Part shown: positions 1 to 34,829 of the stretch, in pieces
Numbering within the stretch: the stretch's first letter is position 1
Layout of the letters: every line of letters begins with the position of its first letter
Source: an uncultured Spirochaetaceae bacterium
GTDB taxonomy: Bacteria; Spirochaetota; Spirochaetia; SZUA-6; DRHE01
Assembly (NCBI GenBank): GCA_964551205.1
Contig: CAZKCQ010000004.1
Location: 1 to 34,829 of the forward strand
Direction of reading: 5' to 3'
Length of the DNA stretch: 34,829 nucleotides
Notes under the pieces: model-generated
Database searches by the model: none
The model's input: only the letters and a program-made list of their open reading frames with translations
Told to the model about the DNA's origin: nothing
Program-made: the position numbers and the translations under genes

Positions 1-385
1 AAGCGGCGATTGTGTTTCCGGCCTGAAATTCTTCCCAAAACCCGATCACGCTGTTTACCACGAGTAAGGATAGGATGATGGCAAAGTCTTCCCAGTGTCC
101 GACTATCGCCGAAAGAACGGCAGCTACCTCGATCATCCAGGGAATTGGACCCCAGAAATAGGAGAGGAATTTGAGAACAGGATTCACCTTTTTTTCCGGA
201 AGTTCGTTGTATCCGTATTCCGACAATCTGCCGGCAGCATCGTTGGTCGCCAGACCGTCGGTGGAAAAACCCAAGCGCTTCTTCAGATCCGGCAAGGGCA
301 TTTCTGCCAATTTCTTGGCCGCGACCAGCGTCGCCTCAGCTTGCGAATGAGCTTGTTTTGTTTGCGGGCGTTTCTTGTCGACCAT
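1..385 (-). CDS. P-type cation ATPase, type IIIA (plasma-membrane H+-ATPase-like), N-terminal 128 codons; gene continues past the left edge
   Basis: Not in the ORF track because it has no in-window stop. The reverse complement of 385..2 reads MVDKKRPQTKQAHSQAEATLVAAKKLAEMPLPDLKKRLGFSTDGLATNDAAGRLSEYGYNELPEKKVNPVLKFLSYFWGPIPWMIEVAAVLSAIVGHWEDFAIILSLLVVNSVIGFWEEFQAGNTIAA. The segments GLxxxxAxxRLxxYGxNEL.EKK, KFLxxFWxPxxWxxExAA and DFxxIxxLLxxNSxIxFxEExxAGN match the N-terminus/TM1-TM2 of H+-ATPase-type pumps such as plant AHA. GGAGGGAG lies 3 nt upstream of the ATG. The plus-strand ORF 95..388 is its antisense shadow. Confidence 0.8.
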   Translation of the reverse strand, partial: MVDKKRPQTKQAHSQAEATLVAAKKLAEMPLPDLKKRLGFSTDGLATNDAAGRLSEYGYNELPEKKVNPVLKFLSYFWGPIPWMIEVAAVLSAIVGHWEDFAIILSLLVVNSVIGFWEEFQAGNTIAA

Positions 386-499
386 TGACTCCCTCCATCA
401 ACTTTCCGGCAGAACGTACTAAAGAATGAATCAATACTTTCCAGTTTTGCGCTGGGATTTCGTTCAATAATCTCTCTCTTCGTAGCCTGACCTTTTCGT

Positions 500-528
500 A
501 GAGTAGATAACAAACTATTTGCTGTCAA
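500..528 (-). promoter_or_regulatory. Candidate sigma70-type promoter of the P-type ATPase gene
   Basis: On the minus strand: TTGACA (complement of 523..528), 17 nt spacer, TACTCT (complement of 500..505). It lies about 115 nt upstream of ATG 385. Sequence match only. Confidence 0.3.
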
Positions 529-751
529 CAAGGTGATAGCAAACGAGAGAATCATGTGTTTACTGTAATTCGTACCTGGATAAAAGTCTTGAGATTCAGC
601 CGTATTATTTGGCGATGCCGTTTAAGGTTTACCTGGAAGTGGAGAATTCCACACTTCGTCATTCCGCCCAGGCTATCTTATGAAATTGTAATGTTCATGT
701 AAGGGGGGAGTAACTATTCAGTGGTAATTTAGCAGAAAATAGAGGTAAAGA

Positions 752-1051
752 ATGGACAGAAGCGAGTATCTTGTGGTCATCGAAAACGGATTGGAACGTT
801 CTCTCCGTAAAAGTTTATATGAAGCGCTCAAGTGGATTGAGGATCTTCCGGCGGATACGAATATCGAATGTTCGAAAAAAATCTCCGCTTATGTAGAGCT
901 TCTTTCCTTCATACTGTCGTTTTCGGAATCGCTCGGGTCCATGCAGAGACTGGTCTTGGCCAGCATGAAGAAGAGAAACGTGCTACTGAAACGACCGCGC
1001 TTCGAAAAAGCAACAGGGGCTGCAGGATTAGGAAGAAAAGATATCCTCTAG
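752..1051 (+). CDS. Hypothetical small protein (99 aa), possibly non-coding
   Basis: AGAGG lies 6 nt upstream of the ATG and the amino-acid composition is balanced. No family recognised. It is the only plus-strand ORF in the low-GC zone between the ATPase promoter and the transposase relic. Confidence 0.3.
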   Translation: MDRSEYLVVIENGLERSLRKSLYEALKWIEDLPADTNIECSKKISAYVELLSFILSFSESLGSMQRLVLASMKKRNVLLKRPRFEKATGAAGLGRKDIL

Positions 1052-1258
1052 CATGATGTTTCGGTACTGGCGGCTGTTGGTACCGGCAGTTGTTCTGTGT
1101 TTTATCGCCTAGACGACGGTAAGGAATATATATCAGATTCATCATGCACGATCGTACCTCCCGCCGGTACTTCGCAATACTGTGTATTCAATAATGTCAT
1201 TCAAGTTCACTCAAGCTCACCCAATACGCGCTGTCAAACCAGAATAGAAATGCCCCCT

Positions 1259-1957
1259 CTAGGTGTTCATAGAAATATACTCAGCTAATCGTCTACCCAT
1301 CCGAACCTTCTGCAGGACTTGAGGGTTGATCTCTTCATAAGGCACCTCTTTTTTCTGGTACAGGATATGGATTGACCCATCCAGCCACCCGGCAACGATT
1401 ACTTTCGTTTTAGGACGGATGTCGAGCTTTTTATCCTGATGCAACTGGAAGGTTCGATTGTTATATTGCACCACCCAGTCGTTGCTCACCGTGCGGGTTT
1501 CTTCAAAGCAGAAGATTCTTCGTAGGTCCACCCGCTTGTGGATCTTCACATGCGCGTCCTGGGGATCGATCGCTGGGACGGTAAACCGAGGATTCAGATC
1601 CTCCACAAACCCGCCCTCCAGCACATCATTCGCTGCATCGATGCTGCTGATACCCTGCAGCCGCAGCTCTTTCACAAACCGATCCTGAAACACCCCATGC
1701 CGGCGTTCCACCCGTCCTTTGGCTTGAGGGCTATAGGCGGTGATGATCTCAATCCCCAGTTTCTCACAGGCTTTCCCAAAGGCGGTCAGGGCCATCGGAT
1801 GCCGATCTCGATATTCAGGATCCACTCGCCGAGCTTTCGTATTCCTCAAACCGTGAAGTGGGATAGAACGGCTATCAGGGTAAATCCAAGAATCCGAAGG
1901 GGCAAGGGAATTGAAGTGATGAATTGAATCAACTTCTCCACCCGATAATCCTAACAC
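1259..1957 (-). pseudogene. 5'-truncated DDE/rve transposase relic (ISNCY-/IS481-like)
   Basis: The ORF encodes only the C-terminal half of an integrase-core transposase: ..WIYPDSRSI.. (region of the second catalytic D) and AYSPQAKGRVERRHGVFQDRFVKELRL (SPQxKGxxER motif with the catalytic E). The HTH and first-Asp regions are absent. Nothing transposase-like appears in any frame of 1958..2265, and no terminal inverted repeats were recognised. Confidence 0.7.
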
Positions 1958-2265
1958 CGACTATATTATCATGATCCGCGCTGTGGTTGTACTGATCAGC
2001 CGAAGCTGGTGCTGAAAGCCGCTTTGATGAAATTGGTCATGAGGATCAGTCCGATGACATTTCCGAGGATTGTGTTTCTCCCGGGGTCTGCCAAAAGATG
2101 TAGTTAACGATCTACCTCCCTCGCCAATAGGGCATCAGTAAATCCAACACACAAGCGTTTCTATTTCCCCTAAGAATTCCCACGCGGATTCCCGCCCGAG
2201 AATTTGCGTGGAACTGTGCATCAAGCATAGCAACGACGCAGAAGCTTGCAGGACATCCCCGCTCC

Positions 2266-3204
2266 TCATAGCATCTTACCTCCCGCCTGTACGTCACTCT
2301 CCCGCCTGACCGGCTCACCAGATACTGTTTCCGTATGACTGCTCTTTCCAAACGTAAGCACAGAAACCCCGCAAAGAATCAGAGCAACCCCGGTCCACTG
2401 GAGGGGACGGAGGGGCTCCCGGAAGATCAGGACTCCCCCCAGAATCGGTATGAGAATGTAAGCGCTGTTAAATGAGGGAATCAAACGAATCGCCTCGCCG
2501 TAACTGTATGAAAGCTGCAACACGAGTGTAGACAACAGGGACAAAGCGATCCAGGCCGCAGCATATGGATTGGCAAAGACGTGCAACAGGGGAAGAAGCA
2601 CCGGAATTACAGACAGCCTGGCGGTGTCCGGAGGGGAATCGCCGAGGTGAAAGAACGCGGCGGCCCGACCCAAGGCTGAGGTAGATATCTTCTGAAACAA
2701 GATCACGAATCCCCCGAGAGTACCGGCAATCCCGGCCAGCAGGATGCCGCGTATTGGTTTTCTCCTGCGGAAGATGAGGATCAGAACGACGAAAGCAAGC
2801 AGGATGGAACCCAGGAAGTAGAACAGATGTTCGATAACCAGCCGGGTAGCGGGCGGTTCCTGGTACACGCTGGCTAGAAGGAATGGGGCGGTCATGACGC
2901 AGACAACGCCTAGAATTTCCCGGCGTCCCACCCTCTCCTTCATCATGAGCACGGACAGAACCGTTACTGCGACGAGGCCGGTGCCTGCCATCGCCCCAAC
3001 GATCAGCACACTCCCGAGGCTGACCGCGTAGAGGATGAGAAACGAGGAGGTCGAAGTCGCAGCCGAGGCGGCCAGCCATACTACCGTTCCCCTTGCTCGA
3101 CTGCTCTTCATGGCCTCGAGCCCGACTTTTTGGAAGGTCTTGCCGAGATCGAGCATCGAATAGGCGAGAAAAGCTATCAGTATGGAAAGAACATGGGCTC
3201 CCAC
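2266..3204 (-). CDS. Polytopic membrane protein, DMT superfamily-like (EamA/NIPA-type) transporter
   Basis: 312 aa with a GTG start and about 10 hydrophobic helices in two halves (e.g. HVLSILIAFLAYSML, GSVLIVGAMAGTGLVAVTVLSVLMM, LQWTGVALILCGVSVLTF). The family is assigned from topology and composition only. The frame stays open upstream of 3204 but contains no ATG/GTG/TTG. Confidence 0.55.
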   Translation of the reverse strand: MGAHVLSILIAFLAYSMLDLGKTFQKVGLEAMKSSRARGTVVWLAASAATSTSSFLILYAVSLGSVLIVGAMAGTGLVAVTVLSVLMMKERVGRREILGVVCVMTAPFLLASVYQEPPATRLVIEHLFYFLGSILLAFVVLILIFRRRKPIRGILLAGIAGTLGGFVILFQKISTSALGRAAAFFHLGDSPPDTARLSVIPVLLPLLHVFANPYAAAWIALSLLSTLVLQLSYSYGEAIRLIPSFNSAYILIPILGGVLIFREPLRPLQWTGVALILCGVSVLTFGKSSHTETVSGEPVRRESDVQAGGKML

Positions 3205-3346
3205 TATCCAGGGTACCCCGTAAACATAACGCCGCCTCCCGTCGTCGATGATCTGCTGGTTCGATTCTATTGCCAGGACTCCGGTCAGCGACTGTAATGC
3301 GGCATAGCACCAGGTCAGACCGTTCGCTCCCCCACGTCGAGCCGGT

Positions 3347-4276
3347 CTACGGCCGGGCTCCGATCGTACAGCCTTTACCGTTGTGGTTTTCTACAATCTT
3401 CACGCAATCTTCGGTTTGGAATTTAACCACTCCGGAGTAAAAAACCGCCATCACGTTTTCCAGAAGTGCCTCATCATCATCGAGCAAATCGACCTTAAGT
3501 CCTTTAGATGCGGCCAGAGATTGCCCTATCGGCCGCAGGCTGCTGAGGAAACGCCGACTATCCGCTAGCCAGGCGGCAATGCCTTCCGCCCTCTGGGCCG
3601 CATTCTCCTCACCTCTGAACATGTAGCTCTCCAGCCAGGTTTTCGCCAGACTTTGGCTGATCTGTATTTGGGTCTTACAGGTCGCCAGCAGTCCAGGCGG
3701 ATAGGATTTGAGCTTTTCAACCCATAGAACGGGATCGTTCTTCTTGTTGTTGATATTCTGCTGGGCGATGGAATGCTCATTGATGATGTTTTGGGCGGAC
3801 GCAGAATAGGCCCCGCCCTGATGGGTCCAGTTCACGACAGGGTCGATCGGACCCAAAGCCGAATGCTCGCCCAATACGATCTGGTCTGCCGCGCAGCACA
3901 GAAGTGTAGCTGTTGATAGTGCGCAGAGCGGTACAATGACTCGGATATGATCGTAGCGGCGGCGCAGGTACAACACGATCTGTTCTGTCGCCTCCACTGA
4001 GCCGCCGGGGCTGTGCACAACCAGATCCAGTTCACGACCCTCTATTCCCGAGGAGGCTGCCATGAAACAGCTCGCGTCCTGCCGGTTTATCTGCAGGATC
4101 CTGCCTGTTGACTCCTTCTCCGTGAAAGCGGAGGCATAGAGGATCGTTGCCCGATTTGTGTGCTTGTAAAGCTTCTTGAGGTATTTCTTGAGCACATAAT
4201 CCCGGGAGCTTTCCACCCTCCGGGACTGTACTTCGCTATTAACGTCTTGCAGGGAAAGTAACATAGGAATCACCAC
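3347..4276 (-). CDS. ClpP/SppA-fold serine protease, SDH ('serine dehydrogenase proteinase')/S49-like family
   Basis: LDLVVHSPGGSVEATEQIV ... VIVPLCALSTATLLCCAADQIVLGEHSALGPIDP resembles the oxyanion-loop and nucleophile region of SDH/S49 Clp-fold proteases. The GTG start shares 1 nt (4276) with the TAG of the upstream TPR-like gene. ATG at 4264 is an alternative start. No signal peptide. Confidence 0.6.
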   Translation of the reverse strand: MVIPMLLSLQDVNSEVQSRRVESSRDYVLKKYLKKLYKHTNRATILYASAFTEKESTGRILQINRQDASCFMAASSGIEGRELDLVVHSPGGSVEATEQIVLYLRRRYDHIRVIVPLCALSTATLLCCAADQIVLGEHSALGPIDPVVNWTHQGGAYSASAQNIINEHSIAQQNINNKKNDPVLWVEKLKSYPPGLLATCKTQIQISQSLAKTWLESYMFRGEENAAQRAEGIAAWLADSRRFLSSLRPIGQSLAASKGLKVDLLDDDEALLENVMAVFYSGVVKFQTEDCVKIVENHNGKGCTIGARP

Positions 4277-5172
4277 TACTGCCAGGACTCGAGCACTTCG
4301 CTGGCTTCCTGCAGGTCGTCGTTCTGGCTGTCGGTGCGGCCGGACAAACCCTGCAGCTCCCGGATGACCCAGTTGATCAGCCCCAGGGCTTCCTCCCGGT
4401 CGGACATATCTTTCAGGGATACGGTCGCTTCGTAATAGAAGTTCTTCTCCATCGGATCGGAGATCGACCGGTACTTGCTCTCCTTTCTGGCCTGCTCCCG
4501 TGCACGTTTGCCGGCTGTATAGTTTCGTTCCCAGAGATGTTTGGCCATCTCCGTGTAGAAATCGTAATTGATCTTCTGCTCTATCCCGGCCCTGACCTGC
4601 TGTTCATGCAGATCGATGGACTTCCTGCCCAGGGATACGGCGTAGTCCTTGTCGCCGAAGGATACGGGGAAACCGGGAACCTGTTCGAAGAGCTGACCCA
4701 GCACGTAGAAGGAATCGGCATGTTCCGGTTCCACGGCCACGGCCTGCTGGAGAAGGTCCCGCATGGGTTTTGCCTTGAACAGGGAATTGAGAATGCCCTT
4801 AACCTGTCCCCAGCGTCCGATATTTGCGGACTTCCAGTAGTAACCGAGGTGGTTGTTCGGATCCGCCTCGATCGCCTTCTGCGCCTCCGCTTCCCCGCTC
4901 TCGAAGTAAGCTAAAAGCGCCTCCCCCTGGGTGCCGCTGTCCTCCGCTTCATCACCGAGGTTCAGCCAGGCCCGGGCCAGCCGCCAGTGAAGCTCGGCCT
5001 GCTGGTCGTCGCTTGTGGCCTCAGCCAGTGACGATTCGATCAGGCTCTTGGTCTGTTCGTACTTCTCCGCCTCGTGGAGCTGATCCACCCTGTCGAGGAT
5101 GTCCTGAAAATCCGCCATACCCAACGGCACGATGATAAGCAAAAGGGCCAATAATATCCCCAGTCTTTTCAT
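4276..5172 (-). CDS. Secreted TPR/Sel1-like helical-repeat protein
   Basis: 298 aa with signal peptide MKRLGILLALLLIIVPLGMA/DF. The body is acidic and helical with repeat-like W/Y/L/A patterns (ELHWRLARAWLNLGD, LGYYWKSANIGRWG, SFYVLGQLFEQV). AGGAGG lies 8 nt upstream of ATG 5172. Confidence 0.6.
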   Translation of the reverse strand: MKRLGILLALLLIIVPLGMADFQDILDRVDQLHEAEKYEQTKSLIESSLAEATSDDQQAELHWRLARAWLNLGDEAEDSGTQGEALLAYFESGEAEAQKAIEADPNNHLGYYWKSANIGRWGQVKGILNSLFKAKPMRDLLQQAVAVEPEHADSFYVLGQLFEQVPGFPVSFGDKDYAVSLGRKSIDLHEQQVRAGIEQKINYDFYTEMAKHLWERNYTAGKRAREQARKESKYRSISDPMEKNFYYEATVSLKDMSDREEALGLINWVIRELQGLSGRTDSQNDDLQEASEVLESWQ

Positions 5173-5214
5173 GTTCTGTTCCTCCTTTCTCTGCCCCCAA
5201 GGGGAGTAGAGCCA

Positions 5215-5244
5215 ATGCTACGGTACAGCTTTCATCGGTGTCAA
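5215..5244 (-). promoter_or_regulatory. Candidate promoter of the TPR-like/protease/DMT unit
   Basis: On the minus strand: TTGACA (complement of 5239..5244), 18 nt spacer, TAGCAT (complement of 5215..5220). It lies about 40 nt upstream of ATG 5172, in the 142-nt gap after the DUF1638 gene. Confidence 0.3.
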
Positions 5245-5314
5245 GCATTCGCATTGCTTTCGCGCGAGGGCCGAAATTTTTGAGTAAAACCGCGGCAGTA
5301 CTTTTACAGCGAAC

Positions 5315-6043
5315 CTACCGGGCGTATAGTCGGTTGGAAAGAGGATCGAAAGCAACCTTCTTGCCCGGTTCGATCATCAGAAAATCATCACTATCCCACT
5401 CGCCGTTCACAAAACGTTCGAGGAGATCGGGACTTCCGCAATGCTCTTCGTATTTCAAGTTTCGATTCAAGCGGTTGCTTAGGTTGCTTTGGCACTCCCG
5501 AGTGTACTGCTTAGTTCTCCTGGCCACCTGCTCACCAAGCTCTTCCCAGTAGATGCAGGCCAGATGCGTATAATTTTCCATCAGAACCTGTTCAACCACC
5601 TCTCTCGAACTCTCGTCGATCGGGCGGCCATAGAAGTTCCGGTATTTCTCCAGATAGTCGCTTCCTCCCGGCAGCGGGAATCCCTCAATCCATCCGTATG
5701 AATACCAGAAGATCCCGGGCCTACCCGCAACCAGTTGAATATGCCGCTGTTTGTCGCCTAAAAGGAGCGGAATACAGTCGGAGCAATTGTGCATCACCGT
5801 GGGCAGACCTGGGTGGAAGAGGTCGAGGATTCCTTTTCCACACAAACCATAGTTGAGCAGAACAAAGTCGTAATCCGTGGAATCGATTCTACCAAGAGCT
5901 TCTATAAGAGTCCTCTGAAGCTTATTCGGAAACTCGTGAAGACCCTGATCAATGAACTCGACATCTATCAAATTCGGCGAGCGGGATACGGCAAATTGGA
6001 GCTCGCGTCTCATCACAGCACAGGAAATTATTTTCAGCCGCAT
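5315..6043 (-). CDS. DUF1638-like protein (corrinoid-methyltransferase-associated family)
   Basis: 242 aa. The start MRLKIISCAVMRREL, then NYGLCGKG and HNCSDCIPLLLG, match my memory of DUF1638 proteins. Cysteines lie at 8, 68, 87 and 90. The gene starts 27 nt after the permease stop with AAGG upstream. Being a CDS is secure; the family call is from memory only. Confidence 0.6.
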   Translation of the reverse strand: MRLKIISCAVMRRELQFAVSRSPNLIDVEFIDQGLHEFPNKLQRTLIEALGRIDSTDYDFVLLNYGLCGKGILDLFHPGLPTVMHNCSDCIPLLLGDKQRHIQLVAGRPGIFWYSYGWIEGFPLPGGSDYLEKYRNFYGRPIDESSREVVEQVLMENYTHLACIYWEELGEQVARRTKQYTRECQSNLSNRLNRNLKYEEHCGSPDLLERFVNGEWDSDDFLMIEPGKKVAFDPLSNRLYAR

Positions 6044-6070
6044 AGTTCGCCTTCGTTTCGCAGGGTGAGA

Positions 6071-6910
6071 TTATTGCCCGGCCAGGGATCCTGCAATCAA
6101 ACCCTGAACGAGGTACCGCTGGGCGAAGATGTACAGAATGAGCATAGGCGCTGTCGCCACAGCCATCCCCGACATGATGAGAGGAATATTGATACTGAAC
6201 CTCCCGTGGAACAAAGCCAGGCCGACCATCAGAGTACGCAGTTTTTCCCGCTGCAGAAAGATAAGAGCGACCAGTAGCTCGTTCCAGACATAGAGGGAGC
6301 AAACCACGAACATCGAAAGAAGGATGGGTTTGGACAAGGGTAGCATGATACGCAGGAAGATTCCGAAGCTTCCGCACCCGTCGATAAGGGCGGAGTCAAT
6401 CAGGGGCTGCGGAATGGTTACAAAGAAACTTCGCAATAGATACATGGAAAAGGGGAGAAACATCCCGATGTAGACAATGATTGCTGATGGGTAGGTGTTA
6501 ACCAAACGAACCCTCGCCATGAGCACGAACAGCGGGATAATCATTACAATCGTCGGGATGACCATTAATGCTATTGATGAGTTAATCAGTAACTTTTTTC
6601 CGGGAAAATACATCTTGCTTAAAGCATAAGAGGCCAGAGCACTGATGAAAAGGCAGATAACCACGGTTGTAGCGGTGAGAAGAAGACTGTTGTAGAACCA
6701 TCTTAAGAAGTTCGGTGTAGTGAAAATCTGTGAGAAATTGGCAAAAACCAGTGACGGAGGGAGGGACAGGGGATTATCCGCATAGGCCGATCTGCTCTTC
6801 AAGGCGTTTGTGAAAATGTAGTAGATCGGATAACAGGTCACCACTGCCATGAATAGCAGGAGTAACTGTTTCACGCCATATCCGACCGCTGATTTAATAT
6901 TTATTCTCAT
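6071..6910 (-). CDS. ABC transporter permease, CUT1 MalG-like (importer copy 1)
   Basis: 279 aa, 6 TM. EAA loop LIDSALIDGCGSFGIFLRIMLPLSKP, and WNELLVALIFLQREKLRTLMVGL is shared with the other three MalG-like permeases in the window. Confidence 0.9.
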   Translation of the reverse strand: MRINIKSAVGYGVKQLLLLFMAVVTCYPIYYIFTNALKSRSAYADNPLSLPPSLVFANFSQIFTTPNFLRWFYNSLLLTATTVVICLFISALASYALSKMYFPGKKLLINSSIALMVIPTIVMIIPLFVLMARVRLVNTYPSAIIVYIGMFLPFSMYLLRSFFVTIPQPLIDSALIDGCGSFGIFLRIMLPLSKPILLSMFVVCSLYVWNELLVALIFLQREKLRTLMVGLALFHGRFSINIPLIMSGMAVATAPMLILYIFAQRYLVQGLIAGSLAGQ

Positions 6911-6932
6911 CGCTCCCTCTTCACACCAAGCA

Positions 6933-7850
6933 TCAGTATTCCTCCGCCAATTTTTCCCGGAATCTGTAGGAAATAACGATGAAAATAATGGTAATGATGA
7001 GCAGGATCACCGCGGCTACGGTAGCATGGCCCATGCGGTTGTAGTGGAAAGCCTCTTTGTAGATGTAGAACTCGGTGATCCAGGTCTTGTACCCAGGTCC
7101 ACCGTTTGTCATCACGAAGATGAAGGCGAAAATCTGGCTCAACATCACGATGATGTTCAAGGTCACGAAAAACTCGATCACCGTGCCAAGTTCCGGAATG
7201 ATGATTTTCCCGAATCTTCTCCACCAGCCGGCGCCGTCGATTCGAGCCGCTTCGATGATCCCTTCAGACATGGAGCTCAATCGAGCTAAAAACAGGATGA
7301 CCCCGAATCCGGTCTGCCGCCAGATAATGACCGCTGATATTGTCGGCAGTGCCCAACTCGGATCTACGATCCACTGTTTCTTTATGAAACCCAGCCCAAC
7401 AAGAGTGAGGATCTGATTGAAACCGCCGTTCAGGGAGAAAAAATTCGACATCGCGAATCCGATGGCCACGATCGGGATCACATAAGGTGTAAGTACCAGG
7501 CTTCTGTAGACCTTCCAACCGTGTACGTGGTCGTTGATAACCACCGCAAGTACAAGAGCGATCAAGGTCATGACGGGAACGTTCATTAGCAATAGAATGT
7601 TGTGGTATAACGATTGGAAGAACCGTTCATCCTGGAACACGAGGCGATAATTGCGCAATCCGACAAATTGCCTCGGAGTTTTCAAAAAATCCAGCAGGCT
7701 GAAGCGGCATACCTCCACCACCGGGTAGAAATAGATGAATCCTATTACCAGAAATGCCGGGAGAAGATAGGTGAATGGTTTAAGCGAAAATCTGCTTCCC
7801 CGCAGCAGTGGATTTGATGCGAACCTGTTCATTATTGATAATTTGGGCAC
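6933..7850 (-). CDS. ABC transporter permease, CUT1 MalF-like (importer copy 1)
   Basis: 305 aa. EAA loop IIEAARIDGAGWWRRFGKIIIPEL. GTG start with GGAGGAGGG 9 nt upstream; ATG 7832 is an alternative start. Confidence 0.9.
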   Translation of the reverse strand: MPKLSIMNRFASNPLLRGSRFSLKPFTYLLPAFLVIGFIYFYPVVEVCRFSLLDFLKTPRQFVGLRNYRLVFQDERFFQSLYHNILLLMNVPVMTLIALVLAVVINDHVHGWKVYRSLVLTPYVIPIVAIGFAMSNFFSLNGGFNQILTLVGLGFIKKQWIVDPSWALPTISAVIIWRQTGFGVILFLARLSSMSEGIIEAARIDGAGWWRRFGKIIIPELGTVIEFFVTLNIIVMLSQIFAFIFVMTNGGPGYKTWITEFYIYKEAFHYNRMGHATVAAVILLIITIIFIVISYRFREKLAEEY

Positions 7851-7856
7851 AATGAG

Positions 7857-7888
7857 ATTCCCTCCTCCTTTCTATCGGAGGAGGGAAT
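7857..7888 (-). promoter_or_regulatory. 12-bp stem-loop between SBP1 and its permease gene that sequesters the permease SD
   Basis: ATTCCCTCCTCC (7857..7868) pairs perfectly with GGAGGAGGGAAT (7877..7888) around an 8-nt loop. On the mRNA the 3' arm is the GGAGGAGGG Shine-Dalgarno of the gene starting at 7850. Confidence 0.55.
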
Positions 7889-7924
7889 GCTCATATTAAT
7901 CAAGCGATTTCCAATACAGATAAC

Positions 7925-9277
7925 CTACTTGTATTTGTCCGCATCCTTCTTCCACTCGGCGGCGATTCTCTTGAATCGCTCCAGAGCTTCCGGGAACTCT
8001 CTTCGCCACTTCACAGCCGCATCTTCGTACCTCTGGGCTGCTTCGGCCGCGGAAATGTCACCGATCGATAACAGCTGGGCCGATGCCCAAACCTCGCTTT
8101 CGATCTGCGGGACATAGTGCTCGTTGTACGTGTAGTTCGGCACCTCAACGACCCACTTGGCCATAAGCTTGTCGGCGCTGGTCATTATGTCCAGGCTTAC
8201 TTTGTCGCTGGCCTGTATGGCCCCGCTCTGTTTGTACATAGCGGCTATTCGTTCCTCGGAATGGAGATATCGCAAGAAATCCGCCGCTGTTTCCGGATGC
8301 TTACTCAGCTTGGCTATTCCCAAAGGCATGGTGTAGAAGGGCATACGGCCCGCGAGTTTCCCGGGATTCGGCGGAGTTGGGGAGATCATGACGCTGACCG
8401 AATCTTCACCCAATTCCTTGATATACCCGTTAACCATGGATTGCACGGCAAACACCATCCCGACTTTTCCGTTCAAGTATTTATCGTTTCCCTCGGCAAA
8501 ACCGACCGATGCAGCGTCTTCGTTGAACAGCCCCTTATTTATAAGCTCTTCGATCCTGTACCAAAAGTTTGAATGTTTGGGATCGGTGAAGTGCTGGATC
8601 CCCATCACCGCTTCGTGTAGATCGGACATATCGTCGAGGTTTTGAATCCCCACCAAACATGCCCACCAGACACCCATATAGCCATCCTTGAATCCGCAGG
8701 AGAAGGGCGTAAAGCCGCCCGTGTCCAGTTTTTCCAGTGCACTTACAAAGTCGTTCCACTGCTGCGGCGGGCTGTCGGGATTCAATCCGACCTCTCGATA
8801 GATCTTAGGATTCAAGACTGTTAACCAGGCACCTCCGTAAAGCGGAACGAGCCAGGTGTGCCCGTCCCAGCTGAGCTCTCGTCGTGCAGGTGGAGAGATA
8901 TGGGCTAATTCCTCTTCACTCCAATACTCATCGACAGGTACGATATTCCCGGCTTCCGAACCGTCCATTCCCTGCTGCCTGCCGAACAGTTGAATATCCG
9001 GAGGAGTTCCAGCAGCAAGTTCTGCCTTCCACACTGTGAACAAATCTTCGATCGGTATTTCCGGAGCTTCGACAGTTATGTTGGGATTCTGTTGTTGATA
9101 TAGCTCAGTAGATTCTTTCATCCAGGCAGCCATACCGGGGGCTTCACCATCTCCCCACCAATAACAGCGAATTTCGATCTTTTCCGCTTCCTGGCCTCCG
9201 CCGGAGAACACCGGTACGCTTAGGAAACAGAGCCCTACAACCAGCGCGATGCCAGCCAACAACTTTTTCCTTTCCAT
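7925..9277 (-). CDS. ABC transporter substrate-binding protein, family 1 / CUT1-type (importer copy 1)
   Basis: The track ORF 7925..9484 is trimmed to ATG 9277, which has AGGAGG 6 nt upstream and opens a signal peptide MERKKLLAGIALVVGLCFLSVPVFSGGGQE. It aligns end to end by eye with SBPs 13485..14855 and 21812..23143. Confidence 0.9.
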   Translation of the reverse strand: MERKKLLAGIALVVGLCFLSVPVFSGGGQEAEKIEIRCYWWGDGEAPGMAAWMKESTELYQQQNPNITVEAPEIPIEDLFTVWKAELAAGTPPDIQLFGRQQGMDGSEAGNIVPVDEYWSEEELAHISPPARRELSWDGHTWLVPLYGGAWLTVLNPKIYREVGLNPDSPPQQWNDFVSALEKLDTGGFTPFSCGFKDGYMGVWWACLVGIQNLDDMSDLHEAVMGIQHFTDPKHSNFWYRIEELINKGLFNEDAASVGFAEGNDKYLNGKVGMVFAVQSMVNGYIKELGEDSVSVMISPTPPNPGKLAGRMPFYTMPLGIAKLSKHPETAADFLRYLHSEERIAAMYKQSGAIQASDKVSLDIMTSADKLMAKWVVEVPNYTYNEHYVPQIESEVWASAQLLSIGDISAAEAAQRYEDAAVKWRREFPEALERFKRIAAEWKKDADKYK

Positions 9278-9295
9278 CCCACACCTCCTATAGTT

Positions 9296-9309
9296 TGATA
9301 ACGTTGCCA
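9296..9309. promoter_or_regulatory. LacI-family operator-like palindrome TGATAACGTTGCCA
   Basis: 14-bp CG-centred near-palindrome of the TGnnAACGTTnnCA type. It shares 1 nt with the TATAAT box of the SBP1 promoter. Confidence 0.6.
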
Positions 9310-9339
9310 TTATACTATCATATATTTGCAATTTGTCAA
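9309..9339 (-). promoter_or_regulatory. Candidate promoter of importer copy 1
   Basis: On the minus strand: TTGACA (complement of 9334..9339), 19 nt spacer, TATAAT (complement of 9309..9314). Both hexamers are perfect but the spacer is long. Confidence 0.45.
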
Positions 9340-9347
9340 GAGAATAA

Positions 9348-9361
9348 TGATAACGTAGCCA
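9348..9361. promoter_or_regulatory. Second operator-like site TGATAACGTAGCCA
   Basis: It differs by one base from site 9296..9309. The two centres are 52 bp apart, and this site lies 8 nt upstream of the -35 box. Confidence 0.5.
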
Positions 9362-9372
9362 ATTATCGTTCT

Positions 9373-10206
9373 TTATGACCCGGAGTATAGAGTAACGGTC
9401 AGCTCTACTTCTATTGGGAAAGGCTTTTGAGCGTACGGCTTCATCAGGATGAAAGGAGAGTCCCAGGCCCGAGACCAGTTCCATTCCCGGATATCGCTGG
9501 TTTCGGTGGTTACTTCCATATCTTTGACCATGGCCAGGTGCTCATACACTCCGGGACTTGAAAAATAGCAGTAGTGGCCGAAACTGCAGCGATGCAACCT
9601 CTCTGGATCTTCCTTTTCCGGGTAATTGAACCAGACAATCTCGAATGCGATGGGCCGTGGAGTTGGCTTCATGTCAAGAACCTCCAGCCGGAGATGGTAG
9701 ACACCGTCTGCATAGCTAACCGGTGCCGCCCAATTCATCGGTACGTTAATGGGGTGATCCACTTCCATGATGAAATCCCAGTCGTCGTAGAGGATGTTTT
9801 TTCCCTCGAAAGTATAGGTCCCCTTGAGAAATGTGAAAGATTGCAGCGCTTCCTGTCCGGTTATTCCTTGCAACCGCTTGGTTTCGCTCAATCGACCGTC
9901 AGCCAGTCTTGCCAAAGCCTCCTCCCCGGTGCCCGGGAAACCGCTGTACACCTTCACCCCCCGGTAAGCCAGTAGATTCATACACTGAGGATGGATCTTC
10001 CCGCAAATCACGGTATCCACATCCTTGTCGAGGAAGACGGCGACTGCCTGTGCACCAACGAAATCCTCCCGGTTCCTACAGCAATTCAAAATGCAATCGA
10101 TTTCATTCGTCCCTGAATCATAGATCAGATAATAGATCGCACTGGCAAAATCCTTCGTGATGTTCTCAGTAAGTATCTTACCGATCGCCGGTATCCCTAC
10201 TCTCAT
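9373..10206 (-). CDS. NifX/NifB-C-like (dinitrogenase FeMo-cofactor-binding fold) domain fused to an unknown ~170-aa C-terminal domain
   Basis: Residues 1 to about 105 (MRVGIPA...DFASAIYYLIYD...VDTVICGKIHPQCMNLLAYRGVKVYSG..GTGEEAL) follow the pattern of small NifX/NifB-C-like proteins. The remainder (FTFLKGTYTFEG...LHRCSFGHYCYF...VELTVTLYSGS) is unrecognised. AGGAGG lies 5 nt upstream of ATG 10206. Confidence 0.65.
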   Translation of the reverse strand: MRVGIPAIGKILTENITKDFASAIYYLIYDSGTNEIDCILNCCRNREDFVGAQAVAVFLDKDVDTVICGKIHPQCMNLLAYRGVKVYSGFPGTGEEALARLADGRLSETKRLQGITGQEALQSFTFLKGTYTFEGKNILYDDWDFIMEVDHPINVPMNWAAPVSYADGVYHLRLEVLDMKPTPRPIAFEIVWFNYPEKEDPERLHRCSFGHYCYFSSPGVYEHLAMVKDMEVTTETSDIREWNWSRAWDSPFILMKPYAQKPFPIEVELTVTLYSGS

Positions 10207-10234
10207 AATTCCTCCTTCATTCTCCGATTAGAGT

Positions 10235-11539
10235 TTATTCTAAACCGAGCCCTTCGATCTTCGAGACAGCCCAAAGCGCTCGGTTTCGAACCGTTGCGTG
10301 CAGGTCGTGAGCTGCTTGCCACAAATGTGGAAGCACCGGCTTGGCGCAGGCAGGGATACTTCCCAGACATTCGGCAGCCAGAAATCGCAGATCCGACTCG
10401 ACATCAGAGAGCATAGACACAAGTGTATCAACTTTGCTCTCTCCTTCTTCGGCAACCTGCCCAAATGACCACAGGGCCGCCCAGCGCGCTTCTATTTCGG
10501 GGTGAGTTACACCCTGGACTTCTTCCATAAATCGGGCCAGCTGCTCCGCAACCTCTGTCCCCCCTTTCCCGGTCCACCCCAACGCCCAGGCAACCCGAGC
10601 CCGAACCGGGCAATCCTTCCGCCCGAGGACGCCGAGGAGCTCCGATACCGCAACTGAAGAGCCATACCCGATCTTACCCAAAGCCTCCGCAGCGGTTCCC
10701 TGAATTTCAGGCTCCTGGTTATGCAGGAGTCCAACGAGAACCGGTATCTGTTTGAAGCCGCTCGGTCCCAGATCACCGATATCCTCGATAGCCTGAACTC
10801 CCAAATCCATTCCATTCTCATTTTTGCTTTTGGCCGCAGAGTCTCCGGATGCTCCTGCATTAAAACCGTCTTGGGGGAGATCCGAGAACAACGGGGACTG
10901 CCCATCCGTTTCTTTCCAGGTTGGTTCAATCTCTCCCAGAGTACGAGCTGCCTGGAAGCGTAGGATGGGGTGCGAATCGGACAGGCACGCTTTTACCAGC
11001 GGTATAGCGGCCTGCGCCGCCCTCCCGATTCTCTGCAGAGCCCAGACCGCAACCAGGCGGTGGGAGACGTCCCGCTGCGCAACAACCCGCATCAGCTGGG
11101 AAACCACCTGCTTCGCCGGAGCGGCGATTTCTCCCAATGCCCAGACCGCAGCCCACGAGGCGTGGGAGTCGACGTCCCATATTGAAGAGATCAAGCGCGG
11201 AACAGCAGCAGATGCCTTCTGGCCCGCTCTTCCCAAAGCATAAGCGACTCGGGCGTTAAAATCAGTTTCGTCTTTTCCCTCCAGCATCTCCGCCAGGATG
11301 GGAATTGCATTACTTTGAAAAGCGCCAATCTTGCCTAAGGCCTCGGCGGCTGTGCCACGGACATCACCATCCCCGTCGGCCAGAAGAGGATGAAGAAGGG
11401 ATAAGAGCTCATCTTCGTTCGGGTACAGCTCTCCAAGCTGCCAGGCCGCTTCCACTCGGCTGAGACGATGTTCTGACCTGGTTTTTCGGCAGATTTCCTC
11501 GAATGTCTCCAAGAGCAATCCTCTGGGGTAATTCTTCAT
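10235..11539 (-). CDS. HEAT-repeat protein, PBS-lyase HEAT-like type (paralogue 1)
   Basis: 434 aa with about 11 repeats of the form D.d..VR..AAeALGkIG....aiP.L (e.g. DGDVRGTAAEALGKIGAFQSNAIPILAEML). Two repeat blocks are split by a low-complexity linker (..SDLPQDGFNAGASGDSAAKSKNENG..). The gene starts 15 nt after the permease stop. Confidence 0.85.
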   Translation of the reverse strand: MKNYPRGLLLETFEEICRKTRSEHRLSRVEAAWQLGELYPNEDELLSLLHPLLADGDGDVRGTAAEALGKIGAFQSNAIPILAEMLEGKDETDFNARVAYALGRAGQKASAAVPRLISSIWDVDSHASWAAVWALGEIAAPAKQVVSQLMRVVAQRDVSHRLVAVWALQRIGRAAQAAIPLVKACLSDSHPILRFQAARTLGEIEPTWKETDGQSPLFSDLPQDGFNAGASGDSAAKSKNENGMDLGVQAIEDIGDLGPSGFKQIPVLVGLLHNQEPEIQGTAAEALGKIGYGSSVAVSELLGVLGRKDCPVRARVAWALGWTGKGGTEVAEQLARFMEEVQGVTHPEIEARWAALWSFGQVAEEGESKVDTLVSMLSDVESDLRFLAAECLGSIPACAKPVLPHLWQAAHDLHATVRNRALWAVSKIEGLGLE

Positions 11540-11554
11540 AAAAGCAACCCGGTC

Positions 11555-12427
11555 CTATTCTTTCAACGAACCGGCTACCAATCCGCGAACCAGATACTTC
11601 TGGCAGAACACGTAAAGCACAATCATGGGGACGATTGCGGTGGACATGCCGGCCATCAGCAGGGGAACGTTGACGCTGAACCGTCCCTTCAGAAGGGTAA
11701 GACCCACCATGATGGTTCGCAGATGCTCCCTCTGCATAAATATCAGTGCAATCAGCAGTTCGTTCCAGACCCACAACGTGCAGACAACCAGAAGTGCGAA
11801 CATCACTGGTTTGGAAAGGGGCACCAAGATTCTCCGCAGAATGCCGAAGCTGCCGCAACCGTCAACCCGGGCGGAATCCAGCATAGCCTGGGGGATGGTA
11901 ATGAAGAAACTTCGCAGCAGATAGATACTGAAAGGCAGGAGCATCCCCGCATAAATTATAATTACCGCCGGGTAGGTGTTTACCAGTCCAAAACGAGACA
12001 TCAGCACGAACAGTGGGATCATCATAACGATCGGTGGGACAACCATGAGAGATATGATGAAATTATGGAGCAATCGTCGGCCTACAAACTTCATGCGGCC
12101 GAGAGCATAGGCGGCAAGACTGCCCGTAACCAGGGTGACCAGCACGGCCCCGGCAGCCAGCAACACGGTGTTGGCGAACCAGCGCAGGAAATTCGGTGCG
12201 TTGAACACCTGCACGAAATTGTAGAGAACGACCTCCCTTGGTAGGGATATCTGGCTCTGGGCATAGGCGACTCGGGTTTTAAAGGAGTTGACGAGTACAT
12301 AGTACACCGGGTAGATCGTCGAAAAAGCCATTAATACCAGAAGGGCTTGCTTTATCCCCTGAGTGAATCCACGGAAAAGAAGGGCACCAATATCCCCTTT
12401 TCTCTTTCGCCTACTCATACTGTTCAC
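11555..12427 (-). CDS. ABC transporter permease, CUT1 MalG-like (importer copy 2)
   Basis: 290 aa. MLDSARVDGCGSFGILRRILVPLSKP and WNELLIALIFMQREHLRTIMVGL. GTG 12427 or ATG 12418 is the start, and either overlaps the 3' end of the upstream permease gene. Confidence 0.9.
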   Translation of the reverse strand: MNSMSRRKRKGDIGALLFRGFTQGIKQALLVLMAFSTIYPVYYVLVNSFKTRVAYAQSQISLPREVVLYNFVQVFNAPNFLRWFANTVLLAAGAVLVTLVTGSLAAYALGRMKFVGRRLLHNFIISLMVVPPIVMMIPLFVLMSRFGLVNTYPAVIIIYAGMLLPFSIYLLRSFFITIPQAMLDSARVDGCGSFGILRRILVPLSKPVMFALLVVCTLWVWNELLIALIFMQREHLRTIMVGLTLLKGRFSVNVPLLMAGMSTAIVPMIVLYVFCQKYLVRGLVAGSLKE

Positions 12428-13319
12428 TCAGTTTCTCTCTGAACCGAAAGGACAGGACTATAAAGGTAATCGTGATAATCAGAAGCACGACTGCAACCAC
12501 GGCAGAGGCGCCCATCTTGTTGAACTGAAAAGCCTGTTTGTAGATGTACAATTCCGATACCCAAGTGCTGTATCCGGGTCCCCCACCGGTCATGACGAAG
12601 ACGTAGGGAAAAATCTGGCTCAACATGGCGATAATATTGATGATCACGAAGAACTCGATCACCGTGGTCAGCTCCGGTACCACGATGCACCACAGCCTGC
12701 GCCACCAGCCAGCGCCGTCGATCCGCGCCGCCTCTAATATTTCCGGCGGCATCGAACCCAATCTGGCGAGGAATAGGACCGTACCGAAACCTATTTCTCT
12801 CCATATAATAATCACTGCTACGGAGAACAGGGACCACGTTGGATGACCGAGCCACTGCCTCTGGAAGCTTTTCAATCCGATCAGTTCCAAAAGCTGATTC
12901 AAACCTCCATGAAGCTTGAAAAAATGGGACATCGCTATGCCGATGGCTACGATCGGAACCACATAGGGAATGAGAAGCAGGCTCCTGTAGAATTTCCAAC
13001 CCCACACCTCCTCATGGAGAAGGACAGCAATTATGAGGGCAATCACTACCATGACGGGTATGGTCAGCAACAGCTCGAAGTTGTGGAGCATGGATTGGTA
13101 GAAGCGGGGATCTTTAAGCACGATCCTGAAGTTTTCAAGCCCGATGAAATCGCCGGGCCAGGATCGCAGGTCGAGAAAACTGAAATGTACTACTTGTACT
13201 ACCGGATACAAATAGATAAATCCGAGAATGAATAACGCCGGCAGCATATACAGATAGGGCTCGATCTTGACGGCCGCCCGATTTCTACTCGATTTATTGC
13301 CTGCTGATCCAGAACTCAC
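12411..13319 (-). CDS. ABC transporter permease, CUT1 MalF-like (importer copy 2)
   Basis: 302 aa. ILEAARIDGAGWWRRLWCIVVPEL. GTG start with AAGGAAGG 6 nt upstream. Confidence 0.9.
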   Translation of the reverse strand: MSSGSAGNKSSRNRAAVKIEPYLYMLPALFILGFIYLYPVVQVVHFSFLDLRSWPGDFIGLENFRIVLKDPRFYQSMLHNFELLLTIPVMVVIALIIAVLLHEEVWGWKFYRSLLLIPYVVPIVAIGIAMSHFFKLHGGLNQLLELIGLKSFQRQWLGHPTWSLFSVAVIIIWREIGFGTVLFLARLGSMPPEILEAARIDGAGWWRRLWCIVVPELTTVIEFFVIINIIAMLSQIFPYVFVMTGGGPGYSTWVSELYIYKQAFQFNKMGASAVVAVVLLIITITFIVLSFRFREKLSEQYE

Positions 13320-13419
13320 CTGCGACCTTCCTTTTCTGCATTTTTATCTAGGGAGAGAACACCTGTTCAACCAAATCGATCTTATCTACCCGATGCTCTC
13401 CGGAACACCCGATTGGAAC

Positions 13420-13444
13420 AGCCCCCTCCTCAGAAGAGGGGGCT
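13420..13444 (-). promoter_or_regulatory. 9-bp GC-rich stem-loop in the SBP2-permease spacer
   Basis: AGCCCCCTC (13420..13428) pairs with GAGGGGGCT (13436..13444) around a 7-nt loop. No U-tract follows on the mRNA. Confidence 0.4.
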
Positions 13445-13484
13445 ATTGTTAATGAGGCATTCTCTCATCAAGAAACAGGTTCTG

Positions 13485-14855
13485 TCACGGTGCAGTCTGT
13501 TTCCATTCCGCTGCTCGTTTTTTGAAGCGCTCCAGCGAGTCCGGATAGTCCGCCCTCCACTGGGCTGCGGCGTTCTCCATGTTCTGGGCTGCCTGCTCGG
13601 CGGTGATCTCTTTGATTGCCAACAATTGAGTTGAAGCCCACACCTCGCTCTCGATCTGAGGAGTGTAGTGCCAGTTGTATGTCGGCCCTGGGATATCGAC
13701 GGCCCACTGCGCAACGATTTTGTCGGATTCGCTCTTGATTAGTGCTGGATTCAGCTGATCGCTGGCCTGCATGGCACCGCTGACCAGATACATTGCAGTG
13801 ATTCTTTCCGGTGTATACATGAAGCGAATGAAGTCCGCAGCCACTTGCGGATGCTTACTCGCTTTGGCAAGGCCTATGGGCATGCTCGGAACCGGCATGG
13901 TCCCGGCCAGCTTGCCGGGCTTGGGGGGCTCGGGTGTCAGCATCGCGCCCACCGTGCCTTCCCCCATCTCCCGAACATAGGCAGCCATCATGGGCTGCAC
14001 GACGAACACCATTCCCGTATCTCCGGCCATGAATTGATCATTGCCCTCGACAAAACCGAGAGAGCCGCAATCGTCGTTGAACAAACCTTGATTGTTGAGA
14101 GTTTCGATCTGTTTCCACCAATCAACGTGCAGTGGATCGGTGAAGCTCGTCTTGCCGACCACCGCATCGTGTAAGTCGGACATATCATCGAAAGCCTGGT
14201 AGCCGAACAAACAGGCCCACCAAACTCCCATGTATCCGTCCTGGAATCCGATGGAAAAGGGAATCGATCCAGAAGCTTTCATCTTTTTCAAGGCTGCTAC
14301 AAACCCGTTCCAATCCTGCGGTGGATTTTGGACGTCTACACCGGCGGCGGAGAAGACCTTCTTGTTGAAAGCCATCAGCCAGGCGTCCATATAGAGGGGT
14401 ACCAGCCAGGTGCGGCCGCTCCAGGATAGCTCCCTCCTAGCCGGGGCAAGCAGATGGGAGAGCTCCTCCTCGGTCCAGAACTCGTCAATAGGCACGATGT
14501 TTCCGGCGGCCGCTTCATCCAGGCCCTCCTGGGGAGACAGGTTTTGTATATCCGGCGGATCACCGGCGGCTACCGCCGCTTTCCAGGTCAAGTAGATATC
14601 TTCGATAGGAATCTCGTGCGGCTCGATGGTGACATTGGGATGCTCTTTGCCGTATAGCTGCGCTGACTCCTTGACCCACTGGGCCATTCCAGGGGCCTCC
14701 GCCTCTCCCCACCAGTGCATCCGAATGGTAACCTTCTCCGCTTCAGCCATCTCTGCCCCAGCGGGCTGTTTCTCCTGTCCGCCTCCTGCAAATGCAACTG
14801 TGGCGATAGTCAGGAGTACATTTACACAGAGAAATAACACAATGCTTTTTTTCAT
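13485..14855 (-). CDS. ABC transporter substrate-binding protein, family 1 / CUT1-type (importer copy 2)
   Basis: 456 aa with signal peptide MKKSIVLFLCVNVLLTIATVAFAGGGQE. GGAGG lies upstream of the ATG. It is the closest paralogue of SBP1 (EKVTIRMHWWGEAEAPGM.., ARRELSWSGRTWLVPLY, MSDLHDAV, TPQIESEVWAS). Confidence 0.9.
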   Translation of the reverse strand: MKKSIVLFLCVNVLLTIATVAFAGGGQEKQPAGAEMAEAEKVTIRMHWWGEAEAPGMAQWVKESAQLYGKEHPNVTIEPHEIPIEDIYLTWKAAVAAGDPPDIQNLSPQEGLDEAAAGNIVPIDEFWTEEELSHLLAPARRELSWSGRTWLVPLYMDAWLMAFNKKVFSAAGVDVQNPPQDWNGFVAALKKMKASGSIPFSIGFQDGYMGVWWACLFGYQAFDDMSDLHDAVVGKTSFTDPLHVDWWKQIETLNNQGLFNDDCGSLGFVEGNDQFMAGDTGMVFVVQPMMAAYVREMGEGTVGAMLTPEPPKPGKLAGTMPVPSMPIGLAKASKHPQVAADFIRFMYTPERITAMYLVSGAMQASDQLNPALIKSESDKIVAQWAVDIPGPTYNWHYTPQIESEVWASTQLLAIKEITAEQAAQNMENAAAQWRADYPDSLERFKKRAAEWKQTAP

Positions 14856-14957
14856 TCTTTTCCTCCAAAAAAGATTCTATCCAATCCGAGTATCGAAAAG
14901 TCACTCAGCTCATATCGGGCCTCCTTTCGCGAATCCTGGATCCGTTTTTGACACCTC

Positions 14958-16337
14958 CTATCGCCCCTTTATCCGTTTCAGAGCCCAGACGGCTCTGGAA
15001 CGTACGATCGGATGATTGTCCTCTTTCAATACCTCCAGCGCCGCTTCAGCCTGCCCGGCTGCGGGTCCGATATACCCGAGGTTCTCCGCAGACATAGCCC
15101 GCACGTCGGAGTCCTCATCGGCCAGACTCGCGATCAGATCCGGCACGATTTCCTTGCCGAGATAGTCCACCCGAGCCAGAGCCCAGGTGGCGTGATAGCG
15201 GATTTCGAGGTTTCTGTGCTCGCTTCCCGCGTAGTCTCGGAGCTGTTGCCTCAGATGGGGTATTGCCTCCGCAGCTCTAGGGCCCAGCAGCCCTACGGCC
15301 CAGTCGAGGGAGGCCAGCATCTGTGGCCGAGCCTGTAGAAGAAGTGCCACCAGCGCGGTGCTCGCCTGCATCGACGTGACACCGATTTTGGCAACCGCCA
15401 GCGCCGCGCTACCCTGAAGGTGTTCATTCTTCAACAGGGGAAGAAGCTCGGGAATGATCTTCTCAACCGGAGGACCTAGCTCTCCTATAGCTCTGATGCA
15501 ATCCTGCTGGGCGTCCAAATCCCGATTTGCGATCTGTTCCAGGTAGTGTTCGGCTCGTCGAATCCTGCCCGAGTCCCCTGCGGCTCTCCCAGACTCCGAT
15601 ATGATCCCAGGCGCGGATGTTGCGGATTCTTCTGAAATCAATGCAGCGGAAACGATGGCCCGATGGCTGATTTCCGGGCAGGGGTCTGTTTCTGAAAGCG
15701 CGTGCAAAGATGGGAGGGCCGATTCCGCGGCGCTGCCGATTTCACCGAGTGCCCAGGCGGAAAGCTCTCTAACCAGAGGATGAACATCCTGAAGAGACAT
15801 TAACAGCCGAGGCACTGCAGAAGAGGCATCCCTCCCGATCAATCCCAAAGCCTTTGCGGCTCCCCAACGCTGATCGGACAGGTCTTTGTCCAATCCTCTG
15901 GATATCTGTTCGGTAACCTCTGGTGTGTTGATGCCGATCTCCGCCAGTGCCCAGAGAGCCGTATCGTAGGCATGGGTGTTGTCTCGGCGAAGCAGTTCGA
16001 GGAGTGTGGGTACGACCTGAGACGCATTCTTGCCGGCCCGACCCAGGGCGAATATACAGCGGGCTCGTCCCATATCGTCGGTTTCTCGTTCAAGAAGCTG
16101 TATTATGGGTGGGACAGTCTCAGCAGCGAGACAGCCGATTCGTCCGAGGGCTTCAGCCGCCGCCCCTCGGACACTCGGCTCCGGATCGCGGAGAGCCCCC
16201 TTCAACGACGCAATGATTGTGCTGGAGGGATCACATATTTCCCCCAAACGCCAGGCCGCCTCCACCCTTCTCATCGGGTCGGAAGCGGAAAGTTCGTTTA
16301 TCAACACGTCAATCAAATGCTTCTCCCTCAGAACCAC
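14958..16337 (-). CDS. HEAT-repeat protein, PBS-lyase HEAT-like type (paralogue 2)
   Basis: 459 aa with the same repeat type (DPEPSVRGAAAEALGRIGCLAAETVPPIIQLL) and the same two-block layout as 10235..11539. The N-termini are related (RVEAAWRLGEI versus RVEAAWQLGEL). The GTG start immediately follows the TGA of the corrinoid protein gene (TGAGTG). Confidence 0.85.
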   Translation of the reverse strand: MVLREKHLIDVLINELSASDPMRRVEAAWRLGEICDPSSTIIASLKGALRDPEPSVRGAAAEALGRIGCLAAETVPPIIQLLERETDDMGRARCIFALGRAGKNASQVVPTLLELLRRDNTHAYDTALWALAEIGINTPEVTEQISRGLDKDLSDQRWGAAKALGLIGRDASSAVPRLLMSLQDVHPLVRELSAWALGEIGSAAESALPSLHALSETDPCPEISHRAIVSAALISEESATSAPGIISESGRAAGDSGRIRRAEHYLEQIANRDLDAQQDCIRAIGELGPPVEKIIPELLPLLKNEHLQGSAALAVAKIGVTSMQASTALVALLLQARPQMLASLDWAVGLLGPRAAEAIPHLRQQLRDYAGSEHRNLEIRYHATWALARVDYLGKEIVPDLIASLADEDSDVRAMSAENLGYIGPAAGQAEAALEVLKEDNHPIVRSRAVWALKRIKGR

Positions 16338-16988
16338 TCAACTCTTGCCAACAAGTTTTTTGCAGAGGTTGATGGCTCGTAGAGCATCCGGAGCAAACCC
16401 GTCTGATTCAACCTCATTGGCGTACTCCTGGGTAATCGGCGAGCCGCCGACTATGACCTTGGCCTTACCTCCGCTGCCCCGAATGGCCTTGATCGCCGGC
16501 TTCATGGCCAGCATGGTCTGGGTCAGCAGGGCGGATAGGCCGACGATATCCGCCTTGTCCTTGTTAGCTGCATCCACAATCTCCTGGATCTTCGCATTGA
16601 CTCCCAAATCGTTCATGCTGAAGCCCGCAGCCTCGAGCATCATGCTGACCAGATTTTTGCCGATGTCGTGTACATCCCCTTCCACCGTGGCGATGACGAT
16701 CTTCCCAAGAGATTCTCCGCCGCCGGCTTGCTCCCAATACGGTTTCATCAGCTCCGTGGCCGCCTTCATGGCTTTGGCAGACAGGATCACTTCAGGAAGC
16801 CACATCTCGTAGGCTTTGAACCTCTCTCCCACAACATCCATGCCCGCAACCAGACCCTCCTTCAGGACCTTCTGAGGCTCCGTGCCCTTGTCCATAAACT
16901 CCTTGGTTAGCGCAGTTGCCTTCTGTTCATCTCCCGAAATTATCGAAGCTTTCAATTCTTCAAACATGCTGTTGTCCTCCATACTCAT
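16338..16988 (-). CDS. Methyltransferase-cognate corrinoid protein (B12-binding cap + Rossmann domain)
   Basis: 216 aa. An N-terminal helical cap is followed by the B12-binding motif set GDVHDIGKN (DxHxxG), SALLT (SxL) and VIVGG. Size and layout match MtgC/MttC/MtaC-type corrinoid proteins. Confidence 0.9.
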   Translation of the reverse strand: MSMEDNSMFEELKASIISGDEQKATALTKEFMDKGTEPQKVLKEGLVAGMDVVGERFKAYEMWLPEVILSAKAMKAATELMKPYWEQAGGGESLGKIVIATVEGDVHDIGKNLVSMMLEAAGFSMNDLGVNAKIQEIVDAANKDKADIVGLSALLTQTMLAMKPAIKAIRGSGGKAKVIVGGSPITQEYANEVESDGFAPDALRAINLCKKLVGKS

Positions 16989-17011
16989 GATTTCTCTTCT
17001 TTTTGTCCTGA

Positions 17012-18445
17012 TCAGATCTCGAGTTTCAGGCTCTTCTCGAGTGCTTTGTCCTGCTTGGCCCGCTCGTAGATCCTGTCGAGTTCCTTTTTCACATCCCGGT
17101 CAATCTCGTAGCTGTGCTCGGCAACCAGCTTTTGAGCGATCTCCCGCGCCTGCTGGCGAATCGATTTCTGACCCAGCTCGATCCACTGGCCCAGATTCGA
17201 ATGTTCGAACAGTTGAGGCATCCAGTACTCCTTGCGAAACATCTCGTAGGTGCTATTCTTGTCGACATAGGTGCCTCCCGGTCCTACATCGATGATGTCC
17301 TGGATCATCAGACGTTCCTCACTGAACTCCTCTTCCTTGAGGACGTTCCGGATGTACTGCAGCATCTCATCCAGTATCACCACCCATTCACCGCTGTAGA
17401 TCTCTCCGGTCGACAGCAGCCCGCCGCAACGAAAGGCCCTTGCCCCAGCCAATCCCGCGATCAAGGTGTGGATACCCATCTCAGCCGCGGCGTGGGCATC
17501 CGGCTCCTGGGAACTGGTCAAAAGGCTCTTTACGATAATAGGTAGGTCGTAATACTTGCACAGAGCGATCTGATGCAGAGAGTGCTGTACGTACTCCACC
17601 GATCCGTATACGAAGGTGGTGTACTTCATGCTGAAAGTGTTGGCTTCAAAGGCATCGTTGGGGGAGATGTAGTTGTTCCCCTTGGGGTTCATCAGGTACA
17701 GTACGGTCAAGCCAGCAAAATGCTCGTACATGCTCTGCAATACCGTTCCCAGAATGGTTATCGGGGCGGTAACCCCCGCTTGAGGCATGGTTGCCAACCA
17801 CATCGGGATGCCCTTATCCCGCAACCTGAAGGCCACATCGAGGTTGTGCGCGTCGAAGGACTTGGGACTGATCATCCAAATCCCGAAGGTGAAGCGTTTT
17901 CCCGCGGCTTGGGCCATCTCGTACACATAGTTGGCGCACTCGTAGGAGGGCTTATCCATGTGCTCAAAGATGTCGTTGCAGCGGTAACGTGAGTTCTCCC
18001 AGGCCGCTTTGTGCATTAGAATGTGCTGCAGATGCCCTGGCACATCCATCGGTACCACCGGCGCCGAGCCCACTGTGTCCAGGGCATCCCCAAGTTTGAT
18101 AAATTTCACCAGGTCATCAGCCGAGGCCTGTTTCAGCTTCCCCGTATCCAGATCGTAACAGGCGGTCTGATGGGCTCCGGCGGACATGAACCACTTGCCC
18201 CGCTTGTAGTACTCCGGAACATCGTAAACCGCAGCAGCCATGGCTTTCTGAACCAGATCCGGTTTAAATCGCACCATTTCCCCGTCAATTGTCACACCGT
18301 TGTGATCGGCCATCAGCTTCAGAACACCCTCATGGGGGACCTGGATACCGGAGGTTTCGATTAGCCACATGGCTTTTTCGTGCATATAGTCGATCTGTTC
18401 TTTCCGCAAGCCCCCCGCAAGCTCAAAGTTTTCTAATTTCATCAT
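17012..18445 (-). CDS. MttB-family (trimethylamine methyltransferase superfamily) methyltransferase, non-pyrrolysine, paralogue 1
   Basis: 477 aa and uninterrupted, with no in-frame TAG. The N-terminus L..EQIDYMHEKAMWLIETSGIQV...VRFKPDLVQKAM and the C-terminal ..GTYVDKNSTYEMFRKEYW...LGQW fit the MttB-family pattern. AAGGAG lies 5 nt upstream of the ATG. Confidence 0.85.
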   Translation of the reverse strand: MMKLENFELAGGLRKEQIDYMHEKAMWLIETSGIQVPHEGVLKLMADHNGVTIDGEMVRFKPDLVQKAMAAAVYDVPEYYKRGKWFMSAGAHQTACYDLDTGKLKQASADDLVKFIKLGDALDTVGSAPVVPMDVPGHLQHILMHKAAWENSRYRCNDIFEHMDKPSYECANYVYEMAQAAGKRFTFGIWMISPKSFDAHNLDVAFRLRDKGIPMWLATMPQAGVTAPITILGTVLQSMYEHFAGLTVLYLMNPKGNNYISPNDAFEANTFSMKYTTFVYGSVEYVQHSLHQIALCKYYDLPIIVKSLLTSSQEPDAHAAAEMGIHTLIAGLAGARAFRCGGLLSTGEIYSGEWVVILDEMLQYIRNVLKEEEFSEERLMIQDIIDVGPGGTYVDKNSTYEMFRKEYWMPQLFEHSNLGQWIELGQKSIRQQAREIAQKLVAEHSYEIDRDVKKELDRIYERAKQDKALEKSLKLEI

Positions 18446-18478
18446 CTCTTCTCCTTCTCATACCATTATCCTGACGGA

Positions 18479-19906
18479 TTAGTACTGCCGTTCTTTGGCC
18501 AGTGCTTCGTCCTTAGCCGCGATTTCGTAGATCCTGTCCAGCTCGCGTTTTTTCTCCGGCTCGATCTCGTAGGCATGTTCTTTCAAGAGCTTCTTTGCCC
18601 GCTCATTGGCAATCTGTACGAAGCTCTTCGAGCCCATCTCCTGCCACTGTCCCAGATTGGAATGAAGAAATACGTTGGGATCCCAGTACAGGGTTCGGTA
18701 ATGCTTGAAGGTGCTGGGGTGTTCGAGAAAGCTCTCCCCTGGTTTGATCTTGGCAATGGCATCAAACAGCAGCATCTCGTCGCTGAACTCCTCTGGTTCC
18801 AAGACATTTTTGATGTACTGAACGATCTCGTAGTCAAGCACGAGCTTTTCAGCGGCGTACACCTCGGCGCTGGTCAACAGGCCACCGCAACGGAACTCCT
18901 TGGCTCCGGCCAGAGCCGCCATCAACGTGTACATGCCCACCTCCGCTGCACACTGCGCGTCCACCTCTTTAGCTGCTGTGAGCAGTGATTTTGCCGCCAG
19001 CGGCATCTTCAGGTGCTTGTGGATCGACAGCTTGTCAACCGTGGCTCGCACGTCCTCTGCGGAACCGTACACGAAGGTGGAGTATTTCATGTCGAAGGGG
19101 TGGGCGATAAAGCTGTCGATGATCTGGATATAGTTGTAGCTTTTGGTGTTCAGAAGGTTCAGCATGGTAAGACAGGCGTAGGTCTCGAACATGGCCTGCT
19201 GGATCCCCGCCTTTTCGGTAATCGGGGAATTCACGCCCATGATCGGCATGGTGCCGGCCCACATGGGAACGCCCTTGTCTAGAAACTTATCGATGATTTC
19301 CAGCTCCACGACATCGAAGGAACGCGGGCTCACCATGTACAGGCCAAGGGCAAACCACTTGTCGGCGATCTTAGACATCTCGTAGATGTACTCGGCGCAG
19401 CGAACCGTCGGTTTCGGGTCATGCTCGAACATATCGTTCGCCCGGCGCCGCGAGTTCTCCCAGGCAACTTTATGCATCATGATCTCCTGGAGCTGGATCG
19501 GTACGTCCATCGGTACCACCGGAGCCGATCCCACCGTGTCCAGGGCATCACCGATTTTGATCATCTCGACCAAGTCTTTATGGGTGGTTTCCCGGATCTT
19601 TCCTGTGTCCATGTCCAAGATCTTTGTCTGGTGAGCCCCGGCGGAGATCACCCAACCGTCCTCGTAGTAATCGGGCAGAGGGAACCTCATCTCCTGGATG
19701 GCTTTGATCACCAGATCCGTGCGGAACTTCACCATCTGGGAGGTTTTGTCTATGGTGACTCCGTTGATGCCATGCAGGCGGTTGAGCAGTCCCTCGTGAG
19801 GAATGTGCAGGCCGACTGTCTCTACCAGCTCGATCGCTTTGTCCCGCATCAGATCGATCTGTTCGGGCCTCAGACCTCCCGCCAGGGTGTAGGCGTGTAA
19901 CATCAT
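18479..19906 (-). CDS. MttB-family methyltransferase, non-pyrrolysine, paralogue 2
   Basis: The track ORF is trimmed to ATGATG at 19906, which has AGGAGG 8 nt upstream, giving 475 aa. It shares AGAHQT, GDALDTVGSAPVVPMDVP, MHKxAWENSR, MKYxTFVYGS, FRCGGLL and HSNLGQW with paralogue 1. Confidence 0.85.
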   Translation of the reverse strand: MMLHAYTLAGGLRPEQIDLMRDKAIELVETVGLHIPHEGLLNRLHGINGVTIDKTSQMVKFRTDLVIKAIQEMRFPLPDYYEDGWVISAGAHQTKILDMDTGKIRETTHKDLVEMIKIGDALDTVGSAPVVPMDVPIQLQEIMMHKVAWENSRRRANDMFEHDPKPTVRCAEYIYEMSKIADKWFALGLYMVSPRSFDVVELEIIDKFLDKGVPMWAGTMPIMGVNSPITEKAGIQQAMFETYACLTMLNLLNTKSYNYIQIIDSFIAHPFDMKYSTFVYGSAEDVRATVDKLSIHKHLKMPLAAKSLLTAAKEVDAQCAAEVGMYTLMAALAGAKEFRCGGLLTSAEVYAAEKLVLDYEIVQYIKNVLEPEEFSDEMLLFDAIAKIKPGESFLEHPSTFKHYRTLYWDPNVFLHSNLGQWQEMGSKSFVQIANERAKKLLKEHAYEIEPEKKRELDRIYEIAAKDEALAKERQY

Positions 19907-19964
19907 CTGTCTATCCTCCTGTCTGTCTATGTTGATTCTGTTGCTGGTTATCCTTGATTTTCCG

Positions 19965-20840
19965 CTATCCTTTGATTGCACCGGCTACCAAGCCTTTTAC
20001 AAAATACTTCTGCGTAAATATGTAGAGTAGGAGGATCGGCAAGATCCCGGAAACCAGACCAGCCATTATCGTTGGCACATTGACCGTGTATCGCCCCTGA
20101 AGAAGGGTTAATCCGACCATCAGTGTTCTCAGTTTTTCTCGCTGAAGAAAAATCAAAGATATCAAAAATTCGTTCCAAGCCCATAGCACGTCATAAACCA
20201 CGAGAGTCATAAGCGCAGATGCCGACAAGGGGATCATGATGCTACGATAGATGCGAAAGCTCCCACATCCATCGATTAGCGCAGAATCCAAGATCGATTG
20301 TGGAACGGTGATGAAATAGCTGTACAGCAGGTATACGTTAAAGGGCAACAATACACCGATATAAATTACTATCACACTTATATATGAATTATTCAATCTG
20401 AATCGGCCAAAGAGCACGAAGAGAGGGATAATCATTACAATAACGGGTATCACCATTAAACTGATTACTGAATTTAAGATAAGCCTCTTACCCTTGAATT
20501 CCATTTTGCTGATGACAAATCCTGCCATCGAACTGAAAAATAGACAGAGCAGGACTGAAGCCACGGTAACAATCAACGTATTTGTCAACCATCTTGGGAA
20601 CTTCTCGCCAAAGAACACTTTTCTATAAGCATCGAATACGATTCCAGGCGGTAAACCGATTTTATTCGAATTGTATTCAATTTTCGTTTTAACCGAGTTG
20701 ACAATCACAAAATACAGTGGATACAGCGATAAAATTGTCAGTGTGATCAGGATCAGGTGCTTCACAACACCGGTTCCCAGTTTCTTTGCTCTGCGCAACA
20801 TCCGTTCTGAATCGATGCTCCTACGAACTGCTTTCCTCAC
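19965..20840 (-). CDS. ABC transporter permease, CUT1 MalG-like (importer copy 3)
   Basis: 291 aa. ILDSALIDGCGSFRIYRSIMIPLSAS and WNEFLISLIFLQREKLRTLMVGL. GTG start with AAGGAG 8 nt upstream (AAGGAGAAG 5 nt upstream). It overlaps the upstream gene by 20 nt. Confidence 0.9.
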   Translation of the reverse strand: MRKAVRRSIDSERMLRRAKKLGTGVVKHLILITLTILSLYPLYFVIVNSVKTKIEYNSNKIGLPPGIVFDAYRKVFFGEKFPRWLTNTLIVTVASVLLCLFFSSMAGFVISKMEFKGKRLILNSVISLMVIPVIVMIIPLFVLFGRFRLNNSYISVIVIYIGVLLPFNVYLLYSYFITVPQSILDSALIDGCGSFRIYRSIMIPLSASALMTLVVYDVLWAWNEFLISLIFLQREKLRTLMVGLTLLQGRYTVNVPTIMAGLVSGILPILLLYIFTQKYFVKGLVAGAIKG

Positions 20841-21711
20841 CGATTCTTCTCCTTAGGCGATTCGATGCAAACAACATCAGCAGCGTCATCAATATCAACA
20901 CTACCGCCATCACCAACCCCGCTCCTCTGTCGTTGTAAAGAAAAGACCTCTGATAAATATAGAATTCGGAAACCCAGGTTGCCTTAGCGGGACCACCGCT
21001 GGTGATGACAAAGACAAAACCAAAAATCTGGCTGATCATGGTGATGATGCTGAGAATTACGTAGAACTCGATAACATTCCTCAACTCCGGTACGTATATT
21101 TTCATTACCCTGAGCCACCATCCCGCACCATCCAACAACGATGCTTCCACCGTGTCTTCGGATACCGAACTGAGGCGAGCTATAAACAACACAATGGCAA
21201 ATCCCAGCTCTCTCCATACAATTGCAGTGGCAACAACGGGCAGTGCCAACCTGGGTTTGCCAAGCCAATCACGAACTAGAAAATCGAGTCCCAGAAAACT
21301 CAGAAGCTGATTGAATGCTCCGGAATATTGAAAGAAAAATGAAAACGCAATACCTATAGCGACCAGCGGAACAATATAGGGAACGAACAGCACACTTCTG
21401 TAGAGCTGCGAGCCGACGAGGCGTTCGTGCAGTATCGTTGCGATGATTACGGAAAAAACCAGGATGATGGGAATTACCGCCAACAGTTGGAAGTTATGCC
21501 ATAGAGAGAGATAGAAGTTCTCGTCCCGAAATGCAACAACATAGTTCCTAATCCCAACAAATACTCCGGGCCAAGAACGCATATCGAAGAAGCTTTCCCG
21601 GAACACTTCGATAACTGGATACAGATAGATCAAAAGGATGAGTACGATTGTTGGAAGGAGATATAGGTATGGCTCGAAGCGCGTTCTCTTCAATCCGAAC
21701 GTACTACTCAT
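20821..21711 (-). CDS. ABC transporter permease, CUT1 MalF-like (importer copy 3)
   Basis: The track ORF begins at TTG 21726. I prefer ATG 21711 (MSSTFGLKRTRFEPYLY, compare MSSGS...EPYLY in copy 2). EAA loop TVEASLLDGAGWWLRVMKIYVPEL. Confidence 0.85.
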   Translation of the reverse strand: MSSTFGLKRTRFEPYLYLLPTIVLILLIYLYPVIEVFRESFFDMRSWPGVFVGIRNYVVAFRDENFYLSLWHNFQLLAVIPIILVFSVIIATILHERLVGSQLYRSVLFVPYIVPLVAIGIAFSFFFQYSGAFNQLLSFLGLDFLVRDWLGKPRLALPVVATAIVWRELGFAIVLFIARLSSVSEDTVEASLLDGAGWWLRVMKIYVPELRNVIEFYVILSIITMISQIFGFVFVITSGGPAKATWVSEFYIYQRSFLYNDRGAGLVMAVVLILMTLLMLFASNRLRRRIGEESSS

Positions 21712-21755
21712 AATAAATCTCAACAACGTTGGAAGGTTGTTTCCTATTGACAGGC

Positions 21756-21779
21756 GGGGGTATTGAAAACAATACCCCC
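21756..21779 (-). promoter_or_regulatory. 10-bp stem-loop in the SBP3-permease spacer
   Basis: GGGGGTATTG (21756..21765) pairs with CAATACCCCC (21770..21779) around an AAAA loop. A T6 run (21785..21790) follows only when read on the plus strand. Confidence 0.45.
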
Positions 21780-21811
21780 AGCCGTTTTTTCTACAATTTC
21801 CTCAGACAGAT

Positions 21812-23143
21812 TTACTTGGAATGTTGCATCCAGTCCAAAGCGGTTTTCCGGTATACTTCAACTGCATCAGGATTTTCTCTTCGCCATTTTGCAGCCGATT
21901 CATCCATCTGCCGGGCTGCTTCCTTTGCATCGATTTCACCGACAATTAGCAGTTGCCCGATGCCATAGCTGTCCGCGTCAATCTGGGGTGTGTAATGCCA
22001 GTTGTAGGTAAATGTTGTTGACTCGAGGAACCACTGCGCGTATTGCCTATCCACTTCAGACTTAGCTGAACCCGGTTCGAATAGCGTGCTTGCCTGCATC
22101 GCACCGCTCTTGTCATACAGAGCCTTCACTCTCTCTTTCGTGAGCAGTAATTTCAAGATATCAGCGGCGACATCGGGATGCGGGCCATTGGCCAGGGCCA
22201 AGGGCATCGGCGTGATCGGGATACTACCTGCGACTTTGCCGGTGATGGGGGGTAACGGAGTCTTCATCGCCCCGACCGTGCCATCCCCCATCTGTGCAAC
22301 ATAAGCGGCCGCAACAGGTTGGACTACAAATCCAAAAGCAATATTGCCGGTATAGAAGAGATCGAGTCCTTCGCCCAATCCAATCGAAGCGGCATCTTTG
22401 TTTATATAGCCATTGTCTCTCATCACTTCGATTATTTTCCACCAATCTCCGTGCTTTGGATCGACAAAACGCTGCTCCCCCAAAACTGCCGCATGCAGGT
22501 CTGCTGCGTCATCGAGGCATTGAATCGCGATCGTATTGAAGAGCCATGGGCTCATGTACCCGTCCTGCCAGCCGATACCCAATGGCACTTTCCCGGTTTT
22601 TTTGATCCTTTCAGACATCTCAATGAGCTCATCCCAATTCTTCGGTGGACTCTTGATACCCACATCCGCAAAGATCTCTTTGTTGTATACCATCCCCCAG
22701 GCTTCCATGTATTCCGGAACCATCCACACGTGACCTTCCCAGCCAAGCTCGCGTTGGGCAGCGGGCAAAATTGTATCCACCTCTGCTTTGCTCCAGAAAT
22801 CGTCAATCGGCAGAATATCCCCTGCCTGGGAAGCATCGATCCCCTCTTGTCTTCCCATAAGGATCACATCGGGTGGGTCGCCGGCAGCAACCGCAGCCAT
22901 CCACGATTGTTGAAGATCATCCATAGGGATTTCCGTTGGTTCCACGGTAACGTTCGGATGGGCTTTTTCATAAATCTCGGCGGATTCGTTGTACCAATCG
23001 TTCATTCCCGGTGCAACGACTTCTCCCCACATCCAGATTCTGATATCCACCTTCTCAGTCTCTCCCTGGGGGGTAGAAAACAGTGGGCCGATGGAGCAGA
23101 TCATGCAAATGACGATCAAACTAACCATGATTGTTCTCTTCAT
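21812..23143 (-). CDS. ABC transporter substrate-binding protein, family 1 / CUT1-type (importer copy 3)
   Basis: 443 aa with signal peptide MKRTIMVSLIVICMICSIGPLFSTPQGE. GAGGAGG lies upstream of the ATG. It is collinear with SBP1 and SBP2 but more diverged. Confidence 0.9.
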   Translation of the reverse strand: MKRTIMVSLIVICMICSIGPLFSTPQGETEKVDIRIWMWGEVVAPGMNDWYNESAEIYEKAHPNVTVEPTEIPMDDLQQSWMAAVAAGDPPDVILMGRQEGIDASQAGDILPIDDFWSKAEVDTILPAAQRELGWEGHVWMVPEYMEAWGMVYNKEIFADVGIKSPPKNWDELIEMSERIKKTGKVPLGIGWQDGYMSPWLFNTIAIQCLDDAADLHAAVLGEQRFVDPKHGDWWKIIEVMRDNGYINKDAASIGLGEGLDLFYTGNIAFGFVVQPVAAAYVAQMGDGTVGAMKTPLPPITGKVAGSIPITPMPLALANGPHPDVAADILKLLLTKERVKALYDKSGAMQASTLFEPGSAKSEVDRQYAQWFLESTTFTYNWHYTPQIDADSYGIGQLLIVGEIDAKEAARQMDESAAKWRRENPDAVEVYRKTALDWMQHSK

Positions 23144-23263
23144 CCTCGTTCCTCCTCAATATTAAGTTTCGATTTCCCCCAAACTCATCACAACATAGGG
23201 CTTTTTTCATCACCTCCTCTCCACTCTTAGATAATGCCCCTCCCTGGCCGCCTCCTTCCCAAC

Positions 23264-24409
23264 TCAAATCACTAGGATCGATGGTCGTATCTGAGTCAAC
23301 CCATTCGCACTTCGCTCCGCGTGAGGCCAATTCTTATCATAGGTAATGAACTCCAGCCCGCTTGTTCCCAGCAGATAAACATCCTCCGCCATGACGCCGG
23401 GCAGGGATGGATTCCAACCGATCACGTTGTTCTCCCGCAGCTGGTAGGCGACCCGATCGCCGACCACCTGCTCCCTGGGATGGTAGCCCATGGTGCCGCC
23501 GATAGAGTGGCGCATCCACTCCACTTCTTCCAGGCCGGCGTCCACATAGATCTGGGGCAGCTTCGCGTATATGCTTCCCAAAGTAGTCCCTGCTTTAGCC
23601 AAGGAATTGAGGTGAACAAAAACCGTTTCGATCTTGCGGTTGTTATCCTCCAACTCCGGCGGAGGCGGACCAAAAGAGATTACCCGGTTGATCGGATAGG
23701 TTATCCCGGCTTTCTTGCCAACTCCGCAGAGGGAGAAGTGCTTCCTTATTTTGTTATCCGAGACGACCTGGTGCCTGTACTTCAGAGAACGTTCATCTCC
23801 CCCGATCAGGATAACCGCCACATTGAAACTGTTGAGGAGAAACTGTTTCGAAAGCTCGGCCGCCACCTCCCGTTCGCTCATCCCCGGCTGTACTCCTTTC
23901 GAAACCTTGGTGATGATCGAGGCAGCCTCTGCTCCGTGGCTTCTGAGCCTTTCGATCTCCGGCTCGAGAAATACCTGCCGGAATTCCGCCAAATCACCGT
24001 CGATGTTCAGCTGCTCCGCAACACCACCGACGGGACTATCTACGCCGAGAGGACCCTTTTCCAGCTCCGCGGCTTTCGCACCGACGCCTCCCGAACACCA
24101 GTAGATCATCTCATACTCGAAGGGACAGTGGGAGAACTCCTCATCCATGACGCGGCCGTAATCCCCGTTCTCGGCGATTACGATGGCCCGGTTCTCAGTA
24201 ACCAGGATCCCGATCAGGCTCTCCTGCATGTCGTAGAGAACCTGGTTGTTGCCCCCGGCTGTAAGCCAATAGATATTGTATTTACGGGTGATCAGCGCCC
24301 CGGCCAGTTTTTTACGGGAAAGAATTCCCCGCACCTGCCCAAGCTTGGTCTCCACTTCCCTGGTTAGAACGTTTTTTTCAACCATGCTCTTCTCCTCTTC
24401 CATCCCCAT
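23264..24409 (-). CDS. M24-fold (creatinase/prolidase-like) protein with substituted metal-ligand positions
   Basis: 381 aa. A creatinase-N-like N-terminal half is followed by a pita-bread C-terminal half (..MRHSIGGTMGYHPRE.., ..MAEDVYLLGTSGLEFIT). ATG 24385 is an alternative start. Confidence 0.7.
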   Translation of the reverse strand: MGMEEEKSMVEKNVLTREVETKLGQVRGILSRKKLAGALITRKYNIYWLTAGGNNQVLYDMQESLIGILVTENRAIVIAENGDYGRVMDEEFSHCPFEYEMIYWCSGGVGAKAAELEKGPLGVDSPVGGVAEQLNIDGDLAEFRQVFLEPEIERLRSHGAEAASIITKVSKGVQPGMSEREVAAELSKQFLLNSFNVAVILIGGDERSLKYRHQVVSDNKIRKHFSLCGVGKKAGITYPINRVISFGPPPPELEDNNRKIETVFVHLNSLAKAGTTLGSIYAKLPQIYVDAGLEEVEWMRHSIGGTMGYHPREQVVGDRVAYQLRENNVIGWNPSLPGVMAEDVYLLGTSGLEFITYDKNWPHAERSANGLTQIRPSILVI

Positions 24410-24457
24410 ACCTGTTCTCCAAAAAGCCTTCCATATTCATGCCAGTTTCCGTCCCGC

Positions 24458-25678
24458 TTATTCCAAGGATTCCGCCTCCTCGAGGCGGACTTTAAGATCG
24501 CGCAGAAACTTGGCGGCTTCCACTCCGTCTACAATCCTGTGATCGCAGGCAAGAACCAAACGCATTACCTTTCTGGCCATTATCGCACCGCTTTGCTCAA
24601 ACGTTGGGATGGGAACTATGGCTCCCACCGCCAGAATGGCTGCCTGGCCGGGATTGAGAATCGGGTGGAAAGCCTCGATCCCGAACATTCCCAGGTTGGT
24701 AATGGTGAAAGTGCCTTCTGAGAGGTCTTCCCCGGTCTGCTTTCCTTCCCGTGCTCTGCCTATCAATTCTTCCCGCCGGGCGGCGATCTGCGGCAGGGAT
24801 AATTCCCCGCAGTTTCTTACCACCGGTACCAGCAGTCCTTGATCGGTGGATACGGCAATCCCGATATTGACGGTTCTATGCGCGGTTATCGATGCTTCCC
24901 GGATCGTGGCGTTGAGGCGGGGGTTGTTCTTCAAATCGAGGGCTGCCCCACGAACGAGGAAGTCCGTCACGGTGAGGTGAACGCCCTCTTCGTTTTTATC
25001 ATTTATTTTTTTCCGAACCCGATCCAGCTCGGTAACATCGACGGAAATCTCCAGATAAATGTGGGGCGCATCGAGATAGCTCGTTTTGACCCTCTCAGCT
25101 GCAACCTTTCGCAGACCGGATAGAGGAAGATCTTCCACATCCTCTGAGCTCATTGTCTCCCCCCCAAATTTTGCACCGCTTGACTGGGCGGCGGCCAGGA
25201 TATCCTCCCGGCCGATTCGTCCACCGGGTCCGGTGCCGCTGACGGAGGACAGATCCACCCCCATCTCCGCGGCAAGTCTCCGAGCCAGAGGAGAGGCATT
25301 GATCCGTGCGGGGCCCGAAGAACTCCCTTCCCCATCGGTCGTTGCTTTTACTTTTTCCTGATGCATGGAAGTGTCCGTATCAGAAGTGCGCACAGCAAAA
25401 CGGCTGTCTTCCCCCTCCTCTGCGGCGGGTACTTCATCGTCCTTCTCTCCGATGTAGGCTATGACCGTTTCGACCGGGACTTCTTCTCCCTCCTGTACCA
25501 GGATCTTCTTCAAATACCCTGTATAGAAAGAATCGACGGTGTTGACGGATTTATCGGTTTCGACCTCCAGCAGTGGATCATCCTGCTGCACGAAATCACC
25601 CTCGGCTTTCAGCCATTTCAGGATGGTTCCCGTCTCCATGGTCAATCCAATCTTGGCCAGCTTCACTGCGTTGATCAT
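24458..25678 (-). CDS. 2-oxoacid dehydrogenase complex E2 (dihydrolipoamide acyltransferase)
   Basis: Trimmed to ATG 25678 (406 aa). Lipoyl domain VETDKSV, E3/E1-binding domain ASPLARRLAAEMGVDLSSVSGTGPGGRIGREDI, and catalytic motif DHRIVDG. Confidence 0.9.
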   Translation of the reverse strand: MINAVKLAKIGLTMETGTILKWLKAEGDFVQQDDPLLEVETDKSVNTVDSFYTGYLKKILVQEGEEVPVETVIAYIGEKDDEVPAAEEGEDSRFAVRTSDTDTSMHQEKVKATTDGEGSSSGPARINASPLARRLAAEMGVDLSSVSGTGPGGRIGREDILAAAQSSGAKFGGETMSSEDVEDLPLSGLRKVAAERVKTSYLDAPHIYLEISVDVTELDRVRKKINDKNEEGVHLTVTDFLVRGAALDLKNNPRLNATIREASITAHRTVNIGIAVSTDQGLLVPVVRNCGELSLPQIAARREELIGRAREGKQTGEDLSEGTFTITNLGMFGIEAFHPILNPGQAAILAVGAIVPIPTFEQSGAIMARKVMRLVLACDHRIVDGVEAAKFLRDLKVRLEEAESLE

Positions 25679-25694
25679 GGACGAAGACCTCTGT

Positions 25695-26672
25695 TCATGA
25701 AGCAACAACTTCCTGGATCGCAGCTTCGATATCGGGGACGCCGGGAAGAACATAGTCTTCCATTACCGAGGGAAAAGGAATCGGAGTCCACTTGGCTCCC
25801 ACCCGTTTAATGGGCGCATCGAGATATCCGAATGCCTCGTCGGCGACGATAGCAGCGATCTCCCCACCGAAACCGCCCGTCACGTGAGCTTCATGGACGA
25901 TCACGAGCCTGTTCGTCTTTTTTACTGACTTTAGGATCGTCTCTTTATCGAGAGGTACCAGGGTCCGTGGATCCACCACTTCGACGGAGACTCCCTTTTG
26001 CTCCATGTTTCCCGCCGCCTGGAGGGACAGGTGAACGGTGTACGATGTAGCGACCAGGGTTACATCCTTTCCTTCCCTCTTGATTTCCGCCTTGCCGAGC
26101 GGTATCTCGTACTCCTCCTCCGGAACTTCCCCTTTCATTGGAAGCAGTTTCTTGTGTTCGATAAATACAACCGGATTGTTATCCCTTATAGCTGTCTTCA
26201 TCAGTCCTTTGGCGTCGTACGGCGTGGAGGGCATGACGGTTTTTAAACCAGGCACGTGGGCAACCCAGGCTTCCAAGCACTGTGAGTGCTGCTGCGCCGC
26301 CCGAATATAGCCGCCCGCTGCGGTGAGAATGACCATGGGAACACTCATCTGACCTCCGAAGGTATGGTAGAACTTCGCAGCCTGGTTCACGATCATATCC
26401 ATGCACATGGGCATGAAGTCCATGAACGGGATTTCCACGATGGACCTGCAGCCTGTGATGGCTGCACCGATGCCGCAACCCACTATCCCCTGCTCGGAGA
26501 TAGGGGCATCCTTGACTCGCAAATCACCGTACTTGCTATAAAGATCCCCGCTGATGCGGTGTTCGCCGCCGTATTTGCCAACATCGTAAGCCATCAGGAA
26601 CAGATGCTCGTCCTTTTTCATCTCCTCGGTCATGGCTTCCCTAAGCGCTTCCCGATACATGATTTCTCTCAT
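25695..26672 (-). CDS. 2-oxoacid (acetoin/pyruvate-type) dehydrogenase E1 beta subunit
   Basis: 325 aa. REALREAMTEEMKKDEHLFLM..DVGKYGG...RVKDAPISEQGIVGCGIGAA is a typical E1-beta transketolase-like Pyr domain, followed by a C-terminal domain. GGAGG lies 7 nt upstream of the ATG. Confidence 0.9.
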   Translation of the reverse strand: MREIMYREALREAMTEEMKKDEHLFLMAYDVGKYGGEHRISGDLYSKYGDLRVKDAPISEQGIVGCGIGAAITGCRSIVEIPFMDFMPMCMDMIVNQAAKFYHTFGGQMSVPMVILTAAGGYIRAAQQHSQCLEAWVAHVPGLKTVMPSTPYDAKGLMKTAIRDNNPVVFIEHKKLLPMKGEVPEEEYEIPLGKAEIKREGKDVTLVATSYTVHLSLQAAGNMEQKGVSVEVVDPRTLVPLDKETILKSVKKTNRLVIVHEAHVTGGFGGEIAAIVADEAFGYLDAPIKRVGAKWTPIPFPSVMEDYVLPGVPDIEAAIQEVVAS

Positions 26673-26700
26673 ATCAATTCCTCCGCGATGTTCTCCGCAG

Positions 26701-27699
26701 TCATTCGGCGTATACGTACTTCATGGCATCCTCCGCTTTAGGCAGCGGACTGTTTCTGGCAAACTCCACTGCTTCATCCACCATGCCTTGGATTCTTTCA
26801 CGCTCCGTTTTGATCAGTTCTACCGTGATCAAGTCCTCTTTCAACATCCGCTCTTCGAACTCCTTTACCGCATCATGACTGATGGCGTCTTGGATCAAGG
26901 TTTGATCGCGTATGTCGATATCCCCTTCGAAATGACCGTGATGACGAAAGGTTTTGCAGTTGACTAACGTAGGTCCTTCACCGCTCCGTGCTCGCTGCAC
27001 CGCCTTATTAACCGTCTGATATACCTCCACCACGTCCATCCCGTCGATGTTCTCACCGGGTATACCGTAGGCCACGGCCCGATCACCGAGGTTGTGAAGC
27101 ACCTTACAGACCGAGGCGGTAATAGTCCCACAGCTCAGGCCGTTGTTCTCGATGACGAAAATTACAGGAAGCCCAAAGGAGGCAGCCATGTTCAGCGATT
27201 CGTGAAAAGTACCTTGATTGGTTGCCCCGTCTCCGAAAAACGAAACCACTACCTGCTTGCTGCCTCTCAGCTTTATCGAATAGCCGGCGCCGACCGCGAT
27301 GGGATTCCCGTCACCAACGATCCCGTTTGCTCCCAGCACACCGATGCTGCGATCAGCGATGTGCAGTGATCCGCTGCGGCCGAGACAGGTGCCGGTGGTT
27401 CGCCCGTACAGCTCCGCCATCATCTTCTTGAAATCTCCGCCCTTGGCGATCATGTGTCCGTGCCCGCGATGGGTACTGGTGATATAATCGTCCTTGTTCA
27501 AGTTGAGACAGGTTCCAACGGCGATCGCCTCTTCACCAAGATACAGGTGGGTAAACCCCTCCTGCTCCCCGGCCCGAAATACCCGTGACTGTGTTTCTTC
27601 GAAGAGTCGGATTTTCAACATTCCTTCATACATCCGAGAAACAAGGCTTTTATCAAGTTTTTTCAAAGAATCCATATTTCCCCCTAATTTATTCTCCAT
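26701..27699 (-). CDS. 2-oxoacid dehydrogenase E1 alpha subunit (TPP-dependent), acetoin-dehydrogenase-like
   Basis: TPP motif GDGATNQGTFHESLNMAASFGLPVIFVIENNG. YITSTHRGHGHMIAKGGDFKKMMAELYG resembles AcoA-type E1 alpha as I recall it. The start is uncertain: ATG 27699 (AAGAGG upstream) is preferred, and 27726 and 27675 are possible. Confidence 0.85.
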   Translation of the reverse strand: MENKLGGNMDSLKKLDKSLVSRMYEGMLKIRLFEETQSRVFRAGEQEGFTHLYLGEEAIAVGTCLNLNKDDYITSTHRGHGHMIAKGGDFKKMMAELYGRTTGTCLGRSGSLHIADRSIGVLGANGIVGDGNPIAVGAGYSIKLRGSKQVVVSFFGDGATNQGTFHESLNMAASFGLPVIFVIENNGLSCGTITASVCKVLHNLGDRAVAYGIPGENIDGMDVVEVYQTVNKAVQRARSGEGPTLVNCKTFRHHGHFEGDIDIRDQTLIQDAISHDAVKEFEERMLKEDLITVELIKTERERIQGMVDEAVEFARNSPLPKAEDAMKYVYAE

Positions 27700-27731
27700 A
27701 CTCAACCTCTTACGTGCCGAACGCATCCTGC

Positions 27732-29087
27732 TCAGGGTACCTTTCCCACCAGATGCTGAACGTTTATAGGCAACTTTGTTAAGACTTCAACCTCCGGTCC
27801 CTCTTTTCCGAGGGTCCGCTCTACAACCAGATAGTCCAGACCGGGGATCAGTACGTCATCCCAGCGGTTGCCGATTCCCCGAATCGCCACGTCCAGCATG
27901 GTCACGATTCTATAACCCAGGGGTTCCTCGGAGTTCAATGTGATCGCACCGTAAAACTCCTGACATTCCGTGTATCCGGCGTTGTGAGTTCCCGTATATG
28001 GCTTCAATCGGGGCAAATCGACGGTTCTACCCAACTTCTCTTCAACTTCACTGTTCCGGGATAGGAAATAGTCCACCAGAGCCTGCTCCTGGAATTTCGC
28101 CGGAAGATTCTCTCGCGCCACACGTCTGTATTCGTCGAGTCCGATCTTGTAGGCATCCTCGACAAAGTCGAACCAGTAGCGCTGCTCAGGAGTTACCCGG
28201 GATGGATCGCCGGTGCAAACAACGCTGAGTCGTTCGCAGGCTGTGAGTCCGTCCCGTTTCGGGGCAACCCCCAGGTGCACGATATCTCCCTCCCGGATCA
28301 CCCTGTTCAGCGCCTTTCCGATCAGGGTGCGGTTTGCCTCGTTGGCAGTAACCATGATGTCGAAGCCCATCTCTTCAACGCCGAGCTCCTGAGCAGCCAA
28401 ATAACCCCAGGCTGAAACCTGGGTCTCGAGCATGCCCGGTTTCAACACGGCGAGCATGCACTTGAGCATCTCATCACAGATCAGACTGGCTTCTCGGATC
28501 ATCTTCATCTCTTCGACCGACTTTTCGTACTTGATCCTGAAGTACAGCTCCTGGGCGTCGACGATCTGTCCTTTGCCCTGCATGTATTGAACGAGGAAAT
28601 CGTAGATCCCCACGGGAAACACCGCCCGCGGAGTGAGAAGGGCGATCGTTTTGGGTCTACCTCCCGCCGCCTCTTCGATAATATCCTCTACACGTTCGGC
28701 TTCAATCGGATAATCCTCATCGGCAAGCTTGAGCATTTCGACCTTGTGGACAGGAGCTCCGGAACGAGGGGCAAGCTGTTCAGCAACGTACCCTCCCTCC
28801 AGGCCTGCAAGAACGTGGAAGCCCCCTTTCCCGATCACCCCCGCTACCGGTTCGATGGATATGTTGGTATTTCCGGCAAGATAAGGGACATCCCCATTGT
28901 AGTGTTCGTCCGAGTATACAAAAGCCGCATCGATACCGGCTTCGGAAAGGTTGGAGATGACCTTTTTCTGCCTGGCCAGAAACTCTTCACTCCCGATACG
29001 CTTGGTTTTATCAATCGGAGATGATTTTTCCAGTATTGCGGAAACGACATCCGCCTCCTGCTTCCACTGTCTCATCCGCTCTCTCAT
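27732..29087 (-). CDS. Divergent M24-fold (aminopeptidase P/creatinase-like) protein
   Basis: 451 aa. KSVEEMKMIREASLICDEMLKCMLAVLKPGMLETQVSAW and REGDIVHLGVAPKRDGLTACERL align by eye with the M24 pita-bread core. GGAGG lies 6 nt upstream of ATG 29087. Confidence 0.7.
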   Translation of the reverse strand: MRERMRQWKQEADVVSAILEKSSPIDKTKRIGSEEFLARQKKVISNLSEAGIDAAFVYSDEHYNGDVPYLAGNTNISIEPVAGVIGKGGFHVLAGLEGGYVAEQLAPRSGAPVHKVEMLKLADEDYPIEAERVEDIIEEAAGGRPKTIALLTPRAVFPVGIYDFLVQYMQGKGQIVDAQELYFRIKYEKSVEEMKMIREASLICDEMLKCMLAVLKPGMLETQVSAWGYLAAQELGVEEMGFDIMVTANEANRTLIGKALNRVIREGDIVHLGVAPKRDGLTACERLSVVCTGDPSRVTPEQRYWFDFVEDAYKIGLDEYRRVARENLPAKFQEQALVDYFLSRNSEVEEKLGRTVDLPRLKPYTGTHNAGYTECQEFYGAITLNSEEPLGYRIVTMLDVAIRGIGNRWDDVLIPGLDYLVVERTLGKEGPEVEVLTKLPINVQHLVGKVP

Positions 29088-29116
29088 GATAGACCTCCGA
29101 TGTTCATCTCTTTGAA

Positions 29117-29130
29117 TGATAACATTATCA
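29117..29130. promoter_or_regulatory. Operator-like palindrome TGATAACATTATCA
   Basis: The arms TGATAA/TTATCA are perfect and the centre is CA instead of CG. It lies in the 5' leader, 30 nt upstream of ATG 29087. Confidence 0.45.
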
Positions 29131-29169
29131 AAATATTGCTGTGATTATCCACGAGTTCGATCTATATTT

Positions 29170-29183
29170 TGAGAACGTTACCA
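29170..29183. promoter_or_regulatory. Operator-like site TGAGAACGTTACCA
   Basis: It is of the TGnnAACGTTnnCA type. It shares 1 nt with the putative -10 box, the same geometry as site 9296..9309. Its centre is 53 bp from site 29117..29130. Confidence 0.55.
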
Positions 29184-29211
29184 TTAAGCATCAAAATTCG
29201 CATCCTGTCAA
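29183..29211 (-). promoter_or_regulatory. Candidate promoter of the M24/E1/E2... transcription unit
   Basis: On the minus strand: TTGACA (complement of 29206..29211), 17 nt spacer, CTTAAT (complement of 29183..29188; 4/6 match to TATAAT). Confidence 0.4.
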
Positions 29212-29273
29212 GTAAATATTGGATTGCGCCCGTATATTTCCCGATATTACACCGACTCTTGAATCGGTTTGAA

Positions 29274-30299
29274 TCAGAACTCAACGAATCTGTTCTCCTC
29301 ACTTGATTTCTTTATGAGCTCCAGAACTTTGACGACCTTGGCCGCCTCGTGCATGGAGACGAAATCCTTCTTCTTTCCTTCGACGAAGGGAATCAGATCT
29401 TCATAGAATCCACCTTCGATCCCCGATTCCTTTACATCATAGAGGGTTATTTTCCTGCTCTCTTTTCTACCGTCTTTGCCGACAAATACGATTTCTGCCT
29501 GATTCCATATAGGCTCGTGAAATCCTTTCACTTCCAATGTTCCTTTGGTACCGATAATATGCCAGCGGGGTAGAGTAATCCTGGCGTTGTTGCTCACCTC
29601 GATCCGGCAGATTGTTTGATCTTTAAACTTAATTACGGCAAAGAAGTGATCGTCCACCTCTGTGGTCCACACACCGCTTTGAAGGGCACCGTATACGCCT
29701 ACAGGATCCTCTTTCTTCAGCAATAGCATCTGATCGACAAGGTGGGGGCCCCAGTCGAGGAGCATTCCCCCGAAGTATTCCGCTTTAATTCTCCAAGGAT
29801 TCTCCATGCCGTCGATTCCCCAGGCCGGCCAGCCTTCATCACACAAGAGCACATTTGACTGAATCGTCAGAATGTCTCCGAGCAATCCGGATGCGATGGT
29901 ATCCTTGACAAGTAGGAAATCCCGGTCCCACCGGCTGCTTTGATGAACAAACACGAACCTGTCGTTCTGTTCCGCTGCTTTCACCATCCGCAGGCAGCTC
30001 TGATAGTTTACGCTCATCGGTTTTTCCACGATGACGTTTTTTTTGGCTTCGAGTGCCTTGACGCTAAGGCTTTCGTGAGCATCGTTCGTCGTAACGACTA
30101 CCACGAAATCCAATTCCTTCATTCCCAGAAATTTTCCGTAGTCGTCGAAAACGTCGACGCCGTATCGTTTTTTTGCAGTTTCAAGACGTTCCCTGTTCTT
30201 GTCACAAATCGCAACGAGATCCATTCCCTCGTTTTGCTGAATCCAATCCGCATGAAAAGCTCCCATCTTTCCTAATCCGACAATACCCATGTTCAGCAT
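29274..30299 (-). CDS. Gfo/Idh/MocA-family NAD(P)-dependent oxidoreductase
   Basis: Trimmed to ATG 30299, which has GGAGGTG 4 nt upstream (341 aa). N-terminal Rossmann fold MLNMGIVGLGKMGAFHADWI...LVAICD, followed by a C-terminal alpha/beta domain typical of the family. Confidence 0.85.
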   Translation of the reverse strand: MLNMGIVGLGKMGAFHADWIQQNEGMDLVAICDKNRERLETAKKRYGVDVFDDYGKFLGMKELDFVVVVTTNDAHESLSVKALEAKKNVIVEKPMSVNYQSCLRMVKAAEQNDRFVFVHQSSRWDRDFLLVKDTIASGLLGDILTIQSNVLLCDEGWPAWGIDGMENPWRIKAEYFGGMLLDWGPHLVDQMLLLKKEDPVGVYGALQSGVWTTEVDDHFFAVIKFKDQTICRIEVSNNARITLPRWHIIGTKGTLEVKGFHEPIWNQAEIVFVGKDGRKESRKITLYDVKESGIEGGFYEDLIPFVEGKKKDFVSMHEAAKVVKVLELIKKSSEENRFVEF

Positions 30300-30348
30300 C
30301 CCGCACCTCCGTTCCGCGTTCAAGATTTTCACAAAAATACAACGCTAA

Positions 30349-30362
30349 TGGCAACGTTGCCA
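30349..30362. promoter_or_regulatory. Perfect 14-bp LacI-type operator palindrome TGGCAACGTTGCCA
   Basis: The sequence is exactly self-complementary. It lies 4 nt downstream of the -10 box of the oxidoreductase promoter, so it probably covers the transcription start. Confidence 0.65.
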
Positions 30363-30366
30363 AGAT

Positions 30367-30394
30367 ATTTTATCATTGACAGCAAAAATGTCAA
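30367..30394 (-). promoter_or_regulatory. Candidate promoter of the Gfo/Idh/MocA gene
   Basis: On the minus strand: TTGACA (complement of 30389..30394), 16 nt spacer, TAAAAT (complement of 30367..30372). Confidence 0.5.
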
Positions 30395-30492
30395 GCGCTC
30401 CTAATATGAGTCTTTCAAATACATATATAGAAAATATCTTCTTGACCAAGGTATATCGTTAAGTTACCTTTTAGGGTGTAATTTCAAATTGA

Positions 30493-30506
30493 TGTTAACG
30501 TTCCCA
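30493..30506. promoter_or_regulatory. Operator-like site TGTTAACGTTCCCA in front of the regulator gene (possible autoregulation)
   Basis: It is of the TGnnAACGTTnnCA type and ends 13 nt upstream of the regulator ATG at 30520. Confidence 0.5.
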
Positions 30507-30519
30507 AAAAGCTGATTAT

Positions 30520-31575
30520 ATGGCTGCTACCAAGAAGAAACAACAAACGAAAATTACGATCAGGCAAGTGGCTGCAGCGGCTAAAGTCTCACTGTCAACG
30601 GTTTCAAGAGCCTTGCGCAATGATCCAAAAGCCAACAAGGAGACCCGGGAACGCATCCTGAAGATCGCCGAGGAGTTGAATTACTATCCAGATTCTCTGG
30701 CAAAGGCACTGCGCCAGAATAAAACCAATACCATAGGAATCATATTCAACGATCTCAACAATCCCTTCTACTCGGAGATCCTGAGTGTAATCGGGGAGAG
30801 ACTCAATAGAACAAACTATTCAATGTTGATCAGCTACTCCCATTACGATATAGCCCAAGAACGCGCCAACATCATCTCGATGCTGTCTAAGAGAGTCGAT
30901 GGGATCCTCATATCTCCGATCGACGATGAAAGCGAAAATATCAAGCTGCTGAATAGGAGCAAGGTCGAGTATGTGCTCATAGACTGCTACCCTTATTATA
31001 ACAATATCGGATACGTATTCTCGGAACACGGAAAAGGCGCAACTCTGGCTACCGACTATCTCATCAGCCGCGGTCACGAAAGAATCCTGCTTATGACGGG
31101 ACCGCCGGGGCGTTGCATGGTCGGTCATTTCATCAACGGGTACACATCAGCACTGAAAAAGCACAATATTAAAGTGAACAAAGACCTGATCGTACATGCC
31201 GAAGATCTCTCGATCGAAAGCGGCTATCGCACCTTTAAAGACATCCTCACCGGGGAGGGCGAGATCAATGGTCACCTGGACTTCACCGCGGTGGTGACCA
31301 TCAGTGACTTGCTGGCGATCGGTATCTACAAGGTTGCCAACGAGCTGGGATTTCGCATTCCCGATGACTATAGTATCATCGGTTACGACAACATCGAATT
31401 AACCAGTGTGCTGACCCCTCCGTTGACAACGATCCACCAGCCGAGAAAACGAATAGGCATAGAAAGTCTGGCCATGCTTATCCACAACATCGAACATGAC
31501 GACAAAGAGCGAAAAAAGCTGGCTTTCCCACCATACCTGGTAAAACGGGGATCGGTGCGAGCGATCAATCTTTGA
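30520..31575 (+). CDS. LacI/GalR-family transcriptional regulator
   Basis: 351 aa. N-terminal HTH ITIRQVAAAAKVSLSTVSRALRN, followed by a periplasmic-binding-protein-like effector domain (..IGIIFNDLNNPFYSEIL.., ..SIIGYDNIE..). Confidence 0.9.
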   Translation: MAATKKKQQTKITIRQVAAAAKVSLSTVSRALRNDPKANKETRERILKIAEELNYYPDSLAKALRQNKTNTIGIIFNDLNNPFYSEILSVIGERLNRTNYSMLISYSHYDIAQERANIISMLSKRVDGILISPIDDESENIKLLNRSKVEYVLIDCYPYYNNIGYVFSEHGKGATLATDYLISRGHERILLMTGPPGRCMVGHFINGYTSALKKHNIKVNKDLIVHAEDLSIESGYRTFKDILTGEGEINGHLDFTAVVTISDLLAIGIYKVANELGFRIPDDYSIIGYDNIELTSVLTPPLTTIHQPRKRIGIESLAMLIHNIEHDDKERKKLAFPPYLVKRGSVRAINL

Positions 31576-31608
31576 CAAGAGCGCTGCAGGGCCGACGCAG
31601 TGTTTCCT

Positions 31609-32619
31609 CTACCAATCGGTCCCATTTGGATGCACGAAGGCCTTCACATCCTCACCGGCGCGCAAATTGGCAAAAGCTCTTTCCCACTCCTCCAGTTTAT
31701 ACCGATTGGTCAACAACGAGTTCAGATCCAGCTTCCCCATTGAAATAATCGATACGGCTCTCTCCCAGCTTTCCGCACCATTCCAACTCCAGCCGCCGAA
31801 TATGGACAGCTGATACAGGGAAATGGCATCGGCGCTTATCCTGATGTCCTTGCCCCATAGGCTTGCCGAAGTAATGACTCCTTTTCCTCCCTCCCCCTCG
31901 GGGGCTCTCCTAGCGCAATCGATGGCGTGCTGGAATCCGCGTTCTGATGCGGAGCATTCAAGGACAAAGTCAGCGCCGCGACCGCTGTTCAGGTCTCTGA
32001 CCGCTTGCTCCGGACTCTCTTCGGAGAAGAGGATGAAATCTGCACCTACCCTCTTACCGATGTCGAGACGTTTCTTGTCTTTTTTCAAGCCGATCAGGGC
32101 GACCGATTTTGCCCCACGAAGCTTGGCAAACTGAACCCCCATGAGCCCCATAGGACCCGGACCAACGATAACCACGAAATCACCGGCGCGAACATTATTG
32201 CGCTCCTGCATGCAGTGGATGATTCCCACAAGCTGTTCAGTAAAGCAGGCATGATCGAGGGAAACGGCTTGCGGATATATTTGGACCTGAGCTTCAGGGA
32301 TTGCCATATAGGCTGCGTACGCTCCGTCACGGGTAACACCAAGCCAACCTTCTTTTGTTTCGATATCCGAAACGATCTTATCGCCCTTTTGTACCTTGCT
32401 CACTTTCGTTCCGATTTCTTCCACCACTCCGGAGTACTCATGCCCAAGAGTGACCGGAGCCTGATAAAAATGCTTGTCCTCCTGTATGAGCAGGTCGCTG
32501 CCGCAGATTCCGGCAGCCCACACTTTCATCAGCACTTCATCTTCCTTTATTTTCGGAATATCCACATCGACGAGCTGTACATTGCCGACCCCGGATTTGA
32601 TCTTTCTCAATGCTATCAT
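31609..32619 (-). CDS. Zn-dependent medium-chain dehydrogenase (threonine/sorbitol/butanediol dehydrogenase-like)
   Basis: Trimmed to ATG 32619, which has AAGGAGAG 5 nt upstream (336 aa). GICGSDL, GHEYSGVVEEIG and the NAD fold VVIVGPGPMGLMG. Confidence 0.85.
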   Translation of the reverse strand: MIALRKIKSGVGNVQLVDVDIPKIKEDEVLMKVWAAGICGSDLLIQEDKHFYQAPVTLGHEYSGVVEEIGTKVSKVQKGDKIVSDIETKEGWLGVTRDGAYAAYMAIPEAQVQIYPQAVSLDHACFTEQLVGIIHCMQERNNVRAGDFVVIVGPGPMGLMGVQFAKLRGAKSVALIGLKKDKKRLDIGKRVGADFILFSEESPEQAVRDLNSGRGADFVLECSASERGFQHAIDCARRAPEGEGGKGVITSASLWGKDIRISADAISLYQLSIFGGWSWNGAESWERAVSIISMGKLDLNSLLTNRYKLEEWERAFANLRAGEDVKAFVHPNGTDW

Positions 32620-32662
32620 TCTTCTCTCCTTCTGCAAAAAATCTAGCGACTATCTTGTCCGG

Positions 32663-33532
32663 CTATTCCCCTTTGAGAGCACCGGCGGTCAACCCGTTCA
32701 CGAAGAATCGTTGCCCGATGAGGTAGATCACGATCATCGGTACCATGGAGGCGAAGATACCCGCAAGGATGACAGGCTGGTCGATCCTGAATCTTCCCTG
32801 GAAGCGAATGAGTCCCACCACAAGCGTTGTCAGCTCCTCCCTCTGCAGAAAGATGAGGGCGATTAACAACTCGTTCCAGACCCAAAGCATACTCACGACA
32901 GTCAGGGTGATCAGCGCAGATCTGCTCAAAGGCAACACGATTTTGAAGAAAGTACCGAAGTCCGAGCAGCCATCGATCTTGGCAGAGTCCATGATCGACT
33001 CCGGTATCGTCACGAAGAAGTTCCGTAGAAGATAAACCGCGAAAGGCAGCATGAGACCGGTGTAGATAATGGCGGCGCTCCAGTAGGTATTGACAAGTCC
33101 GGCTCTGGAGGCGAGCACGAACAAGGGGATGATCATCACGATTGGAGGGATGATCATGAGGGCTATGACGAGGTTGAAGATCTTTTCCTTGCCGGGAAAG
33201 CTGAACTTGCTGAAGCCGAACGCCCCCAGTGCGCCCACGGAGACTGACACCGCTACCGATGAGATCGTCACGATCGCGGAGTTCATGAACCACTTTAATA
33301 GCTGGCCATCTTCCATGAGTTTTTTGTAGTTGTCCAGAACAAACGGATGGGGCAGACCAATTTGATTCCGGACATAGTCCATCTTCGTTTTGAATGACGC
33401 CATTAAGATGTAGACGATCGGTCCGAGAACTACCGCGGCAGCGACGATGAACAGGATCTGCCTGGCGATCATTAAGGGTACTTTGCGTATGGTATTTCTA
33501 TTCCTTGTTGTCCGAGTTTCCGGTTTGTCCAT
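32663..33532 (-). CDS. ABC transporter permease, CUT1 MalG-like (importer 4)
   Basis: 289 aa. IMDSAKIDGCSDFGTFFKIVLPLSRS and WNELLIALIFLQREELTTLVVGL. Confidence 0.9.
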   Translation of the reverse strand: MDKPETRTTRNRNTIRKVPLMIARQILFIVAAAVVLGPIVYILMASFKTKMDYVRNQIGLPHPFVLDNYKKLMEDGQLLKWFMNSAIVTISSVAVSVSVGALGAFGFSKFSFPGKEKIFNLVIALMIIPPIVMIIPLFVLASRAGLVNTYWSAAIIYTGLMLPFAVYLLRNFFVTIPESIMDSAKIDGCSDFGTFFKIVLPLSRSALITLTVVSMLWVWNELLIALIFLQREELTTLVVGLIRFQGRFRIDQPVILAGIFASMVPMIVIYLIGQRFFVNGLTAGALKGE

Positions 33533-33537
33533 GATTG

Positions 33538-34422
33538 TTATTCATATTCTTTGTAGAGTCTCGTCCTGAACCGCAGCGAGCCAAAGGCCAACACGGCCGT
33601 GACGGCAAAGATCACTATGGACACTGCAGCTGCAACGCCCATCCTGTTCATCTTGAAGGCCTGGATGAAGATGTACAGCTCGGTGACATAGGTGCTCCGC
33701 GCCGGACCACCCAGTGTCATCACGTAGACATAGTTGAACACCCAGCTCAGCATCGTGACGATCATGAGGAATACATAGAACTCGATCACCGTCGCAAGCT
33801 GGGGAATCACGATGTGAAACAGCCGCTGAAACCAGTTGGTCCCGTCGATCTTGGCTGCATCGAACAGCTCTTCCGGTACGGTGGTCAATCTGGCCAGGAA
33901 TAGCATGGTGCCGAACCCGAATTCTCTCCAGACGATCACAAACATTATTGCCGGAAGAGCAAACTGGGTCGAACCGAGCCAGTCAACAACCAGCGCGTCC
34001 AGATGAATCATCTTGAGGAAGCTGTTTAGCATTCCCCTACCTTGAAAGAACAACGAGTAAAACAATCCTACTGCGGTAATCGAGGTGATATATGGAAGCA
34101 GCATGGTACCCCGGTAGAACTTCCAGCCTCGAACTTGCTCGAACAGAGCGCCGGAAAGCACCAGTGACAGAAATACGAGGACCGGTACGATCGTGAAGAT
34201 CAGGATGAAGTTGTTCCGAATCGAGATTAGGAAGATTGGATCCCTCAACATCAGGCCGTAGTTGCGAAGCCCGGTAAAAGGCCTTGCCGCGTCGGACAGA
34301 TCTCGCAAACTGTAGTTGATATTCTGGATCAGCGGAAATGCGTACACAATTATGATGATCAACAGTAAAGGACCGACAAACAGGAGAGCTTTTAGATTAT
34401 CGTTCCTTTTCCGGCCTCTCAT
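33538..34422 (-). CDS. ABC transporter permease, CUT1 MalF-like (importer 4)
   Basis: 294 aa. LFDAAKIDGTNWFQRLFHIVIPQL. Confidence 0.9.
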   Translation of the reverse strand: MRGRKRNDNLKALLFVGPLLLIIIIVYAFPLIQNINYSLRDLSDAARPFTGLRNYGLMLRDPIFLISIRNNFILIFTIVPVLVFLSLVLSGALFEQVRGWKFYRGTMLLPYITSITAVGLFYSLFFQGRGMLNSFLKMIHLDALVVDWLGSTQFALPAIMFVIVWREFGFGTMLFLARLTTVPEELFDAAKIDGTNWFQRLFHIVIPQLATVIEFYVFLMIVTMLSWVFNYVYVMTLGGPARSTYVTELYIFIQAFKMNRMGVAAAVSIVIFAVTAVLAFGSLRFRTRLYKEYE

Positions 34423-34444
34423 TCTAACCTTTCGCCTTTAGAAA

Positions 34445-34474
34445 GCGGTGCCGGTAGGAGACTACCGGCACCGC
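34445..34474 (-). promoter_or_regulatory. 13-bp stem-loop between SBP4 and its permease gene (attenuator or mRNA-stabiliser candidate)
   Basis: GCGGTGCCGGTAG (34445..34457) pairs perfectly with CTACCGGCACCGC (34462..34474) around a GAGA loop. On the mRNA it is followed by UUUCU. Confidence 0.5.
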
Positions 34475-34498
34475 GTCAACATTGCGGACGGCGATCGC

Positions 34499-34829
34499 CT
34501 ACTTCATGAAGGGCATATCCTCAGTAGCCCAAATCCTGACATTTTTCAACTGCTCCGGGTTCTCATCTCGCCATTTCTCTGCAGCCTGTTCGTATTCACT
34601 GGCCGCTTCGGCGGCACCGATATTGCCTGCCAGAAGCTTCTGGGTGATCGCGTAGCTTGCCTCTTCGATGGCGCCGGGATGCAGCCAGGGATAGGTCATC
34701 CCGGGCTTTTGCTGCGCAAGATCGTACAGAGCCCTGTCCAGGTCCGTCTTCATGGAACCCCGCTCCAGCTGATCGGAGCCGGAGAACACGCTGATCTCCG
34801 TGTACATCAGGTTCTGGATCTCCTTGCTG
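34499..34829 (-). CDS. ABC transporter substrate-binding protein, C-terminal fragment (importer 4); gene continues past the right edge
   Basis: The frame is open to the window end (..SKEIQNLMYTEISV..). The C-terminus AAEAASEYEQAAEKWRDENPEQ parallels AAEAAQRYEDAAVKWRREFPE of SBP1. The Met at 34807 is internal. Confidence 0.8.
   Translation of the reverse strand, partial: SKEIQNLMYTEISVFSGSDQLERGSMKTDLDRALYDLAQQKPGMTYPWLHPGAIEEASYAITQKLLAGNIGAAEAASEYEQAAEKWRDENPEQLKNVRIWATEDMPFMK

Follow-up and report, generated by a model that had tools for sequence, protein, structure and literature searches.

All characterised substrates of the MttB superfamily are TMA or quaternary amines, phosphocholine included, with no carbohydrate among them; choline, which is modified by MthK and then demethylated by MthB, provides a precedent for alteration of the compound ahead of demethylation. 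The DNA analysed here (34,829 nt, hereafter the window; CAZKCQ010000004.1 positions 1 to 34,829, forward strand, assembly GCA_964551205.1) comes from an uncultured sediment spirochaete (Spirochaetota; Spirochaetia; SZUA-6; DRHE01) and pairs MttB-family genes with sugar-type importers, a combination that recurs widely in metagenomes and for which no description was found in the literature. The locus most likely represents an undescribed uptake-plus-corrinoid-demethylation system built on sugar-type importers.

Three collinear copies of a substrate-binding protein (SBP)–permease–permease module were found on the minus strand, in agreement with a preliminary description of this DNA: module 3 (SBP3, 21812-23143; permA3, 20821-21711/21726; permB3, 19965-20840), module 2, which lies between two HEAT genes (SBP2, 13485-14855; permA2, 12411-13319; permB2, 11555-12427), and module 1 (SBP1, 7925-9277; permA1, 6933-7850; permB1, 6071-6910). 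Pfam placed SBP1-3 in SBP_bac_1/8 and the six permeases of these modules in BPD_transp_1, and NCBIfam described the module 3 permeases as UgpA/UgpE/MalF/MalG/GlcTU-like. Pairwise identities between the modules ran from 42 to 59% (42-56% for the SBPs over ~443 residues, 45-58% for the MalF-like and 50-59% for the MalG-like permeases), a likeness far above chance which, judged from the sequences, is paralogy. The earlier count of three modules was too low, as the window holds at least four; the fourth lies at its right end on the minus strand (permB4, 32663-33532; permA4, 33538-34422; SBP4 C-terminus, 34499-34829; Pfam), with more divergent permeases (38-47% identity with the module 1-3 permeases) and an SBP that runs off the right end, so that only its C-terminus, carrying the C-terminal motif of the SBP family, is inside. 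An AlphaFold2 model of SBP3 (pLDDT 88) gave oligosaccharide SBPs as its best fold matches, and the best structural matches of the SBPs were binders of chitin-, xylo-, raffinose- and malto-oligosaccharides; in fold and sequence searches the SBPs came out alongside ordinary binders of oligosaccharides, with ≤21% identity, and no ligand emerged.

CUT1 systems commonly share one ATPase (MsiK, MsmK, MsmX), and an ATPase-free operon is normal for them. A six-frame motif scan and Pfam agreed with the earlier statement that no long ORF of the window is an ABC ATPase: all six frames were without Walker A or an LSGGQ signature, bar one LSGGE (isolated, without Walker A, in a frame interrupted by a stop codon just upstream), and ABC_tran had no Pfam match in the window. 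This lack is ordinary for CUT1 operons and was the same in every relative examined.

Two adjacent minus-strand genes, MttB_a (18479-19906/19981) and MttB_b (17012-18445), belong to the non-Pyl MttB superfamily (Pfam MTTB, 162 bits for 18479-19981 and 172 bits for 17012-18445), with Leu at the pyrrolysine position and no in-frame stop. They are 52% identical to each other and only ~22% identical to MtgB, whose glycine-betaine site is not conserved in them: the two aromatic residues that enclose the trimethylammonium group in MtgB are absent in either alignment. At or beside positions where MtgB contacts its substrate stand R339, an Arg without variation, and E348, a Glu that is nearly invariant. 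The cognate corrinoid protein CoP (16338-16988, minus strand; Pfam B12-binding_2 and B12-binding; MtgC-like in NCBIfam, under cut-off) carries the DxHxxG motif as DVHDIG. Its stop codon abuts, with a 0 nt gap, the start of HEAT3, a cytoplasmic HEAT/PBS-type repeat protein (14958-16337, minus strand; Pfam HEAT_2) that is 35% identical to the second such protein, HEAT2 (10235-11539, minus strand; Pfam HEAT_2); both resemble the tetrapyrrole-handling CpcE/F and NblB, far under cut-offs. The NifX–β-sandwich fusion (9373-10206, minus strand) matched Pfam Nitro_FeMo-Co over residues 14-101 only, the remainder being an unclassified β-sandwich domain with a conserved H-x-C-x3-H-x-C…H motif; in its AlphaFold2 model (pLDDT 83.5) the N-domain matched TM1290, ORP, PH0822 and TM1816, and elsewhere the C-domain is joined to extracellular carbohydrate-type architectures. 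A further gene encodes a DUF1638 protein (5315-6043, minus strand; Pfam DUF1638, 79.8 bits), a family whose genetic link to RamA-type corrinoid reactivation is already published (PMC5764234, PMC12478193). Pfam thus put every ORF in the family named beforehand, and together with the identities it confirmed the collinear modules, both MttB proteins, the corrinoid protein, both HEAT proteins, the NifX-like fusion and DUF1638.

Gaps of 15-58 nt had been reported after each second permease, and we measured 15 nt from permB2 to HEAT2, 27 nt from permB1 to DUF1638 and 58 nt from permB3 to MttB_a when the latter starts at its MLHAY methionine; the longest MttB_a ORF instead overlaps permB3 by 17 nt. 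The modules do adjoin these genes, but the idea of one cargo per module holds only to that extent: HEAT2 and HEAT3 overlap by 4 nt in a close two-module relative without module 2 (L039), and module 1 alone among the modules has its own promoter and operator within the island.

A tightly spaced co-directional gene array runs on upstream of 23143, up to 29087, and the functional island reaches ~32.6 kb. M24a, a Creatinase_N plus Peptidase_M24-like hydrolase (23264-24409, minus strand; Pfam), precedes SBP3 here and in L031 and L039-L042. Upstream of it on the minus strand are genes for a PDH/acetoin-type 2-oxoacid dehydrogenase, namely E2 (24458-25678/25753; Pfam Biotin_lipoyl, E3_binding and 2-oxoacid_dh; lipoyl motif ETDK), E1β (25695-26672; Pfam Transket_pyr/Transketolase_C) and E1α (26701-27726; Pfam E1_dh), which NCBIfam typed as PDH with E1β over the subfamily cut-off and which have no E3 with them (24458-27726). 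M24b, a divergent Peptidase_M24-fold hydrolase (27732-29087, minus strand; matched by Pfam Peptidase_M24 over the N-terminal half alone), probably opens the long transcription unit, and its orthologues (74-84% identical) head the cluster in relatives. Beyond it lie a GFO/IDH/MocA oxidoreductase (29274-30332, minus strand; Pfam; IolG-like in NCBIfam, under cut-off), a divergent LacI-family regulator (30520-31575, plus strand; Pfam) and a Zn-ADH (31609-32637, minus strand; Pfam). In L001, L002, L004 and L010 the cluster is bordered by GFO and LacI, and the Zn-ADH orthologue is embedded in the clusters of L002, L005, L006, L007 and L010. These neighbours resemble genes for the breakdown of sugars or cyclitols.

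The LacI-type operator pattern TGNNAACGTTNNCA occurred at 7 sites in the window against 0.94 expected, all but one of them in three promoter regions, the exception being located just within the 5' end of lacI. The operators upstream of SBP1 (9296-9309 and 9348-9361) flank a sigma-70-like promoter (9339-9312; promoter scan) and recur in L030, L032-L034 and L039; the two upstream of M24b (29117-29183) stand beside a TTGACA…CTTAAT promoter-like site and have equivalents in L001, L002 and L004; two more lie at GFO/LacI (30349-30362 and 30493-30506). In L030 the pattern stands upstream of an MttB gene and in L026 ahead of the HEAT–SBP2 unit, and it marks the promoters of the island both here and in relatives. 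A GC-rich hairpin without a T-tail lies between SBP1 and permA1 (7858-7887, minus strand), with equivalents after SBP2 (13420-13444) and SBP3 (21756-21779), an anatomy common to modules 1, 2 and 3 that would be usual for stem-loops distal to the SBP gene in ABC operons. No cobalamin riboswitch or other Rfam family was found in the window.

The predicted gene order SBP–permease–permease–MttB–MttB–CoP–HEAT was conserved in full in L039-L042 and in parts in L026-L037. In L039-L042 (MttB 93-94% identical) the order is collinear minus module 2, reading M24a–SBP3–perm–perm–MttB–MttB–CoP–HEAT–HEAT–NifX–SBP1–perm–perm–DUF1638, so that CoP–HEAT–HEAT–NifX are contiguous. Parts of it are repeated in L031 (M24a–SBP3–perm–perm–MttB–MttB), L033 (NifX–SBP1–perm–perm–DUF1638), L026-L029 (HEAT–SBP2–perm–perm–HEAT), L052 (SBP2–perm–perm–HEAT) and L036/37 (M24b–E1α–E1β–SBP–perm–perm–NifX). 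In L031, L039 and L045 the orthologues of module 3 (87-95% identical) are placed as they are here, and those of module 1 (88-92% identical) keep their neighbours in L032-L034 and L039. MttB_a and MttB_b are neighbours in the relatives keeping the cluster (L002, L004-L008, L010, L031, L039, L042, L045), HEAT3 follows CoP in L004, L039 and L045 as well, the DUF1638 gene keeps its position in L033 and L039, and full-length NifX-fusion homologues adjoin the SBP family in L030, L032-L034, L036/37 and L039. Modules have been gained and lost among close relatives; the closest, L004, has the MttB cluster without a module between M24a and MttB_a, so module 3 is dispensable. The module 4 type is the usual transporter partner of the MttB pair in most relatives, with permA4/permB4 orthologues (61-85% identical) after MttB–MttB–CoP–SBP in L002, L005, L006, L007 and L010. 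Spirochaetota and Actinomycetota MAGs at a greater distance carry M24–E1–E1–UroD–E2–M24–ADH–MttB–MttB–CoP–SBP–perm–perm; GFO and LacI are close by. Members of the SBP1-3 clade are very rare, with 13 clusters at ≥45% identity among 5.8 billion proteins, and of the contigs retrieved for it that had sufficient flanking sequence, most bear one or more of the other island genes. Across the wider SBP clade (27-36% identical) the pairing extends to other, distant MttB subfamilies: an MttB-family gene was present in 32 of 50 informative loci, and within 1.5 kb in 17 of the 24 with both flanks, counts that overstate independent cases because many metagenome loci are probably one species resampled. Other genes that keep reappearing at these loci are a URO-D-like gene, M24, SDR, DUF4432, LacI and a class-III aminotransferase.

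The preliminary idea of uptake plus demethylation held against both the profile assignments and the neighbourhood conservation in relatives. We lean, if only slightly (probability roughly 0.55), towards the whole region being a single LacI-controlled catabolic island for an imported, methylated, hydroxyl-rich ("sugar-like") compound or a small set of related ones. These would be captured by the secreted family-1 SBPs and imported through the paralogous CUT1-type permease pairs, powered by a shared MsmK/MsiK-type ATPase encoded elsewhere, with modules 1, 2, 3 and 4 perhaps differing in specificity or affinity inside one substrate class. In the cytoplasm the divergent MttB_a/MttB_b pair would demethylate the substrate, its methyl group going to Co(I) of the neighbouring CoP, from which a methylcorrinoid:acceptor methyltransferase would pass it on. 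As seen, the system is incomplete, with no MT2, RamA-type activase or ATPase within the window; the missing MT2, noted earlier, is a trait of this lineage's own cluster, as relatives carry a URO-D-family gene inside theirs, which may be the acceptor methyltransferase that this host would encode elsewhere in its genome. GFO, Zn-ADH, both M24-fold hydrolases and the E1–E2 module (ThDP/lipoyl) could alter the substrate before demethylation or break its skeleton afterwards. An accessory part would fall to DUF1638, the two HEAT proteins and the NifX–β-sandwich fusion, most plausibly maintaining or loading CoP or handing over ligand. Counting against this reading are the incompleteness of the system, the exclusively amine-type substrates of characterised MttB proteins, the ordinary oligosaccharide binders that the SBPs resemble and the dispensability of module 3.

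The same architecture could instead serve a classical substrate, a polar-headgroup quaternary amine (for instance glycerophosphocholine, a compound of the phosphocholine type or the headgroup of a deacylated betaine lipid), taken up by a UgpB-like CUT1 system. We consider this unlikely, although it would fit the substrates of all characterised MttB relatives, the best or near-best matches of the permeases to UgpA/UgpE, the weak match of SBP2 to UgpB, the presence of UgpB among the Foldseek matches, a GDPD fragment downstream of the transporter in L001 and the positions of R339 and E348; novelty would then be confined to the kind of transporter and to an MttB specificity not seen before. Against it stand the absence of the aromatic pair of MtgB, the lack of an intact glycerophosphodiesterase, kinase or phosphatase in the window or the conserved cores, and the sugar- or cyclitol-type character of the conserved partners (LacI, GFO/IolG-like, IolM/Tdh-like ADH) and of those in the wider clade (DUF4432, SDR, AP_endonuc_2).

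Quite improbable, in our view, is adjacency without coupling, in which ordinary sugar importers of a LacI-regulated island merely surround an embedded, independent methylamine system of MttB and CoP. The oligosaccharide binders at the top of the structural matches and the LacI, GFO and ADH genes typical of sugar catabolism would suit it, as would L004, with no module directly upstream of its MttB genes, and L026-L029, where module 2 has no MttB gene within reach; yet the pairing recurs in two phyla, across SBP clades ~30% identical and MttB subfamilies ~25% identical, a clade as rare as SBP1-3 still keeps other island genes on most adequately flanked contigs, and the operator pattern recurs ahead of an MttB gene (L030) and of the HEAT–SBP2 unit (L026). 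Known corrinoid importers are of the BtuFCD type, which the CUT1 modules do not resemble, and this weighs against the very improbable alternative that the extra modules with HEAT, NifX-like and DUF1638 proteins bring in or handle a corrinoid, a precursor or a metal complex. That proposal draws on the CpcE/F and NblB resemblance, the metal cofactors carried by NifX-like domains (with fold matches to ORP and TM1290), the tie of DUF1638 to corrinoid reactivation and the positions of module 2, flanked by the two HEAT genes, and of module 1, flanked by NifX and DUF1638. It is countered by the lack of a riboswitch, by wider-clade SBPs that pair with MttB genes without HEAT, NifX or DUF1638, by the paralogy of the modules to modules 3 and 4, which adjoin catabolic genes, and by the carbohydrate-type associations of the NifX-fusion C-domain. 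With uptake and demethylation of sugar-like compounds as the preferred reading, the pairing of sugar-type importers with MttB points to a new class of methylated, sugar-like nutrients.

A Pfam profile search of the open reading frames (ORFs) of the window, which is a complete contig of 34,829 bp, bore out all of the family assignments that the preliminary description had made by eye. Each of modules 1-3 was found to consist of a CUT1 family-1 solute-binding protein (SBP) with a signal sequence, a MalF-like permease (permA) and a MalG-like permease (permB), all encoded on the minus strand: SBP3 (21812-23143), SBP2 (13485-14855) and SBP1 (7925-9277, within a longer ORF reaching 9484) match SBP_bac_1/8 and the six permeases match BPD_transp_1. 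In the AlphaFold2 model of SBP3, residues 1-27 are disordered and hydrophobic. Pairwise identities computed over full length (42-56% among the SBPs, 45-58% among the MalF-like and 50-59% among the MalG-like permeases) agreed with the proposed paralogy of the three modules, and the permeases' nearest NCBIfam families are UgpA/UgpE, MalF/MalG and GlcT/GlcU, all below equivalog cut-offs. The importer had been called triplicated; the three paralogous modules stand, with a fourth to be added at the right end of the window, where Pfam and translation identify permB4 (32663-33532), permA4 (33538-34422) and the C-terminal 110 residues of SBP4, running to the window end, all on the minus strand and followed by a Zn-ADH gene (31609-32637, minus strand). 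The module 4 permeases are 38-47% identical to those of modules 1-3. Recent tandem duplication of the modules was considered and rejected, as separate orthologues, 74-91% identical, exist in other metagenomes for each of SBP1, SBP2 and SBP3, and the triplication is therefore old.

The reported lack of an ABC ATPase held in a six-frame search, in which Walker A and LSGGQ signatures were absent; because the only trace was one isolated LSGGE without Walker A, its frame interrupted by a stop codon just upstream, we conclude that the window encodes no ABC ATPase. No ATPase gene was found beside the modules in any relative examined. CUT1 importers usually share one ATPase encoded elsewhere (MsiK, MsmK, MsmX). 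A GC-rich hairpin without a T-tail follows each SBP gene; because the coding strand has no T-tail after them, these hairpins were treated as non-terminators, and such hairpins would be usual in ABC operons where the binding protein is over-expressed. The SBP3 model (pLDDT 88) gave Foldseek matches to chitin-, xylo-, raffinose- and malto-oligosaccharide binders and to UgpB, at 21% identity or less. By profile alignment, the signature motifs of the SBPs, WWGExEAPG and GxxDGYMxxW, correspond to the D14/K15 and E153/Y155/W158 ligand loops of MalE, a placement that shows the motifs to be ligand-specific without naming the ligand. Attempts to discriminate a sugar from an amine ligand by PDB sequence search, AlphaFold2/Foldseek and MalE alignment all returned a generic oligosaccharide-type SBP.

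The remaining genes of the island were assigned on the minus strand as two MTTB-family methyltransferases, MttB_a (18479-19981 as the longest ORF) and MttB_b (17012-18445), a corrinoid protein, CoP (16338-16988; B12-binding_2 plus B12-binding), two HEAT_2 proteins, HEAT3 (14958-16337) and HEAT2 (10235-11539), a 277 aa NifX fusion (9373-10206) in which only residues 14-101 match Nitro_FeMo-Co, and a DUF1638 protein (5315-6043). The intergenic gaps quoted previously were correct on recomputation, while the limit of the array at 23143 was not upheld: genes for an M24-fold hydrolase (M24b), E1α, E1β, E2 and a second M24-fold hydrolase (M24a) precede SBP3 from 29087 to 23264, with gaps of 5-120 nt along the M24b-E1α-E1β-E2-M24a-SBP3 array. 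Upstream of M24b, Pfam identified a GFO/IDH/MocA oxidoreductase (GFO) and then a divergent LacI regulator. E1β exceeds its PDH subfamily cut-off and E1α and E2 fall below the equivalog cut-offs; no E3 of a 2-oxoacid dehydrogenase was found in the window. The longest ORFs at 7925-9484, 18479-19981 and 24458-25753 over-extend upstream into the NifX fusion, permB3 and E1β respectively, and homologues favour internal starts, namely 9277, 19906/19909 and 25678. The recorded MttB_b gene is of 476 aa, against 477 aa for the ORF here; differing start codons probably account for this mismatch, and for a similar one in MttB_a.

M24a (23264-24409) and M24b (27732-29087), with motifs compared by eye, seem to be missing several of the metal ligands canonical for M24, a trait of creatinase too, and M24b matches the first half of the Pfam M24 domain only. 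After the DUF1638 gene lie genes for a TPR protein and an SDH-type (ClpP-like) serine protease (3347-5172), whose synteny is kept in the related loci L039-L041, with the TPR protein also syntenic in L032. An ORF at 2266-3204 has a weak match to the EamA family, the transporter type of the Eubacterium limosum choline (MthB) cluster, and another at 1259-1957 has a very weak integrase-core (rve_3) match and is possibly a transposase remnant; synteny with L039 stops near here.

MttB_a and MttB_b are 52% identical and adjoin one another in relatives that keep the cluster. Both match the MTTB profile (PF06253) over its full length, scoring 171.8 and 161.7 bits where the cut-off is 25, and profile matches in the PDB were to MttB (7xcl) and MtgB (9yce/2qne) at E values of 1e-30 to 1e-33; against solved structures of MttB and MtgB, the matches of MttB_a and MttB_b reach only E ~1e-20. 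Neither ORF is interrupted by an in-frame UAG, and the pyrrolysine position aligns to Leu309; of 122 subfamily members, 71 have Leu there and 47 have Asn. The residues of MtgB that contact glycine betaine are Y97, R312, H348 and F356 (PMC13080624). Relative to MtgB, to which the window enzymes are ~22% identical, Y97 is replaced by Ala91, R312 by Ile, Val or Met and F356 by Gly347 or Glu348, leaving no aromatic residue at that position under either alignment, and H348 falls on the invariant Arg339 or on Cys/Thr340, as HMMER and MAFFT differ by one position. The alignments thus identify MttB_a and MttB_b as putative non-Pyl MttB-superfamily enzymes that are not glycine betaine methyltransferases. 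A zinc site for ether activation (Cys340/Glu348) in the MttB pocket was also considered and rejected, as Cys340 is Thr in 47 of the 122 subfamily members.

A substrate:corrinoid methyltransferase (MT1) and its cognate corrinoid protein adjoin here, with 23 nt between MttB_b and CoP, whose B12-binding_2 and B12-binding domains carry the DxHxxG motif as DVHDIG. Domain searches agreed with the preliminary description that partners are missing: no methylcorrinoid:acceptor methyltransferase (MT2), whether URO-D/MtaA-type or pterin-binding MtgA-type, was found among the window ORFs, and no ferredoxin plus DUF4445 domains of a RamA-type reductive activase in the window. Relatives L001-L003 carry within the cluster a URO-D-family gene, which we take to be an MtaA/MtbA-type methylcorrinoid methyltransferase, and this gene is absent from that place in the window and its closest relatives. 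An Rfam search of the window gave zero matches, and hence no cobalamin riboswitch.

The window's MttB subfamily was found at only 22 loci in a scan of one genome per species, mostly in Spirochaetota MAGs with some Actinomycetota MAGs, and many isolates bear names suggesting an origin in sediment, a cold seep or a vent; the best match was in Spirochaetales bacterium CSMAG_2727 (90% identity). Distant members share the order (LacI) (GFO) M24b–E1α–E1β–UroD–E2–M24a–ADH–MttB–MttB–CoP–SBP–permA–permB. Because the permeases of these distant clusters are orthologues of permA4 and permB4 (61-85% identical), with an SBP that is ~34% identical to SBP1-3, module 4 is the usual partner of the MttB pair; its orthologues come directly after MttB–MttB–CoP in most relatives, whereas in the window it is separated from that pair, so that the window lineage has rearranged the cluster. 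The SBP1-3 clade is itself very rare, with 13 clusters at 45% identity or more among 5.8 billion proteins.

The gene order SBP-perm-perm-MttB-MttB-corrinoid protein-HEAT, conservation of which had been proposed as a check, is present in L039-L042, whose MttBs are 93-94% identical to those of the window. These loci read M24a–SBP3–perm–perm–MttB–MttB–CoP–HEAT–HEAT–NifX–SBP1–perm–perm–DUF1638–TPR–SDH-protease, which is the window order minus module 2, and their HEAT genes overlap by 4 nt. The earlier view that each importer copy carries its own cargo is thus not sustained: CoP–HEAT–HEAT–NifX is one accessory block, and module 2 is interposed between the window's HEAT genes. Other relatives keep parts of the arrangement, namely E1β–E2–M24a–SBP3–perm–perm–MttB–MttB (L031), HEAT2–NifX-fusion–SBP1–perm–perm–DUF1638 (L033), HEAT–SBP2–perm–perm–HEAT (L026-L029), a divergent MttB gene followed at some distance by SBP1–perm–perm–MFS–NifX-fusion (L030) and M24b–E1α–E1β–SBP–perm–perm–NifX-fusion (L036/37). 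In L004, with an MttB 90% identical to that of the window, M24a is followed directly by MttB_a and module 3 is absent. Judged by these gene orders, modules have apparently been gained and lost around a stable core among close relatives.

A metagenome scan with the SBP alignment, using the family motifs WWGExEAPG and GxxDGYMxx, gave beyond the SBP1-3 clade 67 loci of a wider clade, whose SBPs are 27-36% identical to SBP1-3 and whose permeases are mostly 37-53% identical. Among the 50 wider-clade loci flanked on one side by 1.5 kb or more of sequence, 32 carry an MttB-family gene, and among the 24 having both flanks, 17 have one within 1.5 kb, counts that are not independent because many of the loci are probably one species sampled repeatedly. 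The MttB gene is often divergent and upstream, with a second often downstream, and the MttBs are of other subfamilies, 22-27% identical to the window MttBs and 32-36% to MtgB. Recurrent neighbours are a divergent URO-D-like protein directly after permB (23 loci), SDR (20 loci), DUF4432 (20 loci), a Creatinase_N plus M24 hydrolase (14 loci), LacI (10 loci), a class-III aminotransferase (8 loci), a fucose-isomerase-like protein (7 loci) and an AP_endonuc_2 protein (6 loci). Named members include freshwater Actinomycetota, and in these loci the pairing of transporter and MttB extends over two phyla or more and over several subfamilies of the transporter as well as of the methyltransferase. The evidence for linkage is strong, and function is read entirely from sequence and gene context. 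The M24 proteins of this clade match the full Pfam model at 164-166 bits. The protein encoded after permB is of ~395 aa (e.g. L090 4425-5612 and L107 13068-14333) with a weak, partial URO-D match (E 5e-7), and might represent a divergent family of methylcorrinoid methyltransferases that serves these transporter–MttB loci specifically.

Three kinds of accessory protein accompany the core. The DUF1638 (PF07796) protein scores 79.8 bits against a cut-off of 27; in Phaeobacter inhibens, DUF1638 mutants are methionine auxotrophs and the family co-occurs with a RamA-like activase (PMC5764234), and in Ruegeria DUF1638 and RamA are co-induced with MtgBCD (PMC12478193). The split methionine synthase of P. 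inhibens, with its RamA-like activase, likewise has DUF1638 at the operon end and a link to corrinoid binding, and its published genetics connect DUF1638 with corrinoid-dependent methyl transfer, whereas in the window DUF1638 follows an ABC permease rather than a corrinoid protein and there is no RamA-like gene. The literature searched on DUF1638 yielded nothing relevant beyond two papers. The HEAT proteins score 42-46 bits against CpcE/F and NblB, where the NCBIfam equivalog cut-offs are 300-330, and have the repeat type (HEAT_2/HEAT_PBS) alone in common with phycobilin-lyase-type proteins. The NifX fusion is rare (10 clusters); its N-domain (PF02579, residues 14-101) scores 41.7 bits against 26.3, with Foldseek matches to TM1290, ORP, PH0822 and TM1816 at target TM-scores of 0.76-0.81. 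Its C-domain (9373-9864) is a β-sandwich of no Pfam family, with a conserved H-x-C-x3-H-x-C…H motif and only 38 representatives among 1.8 billion proteins, and its fusion elsewhere to FG-GAP propellers, CHB_HEX_C, fn3 and T9SS tails or sorting domains suggests a ligand- or carbohydrate-binding module, apparently undescribed. DUF1638, HEAT and NifX-fusion proteins might help to load or reactivate the corrinoid, or to hand over the ligand.

A LacI/CcpA-type operator, the palindrome TGNNAACGTTNNCA, was counted 7 times in the window, where 0.94 would be expected, and 0 of 100 shuffles reached 7. Six copies lie in three intergenic promoter regions, upstream of M24b (29117, 29170), between GFO and lacI (30349, 30493) and upstream of SBP1, where those at 9296 and 9348 flank a TTGACA-16-TAGTAT promoter; a seventh copy, with one mismatch (30593), lies just inside the lacI 5' end. 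Relatives have the operator in equivalent positions: ahead of SBP1 (L030, L032-L034 and L039), ahead of M24b (L001, L002 and L004), before the HEAT–SBP2 unit in L026 and before the divergent MttB gene in L030. This enrichment of a palindrome with central CG at promoters beside a lacI gene defines a candidate LacI-family regulon. Overall, scanning for terminators and promoters gave results no higher than background, and only the operator-flanked promoter and the post-SBP hairpins were retained from them. We predict one long transcription unit from ~29200 to the NifX fusion (9373) and a second comprising SBP1–permA1–permB1–DUF1638, which perhaps extends through the TPR and protease genes; a single repressor would control the two units.

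In its predicted mode of working the system resembles three-component corrinoid methyltransferase systems that are already known (MtgBCA, MthBCA and relatives). The MtgB/MtgC/MtgA system of Desulfitobacterium hafniense (MtgBCD in Ruegeria) likewise has a non-Pyl MttB-superfamily MT1 beside a B12-binding corrinoid protein, but the window has two MT1 paralogues instead of one and a CUT1-type ABC importer, not BCCT or Opu. The choline (phosphocholine) demethylation cluster MthB/MthC/MthA/MthK of E. limosum, in which MthK modifies the substrate before demethylation (PMC12155760), also combines an MttB-family MT1, a corrinoid protein and a transporter, but its transporter is EamA-type, its modifier is a kinase, an MT2 is included and there are no sugar-type regulators or oxidoreductases. 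By analogy, MthK offers a precedent for M24, GFO and ADH proteins that could act before or after the MttB step. With CUT1 systems (TC 3.A.1.1; MalEFG, UgpBAE) the window shares an SBP with two permeases, an operon without ATPase, the oligosaccharide-SBP fold and the post-SBP hairpin, while its SBP clade has signature motifs of its own on the canonical ligand loops and is linked to MttB genes, not glycoside hydrolases. What appears new from these comparisons is the MttB specificity group, the CUT1-like partner transporter as opposed to BCCT, Opu or EamA, and the accessory genes. No description of an MttB–CUT1 pairing was found in the literature searched (sugar ABC transporters, inositol, neighbourhoods, methylated sugars), and the sole paper found on MttB in Spirochaetota concerns a speculative link with mercury methylation.

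The conserved partners of the window cluster (LacI, an IolG-like GFO, an IolM/Tdh-like ADH, M24 hydrolases and a ThDP/lipoyl E1–E2), to which the wider clade adds DUF4432, SDR, aminotransferase and AP_endonuc_2, look, as families, more like sugar or cyclitol catabolism than betaine catabolism, and the substrate is most likely, on this gene context, a hydroxyl-rich methylated compound. The moc locus of Sinorhizobium for the rhizopine 3-O-methyl-scyllo-inosamine also unites an SBP-dependent importer, a MocA/GFO-type oxidoreductase and demethylation, a functional logic like that of the window's importer, GFO and proposed demethylation, and the AP_endonuc_2 (MocC/IolE-like) and aminotransferase genes of the wider clade add to the likeness; the moc locus demethylates via the oxygenase MocDE, whereas the route proposed for the window is corrinoid-based. 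The main alternative is a polar quaternary amine, for example one with a glycerophosphocholine-type headgroup. To our knowledge, only a handful of non-Pyl MttB substrates have been established, all of them small quaternary amines or TMA. A 48-aa fragment of a glycerophosphodiester phosphodiesterase (GDPD) lies just downstream of the transporter in L001 (15661-15807), a faint hint that may point towards a glycerophosphodiester-type substrate. That the window's MttB subfamily, together with the MttBs paired with the same SBP clade, demethylates carbohydrate-like substrates and not betaines is a tentative reading, to which we give a chance of roughly one in four; candidates would be cyclitols, aminocyclitols and (amino)sugars in methylated form, along with other methyl donors that bear a polyol.

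Anoxic sediments, soils, fresh water and guts harbour very large numbers of non-pyrrolysine MttB homologues. A recognisable clade of sugar-type SBPs beside MttB genes, at many loci in at least two phyla, offers a route to MttB substrates, and a purified binding protein is far easier to screen, by DSF or ITC, than an O2-sensitive three-component methyltransferase. If the ligand proved to be a conventional quaternary amine, the system would remain new in its transporter type and its MttB specificity group, with three accessory proteins still to be explained. Methylated sugars and rhizopine are known to be demethylated by oxygenase routes (P450, MocDE), to which demethylation of carbohydrate-like substrates by these MttBs would be an O2-independent corrinoid counterpart, with the HEAT pair and the NifX–β-sandwich fusion as new accessory factors for corrinoid methyltransferase systems. 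Should the ligands be methylated carbohydrates or cyclitols, they would represent a new substrate class for corrinoid methyltransferases and an unrecognised anaerobic C1 source.

Follow-up and report, generated by a model that had tools for sequence, protein, structure and literature searches.

MttB-superfamily enzymes carry out quaternary-amine demethylation in gut, marine and sediment microbes, and the MttB systems known so far are built from two methyltransferases, a corrinoid protein and an activator. In the NifX superfamily, NifX and NafY hand FeMo-co to nitrogenase, an HFG motif is typical of NifX and NifB, and the related ORP binds a Mo/Cu cluster non-covalently. In non-diazotrophs, NifX-like domains have, to our knowledge, had no assigned function in the time since structural genomics delivered their first structures.

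Here we consider a gene that lies in a 34,829-nt stretch of DNA from an uncultured Spirochaetaceae bacterium (contig CAZKCQ010000004.1, positions 1 to 34,829; called the window below), and its product joins a NifX-superfamily alpha/beta domain to a jelly-roll beta-sandwich (Table 1). The target is probably an unrecognised helper of an MttB-type B12-dependent methyltransferase pathway. It shares its genomic niche with RamA/RACE and DUF1638 proteins, which are likewise clustered with MttB and corrinoid proteins, but it has no sequence or domain relation to either; RamA carries Fe-S and ATPase domains, whereas Pfam and NCBIfam find PF02579 alone in the target.

Table 1. Features of the target gene and its flanks, with positions in the window
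Feature	Residues	Position (nt)	Strand	Details	Basis
Target gene		9373..10206	(-)	277 aa, ATG start; stop codon 9373-9375	ORF list
N-domain	1-108	9883..10206	(-)	NifX-superfamily alpha/beta	PF02579, 1rdu, Foldseek
Linker	109-121	9844..9882	(-)	pLDDT 58; poorly conserved, length varies	Full-length model, alignments
C-domain	122-277	9376..9843	(-)	Jelly-roll beta-sandwich, unannotated family	AF2 model
YDDWDF motif	140-145	9772..9789	(-)		Alignment of 33 domain copies
HxCx3HxC motif		9568..9594	(-)	H205-R-C207-S-F-G-H211-Y-C213, in LHRCSFGHYCYF (residues 204-215)	Alignments
H223-x-A225 and D229-M-E231-x-T233		9508..9540	(-)	Fused-clade-specific invariants	Alignments, model strands
HEAT-repeat gene		10235..11539	(-)	Upstream of target, 28-nt gap	Pfam HEAT_2, E 3.6e-44
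SBP1		7925..9277	(-)	CUT1-type solute-binding lipoprotein, downstream of target	Pfam SBP_bac_1
Intergenic control region		9296..9361	(-)	Sigma-70-like promoter 9339..9312 and two TGATAACGTWGCCA sites	

The two domains of the fusion

An earlier sequence-only reading had placed an open reading frame of 277 aa here, and both the frame and all the residues cited from it are present in the ORF list and the translation. A GGAGG stands 4 nt 5' of the ATG. Since about 15 homologues (37-93% identity; full-length or truncated by their contigs) keep the same length and architecture, the target is taken to be a real gene, and two plus-strand frames (9574-9975 and 9909-10160) were rejected as antisense, lying inside its conserved coding region. 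No signal peptide is visible on inspection of the N-terminus. The target is a cytoplasmic two-domain protein, and the family of its second domain is split between cytoplasmic and secreted members.

The assignment of the first domain to the NifX/NafY/NifB-C superfamily, proposed beforehand from the letters, was borne out by the Pfam profile PF02579 (Nitro_FeMo-Co), the family of NifX, NafY and the C-terminal domain of NifB. The profile matches residues 14-101 (nt 9904-10167) over positions 3-92 of 94, with E 1.4e-10 and 41.7 bits (curated gathering cut-off, 26.3 bits). TM1290 (PDB 1rdu) matches over the whole domain at E 3.4e-12 and 31% identity. In the full-length model the domain has a pLDDT of 89-97, and Foldseek returns 1rdu, 2wfb (ORP), 2yx6, 1o13, 1eo1, 2qtd and 2re2 at probability 1.0 with target-normalised TM of 0.70-0.81; PH0822, TM1816 and MTH1175 are among these top matches. 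TM1290 (target-normalised TM 0.81) and MTH1175 (1eo1) thus share fold and family with the N-domain, but they and their kin consist of one domain of about 110-125 aa, whereas the target adds a C-domain and invariants of its own (E14 and N41). ORP shares the fold (Foldseek E 1.3e-6, target-normalised TM 0.78), while its sequence match is marginal (E 0.075); it works with Mrp/ParA-type ATPases, none of which is present at the target locus.

The residues by which NifX proteins are recognised have largely gone. The target has DFA in place of the usual HFG, as had been noticed from the sequence (which includes KDFASAIYYLIYD, residues 18-30), and TM1290 likewise lacks the histidine at this position (RFA). 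The H-G-x-G loop, AHGTG in TM1290 and SHGAG in ORP, reads EDFVG. Both NifX-type histidines, that of HFG and that before the G-x-G loop, are therefore absent from the target, and their positions vary among its homologues. The cysteines that had been singled out as extra (C38, C42, C43, C68 and C75) did not hold up as a conserved feature, with C43 replaced by S/T/A and C75 by S/G in homologues. The N-domain invariants of the fused clade are E14 and N41, with R44 nearly invariant. Compared with NifX and NafY, the target lacks the conserved histidines, is fused to a beta-sandwich and has no nif genes beside it, the window ORFs and the loci of all homologues giving none. Among metagenomic stand-alone proteins, those most closely related to the N-domain lie in PadR/FmdE/CbiA-Fer4/radical-SAM clusters, not at MttB loci. 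The target is probably unconnected with nitrogenase, and the name NifX should not be given to it.

The C-terminal part had been described as about 170 residues, beta-rich and impossible to place. Its presence stood and its size did not: about 156 residues (122-277) follow a 13-residue linker. Its composition was read correctly, the AF2 model being all-beta (pLDDT 95.6, pTM 0.89), and no curated family was matched. Neither Pfam, NCBIfam nor PDB sequences (the last searched with two C-domain profiles) gave a match, and 33 copies of the domain family found none in Pfam at E up to 1, nor in NCBIfam. The C-domain thus defines a beta-sandwich family without a Pfam, NCBIfam or PDB representative.

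In a Foldseek search of the PDB the matches were those of a generic jelly roll, none with E below 1e-3. CBM30 (1wzx, 1wmx, 2c24) was best, with TM of 0.48-0.51 and E values between 3e-3 and 8e-3, followed in fold likeness by CIA30/NDUFAF1 (TM 0.44), both at 8-10% identity and without a profile match; viral capsid jelly rolls had E values like those of CBM30, yet TM of just 0.2-0.35. Assignments to CBM30, viral capsid, PL7 or GOLD were accordingly rejected. The possibility, raised beforehand, that this half is a known family such as a carbohydrate-binding module came near through the company that the domain keeps in secreted, glycan-associated proteins, but no known CBM family was matched.

Profile searching, carried out exhaustively over 1.84 billion protein representatives, found 55 relatives of the C-domain. 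Most are secreted (FG-GAP propellers, CHB_HEX_C, fn3/T9SS proteins and lipoproteins), and one stand-alone copy adjoins a fucosidase judged GH29-like from visual inspection of its translation. The C-domain is a mobile module, found chiefly in secreted, glycan-associated proteins and not unique to the target. Like CBMs, its relatives sit in secreted multidomain proteins; the target differs from CBMs in being cytoplasmic and NifX-fused, with additional invariant residues (Cys, His, Asp and Glu), and does not sit on an extracellular carbohydrate-active protein. P0015, considered as a stand-alone cytoplasmic copy, was rejected as such: its frame extends unbroken to the end of the contig and it is a truncated fusion, so that every fused-clade member seen so far is both cytoplasmic and fused.

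Conservation within the fused clade

Of the target's two domains, the C-domain is the more conserved. Two levels of conservation can be told apart in it. Across 33 copies of the wider family, W143 of the YDDWDF motif never varies, and D142, D144 and F145 come close to that (90% or more). The fused clade adds invariants of its own (E189, N194, C207, Y212, H223, D229, E231, T233, K256 and Q260), which are missing from the secreted, presumably binding-only relatives in the 33-copy alignment.

A possible His2Cys2 metal site had been read into the HxCx3HxC motif, and this did not survive alignment of the fused clade, in which C207 is the sole invariant ligand of the four. H205 is replaced by E in P0014 and P0065, H211 by P/Y/Q in six homologues (P0008, P0011, P0012, P0013, P0014 and P0065) and C213 by S in P0012 and P0065. 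Within the motif Y212 is as invariant as C207; in the wider family H205 alone of the four ligands is kept. The H223-x-A225 and D229-M-E231-x-T233 segments are assigned by the model to two successive strands, and the i, i+2 periodicity suggests that the side chains of H223, A225, D229, E231 and T233 face one side. Such alternating invariant polar residues would fit a binding or active site on a sheet face.

Gene neighbourhood in six lineages

Few sequences carry the fusion: about 15, falling into six independent lineages, at 37-51% identity to the window protein and with locus GC of 35-65%. The GTDB species-representative genomes hold no true match for the fusion or for SBP1, so that no named organism carries the fusion; the lone match there, in Nonomuraea, was rejected as a 13-residue chance match. 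A scan of metagenome contigs gave five loci, two of them already known.

In every one of the six lineages the fusion has an MttB gene in its vicinity. It is about 7 kb away at the P0007 locus, 550 nt downstream at P0008 and 97 nt downstream at P0012; at P0011 the MttB stop overlaps the fusion start, and at P0065 a corrinoid protein and an MttB lie within 3.3 kb. By an operational definition, recurrence beside MttB genes across divergent lineages, the fused clade is an accessory gene of MttB-type methyltransferase loci. A carbohydrate-type ABC importer is present in five of the six lineages. In four of the six, a CUT1 solute-binding protein is either the direct neighbour or lies no more than about 2 kb from the fusion, together with its two permeases where the contig extends far enough to show them. 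The importer is called carbohydrate-type because the nearest PDB relatives of SBP1 are oligosaccharide binders. Comparison of the window with L004 and L103 gives 78% identity for the solute-binding protein next to the fusion, and comparison with L004 gives 73% for the permeases; the fusion itself reaches 45-51%, and the neighbouring MttBs of the other loci only 20-30% to those of the window. The fusion therefore follows the importer more tightly than it does any single MttB subtype.

In the window, the corrinoid context claimed for the target was confirmed by two MttB genes, a B12-binding protein and a DUF1638 gene, the last lying four genes downstream. The order and 28-nt spacing of the HEAT gene and the target were also as described; the HEAT-HEAT-target order recurs in L001-L003 and L013-L015, and a HEAT gene lies near P0065 as well. 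The SBP1 frame can be opened from 9484 (7925-9484), which would overlap the target; this start was rejected, a signal-peptide start at 9277 being far likelier, and SBP1 probably begins with the ATG there (MERKKLL...). The SBP1 promoter suggested earlier, there as LacI-type-controlled, gains support from the sigma-70-like site. Perfect TGATAACGTWGCCA copies flank this site at 9296-9309 and 9348-9361 and resemble the palindrome beside lacI. Six matches of this type occur in the window (0.37 expected), including that palindrome, TGGCAACGTTGCCA, at 30349. Searched against Rfam, the whole window gave neither a cobalamin riboswitch nor any further RNA family.

Two of the six lineages (the window clade and P0065) show a corrinoid-protein gene, and the other four, the 16-kb L004 included, show none; because most of the contigs are short (1-9 kb), its absence is weak evidence. 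DUF1638 is absent from the contigs of the other five lineages.

What the fusion may do

We favour, with a probability of about 0.35, the reading that the fusion is a dedicated accessory of the MttB and CUT1 importer module with a role on the substrate side, which we infer from neighbourhood and conservation. A solute brought in by the CUT1 importer would be bound or processed at a clade-specific polar site on the CBM-like domain (E189, N194, H205, C207, Y212, H223, D229, E231 and K256) and made available by the fusion protein to the MttB enzyme, while the NifX-like domain may offer a second pocket or a docking surface. Pointing this way are the MttB gene in 6/6 lineages, the adjacent CUT1 importer, the glycan-associated domain family with its CBM30-like fold, the clade-specific invariants, the absent NifX-type ligands and the lack of a cobalamin riboswitch in the window. 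Several observations pull in the other direction. The MttBs are very divergent and the solute-binding protein is conserved, which is awkward for one substrate passed from importer to MttBs; in the window, the target is cut off from the SBP1 operon by a promoter bearing operator-like sites of LacI type, and it is co-transcribed with the HEAT-repeat gene rather than with that operon. The stand-alone relatives of the N-domain sit in Fe-S and metal-handling clusters, a heritage that favours a cofactor role.

In the first alternative, already raised in the earlier sequence-only reading, the protein is a carrier or chaperone on the cofactor side, and its NifX-like domain would hold a cobamide, a metal or a metal cluster and deliver it to the corrinoid protein or MttB, much as NifX and NafY do with FeMo-co for nitrogenase. 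Membership of PF02579 speaks for it, as do the metal-cluster setting of the nearest stand-alone relatives (FmdE, CbiA/ParA-Fer4, NifU and radical SAM), the B12-binding corrinoid protein found close to P0065 and within the window clade's own locus, and the presence in the window of DUF1638, which is predicted to enable reductive recharging of cobalamin (PMC12478193). However, the family-typical histidine positions are absent (HFG to DFA; the H-G-x-G loop to EDFVG), none of the N-domain cysteines is invariant, a corrinoid-protein gene is not seen in four of the six lineages, and the better-conserved C-domain would be left unexplained. The literature searched, on NifX-like/PF02579 proteins with corrinoid systems and on MttB with HEAT repeats, yielded nothing relevant and describes no NifX-like protein with corrinoid systems. 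The partners conserved most tightly with the fusion are, moreover, an MttB gene and an importer of carbohydrate type. A cobamide or metal-cluster carrier is less likely than the substrate-side role, and we consider it unlikely.

A second alternative takes the C-domain to be a new jelly-roll enzyme, with C207, H223, D229, E231 and E189 as a catalytic or catalytic-metal site, that would convert the imported compound before or after MttB, for instance by setting a methylated moiety free or altering it. Eleven invariant polar residues are kept in a 156-residue domain of 37-45% overall identity, acidic residues alternate on one strand (D229-M-E231) with the invariant E189 on another, and these invariants are lacking in the secreted relatives, all clade members seen so far being cytoplasmic and fused. 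Small-molecule binding sites, however, also normally show strongly conserved polar residues, and no jelly-roll hydrolase or lyase was matched in fold or sequence (PL7 at TM of about 0.3; none with E below 1e-3). We regard catalysis by this domain as unlikely.

The weakest alternative, a redox or metal-site helper that would act with DUF1638 in reductive corrinoid reactivation in place of RamA/RACE, could draw on the Cys/His-rich HRCSFGHYC and H223 of the window clade, on the lack of a RamA-like gene among the window ORFs scanned and on the nearby DUF1638, but it is improbable, as the four-ligand motif is not conserved, the target has neither an Fe-S cluster motif nor an ATPase domain, DUF1638 is missing from the contigs of the five lineages other than the window's and RamA is possibly encoded elsewhere in the genome.

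The findings would matter at several levels. The C-domain defines a new beta-sandwich domain family, and the locus gives NifX-like domains of non-diazotrophs a concrete, testable genomic context. If a conserved extra component is tied to a carbohydrate-type importer, some MttB pathways would have an unrecognised step or substrate class. A bolder claim is that the fused clade is a new enzyme or ligand-transfer family, in which a cytoplasmic jelly-roll domain with an invariant Cys/His/Asp/Glu site is clamped to a remodelled NifX-like domain, and that it is the obligatory third component linking a carbohydrate-type ABC importer to MttB. This is unlikely; if true, it would imply MttB substrates of a class not yet described, either methylated and sugar-like or glycosylated, and a biochemical role new to the NifX fold, apart from the handling of metal clusters.

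Gene and N-terminal domain

The target gene is real, since about 15 homologues (37–93% identity, found by searching 5.8 billion and 1.84 billion proteins) share its length and two-domain layout; the 90% cluster holding the window protein has six members. GGAGG lies 4 nt 5' of its ATG, and the preceding HEAT-repeat gene ends 28 nt away. All residues cited in an earlier sequence-only reading are present in the translation, including C38, C42, C43, C68, C75, KDFASAIYYLIYD (residues 18–30) and LHRCSFGHYCYF (residues 204–215). That reading also made it the last gene before the promoter of SBP1, a solute-binding protein (SBP) of a CUT1-type ABC importer; a sigma-70-like promoter indeed lies between the two genes, so the target ends a HEAT-containing transcription unit, and no intrinsic terminator was found in this interval. 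The mechanical SBP1 ORF has a 5' extension overlapping the target 3' end by 112 nt, and translation likely begins at 9277, 3' of the promoter-like site, where the product starts with the signal peptide MERKKLLAGIALVVGLCFLS.... Two perfect copies of TGATAACGTWGCCA bracket that site; a related sequence, TGGCAACGTTGCCA, is a perfect palindrome located in the interval from the GFO/IDH/MocA gene to the divergent lacI. With its variants, TGATAACGTWGCCA occurs six times in the window against 0.37 expected, and these sites resemble operators of LacI-family regulators and would mark out a regulon.

The assignment of residues 1–108 to the NifX/NafY/NifB-C-like fold holds, as profile and structure matches agree. 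Pfam Nitro_FeMo-Co exceeds its gathering score (E 1.4e-10), Thermotoga TM1290 is the closest solved sequence (E 3.4e-12, whole domain covered), and Foldseek with the full-length AF2 model (pLDDT 83.5, pTM 0.85) returns TM1290, ORP, PH0822, TM1816, MTH1175, MJ0327 and Ta1041 at probability 1.0. In function the domain does not qualify as NifX, because the locus contains no nif genes, the HFG motif and H-G-x-G loop are altered and the cysteines are variable. HFG is replaced by DFA, as had been read, at a position that varies across homologues; the target has EDFVG where TM1290 and ORP have the H-G-x-G loop; and the N-domains of fused-clade homologues have no invariant cysteine. The invariant positions in their alignment are L12, E14, F20, N41 and G51; Y26, D30, R44 and A54 are almost invariant. 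The closest stand-alone NifX-like proteins are just 20–31% identical (E about 1e-13), and their genes sit in PadR/FmdE/CbiA-ParA-Fer4/radical-SAM/NifU clusters, never beside MttB (a B12-dependent corrinoid methyltransferase) in the loci examined. One such cluster recurs (Table); it is extended in some loci by radical SAM, NifU or OsmC, and in one locus a cation-efflux protein carries a fused Nitro_FeMo-Co domain.

A novel C-terminal domain family

The domain architecture of the fusion and the novelty of its C-domain family are firmly established. The C-terminal part had defied placement, and searches of Pfam, NCBIfam and PDB sequences likewise gave zero matches for the domain (residues 122–277) or for 32 relatives; no curated Pfam or NCBIfam family covers it. 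The beta-rich character read from the sequence is matched by a confident, all-beta AF2 model (pLDDT 95.6, pTM 0.89) built from a 33-sequence alignment. Foldseek against the PDB gave no match with E <1e-3; the best fold likeness is to CBM30 (TM 0.48–0.51), NDUFAF1/CIA30 reaches TM 0.44, and viral jelly rolls are at background level (TM 0.2–0.35). The modelled domain is therefore best described as a putative sandwich of jelly-roll or CBM-like type, to which no solved structure is close.

Only 55 representatives were recovered by exhaustive profile searching at E <=1e-3, and 31 at E <=1e-10, the NifX fusions among them. Of the remainder, some are short and carry a signal or lipoprotein leader; others have the domain as the C-terminal module of secreted FG-GAP/VCBS beta-propeller proteins (P0016, 728 aa, carries two copies in tandem), or with CHB_HEX_C/Fn3_assoc, or with fn3 and type IX secretion tails. 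As a stand-alone protein it was found in one secreted copy, whose neighbour, judged by eye from its translation, is a GH29-like fucosidase. From these contexts, the C-domain is a mobile module, associated with glycans and found mainly outside the cytoplasm, that was recruited here into a cytoplasmic fusion. Examples not fused to NifX also include P0020, P0025 and P0042; P0015, a candidate stand-alone fused-clade C-domain, was rejected as a fusion broken off at a contig end.

The HxCx3HxC motif had been proposed as a His2Cys2 metal site. In the fused clade six sequences have P, Y or Q in place of H211, two have S for C213 and two have E for H205, so there is no conserved four-ligand site, and this is firmly established. 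Across the wider family (33 copies) G135, W143, W159, P162, G168, P257 and P264 are invariant, and D142, D144, F145, P156, N158, V176, N194, H205, G219, Y221 and W242 are conserved at >=90%. The fused clade adds E189, C207, Y212, H223, A225, D229-M230-E231, T233, K256 and Q260 as invariants. Kept polar residues alternate along successive strands (H205/C207, Y221/H223/A225, D229/E231/T233), a periodicity that would be expected of a putative site on a single beta-sheet face.

Genomic neighbourhood

Gene neighbourhood elsewhere is the main functional evidence on the fusion. Across six independent lineages, with locus GC from 35 to 65%, MttB lies near it in all six and a CUT1 transporter in 4–5, and this recurrent, specific link, which joins the fusion to MttB methyltransferases and to a conserved importer of carbohydrate type, is firmly established. 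Fusion-adjacent SBPs share 78% identity among three loci of 48 to 63% GC, and the importer permeases 73% between the window and L004, the P0007 locus; the fusion, in the same comparison, shows only 45–51%, and neighbouring MttBs are only 20–30% identical to those of the window. Such conservation is unusually strong for a solute-binding protein. The nearest solved relatives of SBP1 bind chitin-, xylo- and manno-oligosaccharides.

Because the order M24 peptidase, E1-alpha, E1-beta recurs beside the fusion in L101, these catabolic genes may share a pathway with the fusion-importer module. L101 is a 35%-GC metagenomic contig whose fusion is only 41% identical. Small ORFs without Pfam match adjoin the fusion in two divergent lineages.

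In the window, three paralogous CUT1 sets (SBPs 42–55% identical) are interspersed with genes for two MttB paralogues (sharing 52% identity), a single corrinoid protein, two HEAT paralogues and DUF1638. Farther upstream lies a divergent lacI with GFO/IDH/MocA and Zn-ADH genes, and the closest sequences to E1-beta come from Spirochaetales MAGs (88% and 80% identity). No ABC ATPase gene was found among the scanned ORFs, and neither a second (methylcorrinoid:THF/CoM) methyltransferase nor a RamA-type activator was seen in the window; DUF1638 is predicted to enable, together with RamA, reductive recharging of cobalamin (PMC12478193). An Rfam scan detected no family, hence no cobalamin riboswitch.

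Table. Features of the window (genes in transcription order) and of fusion and related loci; percentages are identity to the window protein.
Feature	Position	Strand	Content
First block		(-)	M24 peptidase, 2-oxoacid dehydrogenase E1-alpha, E1-beta, E2, M24 peptidase
Second block		(-)	SBP3 + two permeases, two MttB, B12-binding corrinoid protein, HEAT1
Third block		(-)	SBP2 + two permeases, HEAT2, target
Fourth block		(-)	SBP1 + two permeases, DUF1638, TPR protein, SDH-type protease
Target ORF	9373-10206	(-)	277 aa (ORF list)
HEAT-repeat gene	10235-11539	(-)	precedes target
SBP1 mechanical ORF	7925-9484	(-)
CUT1 sets	5315-23143		each SBP + two permeases
TGATAACGTWGCCA-type sites	9296-9309, 9348-9361		perfect copies
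TGATAACGTWGCCA-type sites	29170-29183, 30349-30362, 30493-30506
M24/E1-alpha/E1-beta	25695-29087; L101:132-3540
Fusion-adjacent SBPs	7925-9277; L004:4876-6222; L103:2408-3469
Small ORFs	L004:10825-11061; L016:519-809		78 aa; 96 aa
Stand-alone NifX-like cluster	L105:3591-8836; L106:1075-6050; L107:4128-5700		PadR, 1-2 NifX-like, FmdE, two CbiA/ParA-type ATPases with 4Fe-4S ferredoxin domains
Non-NifX-fused C-domain	L011:1443-2828
P0003, P0004, P0006 (window clade)			68-74%; two MttB, corrinoid protein, HEAT, HEAT, target, SBP + two permeases, DUF1638
P0007			51%; MttB 7 kb away; SBP, two permeases, MFS directly upstream
P0008			46%; MttB 550 nt downstream, then LacI-type gene
P0011			45%; MttB directly upstream (stop/start overlap); SBP 42 nt downstream
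P0012			41%; M24, E1-alpha, E1-beta, SBP, two permeases, target, MttB
P0065			37%; PTE, SDR, PfkB, HAD, target, SDR, HEAT, corrinoid protein, MttB

Possible role of the fusion

We tentatively favour (probability about 0.35) a substrate-side accessory role, the mechanism of which we infer: the task of the CBM-like domain would be to bind or process an imported solute for MttB. This reading is suggested because the fusion tracks the importer, the C-domain family is glycan-associated, the fused clade has acquired a putative polar site on one sheet face and the N-domain has lost the NifX-type ligand residues. The heritage of the N-domain, and a corrinoid protein gene in two lineages, lend some support to a cobamide or metal-cluster carrier, the role first proposed, which we consider unlikely. 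That the fusion is a new jelly-roll enzyme is more doubtful, a redox helper for corrinoid reactivation is improbable, and regulatory or other roles take the remaining probability.

In the searched literature, MttB and corrinoid systems have no reported connection to NifX-like proteins. The fusion is rare, with a function proposed from sequence and neighbourhood, and represents a known superfamily in a new fusion, with a new domain family, in a new genomic niche. There is a small chance that it is a new enzyme or transfer component, which would point to sugar-like MttB substrates.

Follow-up and report, generated by a model that had tools for sequence, protein, structure and literature searches.

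A pair of HEAT-repeat paralogues in an MttB-MttB-corrinoid protein operon of an uncultured Spirochaetaceae bacterium

The window considered here, a stretch of 34,829 nucleotides, is contig C4 of a metagenome-assembled genome that is 73% complete. Its minus strand carries nearly all of the genes; a LacI regulator lies on the plus strand. Read in the order of transcription, the Pfam scan gives two permeases, an alcohol dehydrogenase, the plus-strand LacI regulator and a GFO/IDH/MocA oxidoreductase, followed by an M24 protein, the E1 alpha, E1 beta and E2 components of a 2-oxoacid dehydrogenase, and a creatinase-like M24 protein. Importer 1 comes next (a solute-binding protein, SBP, and two permeases), leading into MttB1, MttB2, a corrinoid protein and the first of two HEAT-repeat genes, HEAT_B; beyond it lie importer 2, the second HEAT-repeat gene, HEAT_A, a NifX-like fusion, importer 3, a DUF1638 gene, a TPR protein and others. 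The features needed for what follows, with the evidence that defines each, are:

10235..11539, minus strand: HEAT_A, 434 residues, clade A (reading frame and translation; HEAT_2 match of 149.4 bits; orthologues at 35-93% identity; tree)
10907..11515, minus strand: N-terminal arm of HEAT_A, six repeats, residues ~9-211 (AlphaFold2 helices; alphaRep match)
10799..10906, minus strand: non-repeat linker of HEAT_A with its low-complexity peptide, residues ~212-247 (pLDDT below 50 at 219-243; gapped alignment)
10253..10798, minus strand: C-terminal arm of HEAT_A, six repeats, residues ~248-429 (arm-against-arm alignment; AlphaFold2 helices)
11540..11554, minus strand: 15-nt spacer from the perm2b stop to the HEAT_A start (direct reading of the sequence)
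11555..14855, minus strand: importer 2 cassette, between HEAT_B and HEAT_A (Pfam)
13485-14855, minus strand: SBP2, the binding protein of importer 2 (Pfam)
12411-13319, minus strand: perm2a of importer 2 (Pfam)
11555..12427, minus strand: perm2b of importer 2, BPD_transp_1 (Pfam)
14958..16337, minus strand: HEAT_B, the clade B paralogue (translation, alignment with HEAT_A, tree)
16338..16988, minus strand: corrinoid protein, MtgC-like, next upstream of HEAT_B (B12-binding and B12-binding_2, Pfam)
17012-18445, minus strand: MttB2 (Pfam MTTB)
18479-19981, minus strand: MttB1, in tandem with MttB2 (Pfam MTTB)
9373..10206, minus strand: NifX-like fusion, next downstream of HEAT_A (Nitro_FeMo-Co domain, Pfam)
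5315..6043, minus strand: DUF1638 gene, last in the HEAT_A-NifX-importer 3 block (Pfam)

The original prediction described a 434-residue reading frame opening 15 nt behind a permease stop, and this is what the DNA holds: the ATG of HEAT_A is at 11539 and the TAG of perm2b at 11555. There is no obvious Shine-Dalgarno-like sequence in the 15-nt spacer (11540-11554); in the 28-nt spacer from HEAT_A to the NifX-like fusion, AAGGAGG precedes the NifX ATG. HEAT_B probably starts at the TTG at 16316, giving 452 residues, since a GAGGGAG motif stands before that TTG and the orthologues begin at the matching residue. (A technical note: promoter-like and terminator-like sites turn up about as often as shuffling predicts, 18 against 15.0 and 18 against 18.3, respectively.)

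HEAT_A is built almost wholly of repeats. It matches Pfam HEAT_2 (PF13646) at 149.4 bits, the cut-off being 27.7, in 6 stretches. Two blocks of some five or six repeats each had been proposed, with a low-complexity linker between them; the linker peptide is present in the translation as quoted, and the AlphaFold2 model (all-helical, mean pLDDT 87.1, pTM 0.87) has two helical blocks, at residues ~9-211 and 248-429. The two blocks align in register (residues 29-205 against 248-429; 30% identity, 72 bits, E 2e-20), and alignments out of register score 32 and 30 bits; the count of about six repeats in each block follows from that register. The C-terminal arm is thus an in-register duplicate of the N-terminal arm. 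The linker region is variable and gapped in the family alignment, with a longer insert in clade B, and pLDDT falls below 50 at residues 219-243, as it does at 1-8. On simple Kyte-Doolittle hydropathy only, the N-termini of HEAT_A and HEAT_B are not hydrophobic and neither protein has a membrane segment (highest 19-residue means 1.14 and 1.41, respectively), as the original prediction had it. HEAT_A is, as modelled, a cytoplasmic solenoid consisting of two six-repeat arms and a flexible, disordered linker.

The relation between HEAT_A and HEAT_B, also anticipated, is equally plain. The two align collinearly from end to end (residues 26-430 of HEAT_A with 22-458 of the protein encoded at 14958..16337), at 33% identity over 439 columns (E 2e-59), and the related N-terminal motifs RVEAAWQLGEL and RVEAAWRLGEI are there in the two translations. 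Within their own genome they are mutual best matches, the next match lying at E 2.5e-4. On the point that the original prediction named as able to overturn it, whether the two are each other's closest homologues, the outcome is divided: within the genome they are, but each has closer orthologues outside it, at 63-93% identity for HEAT_A and 56-81% for HEAT_B. In a maximum-likelihood tree of 24 rows (19 family members and 5 other HEAT matches; the partial copy of locus L091 was left out) the 19 group apart from the other 5 with support 100/99 and divide into clade B (5 rows, support 100/97: HEAT_B of the window, its counterparts at loci L090 and L092 and in genome G011, and protein P0015) and clade A (14 rows including HEAT_A, support 98/98). 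This two-clade split places the A/B duplication before the divergence of the window, L090, G011 and L092 lineages. HEAT_A is, then, the product of three layers of duplication, of the repeat, of the six-repeat arm and of the gene; its collinear 6+6 repeats and its place in clade A make it a member of the HEAT A/B family.

That family is small. A word-indexed search returned 13 proteins of 384-447 residues and 34-93% identity, all of them metagenomic, with only generic HEAT proteins below them. A profile search of 1.84 billion cluster representatives returned 134,001 matches at E <= 0.001, swamped by giant multi-repeat proteins, so that the usable rows are the single-stretch proteins of similar length: among the best 150 of the 134,001 there are 7 of these (345-475 residues), 3 in clade A and 4 in clade B. 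Of the 20 further genomes examined from the taxonomic family only G011 has a member, and a sample of 400 others from across the phylum gave none at E <= 1e-40; two more matches in another taxonomic family are 600-residue proteins matched over one arm only. (A first scan of the genome's contigs with a single HEAT protein as query yielded no relative, and the ESM Atlas yielded generic HEAT clusters only.) HEAT_A and HEAT_B are true paralogues of one small, rare, unnamed family.

In what company are these genes found? Flanking genes could be read at five loci, and at 5/5 (the window, L090, L091, L092 and G011) the host is an MttB-MttB-corrinoid operon. L090, a 42-kb metagenome contig, has the window's gene order minus importer 2, and its enzymes are 83-93% identical to those of the window: its order is corrinoid gene, HEAT_B, HEAT_A, NifX fusion, with the TGA of HEAT_B overlapping the ATG of HEAT_A in ATGA and the NifX fusion following HEAT_A after 28 nt, just as in the window. 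The short L091 contig reads MttB2, corrinoid gene, HEAT_B. In G011 the order is M24, E1, E2, M24, MttB, MttB, corrinoid gene, HEAT_B and then no further recognisable gene; this operon is without a CUT1 importer, and an Opp-type importer lies far upstream. L092 has MttB, MttB, the corrinoid gene, a five-gene Opp importer with two ATPases, a clade B HEAT gene and a small protein with an FeS domain. The succession corrinoid gene, HEAT_B is thus conserved in L090, L091 and G011; G011 and L092 have, in the DNA available, the clade B gene only. The MttB pair is conserved in G011, L090 and L092, and also in two genomes, G012 (97% complete) and G019 (68% complete), in which MttB1-MttB2-corrinoid protein is followed by a CUT1 importer and the HEAT gene is absent: no member of the family is found anywhere in either genome at E <= 1e-10. 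What stays constant is the set of two methyltransferases and a corrinoid protein, since the importer varies in kind and place and the HEAT genes can be absent. (When corrinoid proteins encoded beside HEAT genes are aligned with those that are not, no HEAT-specific tail or insert appears; the row for L190, a wrong-frame reading frame, was not counted.) On these five loci we hold firmly that the HEAT pair is tied to the MttB-corrinoid operon and is not a random neighbour of it.

Why, then, does HEAT_A lie behind a permease? The original prediction saw in this position the place where an ATPase would normally be encoded, argued that the HEAT gene had been duplicated together with the importer, and put the pair to work with the transporter and methyltransferase machinery. 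The methyltransferase half of the last proposal is borne out by the operon context just described; the transporter half finds no support. Nor does much remain of the argument from the missing ATPase. The window holds four CUT1-type importers, none of them with an ATPase, and the genes behind their last permeases encode the alcohol dehydrogenase, MttB1, HEAT_A and DUF1638, which are unrelated to each other. HEAT_A has no ABC_tran (PF00005) match in the Pfam scan, and a MalK-type ATPase (ABC_tran, OB_MalK and TOBE_2) is encoded on contig C64 of the same genome. As for co-duplication, importer 2 has its highest identity with importer 3 (55-61%) and a lower one with importer 1, the one upstream of HEAT_B (46-50%); HEAT_B itself adjoins the corrinoid gene rather than a permease in the window; and L090 has its HEAT genes abutting, with no importer between them.

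One could still suppose that the CUT1 permeases, which have no ATPase of their own, are served from the cytoplasmic side by HEAT_A, whether in regulation, in coupling or in handing over the substrate, and that HEAT_A was duplicated with the importer. The 15-nt gap from perm2b to HEAT_A, across which translation may be coupled, speaks for this, as do the HEAT gene that follows importer genes in L092 too and the presence of an ABC importer somewhere in the cluster at four loci (the window, L090, L092 and G011). Against it, L090 keeps HEAT_A without importer 2, abutting HEAT_B; the gene in front of HEAT_B is that of the corrinoid protein in the window, L090, L091 and G011; the importers found beside the family are either CUT1 without an ATPase or, of an unrelated type, Opp with two; G012 and G019 combine the operon with a CUT1 importer and have no HEAT gene; the closest counterpart of importer 2 is importer 3 rather than importer 1; and the genome has a MalK-type ATPase gene at another place. 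We consider the supposition very unlikely, and the post-permease position of HEAT_A to say nothing about transport.

The arrangement in the window is itself sound. Both junctions of importer 2 are bridged by contigs of run X6 (salt marsh) with 0-1 differences, and both are bridged again in run X17 (marine sediment, from another study) with 20 and 114 differences; with both junctions bridged in two runs from different studies, the arrangement is not an assembly artefact, and the numbers of differences in the X17 contigs indicate that a diverged relative shares it. (Run X17 also gives three small joints with a shorter side of 23-36 letters, a range in which such joints call for caution; none skips importer 2.) GC3 of importer 2 is 0.64-0.66, inside the locus range of 0.50-0.76, and per-gene GC and GC3 do not single out the cassette. 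The best match to SBP2 among the 20 further genomes of the taxonomic family is 35% identical, which is not a close orthologue. Between insertion of importer 2 in the lineage of the window and its loss in that of L090, we lean slightly towards insertion, because a clean deletion that left so exact an ATGA overlap in L090 seems the less likely event.

The reading towards which we lean, on balance, is that HEAT_A is the second gene of an old B-A tandem in an MttB-MttB-corrinoid operon and serves as a binding adaptor. The pair, HEAT_B then HEAT_A, would belong to a conserved demethylase operon of two MttB proteins and a corrinoid protein; the position behind the permease of importer 2 would be secondary, the cassette lying between the HEAT genes in this lineage. 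HEAT_A would work in the cytoplasm as an adaptor, its concave faces holding, as we propose, a partner from the corrinoid methyl-transfer and maintenance set: the corrinoid protein, the MttB pair, the NifX-like protein or DUF1638. Its role would be helpful but dispensable, and not essential to the core reaction, as the sister operons of G012 and G019 without the gene indicate.

What argues for a binding role is the predicted structure, taken together with conservation. The arms superpose on solved alphaRep chains (7p0h_A, Z 18.2, rmsd 2.2 A, 200 residues; 4xl5_C, Z 17.1, rmsd 2.4 A; 200-201 residues aligned across the two matches), which makes HEAT_A an alphaRep-type HEAT-like solenoid; as a whole it matches no solved chain (Foldseek TM 0.22-0.40). 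Positions 18, 19, 22, 23, 26 and 30 of the alphaRep repeat are described as variable and as lying on the concave binding face (PMC3754942). These positions were mapped onto 11 repeats of HEAT_A by sequence alignment rather than from model coordinates. In the 18-row family alignment, which has 50 invariant columns, the mean frequency of the most common residue is 0.68 over the 66 mapped face columns, 0.76 over 99 scaffold columns and 0.49 over the other 201 columns of the arms. Twelve face positions stand at a frequency of 1.00 in both clades: W33, E37, G62, E66, A96, R97, R104, E137, E350, S382, D383 and E390 (the N-terminally truncated P0013 is without W33 and E37). A ladder of aromatic residues (W33, Y100, W129, W133, W166, W318, W322, W353, W357 and W423) runs along the mapped face, and the predicted concave faces are lined by conserved Trp, Arg and Glu. 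A face so conserved is, as mapped, what one expects of a repeat protein whose partner is fixed, and its conservation in both clades suggests that HEAT_A and HEAT_B may recognise similar things. The ladder was also considered as a possible "aromatic cage" for a quaternary amine. Co-folding HEAT_B with HEAT_A gave a score of 0.00 against a mark of 0.32, and counts neither for nor against their binding to each other.

The HEAT genes are among the fastest-evolving at the locus. Between the window and L090, HEAT_A is 63% and HEAT_B 68% identical, and they share the low end of the range with the NifX fusion (the three at 63-68%) and an SDH-type protease (67%); the corresponding values are 93% for MttB, 85% for the corrinoid protein, 86% for DUF1638 and 90-95% for the permeases. 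This could reflect relaxed constraint. It could even be that the pair is a passenger, a generic repeat protein with no specific part in the pathway, kept by linkage alone: fast evolution fits, as do the absence of the gene from G012 and G019 and the ubiquity of such repeats (at E <= 0.001 the profile has >134,000 matching proteins). Yet 18/18 family rows are open-framed and collinear at 30-92% identity, the same operon has been kept across lineages whose methyltransferases differ by up to ~25%, two copies have been retained since before those lineages split, and the very face that is hypervariable in generic repeats is, by sequence mapping, conserved here. A mere passenger is, we think, unlikely. 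The conserved face suggests an adaptor that the corrinoid methyl-transfer module can do without and that evolves fast.

Natural HEAT_2 ("PBS-HEAT-like") proteins of bacteria and archaea, and the artificial alphaRep series designed from them, have the same 31-residue two-helix repeat as HEAT_A, and its closest matches in the PDB come from this group, in sequence (profile E 3e-68 to 1e-20) as in structure. HEAT_A differs from them in having two arms with a disordered linker and a fixed operon context, and the HEAT A/B family conserves positions that are left free to vary in those proteins. Deoxyhypusine hydroxylase (4d4z) likewise has two symmetric HEAT blocks joined by a loop, and it superposes with Z 13.2 but at an rmsd of 12.3 A. 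That enzyme is defined by four His-Glu metal-binding motifs; the 434 residues of HEAT_A contain no His-Glu dipeptide, there is no Pfam or NCBIfam match to the family, and the assignment was dropped. So was membership of the DVU0298 family (NF045662), at 60.4 bits against a cut-off of 75. Assignment as a bilin lyase or as NblB fares no better with the NCBIfam models: CpcE 35.4 bits against 330, CpcF 25.8 against 220, CpeY 36.1 against 600 and NblB 46.1 against 300.

The E/F-type bilin lyases (5n3u, 7mc4) nevertheless offer a likeness of another kind. CpcE and CpcF are a HEAT-like pair that handles bilins; like the HEAT pair, lyases of this type have HEAT-like repeats, are encoded by adjacent paralogous genes and are associated with a tetrapyrrole-carrying protein. 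Unlike theirs, the host here is a non-photosynthetic spirochaete-type genome with no phycobiliprotein in view. By this analogy HEAT_B and HEAT_A might bind the corrinoid cofactor itself and, with the NifX-like protein and DUF1638, aid its loading onto, or retention by, the corrinoid protein. The adjacent paralogues with their stop/start overlap in L090 would fit such a chaperone, as would a weak profile similarity to CpcE (5n3u_A, E 5e-11) and three histidines that are invariant or nearly so (His126, His346 and His414). The models for CpcE, CpcF, CpeY and NblB, however, reach only 26-46 bits against cut-offs of 220-600, and the structural match to CpcE (5n3u_A, Z 12.4, rmsd 6.8 A; 7mc4_A, Z 10.9) stands amid many unrelated solenoids and is no better than theirs. 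Only the clade B gene is present in the DNA available from G011 and L092, and we know of no corrinoid-binding motif in HEAT repeats. The neighbours weigh on the other side: one has a cofactor-binding NifX-like domain, and the other, DUF1638, is tied to B12 reactivation in two reports (10.1101/192971, PMC12478193). We give direct binding of the cofactor by the pair a small chance of being correct.

A broader form of the same analogy makes HEAT_B, HEAT_A, the NifX-like fusion and DUF1638 an as yet unrecognised corrinoid-care module for MttB-type systems, in which the HEAT pair would be a two-subunit chaperone for a tetrapyrrole or for the corrinoid protein, on the logic of CpcE/CpcF. The chaperone's task during reductive reactivation would be to load, hold or protect either the B12 cofactor itself or the protein that carries it. 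This is improbable. Within the adaptor reading that we prefer we would, loosely, assign the pair to looking after the corrinoid protein, and not to catalysis or transport, on the strength of the conserved neighbourhood of HEAT_B and the NifX-like fusion, the tie of DUF1638 to B12 reactivation, the RACo/RamA-like gene on contig C17 and the fast evolution of the genes concerned.

Non-pyrrolysine MttB systems, which take methyl groups from quaternary amines and related compounds in sediments and guts, are described as consisting of methyltransferases, a corrinoid protein and an activase. A rare repeat pair that is faithful to an MttB operon and has a conserved, predicted binding face points to an additional helper that has not been sought. 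A full-text literature search returned no paper that links HEAT repeats to corrinoid methyltransferase systems, the two papers containing both "HEAT repeat" and "corrinoid" being off topic by their titles and the beginnings of their abstracts. HEAT_A, small and predicted to be well folded, is a candidate for the pull-down of partners.

Among the closest described systems are those of the MtgB-MtgC-MtgA type. They share with the HEAT operon the MttB-family genes, an MtgC-like corrinoid protein and DUF1638; the corrinoid protein of the window itself misses the cut-offs of the MtgC models (179 against 310 and 177 against 370). On genetic grounds, a fitness study has tied DUF1638, along with a RamA-like protein, to B12 reactivation (10.1101/192971), and a proteomic study repeats the connection (PMC12478193). 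The RamA helper of the MtgB-MtgC-MtgA systems has a RACo/RamA-like counterpart in the genome of the window as well, encoded elsewhere, on contig C17.

Divergence is unevenly spread over the locus. Relative to L090, a 42-kb metagenome contig that has the same gene order and lacks importer 2, identity (window 3347-11539) is 63% for HEAT_A, 68% for HEAT_B, 68% for the NifX fusion and 67% for the SDH-type protease; the surrounding enzymes, importers, DUF1638 and TPR genes are far less diverged, at 83-95%.

Related operons differ in what follows the corrinoid gene. In the sister genomes, at L189 (G012:C16, 6504-13397) and L190 (G019:C24, 7270-14067), MttB1-MttB2-Corr is followed directly by a CUT1 importer, whose permeases match the pair at the right end of the window (32663-34422) with an identity of 76-89%, taken by aligned segment; within 19 kb there is no gene for a HEAT protein, a NifX fusion or DUF1638. 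In L092, a contig with MttB-MttB-Corr, an Opp importer and a HEAT gene, the slot next after HEAT (11357-11980) is taken by a protein of 207 aa that carries PF04060 ("putative Fe-S cluster"), whereas the window and L090 have the NifX-like fusion there.

Two further genes lie elsewhere in the window's own genome. A MalK/MsmX-type ABC ATPase (ABC_tran, OB_MalK, TOBE_2) at a contig end (L192; G000:C64:10020-12322) could be the ATPase that the window's four ATPase-less importers share; in the DNA examined, it adjoins an HpcH-type aldolase gene and has no permease nearby. A RACo/RamA-like corrinoid activase is matched at 264 bits (L194; G000:C17:13381-14136), with one in-frame TAA within the matched frame: the stop could separate two genes, come from an error in sequencing or mark the gene as broken.

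Several starts are probably misplaced. In window 16314-16337, HEAT_B probably begins at the TTG at 16316, which has GAGGGAG upstream and aligns with the N-termini of the orthologues (MIDELL/MDESLL), rather than at the GTG at 16337, which abuts the TGA of the corrinoid gene. The longest SBP3 ORF (7925-9484, 519 aa; SBP1 and SBP2 have 443 and 456 aa) has 112 nt (9373-9484) in common with the NifX-fusion gene, and its SBP domain starts only at residue 116; the true start is probably downstream. Because the longest E2 ORF (24458-25753) shares 59 nt (25695-25753) with the E1 beta gene, a later start is probable for E2 as well; no E3 gene was seen within the window.

Two importer gaps contain hairpins:

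13420-13444, GC-rich stem-loop of 9 pairs, between SBP2 and perm2a
21756-21779, GC-rich stem-loop of 10 pairs, between SBP1 and perm1a

Hairpins of this kind are common 3' of binding-protein genes. Terminator-like sites overall are no more numerous than shuffling would lead one to expect.

The plus strand has only one sizeable gene:

30520-31575, plus strand, LacI-family regulator, between the ADH and GFO genes

At the matching place the related genome G011, which has HEAT_B, contains an unannotated 361-aa ORF.

Follow-up and report, generated by a model that had tools for sequence, protein, structure and literature searches.

A two-lobed HEAT-repeat protein encoded next to a corrinoid protein in a spirochaetal MttB operon, a candidate lineage-restricted accessory

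Gene organization of the locus

The window analysed here, a 34,829-nt stretch (contig CAZKCQ010000004.1 of assembly GCA_964551205.1) from an uncultured Spirochaetaceae bacterium, carries two MttB-family methyltransferases, a corrinoid protein, two HEAT-repeat proteins (HEAT2 and HEAT1), an ABC importer cassette, a NifX-like protein and a DUF1638 protein, all encoded on the same strand (Table 1). The HEAT2 gene lies directly downstream of the corrinoid-protein gene, as described in the initial annotation, and co-transcription of the two is probable. The gap between the two cistrons is shorter than 25 nt in all eight loci that have this arrangement (7-21 nt, one strand), which fits co-transcription and possible re-initiation. 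The pair of MttB paralogues a and b is kept in all related loci, and orthologues of the corrinoid protein were called at 209 aa, corresponding to a start at ATG 16967 in the window. The NifX-like 277-aa gene comes after HEAT1 in the window and in the loci L002, L003 and L171, and adjoins HEAT1 in L008. Genetic evidence connects the DUF1638 family with B12-dependent methyl transfer and reactivation (PMC5764234, PMC12478193). An Rfam scan of the window revealed no cobalamin riboswitch and no other RNA family, and a domain search found no phycobiliprotein domains in any of its genes. In a promoter and terminator scan of the window the site counts did not rise above those of shuffled sequence, so that the scan gives no help in defining the operon.

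Table 1. Positions of the features discussed in the text
Feature	Position	Strand	Remark
MttB-family methyltransferase, paralogue a	18479..19981	-	about 50% identical to paralogue b
MttB-family methyltransferase, paralogue b	17012..18445	-	non-Pyl, uninterrupted ORF
Corrinoid (B12-binding) protein gene, MtgC-like	16338..16988	-	B12-binding_2 and B12-binding domains, DxHxxG motif
GTG abutting the corrinoid-gene TGA (start proposed initially)	16335..16337	-	GGG in L001
Shine-Dalgarno-like GAGGGAG	16323..16329	-	GGAG core 6 nt before TTG 16316
HEAT2 CDS	14958..16316	-	452 aa, TTG start 16316..16314, TAG stop 14960..14958
ABC importer cassette B	11555..14855	-	SBP 13485-14855, permeases 12411-13319 and 11555-12427; between HEAT2 and HEAT1
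HEAT1, paralogue of HEAT2	10235..11539	-	34% identity, colinear
277-aa protein	9373..10206	-	N-terminal Nitro_FeMo-Co (NifX-like) domain, C-terminal half uncharacterised
DUF1638 protein	5315..6043	-	part of same gene string

Translation start of HEAT2

In the window sequence the TGA of the corrinoid gene (16340..16338) is indeed followed with zero spacer by a GTG (16337..16335), which opens an ORF of 459 codons with HEAT repeats throughout. Both ORFs are in the same frame and the TGA is also the upstream limit of the HEAT ORF; thus, taking the first start after the stop lands on this GTG automatically. A start-type codon is expected right behind a stop at a chance rate of about 3/64 by our own arithmetic.

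As suggested by the comparison of orthologous sequences, the translation start of HEAT2 is most likely TTG 16316..16314, and the GTG is probably unused as a start. The gene call (P0001, 452 aa) has the N-terminus MIDVLINEL, which corresponds to this TTG, and all seven full-length orthologues (P0002-P0005, P0007-P0009) start at the position aligned with L8 of the 459-codon ORF, P0006 being shorter at its N-terminus than the others. In L001, a locus of 89% identity, the TGA is followed by GGG, and no other start codon is found there upstream of the TTG. The remaining loci have an ATG start 7, 9 or 19 nt past a TGA or TAA in differing frames, with ATG at the aligned start in five loci. Stop-to-start gaps amount to 21 nt in the window and L001, 7 nt in L002, L003 and L171, 9 nt in L004 and L090, and 19 nt in L168. 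A Shine-Dalgarno-like motif, read from the sequences, precedes the aligned start by 4-7 nt in each of the orthologous loci. A later start had been considered unlikely on the grounds that the first complete repeat (LIDVLINEL...) begins right at the GTG; that repeat begins exactly at the TTG codon, and hence the argument gives the GTG no advantage. The proposed zero-spacer termination-reinitiation is likewise not borne out, the conserved start lying 21 nt downstream of the stop and the abutment being found in the window sequence alone, with neither stop/start overlap nor zero spacing at the start actually used conserved among the orthologues.

Translation truly starting from the abutting GTG by termination-reinitiation, or read-through of the TGA to yield a fusion of the corrinoid protein with HEAT2, would account for the contiguous and in-frame TGA and GTG and for a weak AAGAG that can be read upstream of the GTG. 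Both appear very improbable, given the GGG of L001, the frame offset of +1 in L002, L003, L171 and L168, the TAA stop of the corrinoid gene in L004, L090, L168 and L171, and the agreement of the full-length orthologues (7/7) on the aligned L8 start with an SD-like motif before the start of each locus. The read-through fusion was rejected as a candidate, since neither the frame nor the stop codon that it requires in the window is conserved.

Repeats, fold and family of HEAT2

The HEAT2 gene is real and consists of HEAT repeats along its whole length, in agreement with its first description (Pfam: HEAT_2 4e-46, 155.6 bits against a gathering cut-off of 27.7; HEAT_PBS 73.1 against 20.9; HEAT_EZ 92.7 against 27). 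About 13 repeats of HEAT_2/αRep type, registered by hand, form two lobes, one of about 7 and one of about 6 repeats, and a disordered loop spans approximately residues 238-253 (459-aa numbering). The AlphaFold2 model (pLDDT 92.5, pTM 0.91) contains 22 helices and 0 strands and is a confident α-solenoid, of the generic HEAT_2/αRep class. The best PDB matches in both sequence and structure are αRep proteins, with artificial αRep binders matching at up to 1e-62, and the nearest structures (αRep binders and armadillo, importin and PP2A-A scaffolds) all bind proteins or peptides. A structure search with the model gave no full-length match (TM ≤ 0.44).

Natural HEAT_2/αRep-type or "PBS-HEAT-like" proteins are found in bacteria and archaea (PF13646/PF03130) and served for the design of the artificial αRep binders. 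HEAT2 shares with them the repeat of 31-33 residues with the motif D-P-x-V-R-x-x-A-A-x-A-L-G-x-I-G and the predicted all-helical solenoid, and they are its strongest matches in sequence and structure. In contrast to the generic members, HEAT2 has two lobes, a length of about 452 aa and a disordered linker, and its subfamily shows a specific link to MttB/corrinoid operons.

The initial annotation had placed HEAT2 with CpcE, CpcF and NblB. The repeat motif is indeed of PBS-HEAT type and common to HEAT2, the phycobiliprotein lyases CpcE/CpcF and CpeY and the phycobilisome degradation factor NblB, whereas membership in these families was not supported by the NCBIfam models, against which HEAT2 scored 26-42 bits with cut-offs of 220-600 (CpcE 41.9 vs 330; CpcF 26.5 vs 220; CpeY 39 vs 600; NblB 34 vs 300). 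The best NCBIfam match, itself sub-threshold, was DVU0298, and a literature search on DVU0298 gave nothing useful. The CpcE chain 5n3u_A aligns to residues 9-80 of HEAT2 only (2e-8). The likeness to CpcE/CpcF extends to the arrangement of HEAT2 and HEAT1, which like cpcE and cpcF lie side by side or overlap (in sister loci), and to a neighbouring gene that encodes a tetrapyrrole-binding protein. However, the HEAT2 chain is about twice as long, the host is Spirochaetales-like with no phycobiliprotein genes in the window, and the neighbouring protein binds its corrinoid non-covalently via the DxHxxG motif, which leaves lyase chemistry unneeded.

Only families of HEAT/ARM type were matched by HEAT2, with no ASKHA-type ATPase, Fe-S or DUF1638 domain among them, and no signal peptide or hydrophobic stretch is evident on reading its N-terminal sequence. 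The two-lobe layout together with four conserved His (H122, H186, H374 and H442) led us to consider a di-iron HEAT enzyme of the deoxyhypusine-hydroxylase type; it was rejected, as the repeat position in question carries no His-Glu motifs. In the alignment the conserved His sit at the regular D-x-H-P position of the repeat, and no conserved Cys pair was seen.

In αRep proteins the binding surface is expected at variable helix-B positions (PMC3754942). In the HEAT2 subfamily these surface positions are conserved at 0.91 compared with 0.77 elsewhere in the protein (p=1e-7), and Trp occupies repeat position 26 in 44% of cases, compared with 5-6% in generic HEAT proteins. HEAT2 is thus predicted to possess a conserved, Trp-rich binding face, with its concave placement derived from registration of the motif against the αRep literature (PMC3754942).

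The HEAT2 and HEAT1 subfamily is rare and evolves fast; it amounts to about eight clusters at 50% identity in a set of 1.84 billion representatives, and in GTDB to one species. The only species-level relative of the host in GTDB is a Spirochaetales MAG. The dN/dS of HEAT2 was 0.39 against L001 and 0.18 against L002, compared with 0.02-0.10 for MttB, the corrinoid protein and the SBP, manifesting purifying selection that is nevertheless 3-20 times more relaxed than in the neighbouring genes.

Recurrence of the arrangement and possible functions

The adjacency of the corrinoid-protein gene and HEAT2, whose recurrence in other genomes had been named as a check on their connection, was found again in seven other contigs (L001, L002, L003, L004/L009, L090, L168 and L171) and is therefore no peculiarity of the window; most of these cases are close relatives, so that synteny is expected from descent alone. 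Further away, a 40%-identical HEAT2-type gene in L005/L006 still lies within an orthologous MttB–MttB–corrinoid operon, and across the MttB operons that retain HEAT2 the GC content shifts from 52% to 63% as HEAT identity drops to 40%. The HEAT gene of L005 comes after an Opp-type ABC system and adjoins a protein bearing the [4Fe-4S] domain known from the corrinoid iron-sulfur protein; this neighbour has no similarity to the NifX-like protein of the window. A general co-occurrence of HEAT-repeat and corrinoid genes was dismissed: about 150 generic HEAT loci were drawn from genomes and metagenomes, within a set of 167 loci totalling 2.07 Mb, and none of them had MttB or a corrinoid protein within 10 kb.

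A general role of HEAT2 in MttB systems does not agree with the distribution of the gene, which does not accompany the orthologous MttB–MttB–corrinoid operon wherever that occurs. In L172 and L173, which carry homologous operons at 64-67% MttB identity, no HEAT, DUF1638 or NifX-like gene was found within 10 kb, nor was a HEAT gene within 10 kb in L174; the methyltransferase system of L172 and L173 thus works without HEAT2. In the HEAT-less relatives the corrinoid gene is directly followed by an SBP–permease–permease cassette. Conversely, the GC-rich loci L008/L169 keep the order HEAT2-type–SBP–permease–permease–HEAT1-type of the window (SBP 81%, permeases 72-78% identical), and the 5 kb upstream contain neither MttB nor a corrinoid gene; the HEAT pair may be tied to something else. 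The tie of HEAT2 to the methyltransferase system, drawn from genomic context in a narrow clade with related operons that do not have the gene, can be regarded as a modest lead. The initial annotation knew of no described role of this kind, in line with our literature search on HEAT repeats with corrinoid or MttB systems, PBS lyases or cobalamin chaperones, which found nothing useful and no paper linking HEAT repeats to corrinoid or MttB systems.

The explanation we favor, though tentatively and at less than even confidence, is that HEAT2 is an optional, lineage-restricted accessory that binds a partner, probably paired with HEAT1, and is neither a core subunit nor a functional PBS lyase. HEAT1 shares 4 nt with the end of HEAT2 in L002, L003 and L171, and HEAT2 probably works together with HEAT1. 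HEAT2 is a cytoplasmic α-solenoid of about 452 aa whose gene follows that of the corrinoid protein in an MttB–MttB–corrinoid-protein operon. It would act as a non-catalytic binding or adaptor protein that may hold a conserved partner from the same gene string, be it the corrinoid protein, an MttB paralogue, the NifX-like 277-aa protein or DUF1638. Selection on the gene, its conserved start, the fold, the corrinoid linkage and its specificity, the Trp-rich surface and the HEAT2/HEAT1 pairing are cited in support of this accessory role.

Several other functions have to be weighed against an accessory role. HEAT2 might be a lineage-specific passenger, carried in the operon with no particular functional link to the genes around it, given the abundance of generic HEAT_2 proteins, and its fast evolution (dN/dS up to 0.39), its spread over a handful of clusters and one GTDB species and its absence from related operons are what would be expected of such a gene. 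We consider this unlikely, though not to be taken lightly, because the gene is kept in MttB operons down to 40% HEAT identity and through the GC shift, its surface is conserved and Trp-rich, and tight intergenic spacing and pairing with HEAT1 and the NifX-like gene persist across lineages. Slightly less likely still is the idea that HEAT2 and HEAT1 serve the ABC importer cassette or substrate handling, for example by binding the imported compound or a transporter component, with the corrinoid adjacency resulting from insertion at the boundary of the corrinoid gene and the ABC cassette. The HEAT2–SBP–permease–permease–HEAT1 order shared by the window and L008/L169, the position of the L005 gene behind the Opp-type system and the direct junction of corrinoid gene and cassette in HEAT-less relatives would all fit, as would the Trp-rich surface, a typical trait of binding sites for quaternary amines or sugars. 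On the other hand, HEAT2 adjoins HEAT1 with no transporter between them in L002, L003, L171 and L168, L168 and L004 have no neighbouring transporter at all, and HEAT2 has no evident signal for export. Since these operons ordinarily include ABC cassettes, little weight can be given to the proximity of one, and we know of no ABC accessory protein with the fold of HEAT2.

According to the initial annotation HEAT2 might handle the cobamide itself, binding the corrinoid as CpcE/CpcF bind bilins and loading the apo-corrinoid protein or shielding its Co(I) state. The repeat motif common to HEAT2 and the bilin lyases, the two paralogous HEAT genes side by side like cpcE and cpcF, the proximity to the corrinoid protein in one string with DUF1638, the Fe-S neighbour of the L005 homologue and an aromatic concave face that could stack on the macrocycle are all consistent with such a factor. 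We nonetheless hold it to be improbable, with HEAT2 far under every curated PBS-lyase cut-off, its similarity to CpcE confined to about 70 residues of generic repeat, its gene missing from related MttB/corrinoid operons, no paper on HEAT repeats and corrinoids found, no Cys pair conserved in the alignment and the His at regular repeat positions. Moreover, the majority of proteins built from this repeat do not bind tetrapyrroles, and the nearest structures belong to protein binders.

Non-pyrrolysine MttB systems demethylate quaternary amines, and their substrates and helper proteins are still being assigned. The loading and upkeep of the corrinoid protein in these systems is partly known, RamA being established and DUF1638 having genetic support only. 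HEAT2 is encoded in one string with the corrinoid protein and DUF1638, has no ATPase, ferredoxin or Fe-S motifs and no homology to DUF1638 or to the reductive activases of RamA/RACE type, and if functional in this process would serve as an accessory, not as a catalytic subunit. For DUF1638 and RamA-like proteins genetic or biochemical evidence exists (PMC5764234). A more far-reaching and distinctly unlikely extension is that HEAT2 pairs with HEAT1 in a heterodimeric solenoid resembling CpcE/F and, joined by the NifX-like 277-aa protein and DUF1638, makes up a hitherto undescribed maintenance module for the corrinoid protein. While the cofactor is being loaded, or during reductive reactivation, such a module would keep hold of the corrinoid protein or of its cobamide, in those MttB systems that encode no RamA-type activase nearby. 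Should the HEAT pair prove to be a helper, it would represent a new accessory type for MttB systems and the first function outside cyanobacteria for the abundant, uncharacterised bacterial HEAT_2 proteins. The main value of HEAT2 at present lies in its corrected annotation, with respect to the start codon and family assignment, along with the modest lead described above.

The solenoid fold of HEAT2 is also similar to that of the eukaryotic armadillo/HEAT adaptors importin-α, β-catenin and PP2A-A (Foldseek probability 1.0), but with just 13-20% identity and TM of 0.24-0.39 the likeness is at the level of the repeat and does not indicate common descent. The conserved Trp ladder on one face of HEAT2 recalls the Trp/Asn ladder by which importin-α binds extended peptides.

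Protein class, fold and rarity

HEAT2, the gene 3' of the corrinoid protein gene, is a real gene, and its product consists entirely of HEAT repeats of the type named in the initial annotation (Pfam HEAT_2, 4e-46; HEAT_PBS, 73 bits). The assignment to the CpcE/CpcF/NblB bilin-lyase family was not borne out: HEAT2 has the repeat type in common with CpcE, CpcF, CpeY and NblB, and its NCBIfam scores are far under the curated cut-offs (CpcE 41.9 against 330, CpcF 26.5 against 220, CpeY 39 against 600, NblB 34 against 300). The AlphaFold2 model (15-sequence alignment; pLDDT 92.5, pTM 0.91) is all-helical, with disorder confined to residues 238-253. A Foldseek search of the PDB returned artificial αRep binders (designed from natural HEAT_2-type repeats), designed armadillo proteins, β-catenin, importins and PP2A-A, with full-length TM-scores of 0.44 or less. 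In a profile search of PDB sequences, αRep proteins matched at 1e-62 to 1e-20 and CpcE (5n3u_A) only at 2e-8, over residues 9-80 of HEAT2. The modelled fold is of the same generic type as that of the αRep binders.

HEAT2 is a new, rare representative of an already known protein class. A word-indexed search revealed about 15 proteins colinear with it over the full length, the remaining matches being generic HEAT proteins of 25-30% identity. Exhaustive phmmer searching of 1.84 billion representatives gave 42,293 HEAT-type matches, about 8 of them similar in size and whole-length (P0008, P0010, P0012-P0014, P0016, P0310, P0322), and the sole orthologue among 185,579 GTDB species belongs to a Spirochaetales MAG. 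HEAT1, a colinear paralogue in the same window (34% identity), forms a rare paralogous pair with HEAT2. The dN/dS of HEAT2 is 0.39 and 0.18 against the related loci L001 and L002, compared with 0.02-0.10 for MttB methyltransferases, corrinoid protein and SBP; hence, HEAT2 is fast-evolving yet under purifying selection.

The junction of the corrinoid protein gene and HEAT2

As initially described, the corrinoid stop codon TGA (16340..16338) is directly followed by GTG (16337..16335). The use of this GTG as a zero-spacer start is contradicted by the gene call, by the orthologue starts and by a GGG in L001. Because both ORFs lie in one frame, the abutting GTG is merely the first start-type codon past the ORF-bounding stop. 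The collection's call of HEAT2 (P0001, 452 aa) has the N-terminus MIDVLINEL, corresponding to TTG 16316..16314, and the L8 column is the first residue of seven full-length orthologues of 55-89% identity (alignment A1). The junction of L001 (89% identical) reads TGA GGG GTT ATT CGG GAG AAG CAT TTG, with neither GTG nor any other start codon ahead of the TTG. An ATG start is located 7 nt past the stop in L002, L003 and L171, 9 nt in L004 and L090, and 19 nt in L168; in these six loci the stop is TGA or TAA and the frame offset 0 or +1. GGAG is found 6 nt 5' of the window's TTG, and an SD-like motif precedes the aligned start by 4-7 nt in every locus. HEAT2 translation most likely begins 21 nt past the corrinoid stop, which gives a coding sequence of 14958-16316 on the minus strand, and the comparative start data therefore make the zero-spacer arrangement an accident of the window's sequence alone.

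At the junction, a short gap (7-21 nt) is what the loci conserve; it fits co-transcription and may allow translational coupling. A corrinoid–HEAT2 read-through fusion was excluded as a conserved feature, since stops and frame offsets vary among loci. A genuine overlap signature, of 4 nt, is seen between HEAT2 and HEAT1 in L002, L003 and L171.

Operon linkage, conserved face and possible function

Recurrence of the HEAT–corrinoid adjacency, raised in the initial annotation, held for the close clade, and not for L172, L173, L174 or the generic HEAT loci; in L005/L006 the two genes share an operon without being neighbours. The corrinoid gene is followed by HEAT2 in every close-clade contig spanning the junction (L001, L002, L003, L004/L009, L090, L168, L171). 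In L005/L006 (GC 63%; MttB 74-78% and HEAT 40% identical to the window's), a HEAT2-type gene still lies within the MttB–MttB–corrinoid operon, with a five-gene Opp transporter preceding it. The next gene encodes a 190-aa protein (L005 11414-11986; also L006, L007), whose C-terminal CGKCGFATC region matches the N-terminal [4Fe-4S] domain found in both the corrinoid iron-sulfur protein γ subunit and RnfB, and whose N-terminal 125 aa gave no match. The operons of L172 and L173 (MttB 64-67% identical) run LacI, then URO-D–MttB–MttB–corrinoid protein–SBP–permeases–creatinase-like M24, continuing with GFO/IDH/MocA, a second M24 and E1 in L173 and with an Opp-type transporter in L172; neither has a HEAT, DUF1638 or NifX-like gene within 10 kb, and L174 likewise lacks the HEAT gene. 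None of ~150 generic HEAT loci carries MttB or corrinoid protein within 10 kb (2.07 Mb in total over all 167 loci). The link is therefore specific to the HEAT2 subfamily and was kept across large divergence once. Within the MttB-pair system HEAT2 is no core component. Linkage of the gene to the operon is partial, and the association is undocumented but shallow, our literature search having found no paper joining HEAT repeats to corrinoid or MttB systems.

Eleven HEAT2 repeats were registered on the αRep motif, in which positions 18, 19, 22, 23, 26 and 30 form the variable binding surface (PMC3754942). Among HEAT2 orthologues these surface positions are conserved at 0.91, compared with 0.93 for framework positions and 0.77 for the rest of the protein (surface against rest, p=1e-7). 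Position 26 is invariant across nine close sequences, being Trp in six repeats (W29, W129, W195, W346, W385, W451; 459-aa numbering) and Phe in one. Trp occupies it in 44% of repeats in the family versus 5-6% in generic HEAT relatives (~8-fold), a conserved ladder that marks the HEAT2/HEAT1 subfamily. From the repeat motif rather than coordinates, we infer that these residues line the concave surface. The conserved Trp-rich face points to a ligand or partner there that is both specific and conserved.

We tentatively favour HEAT2 as a non-catalytic binder or adaptor, which would bind or adapt a partner encoded in its own gene string, probably acting together with HEAT1. It is unlikely that HEAT2 has no specific tie to its neighbours, a reading favoured by the HEAT-less operons and disfavoured by the conserved face. 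Slightly less probable still is a tie to the ABC cassette or the substrate. L008/L169 (GC 66%) have the order HEAT2-type–SBP–permease–permease–HEAT1-type, and a NifX-like gene lies there in convergent orientation. Their readable 5 kb upstream hold neither MttB nor a corrinoid gene, so that a HEAT2-type gene can occur without either in its readable flank. Between these loci and the window, the transporter (cassette B in the window) shows 72-81% identity, the flanking HEAT genes only ~40%. The cobamide chaperone proposed initially by analogy with the bilin lyases appears improbable, several of the findings speaking against it. DUF1638, whose gene shares the string with HEAT2, is genetically linked to B12-dependent methyl transfer (PMC5764234, PMC12478193), and published fitness data tie it, with a RamA-like protein, to B12-dependent methionine synthesis (PMC5764234).

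Neighbouring genes

Every gene between ~2.3 and 30.3 kb of the window lies on the minus strand.

Gene order in the window, upstream to downstream, with identities assigned by Pfam scans
Feature	Coordinates	Strand
GFO/IDH/MocA oxidoreductase		-
M24 peptidase		-
2-oxoacid dehydrogenase E1α, E1β, E2		-
Creatinase-like M24 peptidase		-
ABC cassette A (SBP + two permeases)	19965-23143	-
MttB_a	18479-19981	-
MttB_b	17012-18445	-
Corrinoid protein	16338-16988	-
HEAT2 (maximal ORF)	14958-16337	-
ABC cassette B	11555-14855	-
HEAT1	10235-11539	-
277-aa protein, Nitro_FeMo-Co domain	9373-10206	-
ABC cassette C	6071-9484	-
DUF1638	5315-6043	-
TPR protein		-
SDH-type protease		-

The MttB paralogues (17012-19981) are ~50% identical to each other, and the tandem pair is kept in all related operons (L001-L006, L172, L173) from 98% down to ~60% identity, which suggests a heteromeric or two-substrate arrangement. 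Creatinase-like M24, 2-oxoacid dehydrogenase E1/E2, GFO/IDH/MocA oxidoreductase and a LacI regulator recur around it. A URO-D-family gene (MtaA/MtbA-type methylcobamide methyltransferase) is located upstream of the pair in L172 (7381-8469) and L173 (7285-8376); the window's 34.8 kb hold no URO-D-family/pterin-binding methyltransferase or RamA-type activase.

The 277-aa protein combines an N-terminal NifX-like domain with an uncharacterised C-terminal half of ~160 aa, which has no Pfam or NCBIfam match. Its gene is conserved beside HEAT1 in L002 (12184-13017), L171 (4240-5073) and the distant GC-rich L008 (11197-11733). Its ORF and the 5' end of the maximal SBP_C ORF (7925-9484) share 112 nt, and SBP_C therefore probably starts further downstream.

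The three paralogous ABC importer cassettes (SBP_bac_1 and two permeases each) show 42-61% mutual identity, and the window contains no ATPase gene for them. The terminator count over the window is not above that of shuffled sequence. GC-rich hairpins with 9-10 bp stems (13420-13444 and 21756-21779) lie between two SBP genes and their downstream permease genes; a hairpin 3' of the SBP gene is the usual layout for raised SBP expression in ABC operons.

Follow-up and report, generated by a model that had tools for sequence, protein, structure and literature searches.

The stretch of DNA analysed here, termed the window, comprises 34,829 nt from an uncultured Spirochaetaceae bacterium, and its features are listed in Table 1. 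It is apparent that a run of 24 co-directional genes, with gaps of 186 nt or less, extends from the gene for a GFO/IDH/MocA oxidoreductase (GFO; 30332) to that for a DUF1638 protein (5315). Within this run lie two tandem genes, designated MttB1 and MttB2 and separated by 33 nt, and a single corrinoid protein gene that follows MttB2 after 23 nt. Related loci are referred to below by L numbers.

Table 1. Features of the window and the matches by which they were identified
Feature	Position	Strand	Basis
DUF1638 protein, candidate helper of cobalamin reactivation	5315-6043	minus	PF07796, E 2.7e-22
ABC importer sets b and c (HEAT2 and the NifX-like gene interspersed)	6071-14855	minus	Pfam
NifX/NifB-like (Nitro_FeMo-Co) N-terminal domain protein	9373-10206	minus	PF02579, E 1.4e-10
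HEAT-repeat protein 2 (HEAT2)	10235-11539	minus	34% identical to HEAT1
HEAT-repeat protein 1 (HEAT1)	14958-16337	minus	HEAT_2, E 4e-46
Corrinoid protein, 216 aa	16338-16988	minus	B12-binding cap PF02607 and Rossmann domain PF02310
MttB2, paralogous MttB-superfamily methyltransferase I, 477 aa	17012-18445	minus	Pfam PF06253, E 2e-50 (1.8e-50)
MttB1, non-pyrrolysine MttB-superfamily methyltransferase I, 475 aa	18479-19906	minus	Pfam PF06253, E 2e-47 (2.1e-47)
ABC importer set a: SBP_bac_1 binding protein and two permeases, immediately upstream of MttB1	19965-23143	minus	Pfam
GFO/IDH/MocA oxidoreductase, M24a, E1 alpha, E1 beta, E2 (lipoyl), M24b (creatinase-N and M24)	23264-30332	minus	Pfam and NCBIfam
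Perfect 14-bp palindrome TGGCAACGTTGCCA, putative LacI operator	30349-30362		17 nt upstream of GFO start
LacI-family repressor, divergent from the long operon	30520-31575	plus	LacI and Peripla_BP; RbsR/PurR-like in NCBIfam
ABC importer set d (binding-protein 3' end, two permeases) and Zn-ADH	31609-34829	minus	Pfam

MttB1 and MttB2 are members of the MttB superfamily (PF06253/COG5598). Both were matched end to end by PF06253 (MTTB; COG5598) in the Pfam scan, residues 13-465 of MttB2 aligning with positions 34-497 of the 500 in the model. The MttB1 start is an ATG preceded by AGGAGG, and the alignment with its orthologue in L001 begins at residue 1. A preliminary description of this DNA had estimated that about half the positions of the two proteins are identical; the computed value is 52% over 472 residues, and every shared block quoted there was found (AGAHQT, GDALDTVGSAPVVPMDVP, MHKxAWENSR, MKYxTFVYGS, FRCGGLL and HSNLGQW). 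An AF2 model of MttB2 (pLDDT 68, pTM 0.71) had 9yce, 2qne, 4yyc and 7xcl as its top Foldseek matches (E 1e-18 to 1e-22, TM 0.66-0.70), and the predicted fold is that of an MttB/MtgB-type TIM barrel.

Neither MttB1 nor MttB2 contains an in-frame TAG, and TAG is an ordinary stop codon in the window, where it terminates 11 of 28 genes; the original assignment of both ORFs as non-pyrrolysine (non-Pyl) members is, on these grounds, upheld. In HMMER alignments the pyrrolysine of the Methanosarcina MttB structure 7xcl lies opposite the second Leu of KSLLT (L309 in MttB2), which decides for Leu where Leu or Thr had been proposed. Scores against TIGR02369 were 184 bits for MttB2 and 163 bits for MttB1, the cut-off being 525. 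Identification as a Pyl-type trimethylamine methyltransferase MttB was rejected on the basis of the missing internal TAG, Leu309 at the Pyl site and the TIGR02369 scores.

The pair is 22% identical to MtgB, 25-26% to Pyl-MttB and 20-23% to 4yyc; MtgB itself shares 45% identity with 4yyc and 31.5% with Pyl-MttB. The clade represented by the pair is, then, farther from MtgB and Pyl-MttB (20-26%) than those two enzymes are from each other, and therefore even an N-methyl donor class is an extrapolation. The glycine-betaine ligands of MtgB are Y97, R312, H348 and F356 (PMC13080624). In profile alignments to 9yce, the corresponding residues are Ala91, Ile304 (MttB2) or Ala (MttB1), Arg339, and Gly347 (MttB2) or Ala (MttB1), such that three of the four are replaced and only the H348 site is still basic. 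The Arg equivalent to R312, which is retained in MtcB, MtpB, MthB and MtyB (PMC13080624), is absent from both window proteins. The identities to MtgB, Pyl-MttB and 4yyc, together with the replaced ligands, place the pair outside a characterised clade, and the two proteins appear to represent a deep, uncharacterised branch of the superfamily.

In a neighbour-joining tree, an MttB1 clade and an MttB2 clade were observed, and the two paralogues of the window, L003, L004, L005, L006, L007 and L009 were divided between them, one in each. The pair goes back to a single old duplication and has been kept in tandem in genomes of Spirochaetota and Actinomycetota. The two genes are always adjacent, in fixed order and with the 33-nt spacer. 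Orthologue identities are similar for the two paralogues (74 versus 77%, 89 versus 90% and 92 versus 93%), and they evolve at an equal rate. The two orthologue groups share 142 conserved positions and show only 13 fixed differences, one of which, A/G347, aligns with the MtgB ligand F356. Tandem pairs occur in other sub-clades as well (L011, L014, L016 and L017). In L021, of the sister clade, a single-copy MttB gene accompanies a corrinoid gene, and L010, L012, L015 and L024 also have single copies. L018 contains one intact MttB1-type gene and a corrinoid gene, flanked by decayed MttB fragments, and this speaks for a single copy being able to function without the other. The genomes in which the clade was found, from Spirochaetota and Actinomycetota, derive from marine, vent and other sediments.

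The corrinoid protein carries the DxHxxG His-on motif as GDVHDIGKN. Its best NCBIfam matches are MtgC models, with scores below their cut-offs, and it scored 174 bits against TIGR02370 (cut-off 215); it is predicted to be a methyltransferase-cognate protein of the MtgC/MttC type. Recovery of this motif together with PF02607 and PF02310 bears out the earlier report of one corrinoid protein beside the pair. The HEAT1 ORF begins directly after the corrinoid stop codon, with zero gap, and the same adjacency was observed in L003, L036 and L038. In L038, HEAT2 directly follows HEAT1, the NifX-like gene is conserved after the HEAT genes, and the DUF1638 gene is present in the same block. The remaining 170 aa of the NifX-like protein had no match. 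DUF1638 has been tied to a RamA-like activase by fitness data and co-occurrence in Phaeobacter (PMC5764234), and in Ruegeria it is co-induced with RamA (PMC12478193).

In Pfam scans, none of the 30 large ORFs of the window contained a PF00809 (pterin-type), PF01208 (URO-D) or RACo/RamA domain, and tblastn with a relative's URO-D protein found no match in the window. These results, with the DUF1638 gene as a caveat, accord with the initial observation that the window encodes neither a second methyltransferase nor a RamA-type activase. In contigs 99.97-100% identical to the window, a URO-D-superfamily gene ends 1296 nt past the right end, and such a gene is present in all of the relatives' loci. 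What looked like a missing partner gene is thus found 1.3 kb past the end of the window, which makes the system one of a known kind. The idea of a pathway without partners is not sustained, given this gene, the DUF1638 gene inside the window and the normality of unlinked partners. The preliminary description had also held that canonical partners just outside would indicate a standard betaine system. A candidate partner is indeed found outside, but it differs from the pterin-type methyltransferase II that is canonical in bacteria, and the system is accordingly not a standard betaine one.

The URO-D protein is very divergent, scoring 35 bits on the MtaA/CmuA model (cut-off 235). The best PDB match of its profile is the methyltransferase I CdmB (E 7e-7), as against E 0.006 for MtaA, and the zinc-ligand His of MtaA is replaced by Phe. 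Characterised bacterial methyltransferase II enzymes are all pterin-type (PMC13222342), and a role for the URO-D protein as second methyltransferase is therefore uncertain. In none of the relatives' annotated loci was a pterin-type gene found closer than 10 kb. No RamA/RACE-type activase was found in the window, in 1.6 kb to its left or 9.6 kb to its right, or in the relatives' flanks. RamQ of Eubacterium limosum is encoded apart from the methyltransferase genes (PMC12155760), and MtaA and RamM of Methanolobus vulcani are unlinked (PMC6855144); in characterised systems an unlinked activase is normal, and the second methyltransferase is often unlinked as well.

Synteny of the genes from GFO to M24b with the MttB pair extends to loci of Spirochaetota and Actinomycetes, and E1/E2 are components of a 2-oxoacid dehydrogenase. 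The arrangement of importer set a is repeated in L031 and L036. Importer sets b and c are 55-60% identical to each other. Set d, upstream of which the URO-D gene lies beyond the window, is 79-88% identical to the L001 SBP, P1 and P2; its orthologue in relatives is the transporter located after the corrinoid gene. A LacI gene is found beside the locus of several relatives as well (L003, L006/L025, L009, L022, L026 and L027). The palindrome TGGCAACGTTGCCA has two matches at two or fewer mismatches, compared with 0.09 expected, and the motif was found before GFO or M24a in L003, L005, L020 and L027 and before MttB1 in L007; no operator was found upstream of the URO-D gene. No BCCT or OpuA-type betaine transporter is present at the locus, where LacI and sugar-type ABC systems are found instead. 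Taken together, the LacI gene and its operator, the sugar-type ABC importers, GFO/Zn-ADH, the two M24 hydrolases and E1/E2 give the locus a carbohydrate-like character.

The system is a real, uncharacterised variant of the known three-component system. On balance, the genes probably constitute that half of a three-component cobalamin-dependent methyltransferase system which captures methyl groups, situated in a catabolic operon under LacI control in an uncultivated spirochaete of marine sediment. Methylated substrate or substrates would be imported by one or more of the carbohydrate-type ABC importers, and MttB1 and MttB2, each a TIM-barrel methyltransferase I, would offer a methyl group to the Co(I) centre of the one corrinoid protein, which is His-on, to yield methyl-Co(III). 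The two paralogues would act separately, on different but related methyl donors; there is precedent for several MttB genes per corrinoid protein (PMC9768040). The methyl group would be passed on by a second methyltransferase, for which the URO-D-superfamily protein is the candidate. Co(II) arising from accidental oxidation would be repaired by an ATP-dependent activase encoded elsewhere, possibly with help from the DUF1638 protein, and the demethylated skeleton would be broken down by the co-transcribed enzymes, namely the M24 hydrolases, the two dehydrogenases GFO and Zn-ADH, and the E1/E2 complex. A more speculative and rather unlikely proposal is that the always-paired clade demethylates a carbohydrate-like or glycosylated compound (e.g. 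a methylated sugar, cyclitol or amino-sugar derivative) and not a classical betaine, together with the divergent URO-D protein and a lineage-specific, putative cofactor-handling set (two HEAT proteins, the NifX-like protein and DUF1638).

The strict conservation of the tandem is equally compatible with a heteromer and with two separate enzymes. That MttB1 and MttB2 together form one obligate heterodimeric (or hetero-oligomeric) methyltransferase I, each as a subunit, is considered unlikely but deserving of serious attention. The age of the pair, its invariable adjacency, order and spacer, the equal rates and the tandem pairs of other sub-clades are all consistent with such an enzyme; in the MtgB dimer, moreover, the pocket of each subunit is lined by the C-terminal extension of the other (PMC13080624), which would make a heterodimer structurally easy. 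Against this, single copies occur in the sister clade with a corrinoid gene and in four further loci, L018 retains one intact gene beside decayed copies, characterised MttB members are all homo-oligomers, and both paralogues possess the full conserved core. The last point bears also on the suggestion that one paralogue is catalytically dead, regulatory or decaying. The 13 fixed differences, one at a ligand-aligned position, could be read in that way, but both proteins are full length and equally conserved across species, and every family block is included in the 142 shared positions; this explanation is highly improbable.

The remaining alternatives concern the substrate and the URO-D protein. 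An ordinary glycine betaine (MtgB-type) or other characterised quaternary-amine system, merely duplicated, might be suggested by the MttB family itself and by the MtgC models matched by the corrinoid protein. The latter scores are under the cut-offs, however, and the 22% identity to MtgB, the replacement of Y97, F356 and R312 (the Arg kept by the four other enzymes; PMC13080624) and the LacI and sugar-type ABC genes in place of a BCCT/OpuA-type transporter leave this with very little likelihood. The URO-D protein might, alternatively, be a substrate-specific methyltransferase I (e.g. for an O-methyl donor on a sugar-like compound), with MttB acting at the opposite side of the corrinoid cycle or serving a second donor; the locus would then encode three donor-side enzymes, the real methyltransferase II being elsewhere. 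The characterised bacterial UroD members CdmB, MtvB, OdmB, VdmB, CmuA and MecE are all such enzymes (PMC13222342, PMC9768040), and the better match to CdmB than to MtaA, the His-to-Phe replacement and the carbohydrate-like context point in the same direction. However, URO-D, MttB-family and corrinoid proteins make up the archaeal glycine betaine:CoM set, in which MtaA is the methyltransferase II (PMC6855144), and the annotated relatives' loci lack a pterin-type gene within 10 kb. This arrangement is judged quite unlikely.

MttB-superfamily enzymes decide the fate of methylated nitrogen compounds, i.e. trimethylamine and methane versus harmless demethylation, and the number of substrate specificities established to date is only six. 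The clade described here, on identities computed against MtgB, Pyl-MttB and 4yyc, would lie outside these, and its pocket differs. The conserved neighbours (sugar-type importers, M24 hydrolases and E1/E2) provide a concrete set to express, and the LacI repressor a ligand probe. Should the URO-D protein turn out to accept the methyl group, it would have no bacterial precedent as a methyltransferase II of this fold that works with an MttB enzyme. If the substrate is carbohydrate-like, fermentative sediment Spirochaetota and Actinomycetota would have a cobalamin-dependent route into such compounds, and the MttB superfamily would extend past simple quaternary amines.

Among known systems, MtgB-MtgC-MtgA of Desulfitobacterium hafniense (2QNE, 9YCE; glycine betaine:THF) likewise has a non-Pyl MttB-superfamily TIM-barrel methyltransferase I beside an MtgC-like corrinoid protein, and its MtgB is among the best structural matches of the MttB2 model (TM 0.66-0.68). 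The window differs in its low identity to that MtgB (22%) and replacement of three of the four betaine ligands, in having two paralogues where that system has one, in a clustered partner of URO-D type and not the pterin-type MtgA, and in its sugar-type transport and regulation. MttB-MttC of Methanosarcina barkeri (7XCL, 7XCN; trimethylamine) shares the fold and family of the pair, and its MttB gave the best PDB sequence E value (1e-21 with a single sequence, 1.7e-32 with a profile). In contrast to it, the pair has Leu for pyrrolysine, 25-26% identity, TAG as a normal stop and a bacterial host, with no CoM context in the window.

In MtgB-MtgC of Methanolobus vulcani (PMC6855144), as here, an MttB-family methyltransferase I adjoins the corrinoid gene; the methyltransferase II there (MtaA) belongs to the URO-D family, like the candidate partner here, and the activase is unlinked. 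The acceptor there is coenzyme M and MtaA has a zinc site, whereas the URO-D protein in the present, bacterial host lacks the zinc-ligand His. The E. limosum enzymes MtpB, MtcB, MtyB and MthB, with RamQ (PMC12155760, PMC8604678), are also non-Pyl MttB proteins with a corrinoid carrier, have diverse substrates and an activase gene apart from the methyltransferase I genes. They are set apart by the reported R312-equivalent Arg (PMC13080624), which the window proteins do not have, and by a pterin-type methyltransferase II. The DCMF glycine-betaine cluster of 'Ca. Formimonas warabiya' (PMC9768040), with three methyltransferase I, two corrinoid proteins and one methyltransferase II, resembles the window in having more MttB-superfamily than corrinoid genes. 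That cluster, however, is betaine-type, with betaine transporters, in an acetogen-like Firmicute, and has no LacI, sugar ABC, M24 or E1/E2 genes.

It is apparent that the two tandem MttB reading frames of the preliminary description are intact: both match PF06253 over their full length, all of the sequence blocks quoted for them are present, and 52 % of their positions are identical, where about half had been estimated. They had also been described as non-pyrrolysine proteins, and no in-frame TAG occurs in either. TAG terminates 11 of 28 genes and is therefore a normal stop codon here. In HMMER alignments, the pyrrolysine of Methanosarcina MttB lies opposite the second Leu of KSLLT, one of the two residues proposed for that position. 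Both B12 domains and the GDVHDIGKN motif were found in the neighbouring corrinoid protein. As reported earlier, no ORF of the window matched a pterin-binding methyltransferase, a URO-D-superfamily protein (URO-D) or a RamA/RACE activase; a tblastn search of the window with the URO-D protein of a relative found nothing. All of the sequence statements made earlier thus hold.

The gene order of the window, as read from Pfam and NCBIfam scans, is shown in the table. Every large gene except one is carried on the minus strand, and intergenic gaps do not exceed 186 nt throughout the co-directional array that starts at the GFO gene. No riboswitch or other RNA was found in the window by Rfam at the gathering threshold, and promoter and terminator scans performed no better than on shuffled sequences. 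The four ABC sets are paralogous importers of the sugar type (SBP_bac_1), for which no ATPase gene is present in the window.

Features of the window, in order of minus-strand transcription
Feature	Position	Strand	Remarks
ABC set d	32663-34829		
Binding-protein gene (set d)	34502-34828	minus	3′ end only
Permeases P1d and P2d			Between binding-protein 3′ end and Zn-ADH
Zn-ADH (ADH)	31609-32637	minus	
LacI-family repressor	30520-31575	plus	
Perfect palindrome TGGCAACGTTGCCA	30349-30362		17 nt upstream of GFO start
GFO/IDH/MocA oxidoreductase (GFO)			First of co-directional array after LacI
M24a and M24b	27732-29087 and 23264-24409, respectively		Second and sixth of array
E1 alpha, E1 beta, lipoyl-bearing E2	24458-27726		Third to fifth of array; pyruvate/acetoin-type 2-oxoacid dehydrogenase
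ABC set a	19965-23143		After M24b, before MttB1
MttB1	18479-19906	minus	475 aa
MttB2	17012-18445	minus	477 aa
Corrinoid protein	16338-16988	minus	
HEAT1 to DUF1638 block	5315-16337		HEAT1, ABC set b, HEAT2, NifX-like protein, ABC set c, DUF1638; shared with L038 apart from ABC set b
ABC set b	11555-14855		
Two-mismatch copy of TGGCAACGTTGCCA	9296-9309		Upstream of binding protein c
Binding protein c, mechanical ORF	7925-9484		Overlaps NifX-like gene by 112 nt
ABC set c	6071-9250		
DUF1638	5315-6043	minus	
TPR protein, SDH-type protease, EamA transporter			After DUF1638
ISNCY-family transposase fragment	1259-1957		After the EamA transporter; downstream end of locus
P-type cation ATPase	1-385	minus	5′ end; runs out of window

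The window MttB proteins are 22 % identical to the glycine betaine methyltransferase MtgB, 25-26 % to the pyrrolysine-containing Methanosarcina MttB (Pyl-MttB) and 20-23 % to 4yyc, a protein of Sinorhizobium, as compared with 31.5 % between MtgB and Pyl-MttB and 45 % between MtgB and 4yyc. An AlphaFold model (pLDDT 68, pTM 0.71) resembles all three structures about equally (TM 0.66-0.70). The glycine betaine ligands of MtgB, Y97, R312, H348 and F356 (PMC13080624), align with Ala91, Ile304/Ala, Arg339 and Gly347/Ala, respectively. Judged by these low identities and replaced ligand residues, MttB1 and MttB2 appear to lie outside the characterised clades. The Arg at R312 is absent from both window proteins; it is reportedly retained in the Eubacterium limosum enzymes MtcB, MtpB, MthB and MtyB (PMC13080624).

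A protein search returned 259 clusters at E ≤1e-10, nearly all from metagenomes; an exact-sequence look-up of MttB2 gave no record, but records did exist for the permease and for the TPR protein. Scanning one genome per species revealed 22 loci, mostly from Spirochaetota with some from Actinomycetota, the closest (L003, 90 % identity) being that of a cold-seep Spirochaetales genome. In a neighbour-joining tree of all the MttB copies of these loci, MttB1 and MttB2 of the window belong to two distinct clades, and each of these includes one member of the tandem pair from L003, L004, L005, L006, L007 and L009. The duplication is thus ancient and took place before the spread to two phyla. There is also a sister clade, with tandem pairs of its own as well as single copies. 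The paralogues evolve at the same pace, their identities to orthologues being closely matched (74 vs 77 %, 89 vs 90 % and 92 vs 93 %). Across 24 MttB1 and 37 MttB2 orthologues, the two groups share 142 conserved, identical positions, and only 13 are conserved but different; these include position 347, Ala in MttB1 and Gly in MttB2, opposite the MtgB ligand F356 in the alignment. In L018, a complete Spirochaetota chromosome, one intact MttB1-type gene and its corrinoid gene lie between two decayed MttB fragments; truncated remnants were located at 8651-9127 and 11492-11614.

The earlier claim that the pathway lacks its partners is largely not supported. A URO-D-superfamily gene is present in the same locus in all relatives with enough flanking DNA, either between E1 beta and E2 (L001/L005, L004, L020 and L027) or directly upstream of MttB1, beside a divergent LacI gene (L006/L025, L009, L022 and L026). 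Neither the window nor L003 has a URO-D gene in the latter position. Sixteen contigs on record encode permease P1d of the window. For L029 the identity is 100 % across window positions 30069-34829, and for L028 and L030 it is 99.97-99.98 % along 11.3 kb. These contigs extend beyond the right end of the window; they contain the remainder of the binding-protein gene, followed by a 365-aa URO-D gene (PF01208, E 7.5e-14), the 3′ end of which is 1296 nt past position 34829. The URO-D gene of this genome has therefore been relocated, and now heads the locus. The idea that a HEAT-repeat protein took over from URO-D in this lineage was rejected, since the URO-D gene has been kept, at a new place. Upstream of that gene, no LacI operator was found. 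Nor was an activase found in either flank of the window, or within ±10 kb in any relative; the notion of one hidden in the left flank was rejected, as that flank encodes the P-type ATPase (L032:9787-11784). Partner genes that lie apart from the cluster are ordinary: RamQ of E. limosum is encoded apart from the MttB-family genes that it serves (PMC12155760), and MtaA and RamM of Methanolobus vulcani are unlinked to mtgBC (PMC6855144). The apparent lack of partners mostly reflects where the window ends and the normal unlinked location of activases.

The URO-D protein is very divergent. It scores 35 bits against the MtaA/CmuA model (cut-off 235), and a PDB search with the single sequence found nothing. 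A profile of six orthologues matched the chloromethane methyltransferase I CdmB (E 6.7e-7) better than MtaA, a methyltransferase II (E 0.006); a Phe lies opposite the zinc-ligand His of MtaA, the neighbouring Cys being retained. In bacteria, the UroD-superfamily proteins characterised so far act as methyltransferase I, and methyltransferase II is of the pterin type (PMC13222342). On these grounds URO-D may be either the second methyltransferase or a third donor-side enzyme.

In the window, as in L003, L036 and L038, HEAT1 is the next gene after the corrinoid gene; a metagenome scan with HEAT1 found two loci only. In L038, from a different species (DUF1638 86 % identical), the order is MttB, MttB, corrinoid protein, HEAT1, HEAT2, NifX-like protein, ABC set c, DUF1638, TPR protein and protease, and the sole difference in the block (L038:3159-10729) is that the window has an additional importer, ABC set b, between HEAT1 and HEAT2. 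A segmental duplication is suggested by the 55-60 % identity of sets b and c and by the HEAT gene that stands before each. The orthologue alignment of binding protein c begins near 9250, where its true start probably lies. The HEAT genes diverge more quickly than the genes around them (63-72 % vs 85-94 %). In α-Proteobacteria, DUF1638 showed a fitness phenotype that methionine rescued, and its phylogenetic profile almost coincides with that of a RamA-like activase (PMC5764234); in Ruegeria it is induced along with RamA (PMC12478193). As a guess, the HEAT block may be a cofactor-handling accessory set. The transposase fragment, and integrase-like remnants after HEAT1 in L003 (13575-14465), hint at recent rearrangement.

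At ≤2 mismatches, the palindrome, a putative LacI-type operator, was found twice in the window, as against 0.09 occurrences expected. It precedes GFO or M24a in L003, L005, L020 and L027, and stands directly before MttB1 in L007. This conservation at the corresponding promoters places the MttB pair in a LacI-type regulon. As to the substrate, the binding protein encoded after the corrinoid gene in relatives is like xylo- and chito-oligosaccharide binders. By NCBIfam, GFO is weakly IolG-like, ADH is weakly Tdh- or IolM-like, and E1 and E2 resemble pyruvate dehydrogenase; the neighbourhood has no E3 gene. The two M24 ('pita-bread') hydrolase-like proteins are very divergent and mutually unrelated in sequence. 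Both have been retained at this locus in two phyla, and neither has a close solved relative; PDB searches gave one weak prolidase match for M24a and nothing for M24b. This context of transporters, GFO/ADH, E1/E2 and M24 proteins points to a carbohydrate-like substrate, which probably contains nitrogen. Rhizopine or pinitol-type cyclitols, glycerophosphocholine, mycosporine-like amino acids, creatine and ectoine were each considered and dropped for want of discriminating evidence.

Clusters of several MttB genes with fewer corrinoid proteins have been described (PMC9768040), and the system is of an already known kind. Taken together, the MttB pair is real, conserved, deep-branching and uncharacterised; its locus is of an unusual, carbohydrate type and includes a URO-D partner.
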